Source: Promethearchaeota archaeon
GTDB taxonomy: Archaea > Asgardarchaeota > Lokiarchaeia > Sigyniarchaeales > SOKP01
Direction of reading: 5' to 3'
DNA: 32,000 nucleotides
Assembly (NCBI GenBank): GCA_030606485.1
Contig: JAUWGH010000007.1
Span: 120,001-152,000 of the forward strand
Made by a program: the position numbers and the translations under genes. The first letter of the stretch is position 1. The number at the start of each line of letters is the position of its first letter. Below, one piece after another: positions 1-32,000 of the stretch. Under the pieces are notes generated by a model. It was not told the origin of the DNA. It worked only from the letters and a program-made list of their open reading frames with translations, and did not search any database.

Positions 1-419
1 AATCCACTCGGAACATTTTTGAAAAGGGATTTAACCAAACGTGATAATGCATGTTTTATTTCCTCCCCTTTTAGACCTGTGCGGAGGAGTCTGACCCCGC
101 AATTAATGTCATACCCAACGCCACCAGGTGAAACCGCCCCCGTTTCTGCGTCTGTTCCAGCAACACCACCGATACAGAAGCCATAACCTTGATGTGCATC
201 ACTTAGAGCAATAACATGTTTTACTATTCCATCTAAACAGGCGACATTAGTTATTTGATCAAGAGTTTTATCTCTTCTTATACTTTCCATTAAAAAATCA
301 TTTGCATAAACTATCGCTGGCACTTTCATTTGAAATTTCTTTGTCTCTCCATAAATTCTCTGAAATTTTGTTTGCGGAGATATTTCCCATATATTCTCTG
401 AAATTTTTTTTATGTCCAT
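1..419 (-). CDS. rtcB: RtcB tRNA-splicing/RNA ligase, 5' part (runs off window)
   Basis: Not in ORF track. Manual translation from ATG at 419: MDIKKISENIWEIS...LSDAHQGYGFCIGGVAG...SPGGVGYDINCGVRLL, the hallmark RtcB motifs. Confidence 0.96.
   Translation of the reverse strand, partial: MDIKKISENIWEISPQTKFQRIYGETKKFQMKVPAIVYANDFLMESIRRDKTLDQITNVACLDGIVKHVIALSDAHQGYGFCIGGVAGTDAETGAVSPGGVGYDINCGVRLLRTGLKGEEIKHALSRLVKSLFKNVPSG
349..407. repeat. 21-nt imperfect direct repeat inside the rtcB 5' end
   Basis: ccataaattctctgaaatttt (349-369) and ccatatattctctgaaatttt (387-407): 20/21 identical, 38 nt apart. Confidence 0.8.
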
Positions 420-551
420 AATAAGTTTATAAGATTAAAAAACATAAAAAAATTCTTTTTAAAATTTTTTTAAATACAATTATAAATACAATTTTTTACT
501 AATTATTTAAAACTAAATGAAGTTATTTTCTAATTTATAGGTGCATCTAAC

Positions 552-1289
552 ATAATTCATAGTTTCTATTTAATCCATCAACTTACAGGAATTTGCATGA
601 TTTATAGAAAATATGGAGTGATTGAATTAAATCAAGATCTAGTTTCGGGATTTCTAACTGCCCTAAAGGACTTCGCGAGCGAAATAAGCAAAGGTAAAGG
701 CCAACTCAAGATTGTAGATATGCGACTCTTCAATTTAATCCTTGTTTTTAAAGCGGGCGTTTTAGTGGTGGTTGCAGCTGATAAAAACGATTCTAGAGAA
801 ATCGCCCAAGCGAGACTTGGAGACATAGTGGATGTTTTTATGGAAAAATATTCTGAATACATTGGTGAAGATAATTGGACAGGAGATATTCGTATATTTC
901 AAGGATTTGAAACAATTATTGATAGGATTCTCGAATATGGGAAAGCATCGGAAGTACCTATAAGGATACCTATCTTGAAAATCTATAAAAAGGACTTTGA
1001 GAAGTCACAAAAAAAGATAGCCAAAAAAGGGTTGATTCTTGAAGAAATAGATTTTAGATCAAATATTGAAGAAACTCAAAAACCTGAATGGACCTTAAAG
1101 AGATTACCTAAACAAGTTGTAAGTCAAGGAATGCTTTCAGAACAGGAATATGAGATTTCCCATCTTTGTGACGGATTTCATACTTTAGAAAAAATTGCAG
1201 AAGAAGTGGGTATTCCAGAAAGCAATATAGGAATAATTATTGATGAATTAGATGAGCTTGGATTGCTTGAATTTATAACAATTCAGTAA
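552..1289 (+). CDS. Longin-like domain protein with C-terminal winged-helix-like region; probable ATA start at 552 (track start 597)
   Basis: GFLTALKDFASEI...LILVFKAGVLVVVAAD fits a longin/sigma-adaptin-like fold. The C-term TLEKIAEEVGIPESNIGIIIDELDELGLLEF is wHTH-like. In-frame upstream IIHSFYLIHQLTGIC supplies the first longin strand, with SD AGGTG at 539-543. Confidence 0.7.
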   Translation: MIHSFYLIHQLTGICMIYRKYGVIELNQDLVSGFLTALKDFASEISKGKGQLKIVDMRLFNLILVFKAGVLVVVAADKNDSREIAQARLGDIVDVFMEKYSEYIGEDNWTGDIRIFQGFETIIDRILEYGKASEVPIRIPILKIYKKDFEKSQKKIAKKGLILEEIDFRSNIEETQKPEWTLKRLPKQVVSQGMLSEQEYEISHLCDGFHTLEKIAEEVGIPESNIGIIIDELDELGLLEFITIQ

Positions 1290-1397
1290 TTATTAATAGA
1301 TTTTCAAATTTTAAAATAGATCTATTTTTATCCTAAAATTTTTAAACTTCATTCTTCTTAAATTATTTAAAACTTATATTAAGAAGAGATTATAAAA

Positions 1398-1715
1398 ATG
1401 ACATATATGATTTTCATCTCAACCGTGCCTAATCTTGAAGAAGGAAAGAAAATTGCACGTCTTCTAGTAGAACAAAAAATTATTGCATGCTGTAATATCA
1501 TTCCTAATGTGATTTCAATATATGAATGGGAGGAAAAAATTGAGGAAGACAATGAACTTTTATTAATCATTAAAACCAAAAAAGAAAACAGTAAAAAATT
1601 AATTGAGATTATAAATAGCATACATAGCTATGAAGTTTCTGAATGTATAGGTTTTGATATTACAGAAGGATCAAAGAAATATTTAGATTGGATGGATAAA
1701 ATAATAAAGATTTAA
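1398..1715 (+). CDS. cutA: Divalent-cation tolerance protein CutA
   Basis: IARLLVEQKIIACCNI, SIYEWEEKIEEDNE and HSYEVSEC motifs; 105 aa. Confidence 0.95.
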   Translation: MTYMIFISTVPNLEEGKKIARLLVEQKIIACCNIIPNVISIYEWEEKIEEDNELLLIIKTKKENSKKLIEIINSIHSYEVSECIGFDITEGSKKYLDWMDKIIKI

Positions 1716-1723
1716 TATATCTT

Positions 1724-2563
1724 ATGCAAGTTCCTTGGATTTTTCAAATTGATTGGATTTTTTGGGATACGATTATTATTTTCTTATTAATTATTTTCCT
1801 AATCTCAGTTAAAATTTTTAAGAATACACATCGTTGGAGAAATTTTTTATCGAATCCTTTAATTATGGAAAATAAAACCAAGAATTTTGAAATTCAATGT
1901 GGGGAAAAAGAAATTTTTAGAATTTCCTTCACATTGTTCGAATCTAAAATCAACGATATCGCTGAAAATAATAACAACAAGACTTCAAATCTTCTGATCA
2001 TTTTCAAAAAGAGGAGATATAATACATATCCATATGCAGAAGCTCTTGCTTCAATCGATCTTAAGGTTGTTTTTATAGATTTCAAAAAAGTTAGGAAAGT
2101 TGAAGGTAAAAAACTAGTTAAGATAAAAATTAGTGGAGGATTAATTGATAAAATTTCAAAAGCGATTTATATTCATTTTATTGATATAGGAGATGGTCCC
2201 GAGTACCAAAAAATTGTCTTTCTCTTTCCTAATCTTACTATTCAATTTTTAAAAATCTCTACACTAACAAATTTTTTTGACAAATTTTTTCTAATATTAA
2301 GTAATTTTTCAGAAAATTATGAGATTTTAAAGAACTTTTTAAATCAAGACATAATTGACATAAAGAAACTTTATTTTATTATCCCATTAAAGAGATTATT
2401 AAAACTTGATGAAGATCAATTGAATAAAATCAATAGATTAAAAGATAATTATAAAATACATGAAAAAAATATATTAATTCTTGAAAAATCTTTTAAATCG
2501 TTAAAGAATTTTGAAACAATTATTATTGGCTTTATTTTAAATAATATTTTTAATAAAAAATAA
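1724..2563 (+). CDS. Membrane-anchored hypothetical protein, possibly a degenerate alpha/beta-hydrolase fold
   Basis: N-terminal hydrophobic helix (WDTIIIFLLIIFLISV). YAEALASIDLKVVFIDF resembles the hydrolase LA.G..V...D segment, but there is no GxSxG. Confidence 0.55.
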   Translation: MQVPWIFQIDWIFWDTIIIFLLIIFLISVKIFKNTHRWRNFLSNPLIMENKTKNFEIQCGEKEIFRISFTLFESKINDIAENNNNKTSNLLIIFKKRRYNTYPYAEALASIDLKVVFIDFKKVRKVEGKKLVKIKISGGLIDKISKAIYIHFIDIGDGPEYQKIVFLFPNLTIQFLKISTLTNFFDKFFLILSNFSENYEILKNFLNQDIIDIKKLYFIIPLKRLLKLDEDQLNKINRLKDNYKIHEKNILILEKSFKSLKNFETIIIGFILNNIFNKK

Positions 2564-2587
2564 TAAATATTAACTGAAAAGCGTTCA

Positions 2588-3295
2588 ATGACAAGAGATA
2601 AAATTTCCATAGAATATTCAAATAAGGTTATTTATGATAAAAACCACTGGGGTATATTAGCTCATAAACGAGATAGAGCAAAAAAGATTTTACATATGTT
2701 TTATAAAGAAGGTTTAAACCCTTTAGTGTTTGGGAGTTTAGCACGAGGAGATGTGAAAAAGAGTAGTGATATTGATATAATTTTTCCCGATAAAATTCCT
2801 ACATACAAATTAGAGGTTATTATTGATAAGAATGGAGAATATCTTTTTGCAAAGGATATAATTCAGGCAACTCCGGGAGATACAATTAAGGCAAATATTT
2901 ACTTATCCGAGCAAGAATGTTTAACAGTTCCTTTAACGAAGTTTATGAAAAAGTCTTTTCAATTCTATCAATTTGGCGGTTGTCTTGATTTAGATAAGCT
3001 TTCAAAAAATGAAAGGGTTCCAGGCACAGATAAAAATTTAATATTAAAGATACCAACTAAATACGGTCATAATGAGCTTGAACTTAAAAATAATGAATTA
3101 TATGCTTCGAAATTGTTGAATATTGATCTAGAATTTATACTTCAAAGAATACGCGTTTTAACTAGAAGGGATAAAGTTGGCAGAACTGGAGTTTTCCTGC
3201 ATAAAAATCTAAATTTAGAGGATAATTTTGAAAAAGTGTTAAAGGATATTAGTGATCGAAATTCTTTTGTGAGAAGGATACTTATGAAGGGCTGA
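2588..3295 (+). CDS. Nucleotidyltransferase (pol beta superfamily, archaeal COG2413-like)
   Basis: FGSLARGDVKKSSDIDI motif; C-term RDKVGRTGVF is typical of this archaeal family. Confidence 0.88.
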   Translation: MTRDKISIEYSNKVIYDKNHWGILAHKRDRAKKILHMFYKEGLNPLVFGSLARGDVKKSSDIDIIFPDKIPTYKLEVIIDKNGEYLFAKDIIQATPGDTIKANIYLSEQECLTVPLTKFMKKSFQFYQFGGCLDLDKLSKNERVPGTDKNLILKIPTKYGHNELELKNNELYASKLLNIDLEFILQRIRVLTRRDKVGRTGVFLHKNLNLEDNFEKVLKDISDRNSFVRRILMKG

Positions 3296-3307
3296 GGTTA
3301 AATAAGA

Positions 3308-4438
3308 TTGACACGAGCAGAATTATTAAAAACTAAAGGTGAATCTTATTCTATTCGTGGGATTCCTAAAGGATGTAAATATTGTATAAAGGGACAAAAA
3401 GTCGTTCTATTCCTTAATGGAATTTGTCAGAAACCTGATCATTGTTCTTGGTATTGTCCTATCTCAAAAGAAAGGAAAAATAAAGAAATAACATACGCTG
3501 ATGAAATTCAGGTTAAAGATTATAAAGAAATATTAAAAGAAATTAGTCTTGTAAAAGCCAAGGGTGTTTCAATAACTGGTGGAGAACCTCTTGCCCCTAA
3601 TAATACAAATAAGACCTTGGATTACATAATTTTTTTAAAAAAAGAAATGGGATCTGATTTTCATATACATCTATATACGAATGGAGTTAATTTTAATGAA
3701 CAATTAGCGCAAAAATTATCCTTGGCAGGATTAGATGAGATAAGATTTCATCCTTCTAAGGAGAATTGGATTAAAATTAAATATGCGTTAAATAAAAGTA
3801 TGTCTGTGGGTGCAGAAGTTCCGGTAATTCCTGATAAAAAGAATTTGAAAACTCTAAAAGAATTTATCTTTTATTTAGATAAAATTAATTGTGATTTTAT
3901 CAATTTAGATGAATTTGAAATGTGTTTTCCAAATAGTGAATCTCTTAAATCTAAAGGATTTTTATTGAAAGAAGGAACAATTGCATCTGTTAAAAACAGC
4001 GAAGAATCAGCTCTCAAACTAATTAAAAGTGTAGCAAAAAAAACAAAGTTAAATCTTCACTATTGTCCCATTATTTTAAAGGATCATTATCAATTAAAAA
4101 ATCGATATAAACGAAGAGCAAGAAGTATTAAGGCGCCCTATGAAGTAGTTAATAATGCAGGTCTTCTTATTTATGCACAAATTGAAGGTACAGCCGTATC
4201 TCTGAGGAAGTTTCGCGATAATGTCATATCAAAATTAAACTTACCTAAGGGTTTCTATTCTTTTAAAGAATTTAAAATTAATTTACCATGGTATATTCCA
4301 GTTTACCAAAAATTTGTTGAAGAATTAAAAAAATACGAATTAGAGTGCTATATTATTGAAGGAATACCATTTCGCGATAAATATTTTCAAATAACTGAGA
4401 AAACACCAATAAACTTAATTAATATTATTAAAGAATGA
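3308..4438 (+). CDS. Radical SAM protein (archaeal COG2108-like)
   Basis: GCKYCIKGQKVVLF, Cys cluster CQKPDHCSWYC, ITGGEP, HIHLYTNG, LDEIRFHP. TTG start after SD GAGGT. Confidence 0.88.
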   Translation: MTRAELLKTKGESYSIRGIPKGCKYCIKGQKVVLFLNGICQKPDHCSWYCPISKERKNKEITYADEIQVKDYKEILKEISLVKAKGVSITGGEPLAPNNTNKTLDYIIFLKKEMGSDFHIHLYTNGVNFNEQLAQKLSLAGLDEIRFHPSKENWIKIKYALNKSMSVGAEVPVIPDKKNLKTLKEFIFYLDKINCDFINLDEFEMCFPNSESLKSKGFLLKEGTIASVKNSEESALKLIKSVAKKTKLNLHYCPIILKDHYQLKNRYKRRARSIKAPYEVVNNAGLLIYAQIEGTAVSLRKFRDNVISKLNLPKGFYSFKEFKINLPWYIPVYQKFVEELKKYELECYIIEGIPFRDKYFQITEKTPINLINIIKE

Positions 4439-4920
4439 TATATTTATTAGTAAAGTTACTCATGAAATTGCCATTATCAATGATTATAAAAGATGTTACA
4501 AATAAAGATATAGAGGAGATCTCTTCTTTAGAAGAAAAAATATTCGGAATAGATGCTTTTTCTACGGATCTTCTAAAAAAAATACTTAAAAATAAATTAT
4601 TGTTCATAAAATTAGTAGATGAAACTGAAAAAATCCTTGGATTTTCTATTTCAATTGAGGGTGTAAAAAATAGGGCAAATATTATAAATCTTTTAATAAG
4701 AGAAGAGTACCAACATCAAGGATTAGGCTCCTTTCTATTAAAAAGGACATTAAAAGAAATAAAAAATAAAAATAAATTTAAATCAATTATTCTAAATGTA
4801 AAAACTGACAATGATATCGCAATTCATTTATATCAAAAGTATGGTTTTAAAGTAATCAAAATAATTGAGAACTATTATGAATCTGGAGCCTCAGCAAATT
4901 TGATGAAACTCAAGTTGTAG
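4435..4920 (+). CDS. rimI: GNAT N-acetyltransferase, RimI/Ard1 family
   Basis: YQHQGLGSFLL acetyl-CoA motif, LNVKTDNDIAIHLYQKYGF, NYY. The start may be a later ATG. Confidence 0.88.
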   Translation: MIYLLVKLLMKLPLSMIIKDVTNKDIEEISSLEEKIFGIDAFSTDLLKKILKNKLLFIKLVDETEKILGFSISIEGVKNRANIINLLIREEYQHQGLGSFLLKRTLKEIKNKNKFKSIILNVKTDNDIAIHLYQKYGFKVIKIIENYYESGASANLMKLKL

Positions 4921-5005
4921 TTGATTTAAAAATACCTAGATAATTATAAATATACCGATTTTGTATTATCATAATATATAAAAAATAGATATAGGGATAA
5001 GGAAA

Positions 5006-5158
5006 ATGCCACAACTTGATGATGAGTTAAAGAAAGCTATTAAAGATGGTAAAACTTTAAGTCCTGTTGACCAAACAGAAGTAGACAGAATAAAAGCCGA
5101 ACGTGAAAAAAGAAAGGAAGAATTGGAAAAAGTAAAAGAGGCTTTAGAAAAGCAATAA
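5006..5158 (+). CDS. Small 50-aa charged helical protein
   Basis: Not in track: MPQLDDELKKAIKDGKTLSPVDQTEVDRIKAEREKRKEELEKVKEALEKQ. Purine-rich GGGATAAGG upstream, T-rich tract downstream. Confidence 0.7.
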   Translation: MPQLDDELKKAIKDGKTLSPVDQTEVDRIKAEREKRKEELEKVKEALEKQ

Positions 5159-5182
5159 TTATTTTTTCCTTACTTTTTTTTT
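5159..5182 (+). terminator. Putative oligo-T archaeal terminator
   Basis: T-tracts (attttttccttactttttttt) directly after the small ORF stop. Confidence 0.4.
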
Positions 5183-5246
5183 AAAATATTCACTATATTT
5201 ATTCCTAGATGAATAAATTAAACCTTTATGAGCTTGAGAAATTCTT

Positions 5247-6314
5247 TTGAAAATTAAGTATTTCGACGATAAGAAAGGAGAATTAAAAGTTCTAATAGAA
5301 TGTTTAAATGATCTTTGGGTCTTATTTAATGTAATTTACAAGGATGATAAAGCTATATCGAGAACTACAAGACGTATTGTCTTTAGGGAAGGTGATTCTG
5401 GAGATCGCAAACCTATGATCTTAACCCTTGAAGTAAAAGATGTAGCATTTCATGAATATTCAAATCGTCTGAGGATTAAAGGAATTATTTTATCTGGACC
5501 TGAAGATTTAATTTCTTTTGGCTCTTATCACACTTTCAATGTTTCTGTTGGCTCCATAATCACTATTATTAAAAAGAAATGGATGAAACAGGATTTAAGT
5601 CGAATAGAAAAAAGTTCAAAGGTTCAAAGTTTTCGAATCCTTGTTATCGCAATTGAATCAGGATTAGCAACGGTTGCAATTATTTCGGATTATAGTCAAA
5701 AAATAATAACCAGCATTAGGCATAATATCCCCGGAAAAAGATATGAAAAAACACAAAGAAATAAAGAAATTGGGGATTTTTTTGGAAAAATTGACACAAT
5801 TATTGCAGATAATTTAGAGCGGATTGATATAAACTTAATTATTATTACTGGTTCTGGAGGCTTTAAAGAAAAATATGCAGATATATTAAAAAAAAGTCGT
5901 CCAAATTTGGCTCAAAAAATTAAAATCATTAATTCTAGTTCCGCAACCTCCAGCGCAATAAAAGAAGTTATAAAATCAAAAAAATTAGAAAAAATTAAAA
6001 AAACTTCACGGATAGTTTATGAAACTAATCTAATGGAAAAATTTATCGAACAATTAGGGAAAGATACTAGATTGGTATCCTATGGTTGGGATCAGATAAA
6101 AAATGCAGCGAAAATGGGGGCGATTGATACACTACTAATTTCTGACAAATTATTAAGAGGCCTTTCATTTGATAAACGATCAGAACTTGAAGATACATTA
6201 AATATAATTGAAAAAAAAAACGGGAAAATAGAAATTTTTAGTAGTGAGCATTCTGCTGGAGAACAATTAATCAGTTTCGGAAGTATTGCTGCTATATTAA
6301 GATATAAGATTTAA
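5247..6314 (+). CDS. pelA: Pelota/Dom34 ribosome rescue factor
   Basis: DLWVLFNVI, RLRIKGII, GSYHTFNV, HNIPGKRY, AAKMGAIDTLLISD, EQLISFGSIAAILRY. Confidence 0.97.
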   Translation: MKIKYFDDKKGELKVLIECLNDLWVLFNVIYKDDKAISRTTRRIVFREGDSGDRKPMILTLEVKDVAFHEYSNRLRIKGIILSGPEDLISFGSYHTFNVSVGSIITIIKKKWMKQDLSRIEKSSKVQSFRILVIAIESGLATVAIISDYSQKIITSIRHNIPGKRYEKTQRNKEIGDFFGKIDTIIADNLERIDINLIIITGSGGFKEKYADILKKSRPNLAQKIKIINSSSATSSAIKEVIKSKKLEKIKKTSRIVYETNLMEKFIEQLGKDTRLVSYGWDQIKNAAKMGAIDTLLISDKLLRGLSFDKRSELEDTLNIIEKKNGKIEIFSSEHSAGEQLISFGSIAAILRYKI

Positions 6315-6342
6315 ATTCAGTTTAGAAATAAAATTATTTATT

Positions 6343-7371
6343 ATGCCTTCTGAGATAATTTATGTAGATAGGAACTCTGAAATTCCCCTATATGGTTTAG
6401 ATTTTATTGGAATAATAGATCGTGGGACAAATATTTTAGAAATCAAACCTCTAACTCAGTGTAATCTAATCTGCAAATATTGTTTTGTAAGTGCTGGAGA
6501 TTATATCACTAATTTTATAGTCGATGTTAATTATTTAATTGAAAATATTGTCCCTCTAATCGAAATCAAGGGAAAACACGATATAGAAATACATATCGCC
6601 CCATACGGAGAAATTTTACTATATAAGGATTTAATTAAGCTAATTAAAAAATTAAAATTAATAGATGGAATATACAAAATTTCTATGCAAACTAATGGAC
6701 TATTACTGAGTAAAGAAAGTATCATTGAGCTTGAAAAAGCTGGATTATCTCAAATTAATATCAGTCTAAATACACTTGATCAAGATAAAGCAGAATATTT
6801 AAGTGATTATAAAGGATATCAACTCCAACACCTTTTGGCCATGATTGATTTTCTTATGGAATCCAAAATTGATCTTGTTATTGCCCCCGTTTGGATTCCT
6901 AAGGTAAATGATCAAGATATCGAAGAATTAATTCGGTTTGTAAAGAATTACCAGGATAAAGTAGATACTCCAAATAAAATTCGAATTGGCATTCAAAAAT
7001 ACTTAATTTATAAAACTGGAAGGAGAATAAAAAAAATTAGACCTAAAAGTTGGGGGTTTTTTTATAAACAGTTGAATACTTTAGAAAAGAAGTATAACAT
7101 GAAATTAAAATTAGGACCTAGAGATTTTGGAATTCATAAACGAAAAAGCTTATCTCTTTCAATTCAGAAGGGAAATTTTGTTAAAAGCCAAATAATTTCT
7201 ATAGGTAGATGGGATTCTGAATGCATTGCAAAAATCGATGATGATTGGGGTATTAAAATTCTACTAAATAAAACCCAAAAAAATATTCCACTAATTGGAA
7301 AGAAAATTAATGTAAAGATCATTAAATCAAAACAAAAAGAAAATTTACTAACGGGAATTATTGAAAATTAG
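6343..7371 (+). CDS. Radical SAM Fe-S oxidoreductase (archaeal COG2100-like) with C-terminal beta/TRAM-like region
   Basis: IIDRGTNILEIKP, CNLICKYC (CxxxCxxC), SMQTNG. Confidence 0.9.
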   Translation: MPSEIIYVDRNSEIPLYGLDFIGIIDRGTNILEIKPLTQCNLICKYCFVSAGDYITNFIVDVNYLIENIVPLIEIKGKHDIEIHIAPYGEILLYKDLIKLIKKLKLIDGIYKISMQTNGLLLSKESIIELEKAGLSQINISLNTLDQDKAEYLSDYKGYQLQHLLAMIDFLMESKIDLVIAPVWIPKVNDQDIEELIRFVKNYQDKVDTPNKIRIGIQKYLIYKTGRRIKKIRPKSWGFFYKQLNTLEKKYNMKLKLGPRDFGIHKRKSLSLSIQKGNFVKSQIISIGRWDSECIAKIDDDWGIKILLNKTQKNIPLIGKKINVKIIKSKQKENLLTGIIEN

Positions 7372-7445
7372 CCTAATATTAGTAAATTTTTAAAAAATAT
7401 TATAAACATATATAAAATAAAATAATAAAAAAAAGGTAAATCAAA

Positions 7446-8066
7446 TTGCCGATATTAACACCAGAGGATGAGATAGATTTAGCAAAATTTGAAGTAGAAC
7501 TCGTAAAGAATTGGAATAAAATGATTGGTTCTCAAAAGAGTGTCACAGCAACGCATATGAAATTATCTGACCTTATAATCAAAGAAAATTCTGCAAGAGA
7601 AGTTTTTTTAAGAACTGCTAGAGATGTGTATAAACAGATGAAAGTACTAGCAAGAGAAAAAATGTCTAATATCGATGAGAACGATGGGAAAATAATTCAA
7701 AAAATAATTCATGATAATGAAACAATATATGAAAATAATAAAAAATTTCTTAACGCCATAAAAGATCTAGGATTACAAAGAGAATATCTACATAAAGAAT
7801 TTCAAGAATTAACTGAAGCATTAAAGGATGTATCTTCAAAAAGAAAAGCAGTTGTTCATAAAGCTTTAAAAATCGAAATATCAAAGAATAAATTAATTGA
7901 AGGAGAGAAACTAGAAATGTTGGACCAAGAATTTAAAAACATACAAAAGGAGTTTGACAGATCTAAAGGACGTTATTTGAAAAAAGTTGAACATATTGAA
8001 TCTACGAGGAATGAAGTTAATTCTTTATGGAATAAATTAAAAGATTCTACTATGGGATTTGACTGA
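7446..8066 (+). CDS. All-helical coiled-coil protein, candidate BAR/IMD-like domain
   Basis: 206 aa of long amphipathic helices with no catalytic motifs; TTG after SD AAGGT. The BAR call is inference from length and helical pattern. Confidence 0.5.
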   Translation: MPILTPEDEIDLAKFEVELVKNWNKMIGSQKSVTATHMKLSDLIIKENSAREVFLRTARDVYKQMKVLAREKMSNIDENDGKIIQKIIHDNETIYENNKKFLNAIKDLGLQREYLHKEFQELTEALKDVSSKRKAVVHKALKIEISKNKLIEGEKLEMLDQEFKNIQKEFDRSKGRYLKKVEHIESTRNEVNSLWNKLKDSTMGFD

Positions 8067-8180
8067 ATTTAAAAAAATTTGAAATATTGGTTTAGAATCA
8101 TTGAAAAATAAAAAGGTAAATAATTAAAAATAAATATTTAATCGATTATAATTACATAGAAAAAATTTTTTTCCTAGGGG

Positions 8181-8597
8181 ATGATAAAAATAGCCGAAGA
8201 ATTTAATTCAATGTTAGCTGCAACCCGGAAAGCACCACTAGATGAAAAACTCAAAGGACTTGCAGATATCATTGAAAGTATAATGCAAATTGTGTTAAAA
8301 ATTCCTAATTTGGTAGATCAAAGCTTAACTATTATAAATTCAAGAATTTCTTCAATTGAAGGAAGGCTCACTTCACTGGAAACAAGAACTGCTCAAGGAG
8401 CTACGGCTGTATCAGCAGGAGCTGGAAGTCTGCCTCGCTCCCCAGGAGCTCCACCACCTCCGCCAGGAGCGCCTCCACCACCTCCGGGACGTCCACCCGC
8501 TGGTCCTGAACCAGCGAGTGCAGCTAATCCAGTTTCTTTAAGAGGGGCCATCATGGGCGAATTGAAGGAATTATTCTCAAAAAGAAAAAAGATATAA
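8181..8597 (+). CDS. Coiled-coil + polyproline + C-terminal amphipathic helix protein (WASH/WASP-like architecture)
   Basis: N-term heptads, PGAPPPPPGAPPPPPGRPP, C-term SLRGAIMGELKELFSKRKKI. The CDS is certain; function is inferred. Confidence 0.7.
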   Translation: MIKIAEEFNSMLAATRKAPLDEKLKGLADIIESIMQIVLKIPNLVDQSLTIINSRISSIEGRLTSLETRTAQGATAVSAGAGSLPRSPGAPPPPPGAPPPPPGRPPAGPEPASAANPVSLRGAIMGELKELFSKRKKI

Positions 8598-8877
8598 TAA
8601 TTTTATATGTTTCAACCTCAACAAAATACCTAATTCATTCAATTTGATTTTCAATTAATAAAATTTAATATTTATTTCTCTCTCGTTTTTTTAATAAAAT
8701 AAAATTAAAAATATAATTTTCTCTCCTTCAAATTGCGAATTAATTACTTATTTCATAGTATTTTGTTTAAACATTAAAAAATGATTAATTTAAAATAGTT
8801 TTAATATCTTAAATATGATTTTTGTTATCATTAATGTTTTAAATTAGATTTTCATTAATATTTTAACTAAATTTATT

Positions 8878-10653
8878 ATGCAGAATATGACTGAAAATAC
8901 AAAAACAGTAAAAGTAATACATGATTCTCAGAGGAAAGTTCTAGAAATTATATCCTTATTACGAGTGATGAATAATTACTATGGGAAAAAGAAGGATATT
9001 CAAAAGAAAATGAAACCAATTGTTTTAAAAAGATTTAAAAAGAGTATAAAAGAATTAGAAGAAAATTCCGATTGGTTATTTTCTGTTCCGAGCACACTGG
9101 ACTCTTTAAATTTAGAATTTATGAAAAAAAATGATGCTTTTCGATTTCCCGATGCAATACATTTATTTGAGGCATGGATGAATCTTGGGATGGATGCTGT
9201 TTTTCCACGAGTTGCATTTAACTTTGATTTTCCAGGTGTATTACCAAATGAAAAAAAAAGGTCTGTATTTCAGTTTATTTATAATTTTTCTCGTGGATTT
9301 GGTTTTCCAATCATTTTTAATCCCACATTTTATGAACATGATATTGGTTTATTGAGATTTCTTAATCCATTATTAAAATGGGGCTATACTGTTTTTCACA
9401 AAGTAAATCAAGCGAATTCTCTTGTTGAAAGACGTTTTAATTTAAATAGACATCATCCTGGAGAATTTGAATTTGTTATAATTTCAGAATTTAAAGATGG
9501 ATTTAAAGGAGTTGACACACTTTTACATGGATATAAAATAAAAAAACCAAAATTAATCGGAAATTATGATAATTTAAATCAAGCCTTAGAAGATATTGTA
9601 TTTTCTTATTCAATAGGAGATCATGCAATGAGTATTTTGAAATATAAAGGGCAAAGATTTAAGGAAATCCCCCTTATCGATAATCATTTTATTAAAAAAA
9701 AATATGATATTGATTTTTACTCTTATATTAAAAAATTAATCTCGACTAATAACGCTATTACTCAAAGAATTAAAGAATTAAGAAAGGAAATCACACAAAA
9801 ATTAAAGGAATTTTCACTTATTGATAAAATAAGATTTAGATTAAGGAAAGGTAAAGTTATTCCTTTATCTAAAGACTTACAAAAAGTTAAAGATATTGAG
9901 TTTAAAAAAAATATCTTAGATAAAATTAGACAAAAATTATGGACTACTCCATTATATACTCATACAGTTCATTCACCTAAACAATATAAGCTCAGTTATA
10001 CTCAAGAGGAAAATGATTTAGATGAATTAGGACAAGAAGAATCTGATTCAATCTTGTTAAAATTAGTAAGGAAATATGGAAAAAAATATAAAATCGAGTT
10101 CAATGAAGAAAAAATCATCAAAAAGCTTGAGGAATTAAGAGATGATATGGCAAAGATGTGGTTATATTTTAAAGAAAGACATCTTAATTATGCAAAAAGA
10201 AAAATGATGAAAATTACTACAATGTCTGTTAATGATCCTAATTATAGAGAAAAAATATTAAAATTAGTAGATGAATTGATACCAATTATAACAATTCATG
10301 AGATTTTTATACGACCTTTATCAGATTCTGTTTATCCAGAATCTATACCACAAACTCAAAAAATGTGGTCTTATCTCGCAACATTCTTAAGTTCTAAGTA
10401 TAATCCAATGGGTGTTAGCTTAATTAAAACCTTCAATCGAATAGCATACCATAGATGGGCTTATTTTTTCAAAAAGAAAAATATAAAATTTAATCATTAT
10501 TTCGATTATTTTATAAAATTACCAATTTGGGAAAATATCCCAGATGAAATTATGAATTGTTTTAAATCTTATCCAAATGAAAAGATTATTTTCGTCAAAA
10601 ACCCAAAACAATCAATAAGAAATAGAGTTTCCAAATTAAAAGAGAAATTTTAA
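8878..10653 (+). CDS. Hypothetical protein, 591 aa, largely helical
   Basis: Long ORF with genome-typical codon usage; no motif recognised. Confidence 0.85.
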   Translation: MQNMTENTKTVKVIHDSQRKVLEIISLLRVMNNYYGKKKDIQKKMKPIVLKRFKKSIKELEENSDWLFSVPSTLDSLNLEFMKKNDAFRFPDAIHLFEAWMNLGMDAVFPRVAFNFDFPGVLPNEKKRSVFQFIYNFSRGFGFPIIFNPTFYEHDIGLLRFLNPLLKWGYTVFHKVNQANSLVERRFNLNRHHPGEFEFVIISEFKDGFKGVDTLLHGYKIKKPKLIGNYDNLNQALEDIVFSYSIGDHAMSILKYKGQRFKEIPLIDNHFIKKKYDIDFYSYIKKLISTNNAITQRIKELRKEITQKLKEFSLIDKIRFRLRKGKVIPLSKDLQKVKDIEFKKNILDKIRQKLWTTPLYTHTVHSPKQYKLSYTQEENDLDELGQEESDSILLKLVRKYGKKYKIEFNEEKIIKKLEELRDDMAKMWLYFKERHLNYAKRKMMKITTMSVNDPNYREKILKLVDELIPIITIHEIFIRPLSDSVYPESIPQTQKMWSYLATFLSSKYNPMGVSLIKTFNRIAYHRWAYFFKKKNIKFNHYFDYFIKLPIWENIPDEIMNCFKSYPNEKIIFVKNPKQSIRNRVSKLKEKF

Positions 10654-10657
10654 AAGA

Positions 10658-11389
10658 TTACCACTCTAGGAATCCTGGGTCATCAAAAACCTCTTCAAGC
10701 GTTTTATCTTTTGCTAATTTTTCTTCTACTTCTATTTCTTCCTCAAGATCAACGCCAATATCTTCTTGTTTTATTTTTTCACGTAATTCTCTTTCTAATA
10801 ATTTATAGTTTGCTGCTTCATCTCTCCATTTATTAGATTCTTCTAGTAATTCTTCTTCTCCTGTTGAAATATATTCTTTAGATAATTCTGAGGCTTTCAT
10901 TTTTGTAATATCTGATAGAAGCGAATAAGTTAAAGCTAATTCACTCCAATTTTTCTCTTTTTCATGTTCTTTTATATTTCCTTTTAAACGATGATATTCT
11001 TGATCTTTAAAATATAAATCAATAAATGACCCATAAAAATCTACAGCAGCTTCAATAGAACGGGCTAAAACCTCTTTTTGTAATCCGCAAGTTCCACATT
11101 TAACTTCAACCAAATTGACAATTTTATCCTTTAATTCTGTTTTTTTTAATTTTCCGCCACAAATAGAGCAGTTTTTTACATTTTCTCCGTTTATATCATA
11201 TAAATCATTTGCTGAGCGTAAATTTGCATCCCATTCTAGCCCACAATCAATACATTTTATAGAATATGCAATTAATTTGATCTTCTTCTCTATTTTAACT
11301 GATTTAGCCCCGCACTCAGGACATGTAAAAATTTTAGGAAGTTTTTTTATTTTCCGGTAAACTTTTTTCCTTTTCTTCCTTCGACCCAT
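10658..11389 (-). CDS. elf1: Transcription elongation factor Elf1-like protein with duplicated Zn-ribbon core and long C-terminal extension
   Basis: MGRRKKRKK...KLPKIFTCPECG start and CGTCGL...AVDFYGSFIDLY end of core are Elf1 signatures. It has four CxxC motifs and is 243 aa. Confidence 0.85.
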   Translation of the reverse strand: MGRRKKRKKVYRKIKKLPKIFTCPECGAKSVKIEKKIKLIAYSIKCIDCGLEWDANLRSANDLYDINGENVKNCSICGGKLKKTELKDKIVNLVEVKCGTCGLQKEVLARSIEAAVDFYGSFIDLYFKDQEYHRLKGNIKEHEKEKNWSELALTYSLLSDITKMKASELSKEYISTGEEELLEESNKWRDEAANYKLLERELREKIKQEDIGVDLEEEIEVEEKLAKDKTLEEVFDDPGFLEW

Positions 11390-11607
11390 AAAATTTCCCG
11401 TCTTTGTAATATTTGTTATTTTTCTTTTAATTTTTAATAATTTTTAAGAGTAAAAAATTTTTCTCTTTTTAATTTACCCATTTCCCTTAAAACAGAAAAA
11501 TTTTTATGTTATGGTATAATAATTTTATTATCTCTTTTTAATTATCTTATTGGAATAGATTACATTGATTAGATCATATTATTTAATACCATATAGATTA
11601 AAGTAGG
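11390..11607. promoter_or_regulatory. Divergent promoter region between elf1 and the 8-gene cluster
   Basis: 218-bp AT-rich gap between oppositely oriented starts; individual TATA boxes cannot be assigned. Confidence 0.45.
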
Positions 11608-12714
11608 TTGGAAGAAATGGAACAGCATAAGCAATTATCCATTGAAGTAGATAAAAATCTTATTAATAAAGTGTTTGAAAATGTAGAGATGCGCTATATT
11701 CTATTATATCTTTACATACTTCGAAATGATATGTTAAAAAATTTATCAGATGAATCTTGGCTCAATTCATTTAAACGATTAATGAATTTGGATGAAATTC
11801 TCAAAAGCGATTTGGAATTATATTCAAATAAAGAATTGACCGAAATTTTAATAGATTTAAGAATAATTAAAAATTTAAGATCTTTGAAAGAACTTGAAAA
11901 GAAAGAAGATGATTTTTTAATTAAAATTTTGGAACCAATAAGAATTGAAGAGAATAAAATAATTGTTCCAGAAAATACATTATTTCCAATTATCTCAAAA
12001 AACTTTACATTTTTAACAAAACGAAATTTTCACTATGCCATCTCAAGGTTAAAGGGTATTATGTGCGAAAATAGTGATGTAATTCATCCTTTTCTATTTG
12101 AAATTGGTAAGGAAAATTATTTATTAGCAGACGATCTGTATGAAATTTTAGATGATTTAGGAAATCCATATCAAACGATAAAGGTCGAAACCACAATTAG
12201 TGAATTTTATAACAGATTTAAAGAATTATTAGAAAAAGTCTCCAGTTTCATAGAACTATATGATCCTTTATTAAATAAAAAATCACATATCAGAATTATC
12301 AAAAAGGCAATAGACAATAATAAAGTCATTCTTGAATATATGCAAGAAAACGTAAAAAAATTGCCTGCTAAATTTGATCTGGAGGAAGTTACAGATAAAG
12401 AAAATGAAATTTTTAAAAAATGGCATTTAATACTTATAAATTTACTTAAAAAACGGAATAGATTAAATGAAATTGATGAAGAATTAAGTAAAATTAAAAA
12501 TTACTATTCTGGAAAGGGAAAAAAATATACCTATTTAGAATTTATTACTAAAATATCATACAATGAAGATAATATCTTAAACCAAATTAAAGATAAATTA
12601 ATAATATTAAGAGAAGAATTAGTAAATATCAAAAAAGAAGTATCTAAATTTGAAAAAAATGAAATAAAGCTGCTTAATTTAGATTATGAACGATATAGAA
12701 TTATAAATGAGTAA
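11608..12714 (+). CDS. Hypothetical protein with central winged-helix-like segment and C-terminal coiled coil
   Basis: ENTLFPIISKNF-LTKRNFHYAISRL...FLFEIGKENYLLA gives a helix-helix-wing pattern, followed by heptads. The start could be ATG 11617. Confidence 0.75.
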   Translation: MEEMEQHKQLSIEVDKNLINKVFENVEMRYILLYLYILRNDMLKNLSDESWLNSFKRLMNLDEILKSDLELYSNKELTEILIDLRIIKNLRSLKELEKKEDDFLIKILEPIRIEENKIIVPENTLFPIISKNFTFLTKRNFHYAISRLKGIMCENSDVIHPFLFEIGKENYLLADDLYEILDDLGNPYQTIKVETTISEFYNRFKELLEKVSSFIELYDPLLNKKSHIRIIKKAIDNNKVILEYMQENVKKLPAKFDLEEVTDKENEIFKKWHLILINLLKKRNRLNEIDEELSKIKNYYSGKGKKYTYLEFITKISYNEDNILNQIKDKLIILREELVNIKKEVSKFEKNEIKLLNLDYERYRIINE

Positions 12715-12730
12715 ATAAGAAAGGTGCTCG

Positions 12731-13702
12731 ATTATTAAATGCCCTGTTTGTAACGTTGAGATGGAACAACTCGTTCAAGAAATATTTCAATGTCCAAAGT
12801 GTAAAAAAATAATTAAAGGACGGATTAAAGAAATTGAAAAAAAGAAAGAAGTTGCTATTGGAAAAATTCAAGAGGGAGATTATTTTCATAACAATGCTAG
12901 TTTAAATAAGAAATATGAAATTTGTGAAAAAGGAATTACCATTTCTAAATCCCCAAATAGGTGGGTGGCAGCATTACTCTGTCATAGCTCCTATTTAAGC
13001 AGTTCTAAATATATTAGACTTAGTTGGTGGAAAAAAGAAATAAATACGCATGCAGGCTTTTTCAAAATAACTGAATCTGCAGTATTGAATAATTTAATCA
13101 AAACCTTAGAAAAAATAAATTATTCATTTGACGAATATTGGGGTAATTTTAAAGGATTTGAAAAAAAAAAAAAAGAAACAAAAGAAAAAGCAATTCAAAA
13201 TAAACGCTTAAAAATTCTAAAATATAGAATTCTCGAAAAAAAAATTTGCCCGAATTGTAATAAAAAATTAAAATTTACCAAAAGAAAAACACATTATGAA
13301 TGTGAACATTGTGGTGAGATCATCATCTTGGAATCTCATAATGAACCAATTTTTAATATTGATCCTAAAGATCTCCCATTAGAATTCTCCACAAATTTTC
13401 CTATCAACTTTTACCTCCCCATAGCTGGCATCACTATTAAATGGTTAATGGGAGAATGGAAATCTGTTGTTGTAATATATTCAAATGACAATCCCAATAG
13501 GAAATGGCTAAGATTTTATTCTTGGGAAAGAAATTTACAACAACTATTAAAATACGGATATTATGAAGCTGGTGATGGAGGACAACTATCTTGGACTACA
13601 AAAAAAGGAACAGGCTCACCAAATATTAACGATAAATCAGAAGTCCCTATTTTAATTGATGCTTTAAAAAAATTACAAAAAGAAATAGGTTGGGCTAAAT
13701 AA
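12731..13702 (+). CDS. Tandem (Zn-ribbon + PC4-like) repeat protein; probable ATT start (track start 12761)
   Basis: In-frame upstream IIKCPVCNVE completes the first Zn ribbon with CPKC. The second ribbon is CPNC...CEHC. Two internally similar GITI...W...K.(I/L)R...W...LI.(T/A)L domains follow the ribbons. Confidence 0.75.
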   Translation: MIKCPVCNVEMEQLVQEIFQCPKCKKIIKGRIKEIEKKKEVAIGKIQEGDYFHNNASLNKKYEICEKGITISKSPNRWVAALLCHSSYLSSSKYIRLSWWKKEINTHAGFFKITESAVLNNLIKTLEKINYSFDEYWGNFKGFEKKKKETKEKAIQNKRLKILKYRILEKKICPNCNKKLKFTKRKTHYECEHCGEIIILESHNEPIFNIDPKDLPLEFSTNFPINFYLPIAGITIKWLMGEWKSVVVIYSNDNPNRKWLRFYSWERNLQQLLKYGYYEAGDGGQLSWTTKKGTGSPNINDKSEVPILIDALKKLQKEIGWAK

Positions 13703-13740
13703 GATAAAATTTTATGCAAAAGATTAAGGTGATTAAATAA

Positions 13741-14883
13741 ATGAGTGGGATCGATAATCTTGAATGGGAAAAATTACTTACTGAATTCTCTAAAAATGTT
13801 GATAGATCTATTAAGAAACTAGAAGAAAGAGATATTGATAATATTCCTGGTGCTAAGCAAGCCTTGATCGAACGATTGAAAGTAATGAGAGATTATTTTC
13901 CACAAAATAATGGAGATCTCTTTATAAAATTAATTAATGAGAAAATTCAAAATGCTTTTTTCCCAAAAACTAAAGATCTGGCTGAAGCATTTGAGCTTAT
14001 CATAAAATCTCGCTCTCATGATCAAGATTTTATAATAAATGAATTAATTAACGGTTTTATATCATCAAGAAGTAAAACAATCGCTTTAAATGTTCAAGGA
14101 ACTATTATTGATAGATTGGTTGAGGCGTTTAGTAAAGGTCCCGATTTTCAAATTGTAGATCATCAATTTTACGCAATGTTTTCTGATCCGAATAAAGCAC
14201 GTAAATATGTAAAAGAGAGTTTGCAAGATCTTGTGGATTTATTCGGTTTAGAAGCAAAAGAATTAATTGTTGAAAAAGATAAAAGGAAAAGCGAGCGAAA
14301 AGTTTATACTTTTTACACGTTTCCCGAAAAAATATTAGAAATCTTAGAAGGTGAATATGTTGATACTGATGAAGTACTCGGAGAAAAAAGGGTTTCAGAA
14401 AAATTCGATAAAACAGTTTTCATATCTTTGTTTTTAGCCAATATCTCAGTTCACAGAGATAATTTAAAGAAAATAGGTGGGGTCTATACTGTAAACGGCA
14501 TCTGTAACATATTTAGTTTGATTTTTTTGATCTCACTTTTGCCCAAAGTGGATGTAATTGAGACCCATCCAATTCTTAGAGACCCTTCATACGATTCCGA
14601 TAGGATGAGCGTTATTCCCAAATCTTGGATGATGAAAGAGGTGTTGTTAGACTTATTGGAGCCGCTCATGAAGATTTTCGCCTATCGATTGGGTGGTGGA
14701 GAGTGGTTGAAATCAATTGACACAACAGAAGCTAGAAGAAAGATCCACAACCAAACTCGCTTTCTATTGAAGGATATAAACCGCTGGATTCTCGGGGAGT
14801 TGTGTCGTGTCGAAATTGATATATTCGTGAGTATAGGCTCAATATTCGCCGAAGTAATAGTAGATACTTCCAGTGAAGATTAA
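13741..14883 (+). CDS. Hypothetical protein, central region possibly MAGE/kite-like
   Basis: ATG after SD AAGGTGA. ESLQDLVDLFGLEAKEL and KTVFISLFLANI resemble MAGE/Nse3 WH-A and WH-B segments (inference). Confidence 0.75.
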   Translation: MSGIDNLEWEKLLTEFSKNVDRSIKKLEERDIDNIPGAKQALIERLKVMRDYFPQNNGDLFIKLINEKIQNAFFPKTKDLAEAFELIIKSRSHDQDFIINELINGFISSRSKTIALNVQGTIIDRLVEAFSKGPDFQIVDHQFYAMFSDPNKARKYVKESLQDLVDLFGLEAKELIVEKDKRKSERKVYTFYTFPEKILEILEGEYVDTDEVLGEKRVSEKFDKTVFISLFLANISVHRDNLKKIGGVYTVNGICNIFSLIFLISLLPKVDVIETHPILRDPSYDSDRMSVIPKSWMMKEVLLDLLEPLMKIFAYRLGGGEWLKSIDTTEARRKIHNQTRFLLKDINRWILGELCRVEIDIFVSIGSIFAEVIVDTSSED

Positions 14884-14908
14884 ATTAAGAATTTAGAGGA
14901 AGATTTTT

Positions 14909-16165
14909 ATGGTTAGAGAAAAATGGACAGACATTTTAGCAAGATACTTAACATATTTAAGTCATCTGATTCCAATCCTCAAAGAAACAAAAAAAACCGT
15001 CCAAGATATGAGTTTGGAAGTGATGATGACCGTAAAAATTTTTGATAAGATTAAAATGGAAGAAGAAAAAAGATTAGTGAAGAAAGTGAGGGCTTTATCC
15101 GAATTCTCGGCATATTATAGAGGAGAAATATTTGAATATATCAAAAATTTTATCTACAAATATTCTGAGGATTTAGAATCTATAGATATTAAAGATTATC
15201 TAATTGAATTTTTTGATGAATGCATAAATGCTTTAGAAATATTAACGAATATTACAAATCCCGATCAAGAAAAGTTAGATTCCACATATTTATATCTTCT
15301 TTACAAATATTTAGAAGATCGATTATTACCCATTGGTAAAAATTTTCAAGAAATCTATACAAAGTTGATTAAGACATCAGAAAATTGGTATGAATGTCAT
15401 AGGTATATGATGATCCCTCAGACATATTATCGAGAAACTGTGGATAACCCTGATTTTTTCGAAATTCCTGGTATTTCTCCAAAGTTATACCAAATAATTA
15501 ATAATATAACCTCTTTATACAACTTGGATCCTAATTATTATCCTTGTCCTGAAGATTCTAACAAAGAAATTCCAGTAGTCTTGATTAATGATGTTTTTGA
15601 AGCATTTATTGATAATATTGCTCATGAAGAGCAAGAAGCAATTGAAAAAATTTGTGAACGCTTAGGATTAAGAGTTCTAGATGGGATTTTTCTTGCTCCC
15701 AAGTATGATTTTATAGATGTGTTAATTAAACATGATTTCATAAGAGAGAATAAACAATCTGATGGCAAGATTAGGTTGATACCTCAATTCAGTAATGAGA
15801 CTCTAATTTTAAGTTATCTTACCTTCGTTTCTTTCCGTCGAGGTTTTTTATCTAAAGAATTAATTAATTGGATTTCTATGACATTTGCATTTATTATTTT
15901 TTCAACTATTTTAAAATCTCAATTAAGTGATCATAATATTTTCTACCCGATTTTTACTAGTTTAAAAACTCAAGAAAAAGTAATACCTTATATGATGAAA
16001 CTTCTATGCTTTAATAATTATTTAAAATTAGATAGGATGAAAATCCGGGATTCTGTCCAATACAGAAAAGAGATTTTTAATTTTGCAGGTTCTAGCATAG
16101 ATTGTATTAAACAACTAATTTTAGATTTAAGTGAATATTTAAATGAAATAATAAAAAAAAAATAA
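14909..16165 (+). CDS. Hypothetical helical protein, 418 aa
   Basis: ATG after SD GAGG; possible WH segment DFIDVLIKHDFIRENKQSDGKIRLIP. Confidence 0.8.
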   Translation: MVREKWTDILARYLTYLSHLIPILKETKKTVQDMSLEVMMTVKIFDKIKMEEEKRLVKKVRALSEFSAYYRGEIFEYIKNFIYKYSEDLESIDIKDYLIEFFDECINALEILTNITNPDQEKLDSTYLYLLYKYLEDRLLPIGKNFQEIYTKLIKTSENWYECHRYMMIPQTYYRETVDNPDFFEIPGISPKLYQIINNITSLYNLDPNYYPCPEDSNKEIPVVLINDVFEAFIDNIAHEEQEAIEKICERLGLRVLDGIFLAPKYDFIDVLIKHDFIRENKQSDGKIRLIPQFSNETLILSYLTFVSFRRGFLSKELINWISMTFAFIIFSTILKSQLSDHNIFYPIFTSLKTQEKVIPYMMKLLCFNNYLKLDRMKIRDSVQYRKEIFNFAGSSIDCIKQLILDLSEYLNEIIKKK

Positions 16166-16184
16166 AGAAGGGGTGTAAGAAAAA

Positions 16185-17261
16185 ATTACATATTCAGATG
16201 ATGAAATTAAAGAAAGGCTTGACAAGTATGGAACGGTTTATTTACCAAATGAAATATTAGAGAATGTTGATGATATATTGGGAAATGAGGTTCTAAAGGA
16301 AAGGCTTGAAGATTTTTTCAGTTCGCTAAAAAGATATAGTGAAGTTGTTGAAAAATTGAAAAAGACGAAATTAGTTCCAAATTTAACTGTCCTCCTATAT
16401 GGGCCACCTGGAACTGGAAAAACTTCATTAACTCGAGCATTTGCAAAGGAATTTGATATCCCATTGTGTGTAGTGGAGTCTGACAGATTAGTTTCTGCAC
16501 TATTAGGTGATACCGTTAAAAATATTAGAAAAGTAGTGGAATTATCAGCTCAGATTGCGGAAGAAAATGGAGCTTTTATATTATTTTTTGATGAAATTGA
16601 CGCGATTGCATCCGAAAGATCGAATATTCACGAAGTAGGCGAAATTAAAAGAGCTGTAATATCTTTCTTACAAATAATTGATAAAATAAATTACTTTGGA
16701 ACACCATTAGCAATTATAGGTGCTACTAACCATCAAGACCAATTAGATTCTGCAATATGGAGAAGATTCACTTTTCATTTGAAATTTGATTTTCCTTCAT
16801 TTCATCTCAGGAAAAAAATAATTGAGTCCTTTATTAATAAAATTAGTAGCGCAAAAATTGGAGTAGATGATGTAATTCTTGGTAGTTTAAACAAAGAGTA
16901 TGAGTTATTAAAAACTAAGGAAGAAAAATTAAAATCTTTAATGAGTAAAGAGAAATCCATACTAGATTCGAATGCATTATGGGATGACAAAAAAATTATC
17001 GAAAATAGAGGAATTTTATTTTCAACGCGTGGATACACAGGTGCAGATTTAGAGCGTGGAGTGAGAGTTGCTCTGTTTAAAGCATTAAAATCTGACATTT
17101 TAACTTATGAAAATTTCGTCCATTCCTTAGAATTAGTAGGAGGTACTAGAATCCATGTTGAACAACAATATTTTTTGAGTGCTTCTGAAAGAAAATATTC
17201 CGGGGATAAAAAAATATTAAGAATAAACCGTAATAATCTTGAAGGTCCTCGTGAAATTTAA
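16185..17261 (+). CDS. Single-domain AAA+ ATPase (classical AAA clade); probable ATT start (track start 16278)
   Basis: Walker A GPPGTGKT, Walker B ILFFDEID, SRH IIGATNHQDQLDSAIWRRF, YTGADLE. The N-linker ENVDDILG lies partly upstream of the track start. SD AGGGGTG is 9 nt before ATT 16185. Confidence 0.93.
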   Translation: MTYSDDEIKERLDKYGTVYLPNEILENVDDILGNEVLKERLEDFFSSLKRYSEVVEKLKKTKLVPNLTVLLYGPPGTGKTSLTRAFAKEFDIPLCVVESDRLVSALLGDTVKNIRKVVELSAQIAEENGAFILFFDEIDAIASERSNIHEVGEIKRAVISFLQIIDKINYFGTPLAIIGATNHQDQLDSAIWRRFTFHLKFDFPSFHLRKKIIESFINKISSAKIGVDDVILGSLNKEYELLKTKEEKLKSLMSKEKSILDSNALWDDKKIIENRGILFSTRGYTGADLERGVRVALFKALKSDILTYENFVHSLELVGGTRIHVEQQYFLSASERKYSGDKKILRINRNNLEGPREI

Positions 17262-17323
17262 TAATTAATATATCCAAAAATTTCCTGTTGATTATATAAA
17301 AATAATAATTAAAAAATCGAACG

Positions 17324-18391
17324 ATGGAATCAGAGAATATAATCTTTTCTGTAGAAAGAATAAAAGAATTAACTAATTCTATAGATACAATTCAAGGAAA
17401 ATTAAATTTAATTAATAAGTTATATCTCATTTATAAAGAAGCACTAAAAAATTTACTCAAAAAACCAAATCTAATGGAGAATGACAGAATAAAATTTTTT
17501 AATGACTTAGATAACTTATTAGAAGCAATCTATTCAAAATTATCCAAAAACTCTGAATTTAACTTAGAAAATTGGTTATTATTTAAAGATTTACTATTAT
17601 CTCAGCATATACTTACAATAAAAAACATTTTAACAGAAAAAAAATTTTCTCAAGAATCTCTAAAAAAAGTTGGTATTTCATTAATTAAAAACAAGAGAGT
17701 ATCATCTTTTTTAGAAAAAATAAGTTTTATTTTTTCACTCGATATTGATTTTTGGGAATTAATAGTTAATGCATTAAAAAATAATCCTGATTTTTTAAAA
17801 ACCATAAATAAAATAAAAAAATTTTGTCAAAATGAGATGGAACGACTATTAAATATTGAACTAAATAAAATTCCTAAAAACATTGACTATAAAATTATTA
17901 ATGAGTTTAAAAAAGAATTCAAAAAAAAAAATATTTCTTTTAAAGAATTCATGATAACTTCAAAATCCAGATTTCCTAAAAAGAAATTTGCCCGAGAAAA
18001 GATTACTTTAGAAACTAAAAAGAAAAAGAATGAATTTGATAGATTAAAAGAAAAACAAGATACACGATTCAAATCTTATGATAAATTATTTACTCTTTCT
18101 GAAGACGAATTTCAAAGATTAAAACGTAAAAAAAAAAGAAAAAAATTAGATTCTTCATCAAAATTAGAAAAAAAAGAGCATGCCTCTCCTGATAAAAAAA
18201 AGGAGATAGATAAAAAAAAAGAATCAACCCAAACTCCAAAACAAGATATATTTAGCAGAGAAATAAAAGAAAATATTGAAGATGACATCGATCCTATAGA
18301 AGTGATTAAAAAAAGAAAGCAAAAAAAGGAAGAAGAATTTGAAAAATATTTAAATAAAATTCAGAAAAAAACTAAAAGAGGTTCAGACTAA
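17324..18391 (+). CDS. Hypothetical protein: helical N-half, Lys/Glu-rich low-complexity C-half
   Basis: 355-aa ORF with poly-basic stretches such as KRKKKRKK. Confidence 0.75.
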   Translation: MESENIIFSVERIKELTNSIDTIQGKLNLINKLYLIYKEALKNLLKKPNLMENDRIKFFNDLDNLLEAIYSKLSKNSEFNLENWLLFKDLLLSQHILTIKNILTEKKFSQESLKKVGISLIKNKRVSSFLEKISFIFSLDIDFWELIVNALKNNPDFLKTINKIKKFCQNEMERLLNIELNKIPKNIDYKIINEFKKEFKKKNISFKEFMITSKSRFPKKKFAREKITLETKKKKNEFDRLKEKQDTRFKSYDKLFTLSEDEFQRLKRKKKRKKLDSSSKLEKKEHASPDKKKEIDKKKESTQTPKQDIFSREIKENIEDDIDPIEVIKKRKQKKEEEFEKYLNKIQKKTKRGSD

Positions 18392-19953
18392 TTAATTCTA
18401 ATTCATCTATAATAACAATTAAAGATTTTTCAGTGGAGATAAAAAATAAATTTAATATTATTCAAGGCAAATTTCTTTCTCAGGATTTAAATCAACTTCA
18501 ATTAGGAAATTATATCTCCCTTCTTGATGATATTCCAAAAATTAACTTAGAAAAGTTACAAATTTTATATAAAAAAAATTCAAAAGGACAGAAAAATCTG
18601 ATTGACAATATTAATTTTATTGAAATTATAGCAAAATATACTCAAATAACTCAAAAAGATATTGAATTTTTAGATAAATATCTCTCTTTTTTAGAAAGTT
18701 GTATTTCACTCTTAAAATTAAACCAGCTCAATCTTGAAAAGAAAAAATTAAAAACCGAACTAAAAATTGCCCAAGAAAGAAATAAATCAGCAGAAATTGC
18801 TGCTAAAATAACTCTATTAAATAAATTAAATGAATCGATTAATGAATATCATACTAGATTAAAACTTTTTGAAGAGGATTTTTTATCCATCAAAAATCAA
18901 AAAAAAATGCTTGAATTAAATCTCGAGAATTTAAAAAAAACACAAATTATATTGAAAAAAGAACAAAAGGACATTTTTAATCAAATTAATATTCTTACAC
19001 GAGAAGAAGAAAACCAGAGTGATAATCAAAATAAAAAAATTGAAACTTTAAGGAAAAATGCAAAAATTTTAAGAGATAAAATTAACAATCTCAAGCAAAA
19101 AATTGAAAATTCCCAATATAAATTAAATCAAAATATGCCAAAATTTAAAGAATTTGATAAAATTTATCATAACTTAAAAGAAAATCTTGAAATTGATAAA
19201 AAAAAAATGAAAAATCTTCAAATGGAATTAGAAGAAGTTATTGATTTAGATAAATTGGATGAAGAAACAGAATATGGTTTAAAAGAACTATCTTATATAA
19301 GGCCGATAAGCTTAATCAAATCAAGTATTAATAACATCACTAAAGAAATAAAAAAAATTGAAAGTTTCAATCATAAGTATTTTAAAAATGAAAATGATCT
19401 CTTAATAAAGGATTTAGAGCAGTTTAAATCCAATTTAGACGACTTTTTTTCGAAAGAGTTGAAAGAATTCGATATTAATGAGCTTAAAAGCAAAATAAAA
19501 TCTTTAAATAAATTAGGTATTTGGCTATATAAGTTCCAAAAATTACTAAATATTTTTTTGGAAACGATTAATTTAAAAATCTCTATTGATTTTTTTTTTA
19601 ATTTGACACCAAATTTTGCTAAAAATAGTCAGATTATTATAAATTTCAAACGTGTTAAGGAAGAAGCTGTCAAATATGATAATTTGACTACTCCTGAGAA
19701 GGTATTTTTTATTATATGTTTTTATTTAACCATTGAAAGCCTTAAAAATAAGAGAAACATCATTTTCACAAATCTTTCAATACCTAAGGATTATAACAAA
19801 AAAGGTTCTATTTTTAGAACTTTAACAAAAATTATGCCCGTTTTTAATGAAAGTCCAGATTTAAAGGAGAAATCATTAACTTTTCTAATTTCTGGATTTA
19901 AACTATCGAAAGATATCAAAAATGTTCAATTATATAACATAAATAATACTTAA
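18391..19953 (+). CDS. SMC-like coiled-coil protein with degenerate (inactive) ABC-ATPase head; probable ATT start (track start 18433)
   Basis: N-term IITIKDFSVEIKNKFNIIQG resembles the SMC head strands without a P-loop. A long coiled coil follows. C-term LTTPEKVFFIICFYLTI...IIFTNL aligns by eye to LSGGEK...ILDEI. Confidence 0.7.
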   Translation: MNSNSSIITIKDFSVEIKNKFNIIQGKFLSQDLNQLQLGNYISLLDDIPKINLEKLQILYKKNSKGQKNLIDNINFIEIIAKYTQITQKDIEFLDKYLSFLESCISLLKLNQLNLEKKKLKTELKIAQERNKSAEIAAKITLLNKLNESINEYHTRLKLFEEDFLSIKNQKKMLELNLENLKKTQIILKKEQKDIFNQINILTREEENQSDNQNKKIETLRKNAKILRDKINNLKQKIENSQYKLNQNMPKFKEFDKIYHNLKENLEIDKKKMKNLQMELEEVIDLDKLDEETEYGLKELSYIRPISLIKSSINNITKEIKKIESFNHKYFKNENDLLIKDLEQFKSNLDDFFSKELKEFDINELKSKIKSLNKLGIWLYKFQKLLNIFLETINLKISIDFFFNLTPNFAKNSQIIINFKRVKEEAVKYDNLTTPEKVFFIICFYLTIESLKNKRNIIFTNLSIPKDYNKKGSIFRTLTKIMPVFNESPDLKEKSLTFLISGFKLSKDIKNVQLYNINNT

Positions 19954-20484
19954 TTGAGAAAGAGAACAATGAATAATACAAATACAAACAAAAATGATAA
20001 TTTAGTGAAAAAAATTTCCAAAATTATTCTCATTAATGAAAAAAAAATGATAAGGGAAAGAGATCTTATTGAAATGTGCTCAAATCTAGAAAATTTTAAT
20101 GATATTATCAAAAAAGTACACAATAATCTAAAAAATATTGGATTTGAATTAGTGAAAACCTCGTACCTAGAAGAAAAATATTACATCTTGACAACTGAAG
20201 GTAAAGAAAAAGCCTTATCCCCTATTCATTATGGAATTCTCGCAATAATTATTGCTTTAAATAATGAAATAGGTGAAAATTTAAATTATTTCGAGTTAAA
20301 GAATATTCTAAAAGATGTATGGGAAAATGTTGAATATTTAATAAAAAATAATTATTTAGCTCAAATAAAGAGTAGAGATTATCATCTAATTAAAATTACT
20401 CCTATAGGTAAAGGTGTTTTAAAAAACATAATTTCTGAAATTAATTTAAAAAAAATTTTAGAACTTTTTGAAAAGACAAATTAA
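19954..20484 (+). CDS. Tandem winged-helix protein, kite (Nse3/MAGE/ScpB/MksE)-like
   Basis: FNDIIKKVHNNLKNIGFELVK...YYILT, then YGILAIIIAL and VEYLIKNNYL...IKITPIG. It abuts the SMC-like gene with 0 nt spacing. Confidence 0.65.
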   Translation: MRKRTMNNTNTNKNDNLVKKISKIILINEKKMIRERDLIEMCSNLENFNDIIKKVHNNLKNIGFELVKTSYLEEKYYILTTEGKEKALSPIHYGILAIIIALNNEIGENLNYFELKNILKDVWENVEYLIKNNYLAQIKSRDYHLIKITPIGKGVLKNIISEINLKKILELFEKTN

Positions 20485-20921
20485 ATACTCTTACCTTCCT
20501 TAAGATCAAGAACAAATTGTTCAGAAATTTTCTGTATTCTTTCTGCTGAGGGTCCTTCCCCAATCACTTCGATTTCTCCATCTTGTTCCTTAACCTTTAT
20601 TTTTCCATTTAAAATACTTATTATCGATAATTCACTTTGATAATCAACATGTCCTTTAGGGAATATTTTAGCGATTCTATCTGCCAATGCTTCCATAGGA
20701 AACGGCTCTTCTTCCACTGTAATCATTCTCCATACACCTGAGTGAATAATAACCTTAGGTATTACTGCTCCTTTCTCGGTTTTAGCATTCTCAATTATAA
20801 TATCACCAGAATCGGAAACGCCTTTAAGAGTTCCCACGAAAAATTTATCATCAGTTATATGAATTTTTACAAGTCCATCCAATAGATTACCAAGTTCTTG
20901 ATTATAATTTCTAAGCATCAT
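20481..20921 (-). CDS. Sm-like protein with C-terminal domain (SmAP3 type)
   Basis: Sm fold VKIHITDDKFFVGTLKGVS...IIIENA...VIIHSG plus about 70-aa C-terminal domain; 146 aa. Confidence 0.88.
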   Translation of the reverse strand: MMLRNYNQELGNLLDGLVKIHITDDKFFVGTLKGVSDSGDIIIENAKTEKGAVIPKVIIHSGVWRMITVEEEPFPMEALADRIAKIFPKGHVDYQSELSIISILNGKIKVKEQDGEIEVIGEGPSAERIQKISEQFVLDLKEGKSI

Positions 20922-21030
20922 AACAATTTATTCTAAGTTTTATTACAATTTATTCTTTTCTACTTTATCATATATCGAAAGGAAAGGTAGCCTCCCAAAA
21001 TTCCTTCAAATACAGTGAATTTCTAAAAAT

Positions 21031-22008
21031 TTAATCGAATTGTCGAAAACGAAATTTAGAATAGTATATCAAATATGATGCTAAAATTCCCCCCAACTCA
21101 CTGCAATAGATAACTATGTATATTGGACCATATAAAAATCCAAATATTAAACCAGGAATTAATCTTATTAAGACTAAGAATATTAATAGTATTTTTCCTG
21201 ACATTTTTACTGGAAAAAAGAAAACTAATAATGTAAATTGCCTGTTCAAATTGGGAAATACAAGAAATGATATTATTCCTAAAATTGCGCTCCATCCTAA
21301 TCCGATAGAATAATAAATGGAATCAATTTCATTTAAAGGATAAAGGGGCACTAATAGAAATCTAAATAAAAGAAAAATCAAACCAGCTAAAAGCCCAGAA
21401 AAAATATATAATCCCAATAATAATTTGGTTCCGTACATTTGTTCAATAGTTCTAGCCATATTATATAGAAAAAAAATCATAATAAATAAAAAAAATATCC
21501 CAAAAAATCCCTCAGCATAAATAATAAAGAGAGCCGTAAAAAATGTATGATAATAATAATTTAAAACACCATATCCACTTAAATTTAGATATTGTGGTAA
21601 AAAAAGTGCTATAATGGACATTATAACAAGTGCTATTACGATAAAATTAGTTCCATTCATTTGGCTTGATCTCAAAAAGGAAATAGGTGTTGTTTTCATT
21701 CTTTTCTTGTGTTCTTTTTCTCTTTTTTTGAAAATCTTTCTTATCTCCTTCTCACTTAGATATTCACCTTCCTTATATAGTCTTTTTGGAGAAATCTCTT
21801 TTTTTAATGAAAATTCTCTGGAAGTAATTGGAACTTCACTAAATTTTGGTATATGTTTTAACTCAAAAGTACATTCATGATTCTCGGGTAAGCGATGATT
21901 TTTACAAAAGTAATTTCCGCAATATCTACATTTAAATGGAAGGAAAGAAATATTCTCGTCGCAATATGAGCATTTTACCAATTTTTTTCCACCATTTAAA
22001 GTACTCAT
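21031..22008 (-). CDS. AN1-type zinc finger fused to a rhomboid-family membrane domain, probably catalytically inactive
   Basis: CSYC...[22 protein letters not shown]. Rhomboid [21 protein letters not shown] is present, with GWSA in place of GxSG and SELGG in place of AHLGG. Confidence 0.85.
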
Positions 22009-22023
22009 TAATATATTATATTA

Positions 22024-23007
22024 TTAACTACCAAAATATGCAAAATGAAGTTCCGGGGTATAAATTATACTAAACACAACAATTGCTAGTATCCCGAGAG
22101 CAACAACTAAAAATATCCAGACTTCCTTTTTCCACTTAAATATATTTGCTCCATCTAAAATACCTATTGGAATTAAATTAAAAAGCCCCAATTGTGCATT
22201 GAAAAATGCAGCTAAGGCAACGAGCATATTTAAAGGATATATTGGAATAAATAATGATGATATAAATAAAATTAAGCCATAGATCAAGTTAACAAGCGGA
22301 CCAGCCATTTTACATTTTCCTGTTCTGTCACTTATTTCTTCTAATCCCAATACAACTACAGCGCCGGGTAAAGCTAAACTGGGAAAATTTATCCCTCCCA
22401 TTAATGTAAAAATACCCATGATTAAACCAAATGATGTTATTACCATTCCAAATGTTAATAATCTAAACTTTGTTTGCATTTTATAATGTTTTGCAACTTG
22501 CCGATGACCTAATTCATGAAATAGAAAGGCTGTAGTATAAAAAAATGCTAAAATAAATATGGTCCAGAGTAAACCCGATTCAGCTAGTTCGCGACGGAAA
22601 AAGCTAATAAAACCAATTACATAAATTAATGCCGCTCCGATGGCAAAATGAGTAAATTCCGACTTTTTTTGCCATAAAATTCCCGAAAATGTTATACCGG
22701 AATCAGGATCAAAAGCATTTTCTGGTATTTGACTCTCTTGATGATACCAAGTGAAACTTCCGTCTGTTCTGCCCCTATCATGAATACTTGAATCAGTGAC
22801 AGAGGAACTATAAACAGGTTGAGGCTGAGACGGTTGTTGAGGCGTACTATATGAAACTGGGGGTGCCACTGAGGTCGTGTGAACCCCAATTATTGAAGTA
22901 CAATCGTGCATTCGAGGTTCTAAATGATAGGAACAGTACTTATTATGGCATTTTTCACATTCAAAAACTTCTAGAAAATCAAGACCACAAAAGTCACAAT
23001 TGGGCAT
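22024..23007 (-). CDS. AN1-like zinc finger fused to site-2 (M50) metalloprotease
   Basis: CDFC...CEKCHNKYCSYHLEPRMHDC; HELGH, AGPLVN, NLIPIGILDG. Confidence 0.92.
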   Translation of the reverse strand: MPNCDFCGLDFLEVFECEKCHNKYCSYHLEPRMHDCTSIIGVHTTSVAPPVSYSTPQQPSQPQPVYSSSVTDSSIHDRGRTDGSFTWYHQESQIPENAFDPDSGITFSGILWQKKSEFTHFAIGAALIYVIGFISFFRRELAESGLLWTIFILAFFYTTAFLFHELGHRQVAKHYKMQTKFRLLTFGMVITSFGLIMGIFTLMGGINFPSLALPGAVVVLGLEEISDRTGKCKMAGPLVNLIYGLILFISSLFIPIYPLNMLVALAAFFNAQLGLFNLIPIGILDGANIFKWKKEVWIFLVVALGILAIVVFSIIYTPELHFAYFGS

Positions 23008-23110
23008 ATTAAATCATGTACTTAAATACTATTAAATAATTCAAGGATATAATTATATAATTCTAAAATAATTAAAAGTATTAAATTTTATTTAGAATAT
23101 TTAGTCCTTT

Positions 23111-23130
23111 AACATAAAAAATTTTATGTT
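23111..23130. promoter_or_regulatory. Inverted repeat, candidate operator
   Basis: aacataaaa-aa-ttttatgtt: perfect 9-bp arms about 100 bp upstream of the M50 gene start. It is AT-rich, so chance is possible. Confidence 0.35.
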
Positions 23131-23180
23131 TTTAATTGTGAAAATTTTAAAACTAGAAATATATCTAAAAATCCGAGGTT

Positions 23181-23354
23181 TTATTTCTCCAGATTTTGTT
23201 TTTTCCAAAAAGAAATAGCCTTATCTACAGTATTTTGAGATAATCCTAACTTTTTATTATATTTAATTGATTTTTTTGATTGAAATACGAGTTTGGATTT
23301 AAAAAATTGATCTTTTCTAAAGAAAATATCCCAATCGTAAACACTTTCAGTCAT
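23181..23354 (-). CDS. Small 57-aa ORF or gene remnant with HTH-like segment
   Basis: Not in track: MTESVYDWDIFFRKDQFFKSKLVFQSKKSIKYNKKLGLSQNTVDKAISFWKKQNLEK. Confidence 0.4.
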   Translation of the reverse strand: MTESVYDWDIFFRKDQFFKSKLVFQSKKSIKYNKKLGLSQNTVDKAISFWKKQNLEK

Positions 23355-23605
23355 GTTGTAATATCTTTAGATATAATCTTAAAATTTTATATCAGTTAGA
23401 TGGTTTAGTAATTTTTGATTATATATTTAAAAAATCAAATAAGAAAAAATTTGAACTGAAATTTTTTGCTAAAACTTAGGAATTCAACCTATTAATTAGA
23501 TATGTCTCTTTTTACTATTTAAACAAATTCAAATTATTAAAAAGCTTTATTAATTTAAAAGATCAAATACTTTCATAAGAATACAATAAAATCAATGTGT
23601 CTAAT

Positions 23606-23749
23606 ATGAGTAAAAATGAGGAAAAAGGTACAAGTAAAGAAGAAGTTGATAAAGAGCGAGAAAAATTAAAGGAACTTGATTTAGAGGATAAAAGTAAGGC
23701 AAGCTGGGATATATTGACTAAATTAACTAAGAAGAAAAAGGAAGATTAA
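23606..23749 (+). CDS. Small 47-aa charged protein
   Basis: Not in track: MSKNEEKGTSKEEVDKEREKLKELDLEDKSKASWDILTKLTKKKKED; purine-rich coding-like composition. Confidence 0.65.
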   Translation: MSKNEEKGTSKEEVDKEREKLKELDLEDKSKASWDILTKLTKKKKED

Positions 23750-23770
23750 TTTTATCAGTTTTTAAAAAAA

Positions 23771-24049
23771 TCATAATTTCTCTATTTTCATAGTTTTGGA
23801 ACATTTTGGGCATATTTCGTCCTTTTCAGTTAATCTTACTTTAACAATAGTTTTCTGATATCCACATTTTTTATTCTGGCATTTTAATTTGAATTTTTGA
23901 AGCTTACCCAAAGGACTTTTTTTAATCAATATTTTCTTTTCATTAGATTTTGGCTCCTCATCCGCCGAATCTATTTTTACTTCTTTAATTTTTGGCAGTT
24001 TCTTTTTAGATTGTTCTTTTAACCACTTATCCAAGCTAATTTTAAACAC
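23771..24049 (-). CDS. Small Zn-ribbon protein
   Basis: CQNKKCG...CPKC at the C-terminus. The GTG start sits inside an AGGTG SD, so ATT at 24040 may be the real start. Confidence 0.8.
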   Translation of the reverse strand: MFKISLDKWLKEQSKKKLPKIKEVKIDSADEEPKSNEKKILIKKSPLGKLQKFKLKCQNKKCGYQKTIVKVRLTEKDEICPKCSKTMKIEKL

Positions 24050-24060
24050 CTAAAATTTTA

Positions 24061-24807
24061 TCAAATTATTTGTTTATATCCAATTTCTCTGGCTCTTACA
24101 TATATTTTATATGGTAAATTTTCATAATTGTTCAATATATCTTTAATTTCTTCAAATGAAGGCTCCTCAAATAGCTCCCTATAATTTTCTCCAACACCAT
24201 CTGAATATTGATATTGTTGAATAACATAATCCCCAGTGAAATTAATTTTTTTTAAATAATTCATAATACTTTTTAAATCATCTGGAGTATGTAATTTCTT
24301 TATATAAGTTGTTCTTATTTCAAATTGAATGTTTTTTGAACTTTGAACGATTTTTATTGTATCTTTTATTTTTTGAGGATCTAAATTTGTAATAATTATT
24401 TGTTTTAACCTATTGCCATTTAATTCTAGTGGAGCTTTTAAATCTAATGCAATTCGATTAACGTAAGGCAATAACAATTTAATTATTTCTGGATGTGATC
24501 CGTTTGTATCTACACTAACCAATTTCTTTATTTCTTTTAATATTTTACAGAGGGGTATAATATCTATTTGTAGAGTTGGTTCTCCTCCTGTTATAGAGAC
24601 TCCATCAATTAAAAAATTTTTTTCTATTCTATTTCGTATTGAATTAATATTCCAATCCTCTCCAGCAGTAGGGTCTAATAACGGTTTATTATGGCAAAAT
24701 TTACATTTGTAATTACATCCTATAGTAAAAATTACAGAAACAACCTTTTTAGGCCAATCTTTAGTGGATACATCAATAATTCCGCCTATTCTCAAAAAAT
24801 CACTCAA
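24061..24807 (-). CDS. nrdG: Anaerobic ribonucleotide reductase activase-like radical SAM protein (NrdG/PflA family)
   Basis: STKDWPKKVVSVIFTIGCNYKCKFCHN, GVSITGGEPT, VDTNGS, FEIRTT. Confidence 0.85.
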   Translation of the reverse strand: MSDFLRIGGIIDVSTKDWPKKVVSVIFTIGCNYKCKFCHNKPLLDPTAGEDWNINSIRNRIEKNFLIDGVSITGGEPTLQIDIIPLCKILKEIKKLVSVDTNGSHPEIIKLLLPYVNRIALDLKAPLELNGNRLKQIIITNLDPQKIKDTIKIVQSSKNIQFEIRTTYIKKLHTPDDLKSIMNYLKKINFTGDYVIQQYQYSDGVGENYRELFEEPSFEEIKDILNNYENLPYKIYVRAREIGYKQII

Positions 24808-25009
24808 CTATAGATTAACTTTTTTTTCCTCATATGATATTCTGTTTAGTCTTTACTGATATTATTCCTTATGTTTATTCATATTTACCTTAATTAACTT
24901 GACAAGAATAACTGATAAAAATTTCCATGTTAATTTTAAAGTATCAATTAATTTATAAAAAATAATATAAAAAAATTAAAAAAATTCTTAATGCTCTAAT
25001 ATTTCCAAA

Positions 25010-26239
25010 TTAGAAAATTTGTTCTTTTCCTGCTACAAAACTATCTCGTAATTCAAAAAAGGCTTCTTTAGAAAATCTCTTATCTATAACTTCTTTTACT
25101 ACATTTTCTATACGAGAAAAAGCCACATTTGCTGCAGGTATGATAGAAACACTATTTACCCAAGGGTCATTAATTGGTCTTCCAATTTGACTTAATAACT
25201 TTACATGTGCCTCAATAACATCCCCTTGACCGGTTTCGATAATGTCTCTCGCAACGTGATTTGCAAGAACATTATATATCTTACCCACATGATTAATTGG
25301 GTTTTTTCCTGCCACAGCCTCTAATGACATAGTTCTACATGGAGTTATTAAGCCATTACAGCGGTTCCCCCGCCCTACTTCACCATCATCGCCCGATTCT
25401 GCACTAGTTCCTGTGATAGTTAAATATAATATCTTCTTTTCTAAAATATCAGCCACATTTACTTGACAAGTTGCTTCTTTCTCTGGAATAATTTTGGCTG
25501 CTAAATCCAGAACTGCATCCTTAATTTGCTCACAATAATTAATGTATTCATTTGCATCGTTTATATATTTAGAAACCATAGCACAAGCTAAAGTAATACC
25601 AATTTTATTTTCAATTCGATGACTCATAACTTTGATATCTTCCCCAGATGCTTTGCATTTGTCTTTAAACGCGTCAGAATTAATTAACCTTTCCACTTCA
25701 AGTGTTATTCTCTCACAATCACTTAAAGGTGCATAACCTACACCAAAACTAGTGTCATTAGCCATCGGTATATGGTTCATAGAATCACTTTCATCAAAAA
25801 GCCCAGTTAAATCTAAAGAACCTGGTCGAACAGCATGATCAAACTGGATATCTTTAGTAAAATCTAAATTTCTAAACGTATCTATAATAACTTGTCTAGA
25901 AGCATCTAAGCAGAGGGGTCCTATCGGAATATAATTCATTTTATTTCCAACCATAATTTGATTTATAGCTCTTCCAACAATCAAAAAATATTGTGGTTCT
26001 ATTATTAAACCACCACCAAAAGTGGGCTTAGTAATTCCTCCAACCAGTGCAGCTTTATCCACATTATGATGATAATACCGATCAAAATTATCTAAATAAT
26101 ATTTACATAATGCTCTTGATGAAGCTTCTGCAGCTGCATCGCAAACTGTATCAGGATGTCCCACTCCCTTTCTCTCTACGATTTCTGGAAACTCCGATTT
26201 CTCAATAGTATCTAACTTTGATAAATCAATCTTTAACAT
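25010..26239 (-). CDS. mat: S-adenosylmethionine synthetase, archaeal type
   Basis: [62 protein letters not shown]. Confidence 0.97.
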
Positions 26240-26430
26240 ATGTTAAACCATTTCTAATAGTATTTTTTTATATATAAAGCAATTTAATCCATAAAATAAA
26301 TTCTTTTCTGAAATTATTAAATCCGTTTTTAATAAACAAAAACACATTAAATTTAAAAACAAAAGATTCTATTAAGTTATTAAACTTAATAAATTACCTA
26401 GCTTAATTTTAAAAAAATAATAAAATTACC

Positions 26431-27219
26431 TTGGTGAAAGCTATATTCGAAACACAAATTCATATTGTATTTAATGCTGACGAGGGAGAAAGAATAACTT
26501 TCCCGATAATAACTTCAAAACCTAATAAGTTATACTATTTTAAGGCTGATCCATCAAAATTAAATGCTGCTGATATGTATGAATCCTTTTACAGAAAAAA
26601 TTCTGAAGTTTTAAAAAAGGAAATTCCAACATTAGAAATAATAACAAATCTAATCGATTATACAGATTATTTTCAAATAATTCAAGAAATATCAAAAGTA
26701 GTCAGCAACGAAAGGGAGCAAAATCCTAACTGTAAAATTTATATTAATATTTCTGCTGGTTCTAAATTAACTGCAATTGCTTCAATAGAAGCGGCAAGGA
26801 TATGGGATTTAGAAACCTACTATCTCTATTCTCAAAAAATAAGTTTTGGTGGAGGTCCTAAGCATTCTGGCAAGATGGAATTCCTACCGATAAAAGGGTT
26901 CCCAATACAAAAACCCAGAGAAGATTTAATTAAAGTATTGAAAGTAATAGAAAAAATGATGGTTGGAGGTAAAAAATTTATATATAAAAAATATTTATTG
27001 AATGTTTTAAAAGATGAGGGATTGTTGCAATTAATCACAGAAAACCCTGATTTGAAAAAAAATAAATCAAGTGAATATATGGCTCTTAATCAAAGATATT
27101 TAAATCCATTAGAAAAAGCTTGGAAATTTATAAAAATATCTGATGACAAACGAAATAAAAAAATATTTCTTACTGATGAAGGCAAGGAGATATTAAAAAT
27201 TTTTAAATATTATATATAG
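26431..27219 (+). CDS. CARF-like domain + winged-helix regulator (Csa3/DUF6293-like)
   Basis: IYINISAGSKLTAIASIEAA CARF-type motif; C-term YLNPLEKAWKFI...KIFLTDEG wHTH. Confidence 0.8.
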   Translation: MVKAIFETQIHIVFNADEGERITFPIITSKPNKLYYFKADPSKLNAADMYESFYRKNSEVLKKEIPTLEIITNLIDYTDYFQIIQEISKVVSNEREQNPNCKIYINISAGSKLTAIASIEAARIWDLETYYLYSQKISFGGGPKHSGKMEFLPIKGFPIQKPREDLIKVLKVIEKMMVGGKKFIYKKYLLNVLKDEGLLQLITENPDLKKNKSSEYMALNQRYLNPLEKAWKFIKISDDKRNKKIFLTDEGKEILKIFKYYI

Positions 27220-27305
27220 TGTTTAAAATACTATAAATAAAATAAAATAAATAAGTGCTTTATATTAAATATACAGATAGAAAAAAGAGAGTAACTTTTA
27301 TTTAA

Positions 27306-28310
27306 ATGAATGTTCCAAATTTTTATTCAAATGTAATAACTCAATTAAAATTATTATTAGAAAATAATGGTTTCACAACTTATTTACTAAAATCACTTAA
27401 AGAAAAATTTTGTTTTGACATTCTTGCGAAAAATGATGCTTCTCTAATAGTTATAAAAATTATTTCTAATATTGATAATATTAGCGAAGATTTGCTGGAT
27501 GAATTAAAGTTTTTTTCTAAAATTGTACAAGCAATTCCTATTATTATCGGAGAAAAAAATCGACGTTCAAAACTAGAGAATAATACTATTTATATAAGAA
27601 AAAATCTACCAATCATAAATGTTGAAACTTTCAAGTTAATAATACACAATAAAGTTTTCCCCTATATCCTTGCAAAAAAAGGCGGAGGAACAATTTTCTT
27701 AGATGGAAATAGATTAAGACTAATGCGAGAGGAAAAGGAAGTTTCTCGAAAAAACTTTTCTGACATGATTGGAATCACCAAAAGGTCATTATGTTCCTAT
27801 GAAAGAGGAGTAATGAGAACTTCAATTGAAACAGCAAATAAAATTCAAAAAATTTTTGACGATACAATTATAAGGAAAATTAATATATTTAATTGGAAAT
27901 TTCAGGTTGACATTAACGAATTTCTTGACCTGGATCAAGATAGGACTGAATTCCAAGAGCAATTAGAGGGTATTTTAAAAGATATTGGTTTTTTTACTTT
28001 CTGGGCCAAAGATAAGATTATTCCATATGATCTTTTTATCACATCTAAAAATTTAAAATCATTTGAAAAAATTGATGATTTTTATCCTGTTTGTTTTTCA
28101 ATTAATCAAACTCAGAAAGTTAATAAACCAAAAATAGTGGATTTAATAAAAATGTCTCAAATTTTACAGAAAAAATATCTTCATATTGTTGAATCTTACA
28201 AAACATCAAATTTGCCAGTTAATAAGATGCCAGTTATTCAAATAAAAGATCTTGAAAAAATAGATGACGAAGAAGAATTCAAAGAGTTTGTAAAGGAATT
28301 AAAATTATAA
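27306..28310 (+). CDS. Archaeal Cro/C1-type HTH regulator with restriction-endonuclease-like N-domain (COG1395-like)
   Basis: FDILAKN...VIKI, IPIIIGE, LDGNRLRLMREE...GITKRSLCSYERG. Confidence 0.88.
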   Translation: MNVPNFYSNVITQLKLLLENNGFTTYLLKSLKEKFCFDILAKNDASLIVIKIISNIDNISEDLLDELKFFSKIVQAIPIIIGEKNRRSKLENNTIYIRKNLPIINVETFKLIIHNKVFPYILAKKGGGTIFLDGNRLRLMREEKEVSRKNFSDMIGITKRSLCSYERGVMRTSIETANKIQKIFDDTIIRKINIFNWKFQVDINEFLDLDQDRTEFQEQLEGILKDIGFFTFWAKDKIIPYDLFITSKNLKSFEKIDDFYPVCFSINQTQKVNKPKIVDLIKMSQILQKKYLHIVESYKTSNLPVNKMPVIQIKDLEKIDDEEEFKEFVKELKL

Positions 28311-28311
28311 A

Positions 28312-28980
28312 ATGGCTAAATTAATTTTAGGTATAGATGAGGCTGGTAGAGGTTGTTTAATCGGCTCAATGATTATTTGTGGTGTCCTTTTTGATGAAAA
28401 CAAACATAAATATTTAGAAGAAATTGGTGTAAAAGATTCTAAAAAATTATCTCCAAGAAGAAGAACAGAATTATGCAAGTTAATTGTAGAAAACTGTGTA
28501 AAATATAAAGTTATTGATGTTTCGGTAAAAGAGATTGATGATAGACTCAATAAAAACATAACTCTGAATGAATTGGAGTTGGAAAAATTTGTTGAAATTA
28601 TTAATTCTCTAAAGCCAGATGAGGCATTTCTTGATGCAGTAGATGTAAATGAAGAACGATTTAAAATTTCTTGTAAGAAAAGAGTAAATTATAAAGGGCT
28701 TAAAATTGTTTCTAAGCATAAAGCTGACGATCTTTTTCCAATAGTCTCTGCAGCTTCAATTGTAGCTAAAACAATTAGAGATAAAAAAATTTCGGAATTA
28801 AAAATTAAATATGGTGATCTTGGATCTGGTTATACAAGTGACGTAAAAACTATTGAATTTGTTAGAAATTGGATTAAAGAAAAGAAATCTATTCCTCCCT
28901 TTATTAGAAAAAGCTGGGATACTACAAAGAGACTTTTGGAAGAAGAATTATATAATAAAAAAATAAGTGAATTTCTCTAG
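28312..28980 (+). CDS. rnhB: Ribonuclease HII
   Basis: GIDEAGRG, VKDSKKL, HKADDLFPIVSAASIVAK, GSGY. Confidence 0.98.
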   Translation: MAKLILGIDEAGRGCLIGSMIICGVLFDENKHKYLEEIGVKDSKKLSPRRRTELCKLIVENCVKYKVIDVSVKEIDDRLNKNITLNELELEKFVEIINSLKPDEAFLDAVDVNEERFKISCKKRVNYKGLKIVSKHKADDLFPIVSAASIVAKTIRDKKISELKIKYGDLGSGYTSDVKTIEFVRNWIKEKKSIPPFIRKSWDTTKRLLEEELYNKKISEFL

Positions 28981-28988
28981 AAATTTAT

Positions 28989-29678
28989 TTATTTTTCCAA
29001 GATGACTCCTAGATGTCCGCCAGCGTAAGAATCTATATGAATTTTTTCTAAGACCTTTAAATTGGCACTTTTTAGAGTATTTAATTCATTTTGAAAAATC
29101 TCTTTTGGTTTTTCTGTACTTTTGATGGATTGCGATTTAATAAATAATATTATCTTTCCGCCTTCTTTTAAGTATAAGTTAGCATTTCTTATTGCAATAT
29201 TTGCCTGATCAGGGTGTGAAACATCTTGATAAATTAAATCCACTGGCTTATAAATTAACATTGAATATTCCTGTGGATTTAATGCATTTCCAAGAATAGG
29301 TATTATATTCTTTCGAGATGAAGTATTTTGAATTAATTGGCGTAAGCTTCTTTCAGAAATTTCAACACCAAATATTAATCCATTAGAAACTATATCAGAA
29401 ATGTGAGAAATCGTAGTTCCAGTAGATGTTCCTAGATATAAACAGGTTGTTTTTCTTTCTAAATATATCTTTTGACTCCCTTTTAAAATTAAAGCTGCTA
29501 ATTTACTTCGATATGGATCCCATAATCGAAATTCTTCATCCATTTTTAGAATTATTTTTTCTCCATAAATTACATTACCTTTATCCAGATTTTTGGTATA
29601 TAATTTTAATTTTTCAGAAGGACCCGATATAAATACATTTACAAATTTAGGATGAGGGCGGATATTTGGTTGAATCAA
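28989..29678 (-). CDS. flpA: Fibrillarin-like rRNA/tRNA 2'-O-methyltransferase
   Basis: VYG-like VIYGE, FRLWDPYRSKLAA, LYLGTSTGTTISHISD, IYQDVSHPDQ. Confidence 0.97.
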   Translation of the reverse strand: MIQPNIRPHPKFVNVFISGPSEKLKLYTKNLDKGNVIYGEKIILKMDEEFRLWDPYRSKLAALILKGSQKIYLERKTTCLYLGTSTGTTISHISDIVSNGLIFGVEISERSLRQLIQNTSSRKNIIPILGNALNPQEYSMLIYKPVDLIYQDVSHPDQANIAIRNANLYLKEGGKIILFIKSQSIKSTEKPKEIFQNELNTLKSANLKVLEKIHIDSYAGGHLGVILEK

Positions 29679-29712
29679 ATTAAATTCATCTCTCTAGAGA
29701 TTGAAGAAATTA

Positions 29713-30927
29713 TCATCTCTTTTTACTTCTTTTCTTTTTTGATAAATTCTGAGACTTTTTTTGACTCTTTTTTGGTGGATTTGGAAATTTTCGTTTGATT
29801 TCTTCAATCTTTTGATTAACTTCATTTAATAATTGATCTCCTAATAGTTTATCGGAAAAATAATCTAATTTTGCAGCTAATGATATTTTACCAGATAATA
29901 ATCGAGAAATTTTCCCCCTATGCCAAGGTTTTGCAGAACGAATTCCATGCCATTGAAATATAATACCATGCTTTGGAGATTTTGCACTTGATTTTAAGGA
30001 TCTAAATAATGCCCTTTCTGCTCCCAATAACTGAATAGTTGAGGCTGGTAGCATGGCTAACTTTTTAATACTCCCGGCAGAAGCCACTAATTTAGCTCCT
30101 ATTAATGCTCCTACAAGCGTTGTCAAATTAGGGGTTGCTCCATTCATTAATTCATCTAAATCATTTTCCAATCGCGTTCGATATAACTCAATAGATAGAA
30201 TTAAATCGGCATATTTCTGAATATTATCAAGGTCAATCTCCGCACCCATTGAATTTTGAGATTGAGTGATGATCTCGTTCAATGTATAATCTTTAAAAGA
30301 AAATTTTTCTTGAAGGTTCTCTTTAGTAAAATTCTCTCGGTTTCCAATAATTGAAATTAATTTACTAAATAACACATGATCCTCAATAATTTTGTCAGTT
30401 AATTCCGGGAAATGTAATCCATACCACTCTCTAATACGTGTGCTAAATAAATTTATAGTTTTCTTTAGTAAATCAAGAGTATTTATCATTTGAATAATTA
30501 ATATATCATCTTTTCCTGAAGCCCGACTTATTGATTTTTTTGCAAGACTTTCCCCTAATTTTTTCGATCGTTCTCTTATTTGTTCCTCCGTTATTTGAAC
30601 TCCATATTTATTAACACTATTTATCAAATTTAATTTAAACGATTGAATAAGAGGACACGGAACCTCATGTTTTGCATTAAAATTAGAATTCTGATTAATT
30701 AAATTACTTAAATTTGAATTATCAACAATAAATTCATTATACCCATTTTCTGATAACTCCTCTAATAAATATATAAATTCTTGAGGTAGATTATTTTCTC
30801 CTATGAGTCCATAGAATTCAATTATTTTATTAATTTCTCCATTAAAATCTCGAAAATTAATTGGATTCTCTAATTCATCAATTACAAAAATCCCAACTAC
30901 AGTATCTGCAATATAACACTTAATAAT
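29713..30927 (-). CDS. nop5: C/D box RNP protein Nop5 (Nop56/58); ATT start, about 404 aa (track gives only the C-terminal 304 aa)
   Basis: Nop domain REWYGLHFPEL, PASTIQLLGAERALF, PKHGIIF. The frame stays open 100 codons upstream of 30627 (IIKCYIADTVVGIFVIDE...) with no in-frame ATG/GTG/TTG. Confidence 0.95.
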   Translation of the reverse strand: MIKCYIADTVVGIFVIDELENPINFRDFNGEINKIIEFYGLIGENNLPQEFIYLLEELSENGYNEFIVDNSNLSNLINQNSNFNAKHEVPCPLIQSFKLNLINSVNKYGVQITEEQIRERSKKLGESLAKKSISRASGKDDILIIQMINTLDLLKKTINLFSTRIREWYGLHFPELTDKIIEDHVLFSKLISIIGNRENFTKENLQEKFSFKDYTLNEIITQSQNSMGAEIDLDNIQKYADLILSIELYRTRLENDLDELMNGATPNLTTLVGALIGAKLVASAGSIKKLAMLPASTIQLLGAERALFRSLKSSAKSPKHGIIFQWHGIRSAKPWHRGKISRLLSGKISLAAKLDYFSDKLLGDQLLNEVNQKIEEIKRKFPNPPKKSQKKSQNLSKKKRSKKR

Positions 30928-31036
30928 TTAGTCCCCTTATACTATCTTTAAATAATATAAAAATACTTATTATTATAATAATGAGTTCCCTATTAAAAAT
31001 AAACATATCAACACTTGAAAAATTTTAAAAATAATA

Positions 31037-31954
31037 ATGAGTGAATTTTTTAAAAAAATTGCCGAGAAACCATTCATATTGGCTTCTGGTATTCTTGGTG
31101 TTTCTTATTCTAGTATGAAACGGATATTTGAAGGGGGAGCAGGAGCAGTAGTCACAAAATCAATTGGACCAATTCTAAGAAAGGGATATAAAAATCCTTC
31201 AATTATAGAAATACTGCCTGGAACTTTCATTAATAGCGTTGGTCTTGCAAATCCAGGTATAGATAATTTTATTTCAGAGATTAAAGAATTAAAACAGAAT
31301 AATATAACAACTATTGTCTCAGTTTTTGGGGATTCAATAGAAACCTATACCCAGGTAGCAGTAAAGGCCCAAGATGCGGGTGCAGATGCTATAGAATTAA
31401 ATATTTCTTGCCCTCATGCTGAAATATCGATTATTTGTCAAAATAAACAATTAACATATGAATATGTTGTAGCTGTTAAAAAAGAGTTAAAAATACCATT
31501 AATTGTAAAGTTATCTCCAAATGTAACAGATATAGGCGAGATTGCATTAAGTGCTGAGAAAGCGGGGGCAGACGCTATCACCGCAATTAATACAGTAAAT
31601 GCAATGGTAATTGATATTGAAACTCAGAGACCAATTTTATCACATGGAAGCGGTGGTCTTTCTGGGAAAGCAATCCATCCTATAGCTGTAAAAAAAATGT
31701 TTGATCTTTATAAAATTGTAAGAATTCCTATATTTGGATGTGGTGGAGTATTTACAGGGGAAGACGCAATTGAATTTTTCTTGGCTGGCGCTTCTGCTGT
31801 TCAAATTGGTTCCGCTTTATATCAAGATTACAATGCAATAACGAATATTATTAATAGCGCTAAAAAATATTTAGAAGTTCATAATTATAAATCATTCTCA
31901 GATATAGTTGGAAATGCACATAAATTTGAAACTCAGGAGGCTCCAGATTTTTAA
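31037..31954 (+). CDS. pyrD: Dihydroorotate dehydrogenase, family 1B catalytic subunit
   Basis: VVTKS, INSVGLANPG, ELNISCPH, VKLSPN, AINT, GGLSG, GCGGV, VQIGSA. Confidence 0.96.
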   Translation: MSEFFKKIAEKPFILASGILGVSYSSMKRIFEGGAGAVVTKSIGPILRKGYKNPSIIEILPGTFINSVGLANPGIDNFISEIKELKQNNITTIVSVFGDSIETYTQVAVKAQDAGADAIELNISCPHAEISIICQNKQLTYEYVVAVKKELKIPLIVKLSPNVTDIGEIALSAEKAGADAITAINTVNAMVIDIETQRPILSHGSGGLSGKAIHPIAVKKMFDLYKIVRIPIFGCGGVFTGEDAIEFFLAGASAVQIGSALYQDYNAITNIINSAKKYLEVHNYKSFSDIVGNAHKFETQEAPDF

Positions 31955-32000
31955 TGATTAAAAAACCACGAATGGTTCAAATATCGGAGATTGTCCAAGA
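31954..32000 (+). CDS. pyrK: Probable DHOD electron-transfer subunit, 5' end (runs off window)
   Basis: TAATG overlap with pyrD stop; MIKKPRMVQISEIVQ is a PyrK-like start. Only 15 codons are visible. Confidence 0.55.
   Translation, partial: MIKKPRMVQISEIVQ

Follow-up and report, generated by a model that had tools for sequence, protein, structure and literature searches.

Mitochondria start translation at AUA, AUU and AUC (NCBI tables 2 and 5), read AUA as Met in elongation also, and use no Shine-Dalgarno (SD) sequence. In bacteria, infC (encoding IF3) and E. coli pcnB start at AUU behind an SD; this codon is read by the initiator tRNA, is weak and depends on the fidelity factor (PMC4705826). 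Eukaryotic eIF1 autoregulates through a poor AUG context, its own start site being deliberately weak (PMC4705826). According to PMC4705826, which cites Hasenohrl et al., the Sulfolobus solfataricus 30S:aIF1A:aIF2:Met-tRNAi complex binds an SD-led AUU mRNA when aIF1 is absent, and aIF1 blocks this. In Deinococcus deserti, non-canonical starts were verified by proteomics, giving genome-scale evidence that gene finders miss starts of the ATC/CTG type (PMC2830850). Archaeal initiation is currently described as AUG, GUG and UUG only, the start codons listed in reviews (PMC7531240).

The window analysed here is a stretch of 32,000 nucleotides from a Promethearchaeota archaeon of the class Lokiarchaeia (contig JAUWGH010000007.1, positions 120,001 to 152,000). 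For five of its genes, as for a few per cent of the genes of the family, the start codon is very probably not ATG, GTG or TTG but an ATT or ATA preceded by a strong SD. No published account of an AUU/AUA start habit in these archaea was found.

Probable start sites in the window

The genome under study (G000; 3.75 Mb, 29% G+C) was compared with an independent assembly of the same genus (G001, about 95% identical in DNA), with another genus of the same family (G014) and with two genomes of a sister family (G026 and G024). An earlier note on this DNA had claimed that five genes carry conserved N-terminal coding sequence upstream of any ATG, GTG or TTG, and that an SD-like motif precedes an ATT or ATA in each. 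The first claim was borne out by sequence, Pfam and orthologues. The second also held: the 3' end of the genome's 16S rRNA is ...GGATCACCTCCT, so the motifs are true anti-SD complements, and they lie 4-10 nt before the ATT/ATA in all five genes. The proposed starts and neighbouring features are as follows.

539..543, plus strand: longin SD motif AGGTG, complementary to the 16S 3' end
552..1289, plus strand: longin-domain gene, from ATA 552, with ATT 555 as alternative
12721..12726, plus strand: Zn-ribbon SD motif AAGGTG, at offset -11 to ATT 12734, the genome-wide optimum
12731..13702, plus strand: Zn-ribbon protein gene, from ATT 12731 or ATT 12734
16169..16175, plus strand: AAA ATPase SD motif AGGGGTG, 9 nt before ATT 16185
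16185..17261, plus strand: AAA ATPase gene, from ATT 16185
18377..18382, plus strand: SMC-like SD motif AGAGGT, a 5-nt match (GAGGT) at offset -11 to ATT 18391
18391..19953, plus strand: SMC-like gene, from ATT 18391, overlapping the upstream gene's TAA (18389-18391)
28989-29693: fibrillarin gene, after nop5, confirmed by Pfam
29713..30927, minus strand: nop5, from ATT 30927 or ATT 30924
30932..30938, minus strand: nop5 SD-like motif AAGGGGA, forming 5 bp with the anti-SD, one of them G:U

Direct reading of the longin leader gave an in-frame TAA at 531-533, the first canonical ATG at 597 and no ATG, GTG or TTG between them. ATA 552 follows the first G of GGTG by 12 nt, a distance inside the range found for ATG starts, and the G014 orthologue has a TTG aligned on ATA 552 (LIHNLYLIHQ versus IIHSFYLIHQ). 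The Zn-ribbon leader has an in-frame TAA at 12716-12718, and its first CxxC (12740-12751) is upstream of ATG 12761. Residues 4-31 of the protein match Pfam zinc-ribbon models, and orthologues have TTG (G014) or ATG (G026) ahead of the same CPxC. For the AAA ATPase the motif proposed earlier was found one base to the right of its earlier placing, shortly after the upstream gene's stop (16163-16165). A TAA follows at 16176-16178, the first canonical codon (TTG 16278) is 31 codons past ATT 16185, and this stretch aligns with the ATG-started N-termini of the G014 and G026 orthologues.

The SMC-like leader has an in-frame TAA at 18373-18375 and its first canonical codon, GTG, at 18433; AGAGG and ATT are kept in five same-genus assemblies. 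In other genera the orthologues start with ATG or TTG (G011, G006, G007 and G008) or with ATA or ATT (G009, G005 and G010); 8-20 residues separate these starts from the first beta-strand motif downstream, and the match of homologous codons is approximate. ATA 18409 or 18412 may be the start instead of ATT 18391. In nop5 a TAA (30930-30928) bounds the leader, and the first canonical codon (TTG 30627) is 100 codons downstream; residues 3-116 match the Pfam archaeal Nop5 N-terminal domain. ATT 30924 falls exactly under the ATG of 13 other genera (MKCYI versus IKCYI), and four assemblies of the genus share the ATT ATT. The SD-like motif is absent from the other genera of the family, which have ATG. 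Public Nop5 calls of the genus start 9, about 19 or about 100 residues late, in line with the N-terminal mis-annotation that the earlier note foresaw.

Pfam domains begin inside the N-terminal extensions of the window genes. When orthologue N-termini were compared, as had been suggested, ATG or TTG was found on or next to the ATT/ATA in each gene. In the Zn-ribbon gene, nop5 and the SMC-like gene, a neighbouring ATT/ATA may be used in place of the codon listed first. No gene precedes the longin gene or nop5 in its transcription unit. The five cases stand among 33 long ORFs in the window, the earlier count having been about 5 of 35 genes.

Genome-wide signal and lineage distribution

Across the genome, each in-frame ATT/ATA that precedes the first canonical start was scored for a 5-nt SD match at the optimal offset. 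Such a match preceded 40 of 2,378 pre-canonical ATT/ATA codons and 13 of 6,902 composition-matched control codons (AAA, AAT, TTA, TAT and TTT) at the same offset (odds ratio 9, P = 4e-14). Offsets at ATG starts ranged from -15 to -9 with a mode of -11. The pre-canonical codons peaked at the same position (ATT 19, ATA 21) while control codons gave 0-7 and no peak, the sharpness of the -11 peak being partly a method effect, since an in-frame GTG within the SD masks offsets -10 and -13. Other counts at -11 were ATG 60, TTG 20, GTG 9 and ATC 2, giving 42 for ATT, ATA and ATC versus 89 for ATG, TTG and GTG. A further 16 ATT/ATA were located at -10, behind a GTG belonging to the SD. Ser was the second residue in 27.5% of SD-led ATT/ATA cases, 19.9% of SD-led ATG cases and 6.8% of positions after internal ATT/ATA (P = 6e-5 for SD-led versus internal ATT/ATA).

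In ten further genes the stretch from the in-frame stop to the conserved N-terminal residues was free of ATG, GTG and TTG. Pfam domains (SDR, ribosomal protein S4e, Ras/Arf GTPases, NTP-transferase and ETF) began at residues 2-14 when the genes were read from ATT/ATA, and so well ahead of the first canonical codon. An SD of at least 5 nt was present in all of the roughly 14 clear cases ascertained by orthologues, as against only about 14% of ATG starts. About 60 further cases were counted genome-wide, all at SD spacing. Leaderless initiation (a start codon at the mRNA 5' end, with no SD) probably does not apply to the five genes and the clear genome-wide cases, all of which had an SD. A listing of sequencing runs with this DNA showed no RNA run.

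An orthologue test that does not use the SD gave ATT/ATA-type starts for roughly 3-7% of genes, stated as a range because about half of the 23 positives against G014 were marginal (5-9 residues of Lys-rich leader similarity). In 23 of 333 G000 genes and in 31 of 333 G014 genes the alignment took in residues ahead of the first canonical codon. The start counts for G014 were ATT 7, ATA 4 and ATC 1 versus ATG 12 and TTG 11. The habit is genome-wide and common to at least two genera of this Lokiarchaeia family. The two sister-family genomes, of similar G+C, showed little or no ATT/ATA starting (10/88 for G000 and 0/88 for G026 when these were compared), in samples that were small (400 kb and 328 kb) and, for G024, held few SD-led starts of any kind. 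Of the lineage-wide, SD-driven start selection proposed in the earlier note, the genome-wide extent and the presence in a second genus were upheld, the window's rate of 15% exceeded the genome-wide one, and the relaxed initiation machinery is still something that we infer.

Genetic code, initiator tRNA and aIF1

A variant code with AUA/AUU as Met was rejected, as internal codons align with Ile in orthologues: ATA with Ile in 46% and Met in 3.8%, ATT with Ile in 50% and Met in 2.6%, and the three codons ATA, ATT and ATC with Ile in 46-50% and Met in 3-4%. Separately, the genome was seen to decode Sec (SelD with an in-frame TGA; tRNA-Sec present). The initiator tRNA at C6:44352-44448(-) has a CAU anticodon, A1:U72 and the GGG/CCC stem. 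Among uninterrupted tRNA genes, no initiator-type tRNA with another anticodon was found. Substitutions in aIF1 and the initiator tRNA, which the earlier note had thought worth looking for, did not appear; neither showed any abnormality on inspection.

The gene for aIF1, the start-codon fidelity factor, is itself predicted to start at ATT, ATA or ATC in most of the class Lokiarchaeia. Of the 13 genera of family f1 examined, 11 have no canonical start in the aIF1 ORF ahead of the CPxC knuckle; their conserved start is ATT, one genus having ATC instead. Families f5 and f7 and one genus of f2 follow the same pattern with ATA, and TTG or ATG is found in other genera. For the genus of the window the start may be GTG or ATA, as the SD-like motif contains a GTG. 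G008 has a GTG as well.

Proposed mechanism and alternatives

We think it likely that the flagged genes are translated from AUU or AUA, rarely from CUG or AUC, as follows. The SD:anti-SD duplex would bring the near-cognate codon into the small-subunit P site, where Met-tRNAi (CAU) would pair with its first two bases and the third-base mismatch would be tolerated. The weak codon would be offset by a strong SD at optimal spacing. The resulting protein would begin with Met, often cleaved before a small second residue. Mutations from ATG to ATT/ATA would be fixed more often in this AT-rich lineage than in its sister lineages, because, we propose, aIF1 discrimination is weak or tunable. An ATT/ATA-type start of aIF1 would permit feedback of the infC type. 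It is possible, though we hold it only tentatively, that the family evolved a loosened third-base check with SD-led AUN as a regular start class, balanced by aIF1, whose own gene would start at AUU/AUA/AUC in most of the class.

The alternative that survives best keeps the AUU/AUA starts and disputes only the lineage-specific fidelity. Ordinary ribosomes would initiate weakly behind a strong SD, and AT-biased mutation would have eroded ATG where low or SD-compensated output was tolerated. It is a serious contender, if short of an even chance: a strong SD at optimal spacing precedes every clear case, aIF1 and tRNAi look ordinary, and the genome has 29% G+C. Yet G026, with 31% G+C and SD-led ATG starts, gave none where G000 gave ten; ATA/ATT starts are found in ribosomal protein S4e and nop5, genes that are essential or highly expressed; and at the best spacing GTG is outnumbered by ATT and by ATA.

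Real AUU/AUA starts might also work only by termination-reinitiation (translational coupling). The SMC-like ATT overlaps the upstream TAA, and the AAA and Zn-ribbon starts are less than 20 nt from the upstream stop. Of the 40 SD-led ATT/ATA starts, however, only 11 have an upstream gene on the same strand at a distance of up to 30 nt, 12 face a divergent neighbour and 11 are separated by over 100 nt, a spread much like that of SD-led ATG; and the longin gene and nop5 each head a transcription unit. Coupling as the general explanation is very improbable.

Translation from the downstream ATG, GTG or TTG would make the upstream similarity a conserved non-coding leader or the genes decaying ones. 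Some positives of the orthologue test do show only 5-9 residues of Lys-rich leader similarity. A downstream start would, on the other hand, cost a CxxC knuckle, GTPase P-loops, the dinucleotide-binding motif of the SDR, the N-terminal domain of S4e and the entire N-terminal domain of Nop5. Orthologues have ATG at the aligned codon, differences between G000 and G001 in the pre-canonical segments are 6/6/13 by codon position, mostly third, and the genes are essential and kept in 4-5 assemblies. We regard this explanation as very improbable.

Recoding is equally hard to credit, whether by read-through of the upstream stop, by frameshift from an out-of-frame canonical codon (the GTG in GGTG) or by AUU/AUA-to-AUG RNA editing. 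The TGA of GGTGA does serve as the upstream in-frame stop in many cases across the genome, and Sec decoding is available, but four of the five window genes have a TAA there, with AT-rich non-coding DNA beyond it. Read-through has no need of a signal confined to ATT/ATA at SD spacing, and the second-residue profile is a mark of true N-termini. We know of no archaeal editing of the kind required.

Assembly or sequencing errors turning ATG into ATT/ATA, raised in the earlier note as ATG in the reads, can practically be dismissed: all five start contexts are identical in the independent assembly G001, the 4-5 same-genus assemblies agree, contigs of four other studies show no listed difference at 12731-6 or 16185-7, and the roughly 60 further cases all lie at SD spacing.

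Significance

Prodigal-type gene callers accept only ATG, GTG and TTG, so that roughly 100-200 proteins per genome of this family, a widespread sediment Asgard group, would be truncated or mis-started. Among those affected are eukaryote-signature proteins used in arguments on eukaryote origin: longin-domain proteins, Ras/Arf-like GTPases (which lose the P-loop) and Nop5. With AUU/AUA after a third of the best-placed SD sites, the family would be a natural system for aIF1/aIF2 stringency and, if the reading is true, would offer a view of changes in start stringency along the branch to eukaryotes. A concrete, testable feedback hypothesis comes from the start codon of aIF1.

Comparison with known systems

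Like infC and pcnB, the genes described here have a near-cognate AUU behind an SD, and the gene for aIF1, the analogous fidelity factor, also appears to have ATT/ATA/ATC. Those two are isolated regulatory exceptions in a bacterium, whereas here several per cent of genes, including housekeeping genes, are concerned, with eukaryote-type factors (aIF1, aIF2). Sulfolobus shares an archaeal 30S that accepts an SD-led AUU with aIF2:Met-tRNAi, with stringency set by aIF1; that was a model mRNA in vitro, and these are natural genes read as sequence. Deinococcus deserti is a bacterium with few such genes and protein-level evidence, while the many more genes counted here are known from DNA. Mitochondria likewise use AUN starts in AT-rich genomes, but in this lineage internal ATA is Ile and initiation would be SD-dependent. 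Asgard aIF1 is the homologue of eIF1 and, like it, would have a weak start of its own; in eIF1 the weakness is in the context and not in the codon, and the archaeal loop is a proposal.

Probable start sites in the window

The earlier note had claimed that five genes carry conserved N-terminal sequence upstream of any ATG, GTG or TTG (canonical codons), with a Shine-Dalgarno (SD) motif before an ATT or ATA. This was confirmed by direct reading of the sites, which are as follows (window positions).

552, ATA, longin
12731/12734 (+), ATT, Zn-ribbon protein
16185 (+), ATT, AAA ATPase
18391 (+), ATT, SMC-like protein
29713-30927 (-), Nop5 read from ATT (30927/30924), predicted N-terminal peptide (M)KCYIADTVVGIFVIDELENPINFR

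At every site the frame was opened by a stop a few codons before the ATT/ATA, and an SD-type motif lay 4-10 nt 5' of it (the range had been given as 4-11 nt). The AGGGGTG of the AAA ATPase was placed at 16169-16175, correcting an earlier coordinate. The first canonical codon was found 10-100 codons downstream, inside or past conserved protein sequence: the first CxxC of the Zn-ribbon gene lies upstream of ATG 12761, and a start at TTG 30627 would cost Nop5 its N-terminal domain (Pfam PF21572, residues 3-116). In the SMC-like gene, for which relatives were found within the family only, the ATT overlaps the upstream TAA and a further in-frame TAA stands at 18373-18375. The number of genes was as claimed, and the denominator was revised from about 35 genes to 33 long ORFs.

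The Zn-ribbon, AAA ATPase and SMC-like genes belong to a run of eight same-strand genes (11608-20484, +), several of which have orthologues in a genome of another genus of the family (G014) and in a sister-family genome (G026). No Pfam family matched the other five products of the run (368, 380, 418, 355 and 176 aa). Within the window, neither Rfam nor tRNA scans gave a match.

Conservation and sequencing quality

The source is an Asgard archaeon of the class Lokiarchaeia; its genome (G000) comprises 3.75 Mb in 13 contigs at 29% G+C and was scored 100% complete. The window stretch was present in DNA runs of eight studies, from cold-seep, marine-sediment and vent metagenomes; among the runs listed as containing it, none was of RNA. 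Assembly error at the five starts, including the G/T errors that had been a concern, was excluded, since the contexts of all five were identical in an independent same-genus assembly (G001) although ~5% of nearby bases differ, and since contigs from four other studies gave no difference at 12731-6 or 16185-7 among the best 40 differences listed. These differences extend to 17804 only, and 18391-18393 was judged by cross-assembly comparison instead. Between G000 and G001, differences in pre-canonical segments (in-frame, between the upstream stop and the first canonical codon) were distributed 6/6/13 by codon position, a coding signal.

Nop5 reads AAGGGGAC TAA ATT ATT AAG TGT in 4/4 same-genus assemblies (protein 95-99% identical) and ATG AAA TGT TAT in 13 other family genera, whose ATG aligns precisely with the second ATT; the SD was acquired in the ATT-bearing genus, and the ATG-bearing genera are without it. 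At the aligned position, the G014 and G026 orthologues of the AAA ATPase, longin and Zn-ribbon genes have an ATG or TTG start. AGAGG and ATT of the SMC-like gene were kept in five same-genus assemblies; other genera use ATG, TTG, ATA or ATT, 8-20 residues ahead of the first beta-strand motif.

The predicted N-terminal mis-annotation was borne out for Nop5. Public calls from the window's genus (P0001, P0002 and P0004) begin VVGIF (396 aa), MVNPINF (386 aa) and MSNNVKKYG (307 aa), short by 9, ~19 and ~100 residues, and the precomputed Pfam column lists the Nop domain only, the N-terminal domain being missing. Relatives at 65% identity start MKCYIADT or MRCYIADT and have both Nop5 domains.

Genome-wide SD placement

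The 16S rRNA of G000 ends in ...GGATCACCTCCT, so the SD consensus is AGGAGGTGATCC. Matches of 5 nt were located relative to in-frame codons before the first canonical start in 3,170 long ORFs with an upstream stop. ATG starts had SD offsets of -15 to -9, with a mode at -11. Pre-canonical ATT and ATA formed a sharp peak at -11 (ATT 19, ATA 21, ATC 2; ATG 60, TTG 20, GTG 9), against control codons AAA 7, AAT 2, TTA 0, TAT 3 and TTT 1 (odds ratio 9, P = 4e-14). At -12, ATT/ATA were nearly absent and ATG was common (ATG 73 vs 6); ATT/ATA gathered at -11 and -10, which may mean that weak codons need the tightest SD placement.

Offsets -10 and -13 were masked by the method when the SD's own GTG was in frame. 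A GTG within the SD itself (AGGTG or GGTGA) was the earliest in-frame canonical codon of 60 ORFs, and the codon at -10 behind it was ATG in 13, ATA in 9, ATT in 7 and TTG in 6. The true start is likely this ATG, ATA, ATT or TTG, three codons on; a gene finder would take the GTG and add three spurious residues. The excess of ATT/ATA over controls was ~50, plus ~13 from the masked offset. Per-codon SD rates that included codons adjoining canonical starts were swamped by true-start neighbours, and SD density in pre-canonical versus deep coding sequence was confounded, coding DNA being richer in G.

The listed ATT/ATA cases have textbook N-termini and, counted from the ATT/ATA, Pfam domain models begin at residues 2-14. 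The Pfam-backed set is as follows.

SDR
ribosomal protein S4e
two small GTPases
NTP-transferase
ETF-alpha
PfkB
cupin

In nearly all of these, 20-48 residues precede the first canonical codon; the NTP-transferase has 5. The residue after an SD-led ATT/ATA was Ser in 27.5% (19.9% after SD-led ATG), against 6.8% for internal ATT/ATA and 5.9% where a pre-canonical ATT/ATA lacked an SD (P = 6e-5).

Some enrichment behind SD motifs was also seen for CTG and ACG. One clear CTG (G000:C10, +, ~786592) follows GAGGAG and TAA and reads CTG CCA CCT AAA where the G014 orthologue has ATG CCA; it is likely a start codon.

Lineage distribution and rate

The same peak was found in G014 (713 kb sampled: ATT 7, ATA 4, ATC 1 vs ATG 12, TTG 11; controls 0-1) and, with the genome-wide peak in G000, supports the SD-driven start habit that had been proposed for the lineage. 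Counts in the sister family were ATG 14, ATT 2 and ATA 0 in G026 (31% G+C, 400 kb) and, in a second genome (G024, 328 kb) with too few SD-led starts for a firm rate, ATG 22, ATT 2 and ATC 1 when all SD spacings were counted. Between genera, start codons have switched either way: at 14909 the window gene has ATG, and its G014 orthologue (G014:C7, ~20159) has AAGGAGAGG then ATT, with no canonical start for 27 codons.

The rate was estimated independently of the SD by counting genes whose alignment to the orthologue includes residues at least 5 positions before the first canonical codon. Among 333 G000-G014 pairs, 23 G000 genes (6.9%) and 31 G014 genes (9.3%) were positive; among 88 G000-G026 pairs, 10 were positive for G000 and 0 for G026. 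On context reading, ~11/23 (vs G014) and 6-7/10 (vs G026) were clear cases. The remaining positives were short Lys-rich leader similarities, and about half of the G014 positives were marginal. SelD was a false positive, its 'upstream stop' being a Sec TGA. The orthologue comparison points to roughly 3-7% of genes, ~100-200 per genome; the habit is thus upheld at a rate below the window's 15%, which exceeds the genome average. Every clear case had an SD of at least 5 nt, compared with ~14% of ATG starts, and non-canonical starts are therefore strictly SD-dependent.

The SelD-like gene (G000:C1, +, frame opening ~19443) has an in-frame TGA followed by SCKLG, conserved in G000 and G014, and ARAGORN found a tRNA-Sec at G000:C2:189902-190018 (-). 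Selenocysteine appears to be decoded in this Asgard genome.

Coupling, initiator tRNA and genetic code

Translational coupling to an upstream gene was rejected as the sole basis: 11/40 cases lie within 30 nt of a same-strand upstream gene, and SD-led ATG starts are much alike. An odd initiator tRNA was likewise rejected; the gene, found by pattern (G000:C6:44352-44448, -), has a normal CAU anticodon, A1:U72, GGG/CCC and an intron. A code change was dismissed, internal ATA/ATT/ATC pairing with Ile in 46-50% and Met in 3-4% of alignments. The ARAGORN count of tRNAs in G000 rose from 15 to 37 once intron settings were added, and the Rfam tRNA model gave 31; most tRNA genes, that of the initiator included, have introns.

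In sequence comparison, the SD-placed ATT/ATA stands where relatives have ATG. With the 30S subunit anchored by the SD, Met-tRNAi would initiate there despite a third-base mismatch. In Sulfolobus, the 30S:aIF1A:aIF2:Met-tRNAi complex binds AUU model mRNA without aIF1, and discrimination is restored by aIF1 (PMC4705826).

The aIF1 start codon

The initiator tRNA, aIF1 and aIF2 had been named as places where substitutions might lie. The anticodon is ordinary, and the aIF1 protein alignment, viewed overall, revealed no obvious family-specific lesion. The aIF1 gene (SUI1; G000:C6:14493-14708, +, locus L100; relatives L098-L122 and L173-L195) lies outside the window. In 11/13 family genera read, its ORF reaches the CPxC knuckle without a canonical start, and the conserved context in the family is GGTTGTGA, nine bases, ATT AAR GAY. 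A conserved ATT is the apparent start of aIF1 in most family genera. One genus has ATC, families f5 and f7 and one f2 genus have ATA, and other genera have TTG or ATG. The genus of the window has a GTG inside an SD-like motif, so that GTG or ATA is possible; GTG is also found in a further family genus (G008). aIF1A, aIF2-alpha, aIF2-beta and aIF2-gamma of G000 have ordinary ATG or TTG starts.

Comparison with known systems

Reviews give AUG, GUG and UUG only as archaeal starts (PMC7531240). The literature searched, with most subscription journals outside its coverage, held no report of widespread AUU/AUA initiation or its lineage-wide use in archaea and no paper on a non-AUG aIF1 start. The observation of SD-led ATT/ATA codons ahead of the canonical ones is confirmed at the five genes, and their interpretation as translation starts, there and genome-wide, is supported by the sequence comparisons. 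Near-cognate AUU starts as such are already known in bacteria (infC, pcnB), and NCBI table 11 includes ATT, ATC and ATA. The apparent ATT/ATA/ATC start of aIF1 mirrors infC, with its AUU start, and eIF1, with its poor start context, and by this analogy suggests a similar feedback on start-codon stringency through the aIF1 start.

Follow-up and report, generated by a model that had tools for sequence, protein, structure and literature searches.

The window, the whole 32,000-nucleotide stretch of Promethearchaeota archaeon DNA that was analyzed (contig JAUWGH010000007.1, assembly GCA_030606485.1), contains an operon of eight collinear, co-directional genes. The seventh (gene 7) encodes a protein with the predicted layout of a small SMC in which the ATPase motifs are replaced. 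The genes of the operon are as follows:

11608..16165, + strand: genes 1 to 4 (368, 313, 380, and 418 aa), co-directional and tightly spaced
16185..17261, + strand: gene 5, an intact classic-clade AAA+ ATPase with GPPGTGKT (Pfam AAA, PDB, PADLOC, Walker A scan)
17324..18391, + strand: gene 6 (355 aa), helical at the N terminus, with a middle domain and a basic tail of high charge
18391..19953, + strand: gene 7, a putative ATPase-dead mini-SMC (open frame, family alignments, AF2 model, Foldseek and Atlas matches)
19954..20484, + strand: gene 8 (176 aa), a predicted kite-like tandem winged helix plus a C-terminal helix (AF2, Foldseek, Atlas)

The operon is collinear, with conserved flanks, in ~80 related loci and has a fixed chromosomal position, with Elf1 and Lsm_C on either side, where both flanks are present (56 and 74 of 80 loci). 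Genes 1 to 4 could be assigned to no known family, except for zinc ribbons in gene 2. Genes 2 to 5 are 55 to 65% identical in related loci and are more conserved than genes 6 to 8, which evolve faster than genes 1 to 5. Gene 5 has its canonical start at TTG 16278, matches Pfam AAA (3.7e-28) with VAT/p97/Cdc48 as its nearest PDB sequences, and has PADLOC IetA (1.2e-59) as its best named family; a Walker A scan found the motif in no other protein of the operon. Among 80 related loci, 72 have gene 6 next to gene 7, most of the exceptions lying at contig ends, and gene 8, which begins on the base directly after the gene 7 stop codon, is present in 79 of the 80.

The frame at 18391 to 19953 (+) translates without a stop into 520 residues from ATT 18391, a codon overlapping the gene 6 stop (TAA), or into 506 residues from GTG 18433, the sole canonical start. 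ATT is the likelier start because a conserved N-terminal strand lies upstream of GTG 18433; in the family alignment, the consensus I.IG...I.I.DRFTLI.GKFKK precedes any canonical start. The following parts and motif positions were located in gene 7:

18391..18660, + strand: residues 1-90, reduced N-terminal lobe (AF2 secondary structure and pLDDT, family consensus)
18463..18486, + strand: residues 25-32, QGKFLSQD at the Walker A position (string location, family alignment, non-significant hhalign)
18661..19002, + strand: residues 91-204, ascending arm helix (AF2 helix 91-204, conserved columns)
19003..19038, + strand: residues 205-216, arm tip (AF2 model, family alignment)
19039..19239, + strand: residues 217-283, descending arm helix (AF2 helix 211-283)
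19240..19395, + strand: residues 284-335, joint-like interruption of the descending helix (AF2 short helices and breaks)
19294..19320, + strand: residues 302-310, YIRPISLIK, in the joint-like break (string location)
19396..19569, + strand: residues 336-393, neck helix into the C-terminal lobe (includes predicted gene 6 interface residues 336-383)
19570..19950, + strand: residues 394-520, predicted C-terminal ABC-type lobe (AF2, Foldseek, Atlas, family alignment)
19684..19701, + strand: residues 432-437, LTTPEK at the signature position (string location)
19759..19776, + strand: residues 457-462, IIFTNL, Walker B strand without Asp or Glu (string location)
19792..19809, + strand: YNKKGS..R at the D-loop position (C-terminal lobe, family alignment)
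19882..19896, + strand: FLISG, H-loop strand without His (C-terminal lobe, family alignment)

A motif scan found no Walker A (GxxGxGK[ST]) in gene 7, and this motif is also missing across the family. The Walker B hhhhDE, the LSGGQ/E signature, and the H-loop His are absent from gene 7, which has IIFTNL, LTTPEK, and FLISG instead, and the scan found no C..C motif in a protein with two Cys in total. An earlier note on this DNA had quoted QGKFLSQD, LTTPEK, and IIFTNL as standing in for the ATPase motifs, and the translation and alignment place them at the Walker A, signature, and Walker B positions. Its description of a protein of ~520 aa lacking a hinge and CxxC is borne out by the translation, the motif scan, and the modeled arm tip, and the coil break that it saw near YIRPISLIK corresponds to the break at residues 284-335 of the model.

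The AF2 model of gene 7 (mean pLDDT, 68) begins with three strands, followed by helices 91-204 and 211-283 linked by a short tip, the break at 284-335, the neck helix, and a C-terminal lobe with the order strand-strand-helix-strand-helix-strand-strand. Helices 91-204 and 211-283, together with 337-393, form an intramolecular antiparallel coiled coil between the lobes. As modeled, this layout of N-terminal strand bundle, antiparallel arm, joint, and C-terminal ABC lobe is SMC/Rad50-like. The ascending arm has 13 columns that are ≥90% conserved in the family alignment, which is unusually high for an SMC arm (e.g., DLLNKLNESI...EEDYL..KNQ and KK..F.QIN.ITR), and the descending arm has seven. The tip, the site of a hinge or zinc hook in other proteins, is a polar loop of 6 to 12 residues that varies in length and carries insertions in relatives; neither dimerization element (SMC hinge or Rad50 CxxC zinc hook) was found there in the AF2 model, the alignment, or the motif scan. 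The family consensus at the joint-like break is R-P..EIE.EI.

The C-terminal lobe is the most conserved part of gene 7 and is modeled at pLDDT ~70 to 84. Its elements follow the canonical order of signature position, helix, hydrophobic strand, D-loop position, and H-loop strand. The best 50 rows of a Foldseek search against the PDB were almost all Rad50, SMC, Smc5-6, MukB, JetC, and LmuB chains, with one dynein, led by 7zr1_C (E 6e-7) and then 5xei (E 4.9e-6), an Smc head with coil and joint. The lobe aligns with the Rad50 C-lobe 1f2t_B by Foldseek (TM 0.55; rmsd, 4.1 Å; 138 columns) and with an SbcC_Walker_B fragment cluster of the ESM Atlas (TM 0.63 over 141 residues), and an Atlas shape search gave SMC_N/AAA_23 clusters, most of its named matches being SMC/Rad50-type proteins. 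A match to the Smc coiled-coil segment 5xg2_A (Z 12.9, 228 residues) has a Z value that helical models reach by chance, and a wide VIA-align search with the whole model returned predominantly generic coiled coils. The predicted likeness to SMC/Rad50 exceeds chance at the fold level.

The N-terminal lobe comprises three short strands (pLDDT, 50 to 60), a vestigial P-loop position, and a poorly modeled stretch (residues 30-94; pLDDT, <50). It is only ~90 residues long, and the N-lobe of canonical SMCs has ~160 to 170. Whole-chain alignments with SMC_N/AAA_23 Atlas models span residues 1-520 with 180 to 201 aligned residues, the N-lobe being poorly modeled. Structure prediction, named in the earlier note as a check for a split ABC head, thus supports such a head firmly for the C-lobe only (TM, 0.55 to 0.63), because the N-lobe is poorly modeled.

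Searches at the sequence level gave a different picture. None of 42 gene 7 family members matched Pfam (SMC_N, AAA_23, or others) at E values up to 1, a PF02463 scan of the whole genome did not match gene 7, and its profile retrieved only coiled-coil noise from PDB sequences. NCBIfam SMC models matched the coil only (E 6e-5), far under the cutoff. Alignment of the family with the N- and C-lobes of the genome's own SMCs by hhalign was non-significant (P ~0.1) and paired LTTPEK with LSGGEK, IIFSNL with the Walker B strand, and the GK remnant with the P-loop. None of Pfam, searched with every alignment member, PDB profiles, PADLOC, and NCBIfam detected homology of genes 6, 7, and 8 to any SMC, kleisin, or kite family, and the proposed link to these families rests on predicted structures.

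Of 68 genomes sampled from the host's GTDB family, 64 contain gene 7, and its orthologues in the sister family are more diverged, equally motif-less, and without a P-loop. It was not found elsewhere in the phylum sample, so that its sampled occurrences all fall within one order of Asgard archaea. Four sampled family genomes, two of them 99 to 100% complete, lack both gene 7 and gene 3, and the system is therefore dispensable. The family forms >60 sequence clusters and has 10 invariant and 38 near-invariant columns across sequences that are only 25 to 33% identical. Its 42 aligned members read LI.GKFKK at the P-loop position, where only Gly is near-invariant, IIFSNL at the Walker B strand, and IIS at the H-loop strand; the signature position differs between families (LTTPEK versus LPTEEK, LLPEEK, and LKRVEK in the sister family). 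Loss of the ATP motifs is ancient and uniform.

The dN/dS of gene 7 against an 87%-identical relative is 0.33; comparison with a 97%-identical relative is uninformative (dS, 0.013). The value of 0.33 and the motif loss shared by both families answer the earlier note's question of whether the loss is maintained by selection and indicate a real conserved gene under purifying selection. The possibility that gene 7 is a decaying pseudogene can be dismissed almost entirely. Every catalytic motif has been lost, genes 6 to 8 are the faster-evolving part of the operon, and one fifth of the gene 7 matches listed (64 genomes) carry stop codons (one to four) or are cut short by the end of a contig, but the frame is intact in most of them, and the dN/dS, the presence in 64 of 68 genomes, the invariant columns, and the retention of sister-family orthologues led us to reject this reading. 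DNA of the locus is present in cold-seep and marine-sediment metagenomes of ~10 studies (24 public runs); there was no RNA run among the 24.

Gene 8 (AF2 pLDDT, 82) has MAGE-G1/Nse3, MAGE-A3, Nse3, ScpB, and Nse1 as top Foldseek rows (E 1.5e-4 to 1e-3) and ScpB (TM 0.52), Nse1 (0.51), and DUF4194/MksE (0.49) as Atlas matches. ESCRT-II and MarR winged helices also match, and therefore the fold is kite-like rather than proven to be homologous. Gene 6 has no family or PDB match (Pfam, PDB profile), and an Atlas feature search gave no usable match. The last third of gene 6 is a charged tail that looks helical and matches no family, and no kleisin C-terminal winged helix could be recognized.

A complex of gene 6 (residues 1-300), gene 8, and gene 7 was predicted as three chains and scored on gene 7. 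The ipSAE was 0.66 (best control, 0.00) in a job that used our own alignments and three chains, unlike the calibration of the tool; in that calibration, 58 of the 80 solved complexes attained the score mark, as did 2 of the 110 mismatched pairs. Runs agreed in ≥83% of contacts, partner pLDDT was ≥77, and replacing gene 6 while keeping gene 8 lowered the score to 0.00. Contacts were predicted between gene 6 residues 4-98 and gene 7 residues 80-115, 336-383, and 399-405, and no confident gene 7-gene 8 interface was found. The prediction suggests that the N-terminal helices of gene 6 dock on the gene 7 neck in the manner of a kleisin, and its score may reflect remembered SMC-kleisin complexes.

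A sister operon with an intact SMC, a new observation of this analysis, occurs in two other genomes: one in our sample (G210, locus L107) and GCA_030612265.1 / ERZ4220366 (loci L110 and L111). It has eight co-directional genes, with Elf1 nearby in L110, and is rare (1 of 301 sampled genomes; two protein clusters in a large protein collection). Relatives of genes 3, 4, and 5 (24 to 28%, 25%, and 37% identity, respectively) are present, as is one of gene 8, recognized by hhalign with P 1.8e-4 across 154 columns; gene 2 is not inside the operon, and the gene order differs from that around gene 7. The SMC (1,057 to 1,071 aa) has intact GKNGSGKS, SSGQK, and ITAIDEFD and a central globular region and is followed by two ~320-aa genes, one encoding a protein with a weak Nse4_C match, and then the kite. 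As judged from gene content, a true SMC can occupy the operon slot of gene 7. That gene 7 descends directly from this SMC is not demonstrated, because hhalign matched the coiled coil only (P 0.0026), and gene 6 did not match the two 320-aa proteins by hhalign (P 0.19 to 0.83).

In its predicted fold, gene 7 shares the head-arm-joint architecture of SMC-kleisin-kite complexes (Smc-ScpAB, MukBEF, and Smc5/6 with Nse1-Nse3-Nse4); the adjacent tandem winged helix resembles MAGE/Nse3, Nse1, and ScpB, and the predicted neck binding by a partner's N-terminal helices is shared by gene 6. It differs from these complexes in lacking Walker A, the Walker B acid, LSGGQ, the H-loop His, and the hinge and in having a halved N-lobe and an arm of ~110 rather than ~350 residues. 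In addition, gene 6 lacks a recognizable C-terminal winged helix for ring closure, SMC_N, ScpA, ScpB, MAGE, and Nse4 profiles miss genes 6 to 8, and these genes share their eight-gene operon with those for four orphan proteins and an AAA+ ATPase. RecN and Rad50/SbcC, superfamily members with short arms or no hinge, and a hinge-less actinobacterial SMC clade (PMC12153180) are also coiled-coil ABC-type proteins without an SMC hinge, but they keep ATPase motifs and have no kite pairing. Rad50 chains are among the best fold matches, although Rad50 dimerizes through a CxxC zinc hook that gene 7 lacks. Caenorhabditis elegans SMCL-1 is without hinge, coils, and hydrolysis residues and binds condensin SMCs (PMC5373644); unlike SMCL-1, which has no dedicated kite/kleisin-like partner, gene 7 keeps an arm and its own partners.

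Anti-phage SMC-like systems (Lamassu LmuB, Wadjet JetC, and ABC-3C) differ from the gene 7 locus, which lacks a mobile, patchy context. Within the operon, gene 5 alone matches a PADLOC model (IetA), and genes 1 to 4 and 6 to 8 have no match save a chance one to a zinc ribbon. A defense-island reading of genes 6 to 8 was rejected on this ground and on their fixed chromosomal place. Archaeal SMC5/6-related operons have been described (bioRxiv 10.1101/2024.01.07.573240; PMC8665677), and in the open-access literature we found no published account of the operon or of any archaeal SMC without the motifs.

Gene 7 is probably a shrunken SMC derivative that serves as the non-catalytic core of a complex with the products of genes 6 and 8. 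It would have kept head lobes, an antiparallel arm, and a joint and have neither ATP binding and hydrolysis nor a hinge or hook. Like the N-domain of a kleisin on an SMC, the gene 6 N-terminal helices would pack on the neck of gene 7, its coiled coil next to the head, and the kite-like gene 8 protein would be part of this module. Energy would come from elsewhere, with the gene 5 AAA+ ATPase as the obvious candidate. We infer that DNA or chromatin is the target of the complex and that the complex is in turn a target of gene 5. Of the two functions envisaged in the earlier note, the pseudo-ATPase scaffold is supported by the SMC/Rad50-like fold, the family-wide motif loss, and the purifying selection.

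The other, in which gene 7 would be the inactive member of a pair with an active SMC from a different locus, gains no support, and it is improbable that gene 7 pairs with or inhibits a canonical SMC/Rad50 head from another locus, either in an asymmetric ABC dimer or as a dominant-negative regulator. LTTPEK and YNK.GS..R are its most invariant residues and lie at positions where ABC heads touch across the dimer. The genome does encode active paralogues, as the earlier note suggested should be checked: three intact SMCs and one Rad50, all at other loci. C. elegans SMCL-1 provides a precedent for such a regulator (PMC5373644). However, an active SMC is never adjacent to gene 7 in ~80 loci, whereas the kite-like and neck-binding genes almost always are, and the two families differ even at the signature position. 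The gene 7 arm is about one third of the SMC arm length (the SMC paralogues of the genome have 1,150 to 1,490 residues), so zipping of the arms would be impossible. Of the three intact SMCs, two adjoin recognizable ScpA/ScpB-type genes of their own, and Rad50 sits in an Mre11-HerA cluster. It is still more doubtful that gene 7 is not SMC derived but is a coiled-coil protein, for instance a cytoskeletal or tethering element, with a terminal domain that is ABC-like by convergence or predictor bias. The absence of any significant likeness to the heads of SMC or Rad50 in sequence or profile, the low-confidence N-lobe, and low whole-chain TM-scores of 0.13 to 0.32 fit that view; the C-lobe matches over ~140 residues, nearly all the top ones from one superfamily, the canonical order of motif-like elements, the kite-like neighbor, and the true SMC in the equivalent slot of the sister operon speak against it.

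A broader alternative, rather unlikely in our judgment, is that all eight proteins form one machine in which the gene 5 motor took over, the AAA+ hexamer remodeling or loading a passive SMC-like clamp, e.g., by pulling the charged tail of gene 6. The strict collinearity of eight genes with conserved flanks and the status of gene 5 as the operon's only ATPase favor it, although co-transcription is no proof of physical assembly. The sister operon bears on it in two ways. It keeps the AAA+ and the gene 3 and 4 relatives beside an active SMC, so the association of AAA+ and SMC slot would predate ATPase loss; yet the AAA+ is present even where the SMC keeps its own ATPase and was therefore not recruited as a replacement. 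More speculatively, and we consider this unlikely, genes 6 to 8 could be the remnant of an SMC-kleisin-kite complex that lost its ATPase after coupling to an AAA+ unfoldase and four orphans, giving an eight-protein chromosome machine with a foreign motor, of which the sister operon would be a surviving intermediate.

The suggestion in the earlier note that gene 7 bears on the origin of eukaryotic SMC heterodimers is weakened by its distribution. A family that, in the phylum sample, is confined to a single order has the look of a lineage-specific derivative, a derived oddity, and not of an ancestor or forerunner of those heterodimers. To our knowledge, SMC complexes are thought to work solely through ATP-driven head engagement. 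The gene 7 family appears to have kept the architecture and the partner types and discarded all ATP motifs. It may represent an SMC clamp that is naturally passive or that draws on a foreign motor; in both cases, it would reveal which features of the architecture count in the absence of an ATPase cycle. The host group of Lokiarchaeia-type Asgard archaea includes cultured relatives of the eukaryotic ancestor, which makes gene 7 testable by biochemistry, and the sister operon with its active SMC provides a natural comparison pair.

Gene 7 is the seventh of eight tightly spaced, co-directional genes (11608-20484, +), whose order is kept in related loci up to the contig ends. The flanks are a divergent Elf1 gene upstream and Lsm_C, zf-AN1 protein, and M50 peptidase genes downstream. 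The window is AT-rich (G+C content of ~22 to 34%) and of Asgard archaeal origin; homologues carry the label Promethearchaeota, and the genes nearby (for eRF1 domains, an archaeal AdoMet synthetase, Lsm_C, and Elf1) are archaeal.

Operon of the window (window positions, strand)
11608-16165 (+), genes 1 to 4
16185-17261 (+), gene 5, AAA+ ATPase
17324-18391 (+), gene 6, predicted neck binder
18391-19953 (+), gene 7, mini-SMC frame
19954-20484 (+), gene 8, kite-like protein

Translation of the gene 7 frame gives 520 uninterrupted codons, and the product matches no Pfam family. An earlier note had read it, from sequence alone, as an ATPase-dead, hinge-less mini-SMC; a string check located every motif that the note quoted at its claimed position, and the zinc hook is indeed missing, with no CxxC and only two cysteines in the whole protein. 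The sole canonical start, GTG 18433, begins the mechanically called ORF, and a conserved N-terminal strand is encoded upstream of it. The frame itself begins with ATT at 18391 and has one base in common with the TAA of gene 6 (TAATT; window 18389-18435). Among 52 related loci (including L015 to L058) in which the FTLI.GK motif was located, 39 have an open frame in which no ATG, GTG, or TTG lies 12 or more codons ahead of the motif, usually with an Ile codon near the frame start. This pattern points to AUU/AUA as habitual start codons of the gene 7 family, or to coupled re-initiation.

An exhaustive HMMER search with gene 7 yielded 70 representative clusters at 50% identity (60 with E values of <1e-10), and full-length members are 480 to 545 aa long. 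In an alignment of 42 sequences (25 to 33% identity to the window protein), conservation is highest in the C-lobe; T433, T434, P435, E436, N461, S473, and R476 are invariant, and L432, K437, N469, K470, and G472 are nearly so. Across all 42 members, LI.GKFKK stands at the P-loop position, IIFSNL on the Walker B strand, and IIS on the H-loop strand. Gene 7 has a dN/dS of 0.33 against an 87%-identical relative, equal to that of genes 6 and 8, and genes 1 to 5 have lower values (0.13 to 0.23). The check suggested by the earlier note, whether motif loss is conserved under purifying selection, is answered positively by this ratio and by the uniformity of the 42 members, and gene 7 belongs to a real family and is no decaying pseudogene. 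Against loci L015 to L051, the operon evolves at two speeds: identity to most relatives is 51 to 69% for genes 2 to 5 and 45 to 51% for gene 1, and in the faster half it is ~30% for genes 6 and 7 and ~45% for gene 8.

Gene 7 was modelled with AlphaFold2 from 15 homologues (mean pLDDT of 68).

Elements of the gene 7 model (AlphaFold2, residues)
N terminus, three short strands, the first element
30-94, poorly modelled stretch
91-204, ascending helix of 114 residues
Between 204 and 211, turn of six residues
211-283, return helix of 73 residues
284-335, broken region
337-393, neck helix
After the neck helix, C-terminal lobe (strand-strand-helix-strand-helix-strand-strand)

Nearly all of the best 50 Foldseek rows against the PDB are heads of Rad50, Smc, Smc5/6, condensin, cohesin, MukB, JetC, LmuB, or RecN, led by 7zr1_C (E value of 6e-7) and the Smc head with coiled coil and joint of 5xei (E value of 4.9e-6). 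Superposition on the Rad50 C-lobe 1f2t_B gave a TM score of 0.55 (4.1 Å, 138 columns). Shape searches of the ESM Atlas returned SMC_N/AAA_23 clusters over residues 1 to 520 and an SbcC_Walker_B fragment (TM score of 0.63), and DndD, AAA_23, AAA_15, DUF2326, and SMC_N clusters were among the matches of a language-model feature search. From these matches, the modelled arm and C-lobe are SMC/Rad50-like. The N-lobe has ~90 residues, about half of what is usual, and how it packs in the model is uncertain. Of the split ABC head that the earlier note asked about, the C-lobe stands and the N-lobe is left in doubt; the coil break that it placed near YIRPISLIK is recovered, that string lying within residues 284 to 335. 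The SMC/Rad50 relationship is invisible to sequence profiles, and a non-significant hhalign comparison with SMCs fell in the register proposed from sequence, with LTTPEK on LSGGEK, IIFSNL on the Walker B strand, and a GK remnant on the P-loop.

The ascending arm has 13 columns that are ≥90% conserved, which is unusual for an SMC. Residues 91 to 283 (window 18661-19239) carry the motifs DLLNKLNESI and EEDYL..KNQ; KK..F.QIN.ITR directly precedes the tip, and EKI..LQKKAKE follows it. The arm or tip may be a binding or dimerization surface.

Gene 8 starts one base past the gene 7 stop. Its model is confident (pLDDT of 82), with two winged helices and a C-terminal helix, and its best matches are MAGE-G1/Nse3, MAGE-A3, Nse3, ScpB, and Nse1 in the PDB and ScpB, Nse1, and DUF4194/MksE in the ESM Atlas. 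These cover all three kite archetypes named in bioRxiv 10.1101/2024.01.07.573240. For gene 6, family, PDB, and Atlas searches detected no relatives outside the operon. Gene 6 (residues 1 to 300), gene 8, and gene 7 were predicted as a three-chain complex with gene 7 scored, giving 0.66, against 0.00 for the best of three controls, with contact agreement between runs of at least 83% and partner pLDDT of at least 77. Of 80 solved complexes, 58 attained the mark used, as did 2 of 110 mismatched pairs; these counts apply roughly here, given custom alignments and three chains. The score fell to 0.00 when gene 6 was swapped out; the confident interface therefore belongs to gene 6. Predicted contacts run from gene 6 residues 4 to 98 along gene 7 residues 80 to 115 and 336 to 383, plus a few C-lobe residues, and the gene 7 side is the coiled coil next to the head. 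In Smc-ScpA, cohesin, and Smc5/6 structures, this part of the SMC, the neck, is where the kleisin N-domain binds. The model supports, short of showing, binding of gene 6 to gene 7. The high score may stem from SMC-kleisin complexes that the predictor has learned; in that case, it would still show that the predicted pair resembles an SMC-kleisin pair.

The motif scan placed the only Walker A of the operon in gene 5, an intact classic-clade AAA+ ATPase whose nearest solved sequences are VAT/p97. Its best named family is the defense ATPase IetA (PADLOC models of the IetAS defense system; E value of 1.2e-59, 200 bits), far above Cdc48, PAN, and CdvC models (~85 to 98 bits), but with 184 bits it stays under the NCBIfam IteA cut-off of 510 bits, and an IetS-like protease is missing.

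A species-level scan, with a single genome for each species, gave 85 loci. Within a GTDB-based sample of the phylum (300 genomes), the gene 7 family HMM had matches in 64 of the 68 genomes that belong to the window's family and in none of ~230 others. Gene 3, which is much better conserved, occurs in the same 64 genomes and in six of seven genomes of a sister family of the same order, and nowhere else in the sample. Within this sample, the system thus does not extend beyond a single order, and an Asgard-wide range is not borne out. Some operon records (L016, L020, L024, L032, L075, and L087) carry NCBI labels of Hodarchaeota, Hermodarchaeota, Thorarchaeota, or Odinarchaeota, and another (L080) is labelled Nanopelagicaceae bacterium. 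With the GTDB-based sample showing one order only, these labels or bins are probably wrong. Four genomes of the window's family (G071, G246, G264, and G270; two are 99 to 100% complete) lack both gene 7 and gene 3; some lineages seem to have dropped the whole operon at once.

In sister-family loci, genes 1 to 5 and gene 8 are retained, gene 6 is shorter, and the place of gene 7 is taken by an ORF of 552 to 566 aa. The family HMM recognizes this ORF in a small database only (E values of 1e-10 to 1e-20). Its P-loop position reads IIQGENSKK, IIQGSSEKD, or FLQGNYDIN, and its signature position differs (LPTEEK, LLPEEK, and LKRVEK). Because these orthologues equally lack a P-loop, their sequences place loss of the ATPase before the split of the two families.

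The complete sister-family genome G210 lacks standard gene 3 and has a 28%-identical relative inside another eight-gene cluster.

Sister operon of G210 (L107:1827-13137), in gene order
1st, 399-aa protein
2nd, gene 3-like protein (28% identity)
3rd, gene 4-like protein (25% identity)
4th, AAA+ ATPase (37% identity to gene 5)
5th, 1057-aa SMC with intact GKNGSGKS, SSGQK, and ITAIDEFD (Pfam AAA_21/AAA_23/AAA_29; central globular region)
6th, 323-aa protein
7th, 322-aa protein, weak Nse4_C match (E value of 0.0014)
8th, 191-aa ORF (176 aa from first Met), related to gene 8 by hhalign (P value of 1.8e-4, 154 columns)

Immediately beyond this cluster, on the opposite strand, is a gene 2 with 45% identity. 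The sister operon is rare (1 of 301 sampled genomes); a second whole copy, 54% identical, adjoins Elf1 in another assembly (L110:524-11737), and the SMC of the sister operon measures 1057 to 1071 aa across copies. Judged by gene content, the same accessory genes, AAA+ included, can also stand around a true SMC that comes with kleisin-like and kite-like genes. Since the AAA+ ATPase stands there beside a live SMC, it was not recruited as a replacement for a dead motor. The sister-operon SMC is closest to the third SMC of the window genome (contig C8; 22% over 1142 residues), and descent of gene 7 from it is not proven.

A search of the window genome for active paralogues, as the earlier note proposed, found three full-length, motif-intact SMCs and one Rad50.

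Intact full-length SMCs and Rad50 of the window genome (contig:positions)
C2:361965-368407
C10:788375-792545
C8:380774-386743
C10:802796-809149

The SMCs neighbor ScpA-like and ScpB genes, an ScpB-like gene, and orphan genes; Rad50 lies in an Mre11-HerA cluster with an unassigned 406-aa ORF at the expected NurA position. The genome also encodes short SMC-like proteins, 629 and 663 aa long. Gene 7 could act as the inactive partner of one of these canonical proteins, as the ATPase-dead, SMC-like regulator SMCL-1 of Caenorhabditis elegans provides a precedent (PMC5373644), but it adjoins neither Rad50 nor any of the SMCs, and its arm is about one-third as long as canonical SMC arms. Such a partnership is improbable, and the heterodimer proposal, with its suggested bearing on the origin of eukaryotic SMC heterodimers, finds no support. 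The other proposal, a pseudo-ATPase scaffold, is supported by the SMC/Rad50-like fold and the family-wide absence of ATPase motifs.

Archaeal SMC5/6-related operons (bioRxiv 10.1101/2024.01.07.573240, PMC8665677) and archaea-specific SMC-related proteins (PMC9389158) have been described; the open-access literature searched yielded neither an archaeal SMC lacking its motifs nor an AAA+ gene adjoining an SMC operon. A hinge-less actinobacterial clade retains its ATPase (PMC12153180), whereas gene 7 is hinge-less and lacks the ATPase motifs. Somewhat more probably than not, gene 7 is the catalytically inert core, with an SMC fold, of a complex that its operon encodes, in which gene 6 would be the kleisin-like neck binder and gene 8 the kite-like subunit. 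We infer that the AAA+ ATPase may drive this complex, which would act on DNA or chromatin.

Follow-up and report, generated by a model that had tools for sequence, protein, structure and literature searches.

The window analysed here, a stretch of 32,000 nt (positions 120001-152000 of contig C6) from an archaeal genome of 3.75 Mb in 13 contigs (G000; GC content 27-30%), carries on its minus strand the gene for Nop5 and, co-oriented and 34 nt after the nop5 stop codon, the gene for fibrillarin (28989-29678; PF01269, E 2.1e-77), which starts at TTG 29678. On the other side of nop5 lies a dihydroorotate-dehydrogenase-like gene (31037-31954, plus strand; DHO_dh, E 2.5e-66) that is divergent from it, which makes nop5 the first gene of its unit. 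The AT-rich spacer between the two (30939-31036) presumably holds the promoters of both divergent genes; approximately 95 nt upstream of nop5 are conserved within the genus, even at a locus (L002) where the neighbouring gene is a different one. An Rfam scan of the 32,000-nt window gave zero matches.

Read on the minus strand, the start of the gene is ...ATAAGGGGAC TAA ATT ATT AAG TGT TAT ATT GCA GAT..., and the run AAGGGGAC-TAA-ATT-ATT-AAG-TGT forms the head of a frame of 404 codons (30927-29716) that ends at a TGA (29713-29715). A Shine-Dalgarno (SD)-like AAGGGGA (30932-30938) is followed by a C (30931), by an in-frame TAA (30928-30930) that closes the frame on its 5' side, and by two consecutive ATT codons, of which the first (30925-30927) is the less likely alternative start, adding one residue, and the second (30922-30924) the most probable start codon of nop5. 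After AAG (30919-30921) and TGT TAT ATT GCA GAT continues the sequence coding for the N-terminal, fibrillarin-binding domain (30628-30921), which lacks any in-frame ATG, GTG or TTG; the earliest such codon is a TTG (30625-30627), codon 101 counted from the first ATT, where it would specify an internal leucine (Leu101). The rest of the gene (29713-30624) encodes a putative coiled-coil region, then the Nop domain and a Lys-rich tail, and closes with the TGA. On re-reading, the letters proved to be exactly those given by an earlier, sequence-only reading of this DNA (AAGGGGA-C-TAA-ATT-ATT-AAG-TGT-TAT-ATT-GCA-GAT), and its count of 100 open codons without ATG, GTG or TTG before TTG 30627 was confirmed. 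A standard ORF list places nop5 at 29713-30627, with TTG 30627 as the start of a protein of 304 aa.

The 100-codon open stretch at the head of nop5 is not the product of chance. With the base composition found upstream of genes, stop codons are expected about once every 10 codons, and the probability of 100 open codons is ~2e-5 (~2e-4 with whole-genome composition), while the absence of ATG, GTG and TTG over 100 coding codons, with a probability of ~0.024, is somewhat unusual. The frame is closed by TAA 30930-30928 and offers no canonical start for the N-domain, which bears out the earlier claim that only ATT can give a full-length Nop5. Two out-of-frame starts, GTG 30919-30917 and TTG 30911-30909, were rejected, as they run into stops within ~5-14 codons. 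Readthrough or another genetic code was likewise rejected, given two in-frame TAA codons upstream (the second at 30937-30939) and no in-frame ATG beyond them; every examined frame reads cleanly with table 11, with no reassigned stop needed.

The identity of the gene is well defined over its whole length. The C-terminal Nop domain (PF01798) spans residues 151-375 (E 2.9e-63, 213.8 bits against a cut-off of 25.4), and the archaeal Nop5 N-terminal domain (PF21572) matches residues 3-116 with E 2.9e-5 and 24.9 bits, below the gathering score of 27.8; the same domain is present in orthologues of 46-52% identity. The Nop5 of S. solfataricus (5jpq_S) aligns with residues 2-401 of the translation (P0001) with E 7.5e-74, and 3id5_A and the P. 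furiosus Nop5 (3nmu_A) align likewise with the full translation. Within the single full-length alignment, residues 2-100 lie against residues 2-100 of S. solfataricus Nop5, and the central region between the N-domain and the Nop domain is inside the continuous alignment to 3id5_A and 5jpq_S. Residue 2, encoded by the second ATT, falls on Met1 of 5jpq_S and 3id5_A and on the Met of 3nmu_A, and the first 99 residues alone match the P. furiosus Nop5 N-domain (E 1.3e-4), in agreement with the earlier proposal that the peptide corresponds to the archaeal Nop5 N-terminus. Named homologues come from Promethearchaeota/Lokiarchaeia and other Asgard groups.

Archaeal Nop5 (aNOP56) is a scaffold protein that joins fibrillarin, L7Ae and a C/D guide RNA in a particle active in 2'-O-methylation, with the Nop domain binding L7Ae and K-turn RNA. 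The protein encoded here appears to have the same three parts, an N-domain, a putative coiled-coil region and a Nop domain, as the Nop5 of the known box C/D sRNPs (PDB 3id5, 5jpq, 3nmu, 2nnw), and the likeness extends to the alignable residues 2-401 and to the adjacency of fibrillarin in the same operon layout; the start codon is the only difference, with a PF21572 match just under the cut-off. Translated from ATT, the product would be a full-length archaeal Nop5 of ~403 residues, whose predicted N-terminal tryptic peptides are (M)K and then CYIADTVVGIFVIDELENPINFR.

Start codons of nop5 in related genomes

A protein search of 40 relatives, followed by reading of the DNA at each nop5 N-terminus, answered what the sequence-only reading had left to a comparison of sister genomes. 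In all four genomes of the genus (G000-G003; 96-100% identity) the start region is AAGGGGAC TAA ATT ATT AAG TGT TAT ATT GCA GAT, and the ATT pair is also present in four further metagenome or MAG contigs (96-99% identity). In about 20 further genera of this family the sequence is ATG-AAA-TGT-TAT-ATT (M-K-C-Y-I), with the ATG at the position of the second ATT; that position is occupied by TTG in G018 and by GTG in G021, and ATG is again found at the nop5 start in more distant families of the order. The first ATT has no counterpart in orthologues, where the codon preceding the ATG varies.

The eight genus-level sequences comprise at least six distinct ones, which differ by substitutions and indels elsewhere, such as nearby synonymous changes (ACT/ACA; GTA/GTC/GTG) and substitutions and indels in the upstream spacer. 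All eight share the AAGGGG motif, the TAA and the ATT pair without change, despite a 5-nt indel directly 5' of the motif. Over the first 100 codons, the N-domain shows few changes within the genus, zero stops or indels, and a pN/pS of 0.2-0.33, which by itself is modest evidence that this region is translated.

A second group of loci extends the comparison considerably. In a distant, Helarchaeota-like nop5 clade (36-38% identity), ATT stands at the Met1-equivalent codon in 8/8 loci read, preceded immediately by TAA and, further upstream, by GAGGG or GGTGAT. Seven of the eight reach their first canonical codon 37-126 codons into the frame; at the eighth (L041), the GGTGAT contains an in-frame GTG, four codons before the ATT, that could serve as the start instead. 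One of the loci is titled Candidatus Helarchaeota Hel_GB_A. Synonymous sites in the N-domain of this clade are saturated (pS 0.7-0.78) and pN is low (0.21-0.25, pN/pS ~0.3), so selection has long maintained the N-domain in a lineage whose nop5 lacks a canonical start, and the ATT has been retained with it. Being conserved among diverged relatives, the nop5 ATT is neither a recent lesion nor an error.

SD spacing and the distribution of candidate ATT, ATA and ATC starts

The 3' end of the 16S rRNA is ...GGAUCACCUCCU, with which AGGGG can pair as an imperfect SD containing one G:U. Among 1,198 well-defined ATG starts of the genome, G is enriched at -14..-8, and the G run of nop5, at -12..-9 of the second ATT, falls within this peak. 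The distance from GGGG, AGGG, GAGG or GGAG to ATG peaks at 8-11 nt, and that from GGTG at 7-9 nt. Measured to the second ATT, the spacing of the nop5 motif is 8-9 nt, equal to the mode that GGGG/AGGG-type motifs show ahead of ATG; measured to the first, it is 5-6 nt, which few ATG genes have. Since SD spacing and the Met1 alignments agree, the second ATT (30924-30922) is favoured: the earlier proposal of a start at ATT is supported, an ATT occupying the Met1 position of the orthologues, and is refined in that alignment and spacing statistics make the second of the pair the likelier start codon. SD sites precede only about a quarter of the ATG genes of this genome, and they have been reported as rare in Lokiarchaea (2026 review, PMC12993045).

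Frames without an early canonical start are found throughout the genome. Of the non-shadow ORFs with 150 codons or more, 2,630 in all, 91 lack ATG, GTG and TTG throughout their first 30 open codons and 35 throughout the first 50, numbers far in excess of the geometric decay that holds at short distances. Back-extrapolation with a canonical-codon frequency of 3.7% in coding sequence suggests that 5-9% of long ORFs are affected; since pseudogenes and frameshifts are counted too, this range is an upper bound. An earlier SD test over all ORF heads gave a weak signal for ATT, which became clear once the genes were restricted and an out-of-frame control was added. In that form, the test covered 210 genes whose first 20 positions hold no canonical codon, scored an SD as a duplex energy of -5 kcal/mol or lower, and compared in-frame codons within the first ten codons with out-of-frame triplets. 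An SD preceded 36/145 in-frame ATT codons against 20/258 out-of-frame (p = 4e-6) and 20/138 in-frame ATA codons against 10/170 (p = 0.012); for ATC the difference (9/43 against 6/61) was not significant. GGTG lies 7 nt before in-frame ATT and ATA, as it does before ATG, and no such peak is seen with control codons.

Protein domains support this distribution. In at least 11 of the 20 candidates examined a Pfam domain begins before the first canonical codon: examples are SDR (domain from residue 8, first canonical codon 49), ETF-alpha (16 and 33), AOR (12 and 64), SMC_N (21 and 100), a TetR HTH (20 and 37), a ParA-like P-loop (14 and 32) and E2 (from residue ~4, first canonical codon 50). At the Met1 position of E2, most genera have ATG. 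The genus with the nop5 ATT has ATT there as well, and so does genus g4, whose first canonical E2 codon comes at 63; TTG stands in g6 and ATC in a single g11 genome. For SMC, no canonical start is found in G000 and G002, and G001 has ATG. Fibrillarin retains its TTG start in all four genomes of the genus, with ATG in most other genera.

The same SD-TAA-ATT heads occur in 380 kb sampled from two other genera of the family (G014 and G020). In 800 kb of a complete genome from another family of the same order (G032), no SD-ATT signal was detectable (3/33 against 3/49), although single ATT-start candidates exist there. The evidence for the habit thus covers the family and, at nop5, the Helarchaeota-like clade, but not the order as a whole.

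Possible routes to a full-length Nop5

These observations make it very probable that nop5 is translated at full length from a near-cognate AUU, most likely the second ATT, as one case of family-wide ATT, ATA and probably ATC starts behind a strong SD. Pairing between the SD and the anti-SD would position the 30S subunit on the nop5 AUU, and the single ordinary initiator Met-tRNA (anticodon CAU) would read it with a third-position mismatch, placing Met at position 1; the weakness of AUU compared with AUG would probably lower the output of Nop5. Pattern searches found one initiator-type tRNA (C6:44352-44448), with A1:U72, the GGG/CCC anticodon stem, the anticodon CAU and an intron. A special initiator tRNA matching AUU was considered and set aside, as the same searches gave no initiator-like tRNA with another anticodon, within a census that is incomplete because many tRNAs carry introns.

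A full-length Nop5 could also be made otherwise, by re-initiation after a short uORF, by a frameshift from a uORF or by leaderless initiation at ATT, and this is the best of the alternatives, although we consider it improbable. In G000, an ORF of 28 codons begins at ATG 31006, out of frame with nop5, and its TAA (30922-30920) overlaps the second ATT; in G001-type sequences, the TAA that precedes the ATT pair is the stop of a 5-codon mini-ORF beginning with ATG. Neither is maintained: the 28-codon uORF has ATA for ATG in L002 and, through indels, reaches a stop ~35 nt upstream in G001-type sequences, whereas the 5-codon mini-ORF is missing from the G000 type, and the Helarchaeota-like loci have SD-TAA-ATT without a consistent uORF. 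Coupling of termination and re-initiation was rejected on the same grounds, as was a frameshift from the uORF, there being no conserved uORF at the start site and the upstream gene being divergent, not co-directional. As for a leaderless transcript, a conserved TATA-like element, TTTATATT, lies ~34-39 nt upstream of the nop5 start and allows a very short leader; if it is a TATA box, the 5' UTR might be so short that the SD is partly or wholly untranscribed. Of the modes of initiation, the leaderless one is known to tolerate non-AUG codons least, and an SD-guided start is favoured by the way in which, across the genome, in-frame ATT is associated with SD sites at the spacing typical of ATG.

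Initiation at TTG 30627, giving an N-truncated Nop5 of 304 residues with the upstream 100 codons as an untranslated relic, is very unlikely. It is what a standard ORF caller returns, and public calls in close relatives are shortened similarly, starting at internal codons (P0002, 396 aa; P0003, 386 aa; P0005, 307 aa; the last two 83-89% identical). But such a relic would need to have escaped every stop and indel over 100 codons, at ~27% GC, in six or more distinct sequences (P ~2e-5 to 2e-4), and the stretch shows purifying selection in the genus (pN/pS 0.2-0.33); the Helarchaeota-like clade, too, has kept this arrangement, at pN/pS ~0.3 and with synonymous sites saturated. Moreover, the supposed relic is the fibrillarin-binding part of the protein in the solved complexes 3id5 and 3nmu, the fibrillarin gene is co-located, and no SD-like sequence precedes TTG 30627. 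Lastly, an assembly or sequencing error masking an ATG, a negligible prospect that the sequence-only reading had named as fatal to its proposal and for which nothing was found beyond the fact that errors are possible in principle in a 13-contig assembly, is excluded by the identity of AAGGGG and ATT-ATT-AAG in G000-G003 and four other metagenome or MAG contigs that differ at other sites, at least six of these sequences being distinct.

Initiation at AUU, as the preferred reading of nop5, could be part of something wider. Tentatively, and with rather more doubt than confidence, we suggest that AUU, AUA and AUC starts behind strong SDs are a systematic, selected trait of this Lokiarchaeia family and part of the wider class, covering several percent of genes, among them eukaryote-signature ones such as the E2 ubiquitin-conjugating enzyme and SMC, and that the nop5 ATT was fixed independently in two orders, where it would adjust the amount of this C/D RNP scaffold protein to that of fibrillarin, with its own weak TTG. 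Two independent fixations at nop5 may hint at such dose control; they could also be coincidental, because several percent of genes are affected.

Significance and comparison with known systems

The practical consequence at this locus is that automatic annotation strips nop5, a universally conserved gene, of its whole fibrillarin-binding domain, with calls of 304-396 residues instead of ~403, and up to several percent of this Asgard family's genes probably suffer similar N-terminal losses. The Asgard protein catalogues that are used to trace eukaryotic origins would be distorted to that extent, E2 and SMC being among the affected genes. To our knowledge, near-cognate starts in archaea have been considered negligible, and gene callers in common use recognise no starts besides ATG, GTG and TTG. 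In reporter work with Haloferax, only AUG, GUG and UUG reportedly worked well, and we therefore know of no experimental precedent for the use of AUU in archaea. The results also raise a testable question: how stringent the eukaryote-like archaeal factors are towards the start codon when an SD holds the ribosome. If systematic AUH initiation is true, the start check by aIF1 and aIF2 would be looser in the closest archaeal relatives of eukaryotes than in other studied archaea.

Initiation at AUU is in itself a known kind of event, and full-text literature searches found no published report of ATT, ATA or ATC starts in Asgard archaea. In bacteria, AUU starts are known from E. coli infC and pcnB, and NCBI translation table 11 includes ATT, ATC and ATA among its alternative starts. 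As in these two genes, a conserved near-cognate AUU here occupies the AUG position behind an SD, and would be read by the normal initiator tRNA. In E. coli, however, only a handful of genes are concerned and infC is autoregulated through IF3, whereas in this case up to several percent of genes may be involved, in an Asgard archaeon with the eukaryote-type factors aIF1, aIF1A and aIF2 and with no known regulatory loop. Starts at ATT, ATA and ATC are frequent in the very AT-rich Mollicutes (the start set of NCBI table 4) and in mitochondria, and the likeness lies in an AT-rich genome (27-30% GC) in which changes from ATG to ATH starts appear to be tolerated and fixed, although in another domain of life, with other initiation machinery and an otherwise standard code. 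Near-cognate initiation in eukaryotes, where stringency is set by eIF1 and eIF5, is a third point of comparison, since aIF1 is the homologue of eIF1 and a relaxed third-position discrimination would give the pattern described here; there, however, scanning from the cap leads mostly to CUG, GUG and ACG in a Kozak context, whereas in this archaeon the help would come from the SD.

The nop5-fibrillarin unit in the host's genus

At the nop5 locus of one member of the genus (L002, G003:C237), the sequence beyond ~95 nt upstream of the nop5 start bears no resemblance to the corresponding sequence in the other members, which suggests, from sequence comparison, a rearrangement adjoining a conserved block comprising the promoter and leader of nop5. 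A 28-codon ORF lies on the minus strand at window positions 30920-31006, running from ATG 31006 to TAA 30922-30920, and this stop overlaps the second ATT of nop5; the ORF is not conserved within the genus. The four genomes of the genus all have TTG as the start codon of the fibrillarin gene (window 29676-29678, minus strand), whereas ATG is used in most other genera compared (L001-L030). Together with the inferred ATT start of nop5, this would make both genes of the unit weakly started in the host's genus.

Other candidate ATT starts in the window

On the plus strand, the open frame of an AAA-ATPase gene (16167-17261; PF00004, E 4e-28) begins past TAA 16176-16178, its head reads GAAGGGGTG-TAA-GAA-AAA-ATT, and the first canonical codon (ATG, GTG or TTG) lies 33 codons in. 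The ATT at 16185-16187 is likely a second ATT start in the window besides that of nop5. The head of a zinc-ribbon protein gene (12719-13702, plus strand) reads TAA-GAA-AGG-TGC-TCG-ATT-ATT-AAA-TGC-CCT-GTT-TGT, and its CPVC zinc knuckle is encoded upstream of the first ATG (codon 14); the second ATT (12734-12736) has GGTG 7 nt upstream, and the start 'ATT ATT AAR TGY' is common to this gene and nop5. A 525-codon ORF (18376-19953, plus strand), with no Pfam match, overlaps the 3' end of the gene before it and reads AAGAGGT...ATT; its first canonical codon is a GTG 19 codons in, and the ATT at 18391-18393 is a possible start.

Starts elsewhere in the genome and the initiator tRNA

The first codon of the gene for the E2 ubiquitin-conjugating enzyme, a eukaryote-signature protein (G000:C10:380536-381048 in the host genome, G000), varies by genus within the order, being ATG, ATT, ATC or TTG (L104-L133), and in several genomes of family f2 GGTG may be either a Shine-Dalgarno site for ATT or contain the start itself, GTG. 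The SMC gene (G000:C8:382091-385549; compared over L074-L076) lacks a canonical start ahead of the Walker A motif in two genomes, G000 and G002, and in both of them ATG, GTG or TTG first appears 100 codons in; in G001, of the same genus, an ATG is present at codon 11.

Only one initiator-type tRNA was found in the host genome (G000:C6:44352-44448, minus strand; anticodon CAU, A1:U72, GGG/CCC anticodon stem), and it is interrupted by an intron of ~21 nt that follows the anticodon loop position. Intron-blind searches overlook many tRNAs of this genome, plain ARAGORN recovering 15 and Rfam 31.

ATT in a distant nop5 clade

In a distant, Helarchaeota-like clade of nop5 (L040-L045, L052 and L053; for example L053:1501, Helarchaeota Hel_GB_A contig SUPS01000036.1), codon 1 is also ATT and is preceded by GAGGG or GGTGAT. 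At seven of the eight loci a canonical codon first appears 37-126 codons in, and L041 has an additional in-frame GTG four codons upstream of the ATT. The ATT has been retained in this clade despite saturated synonymous sites.
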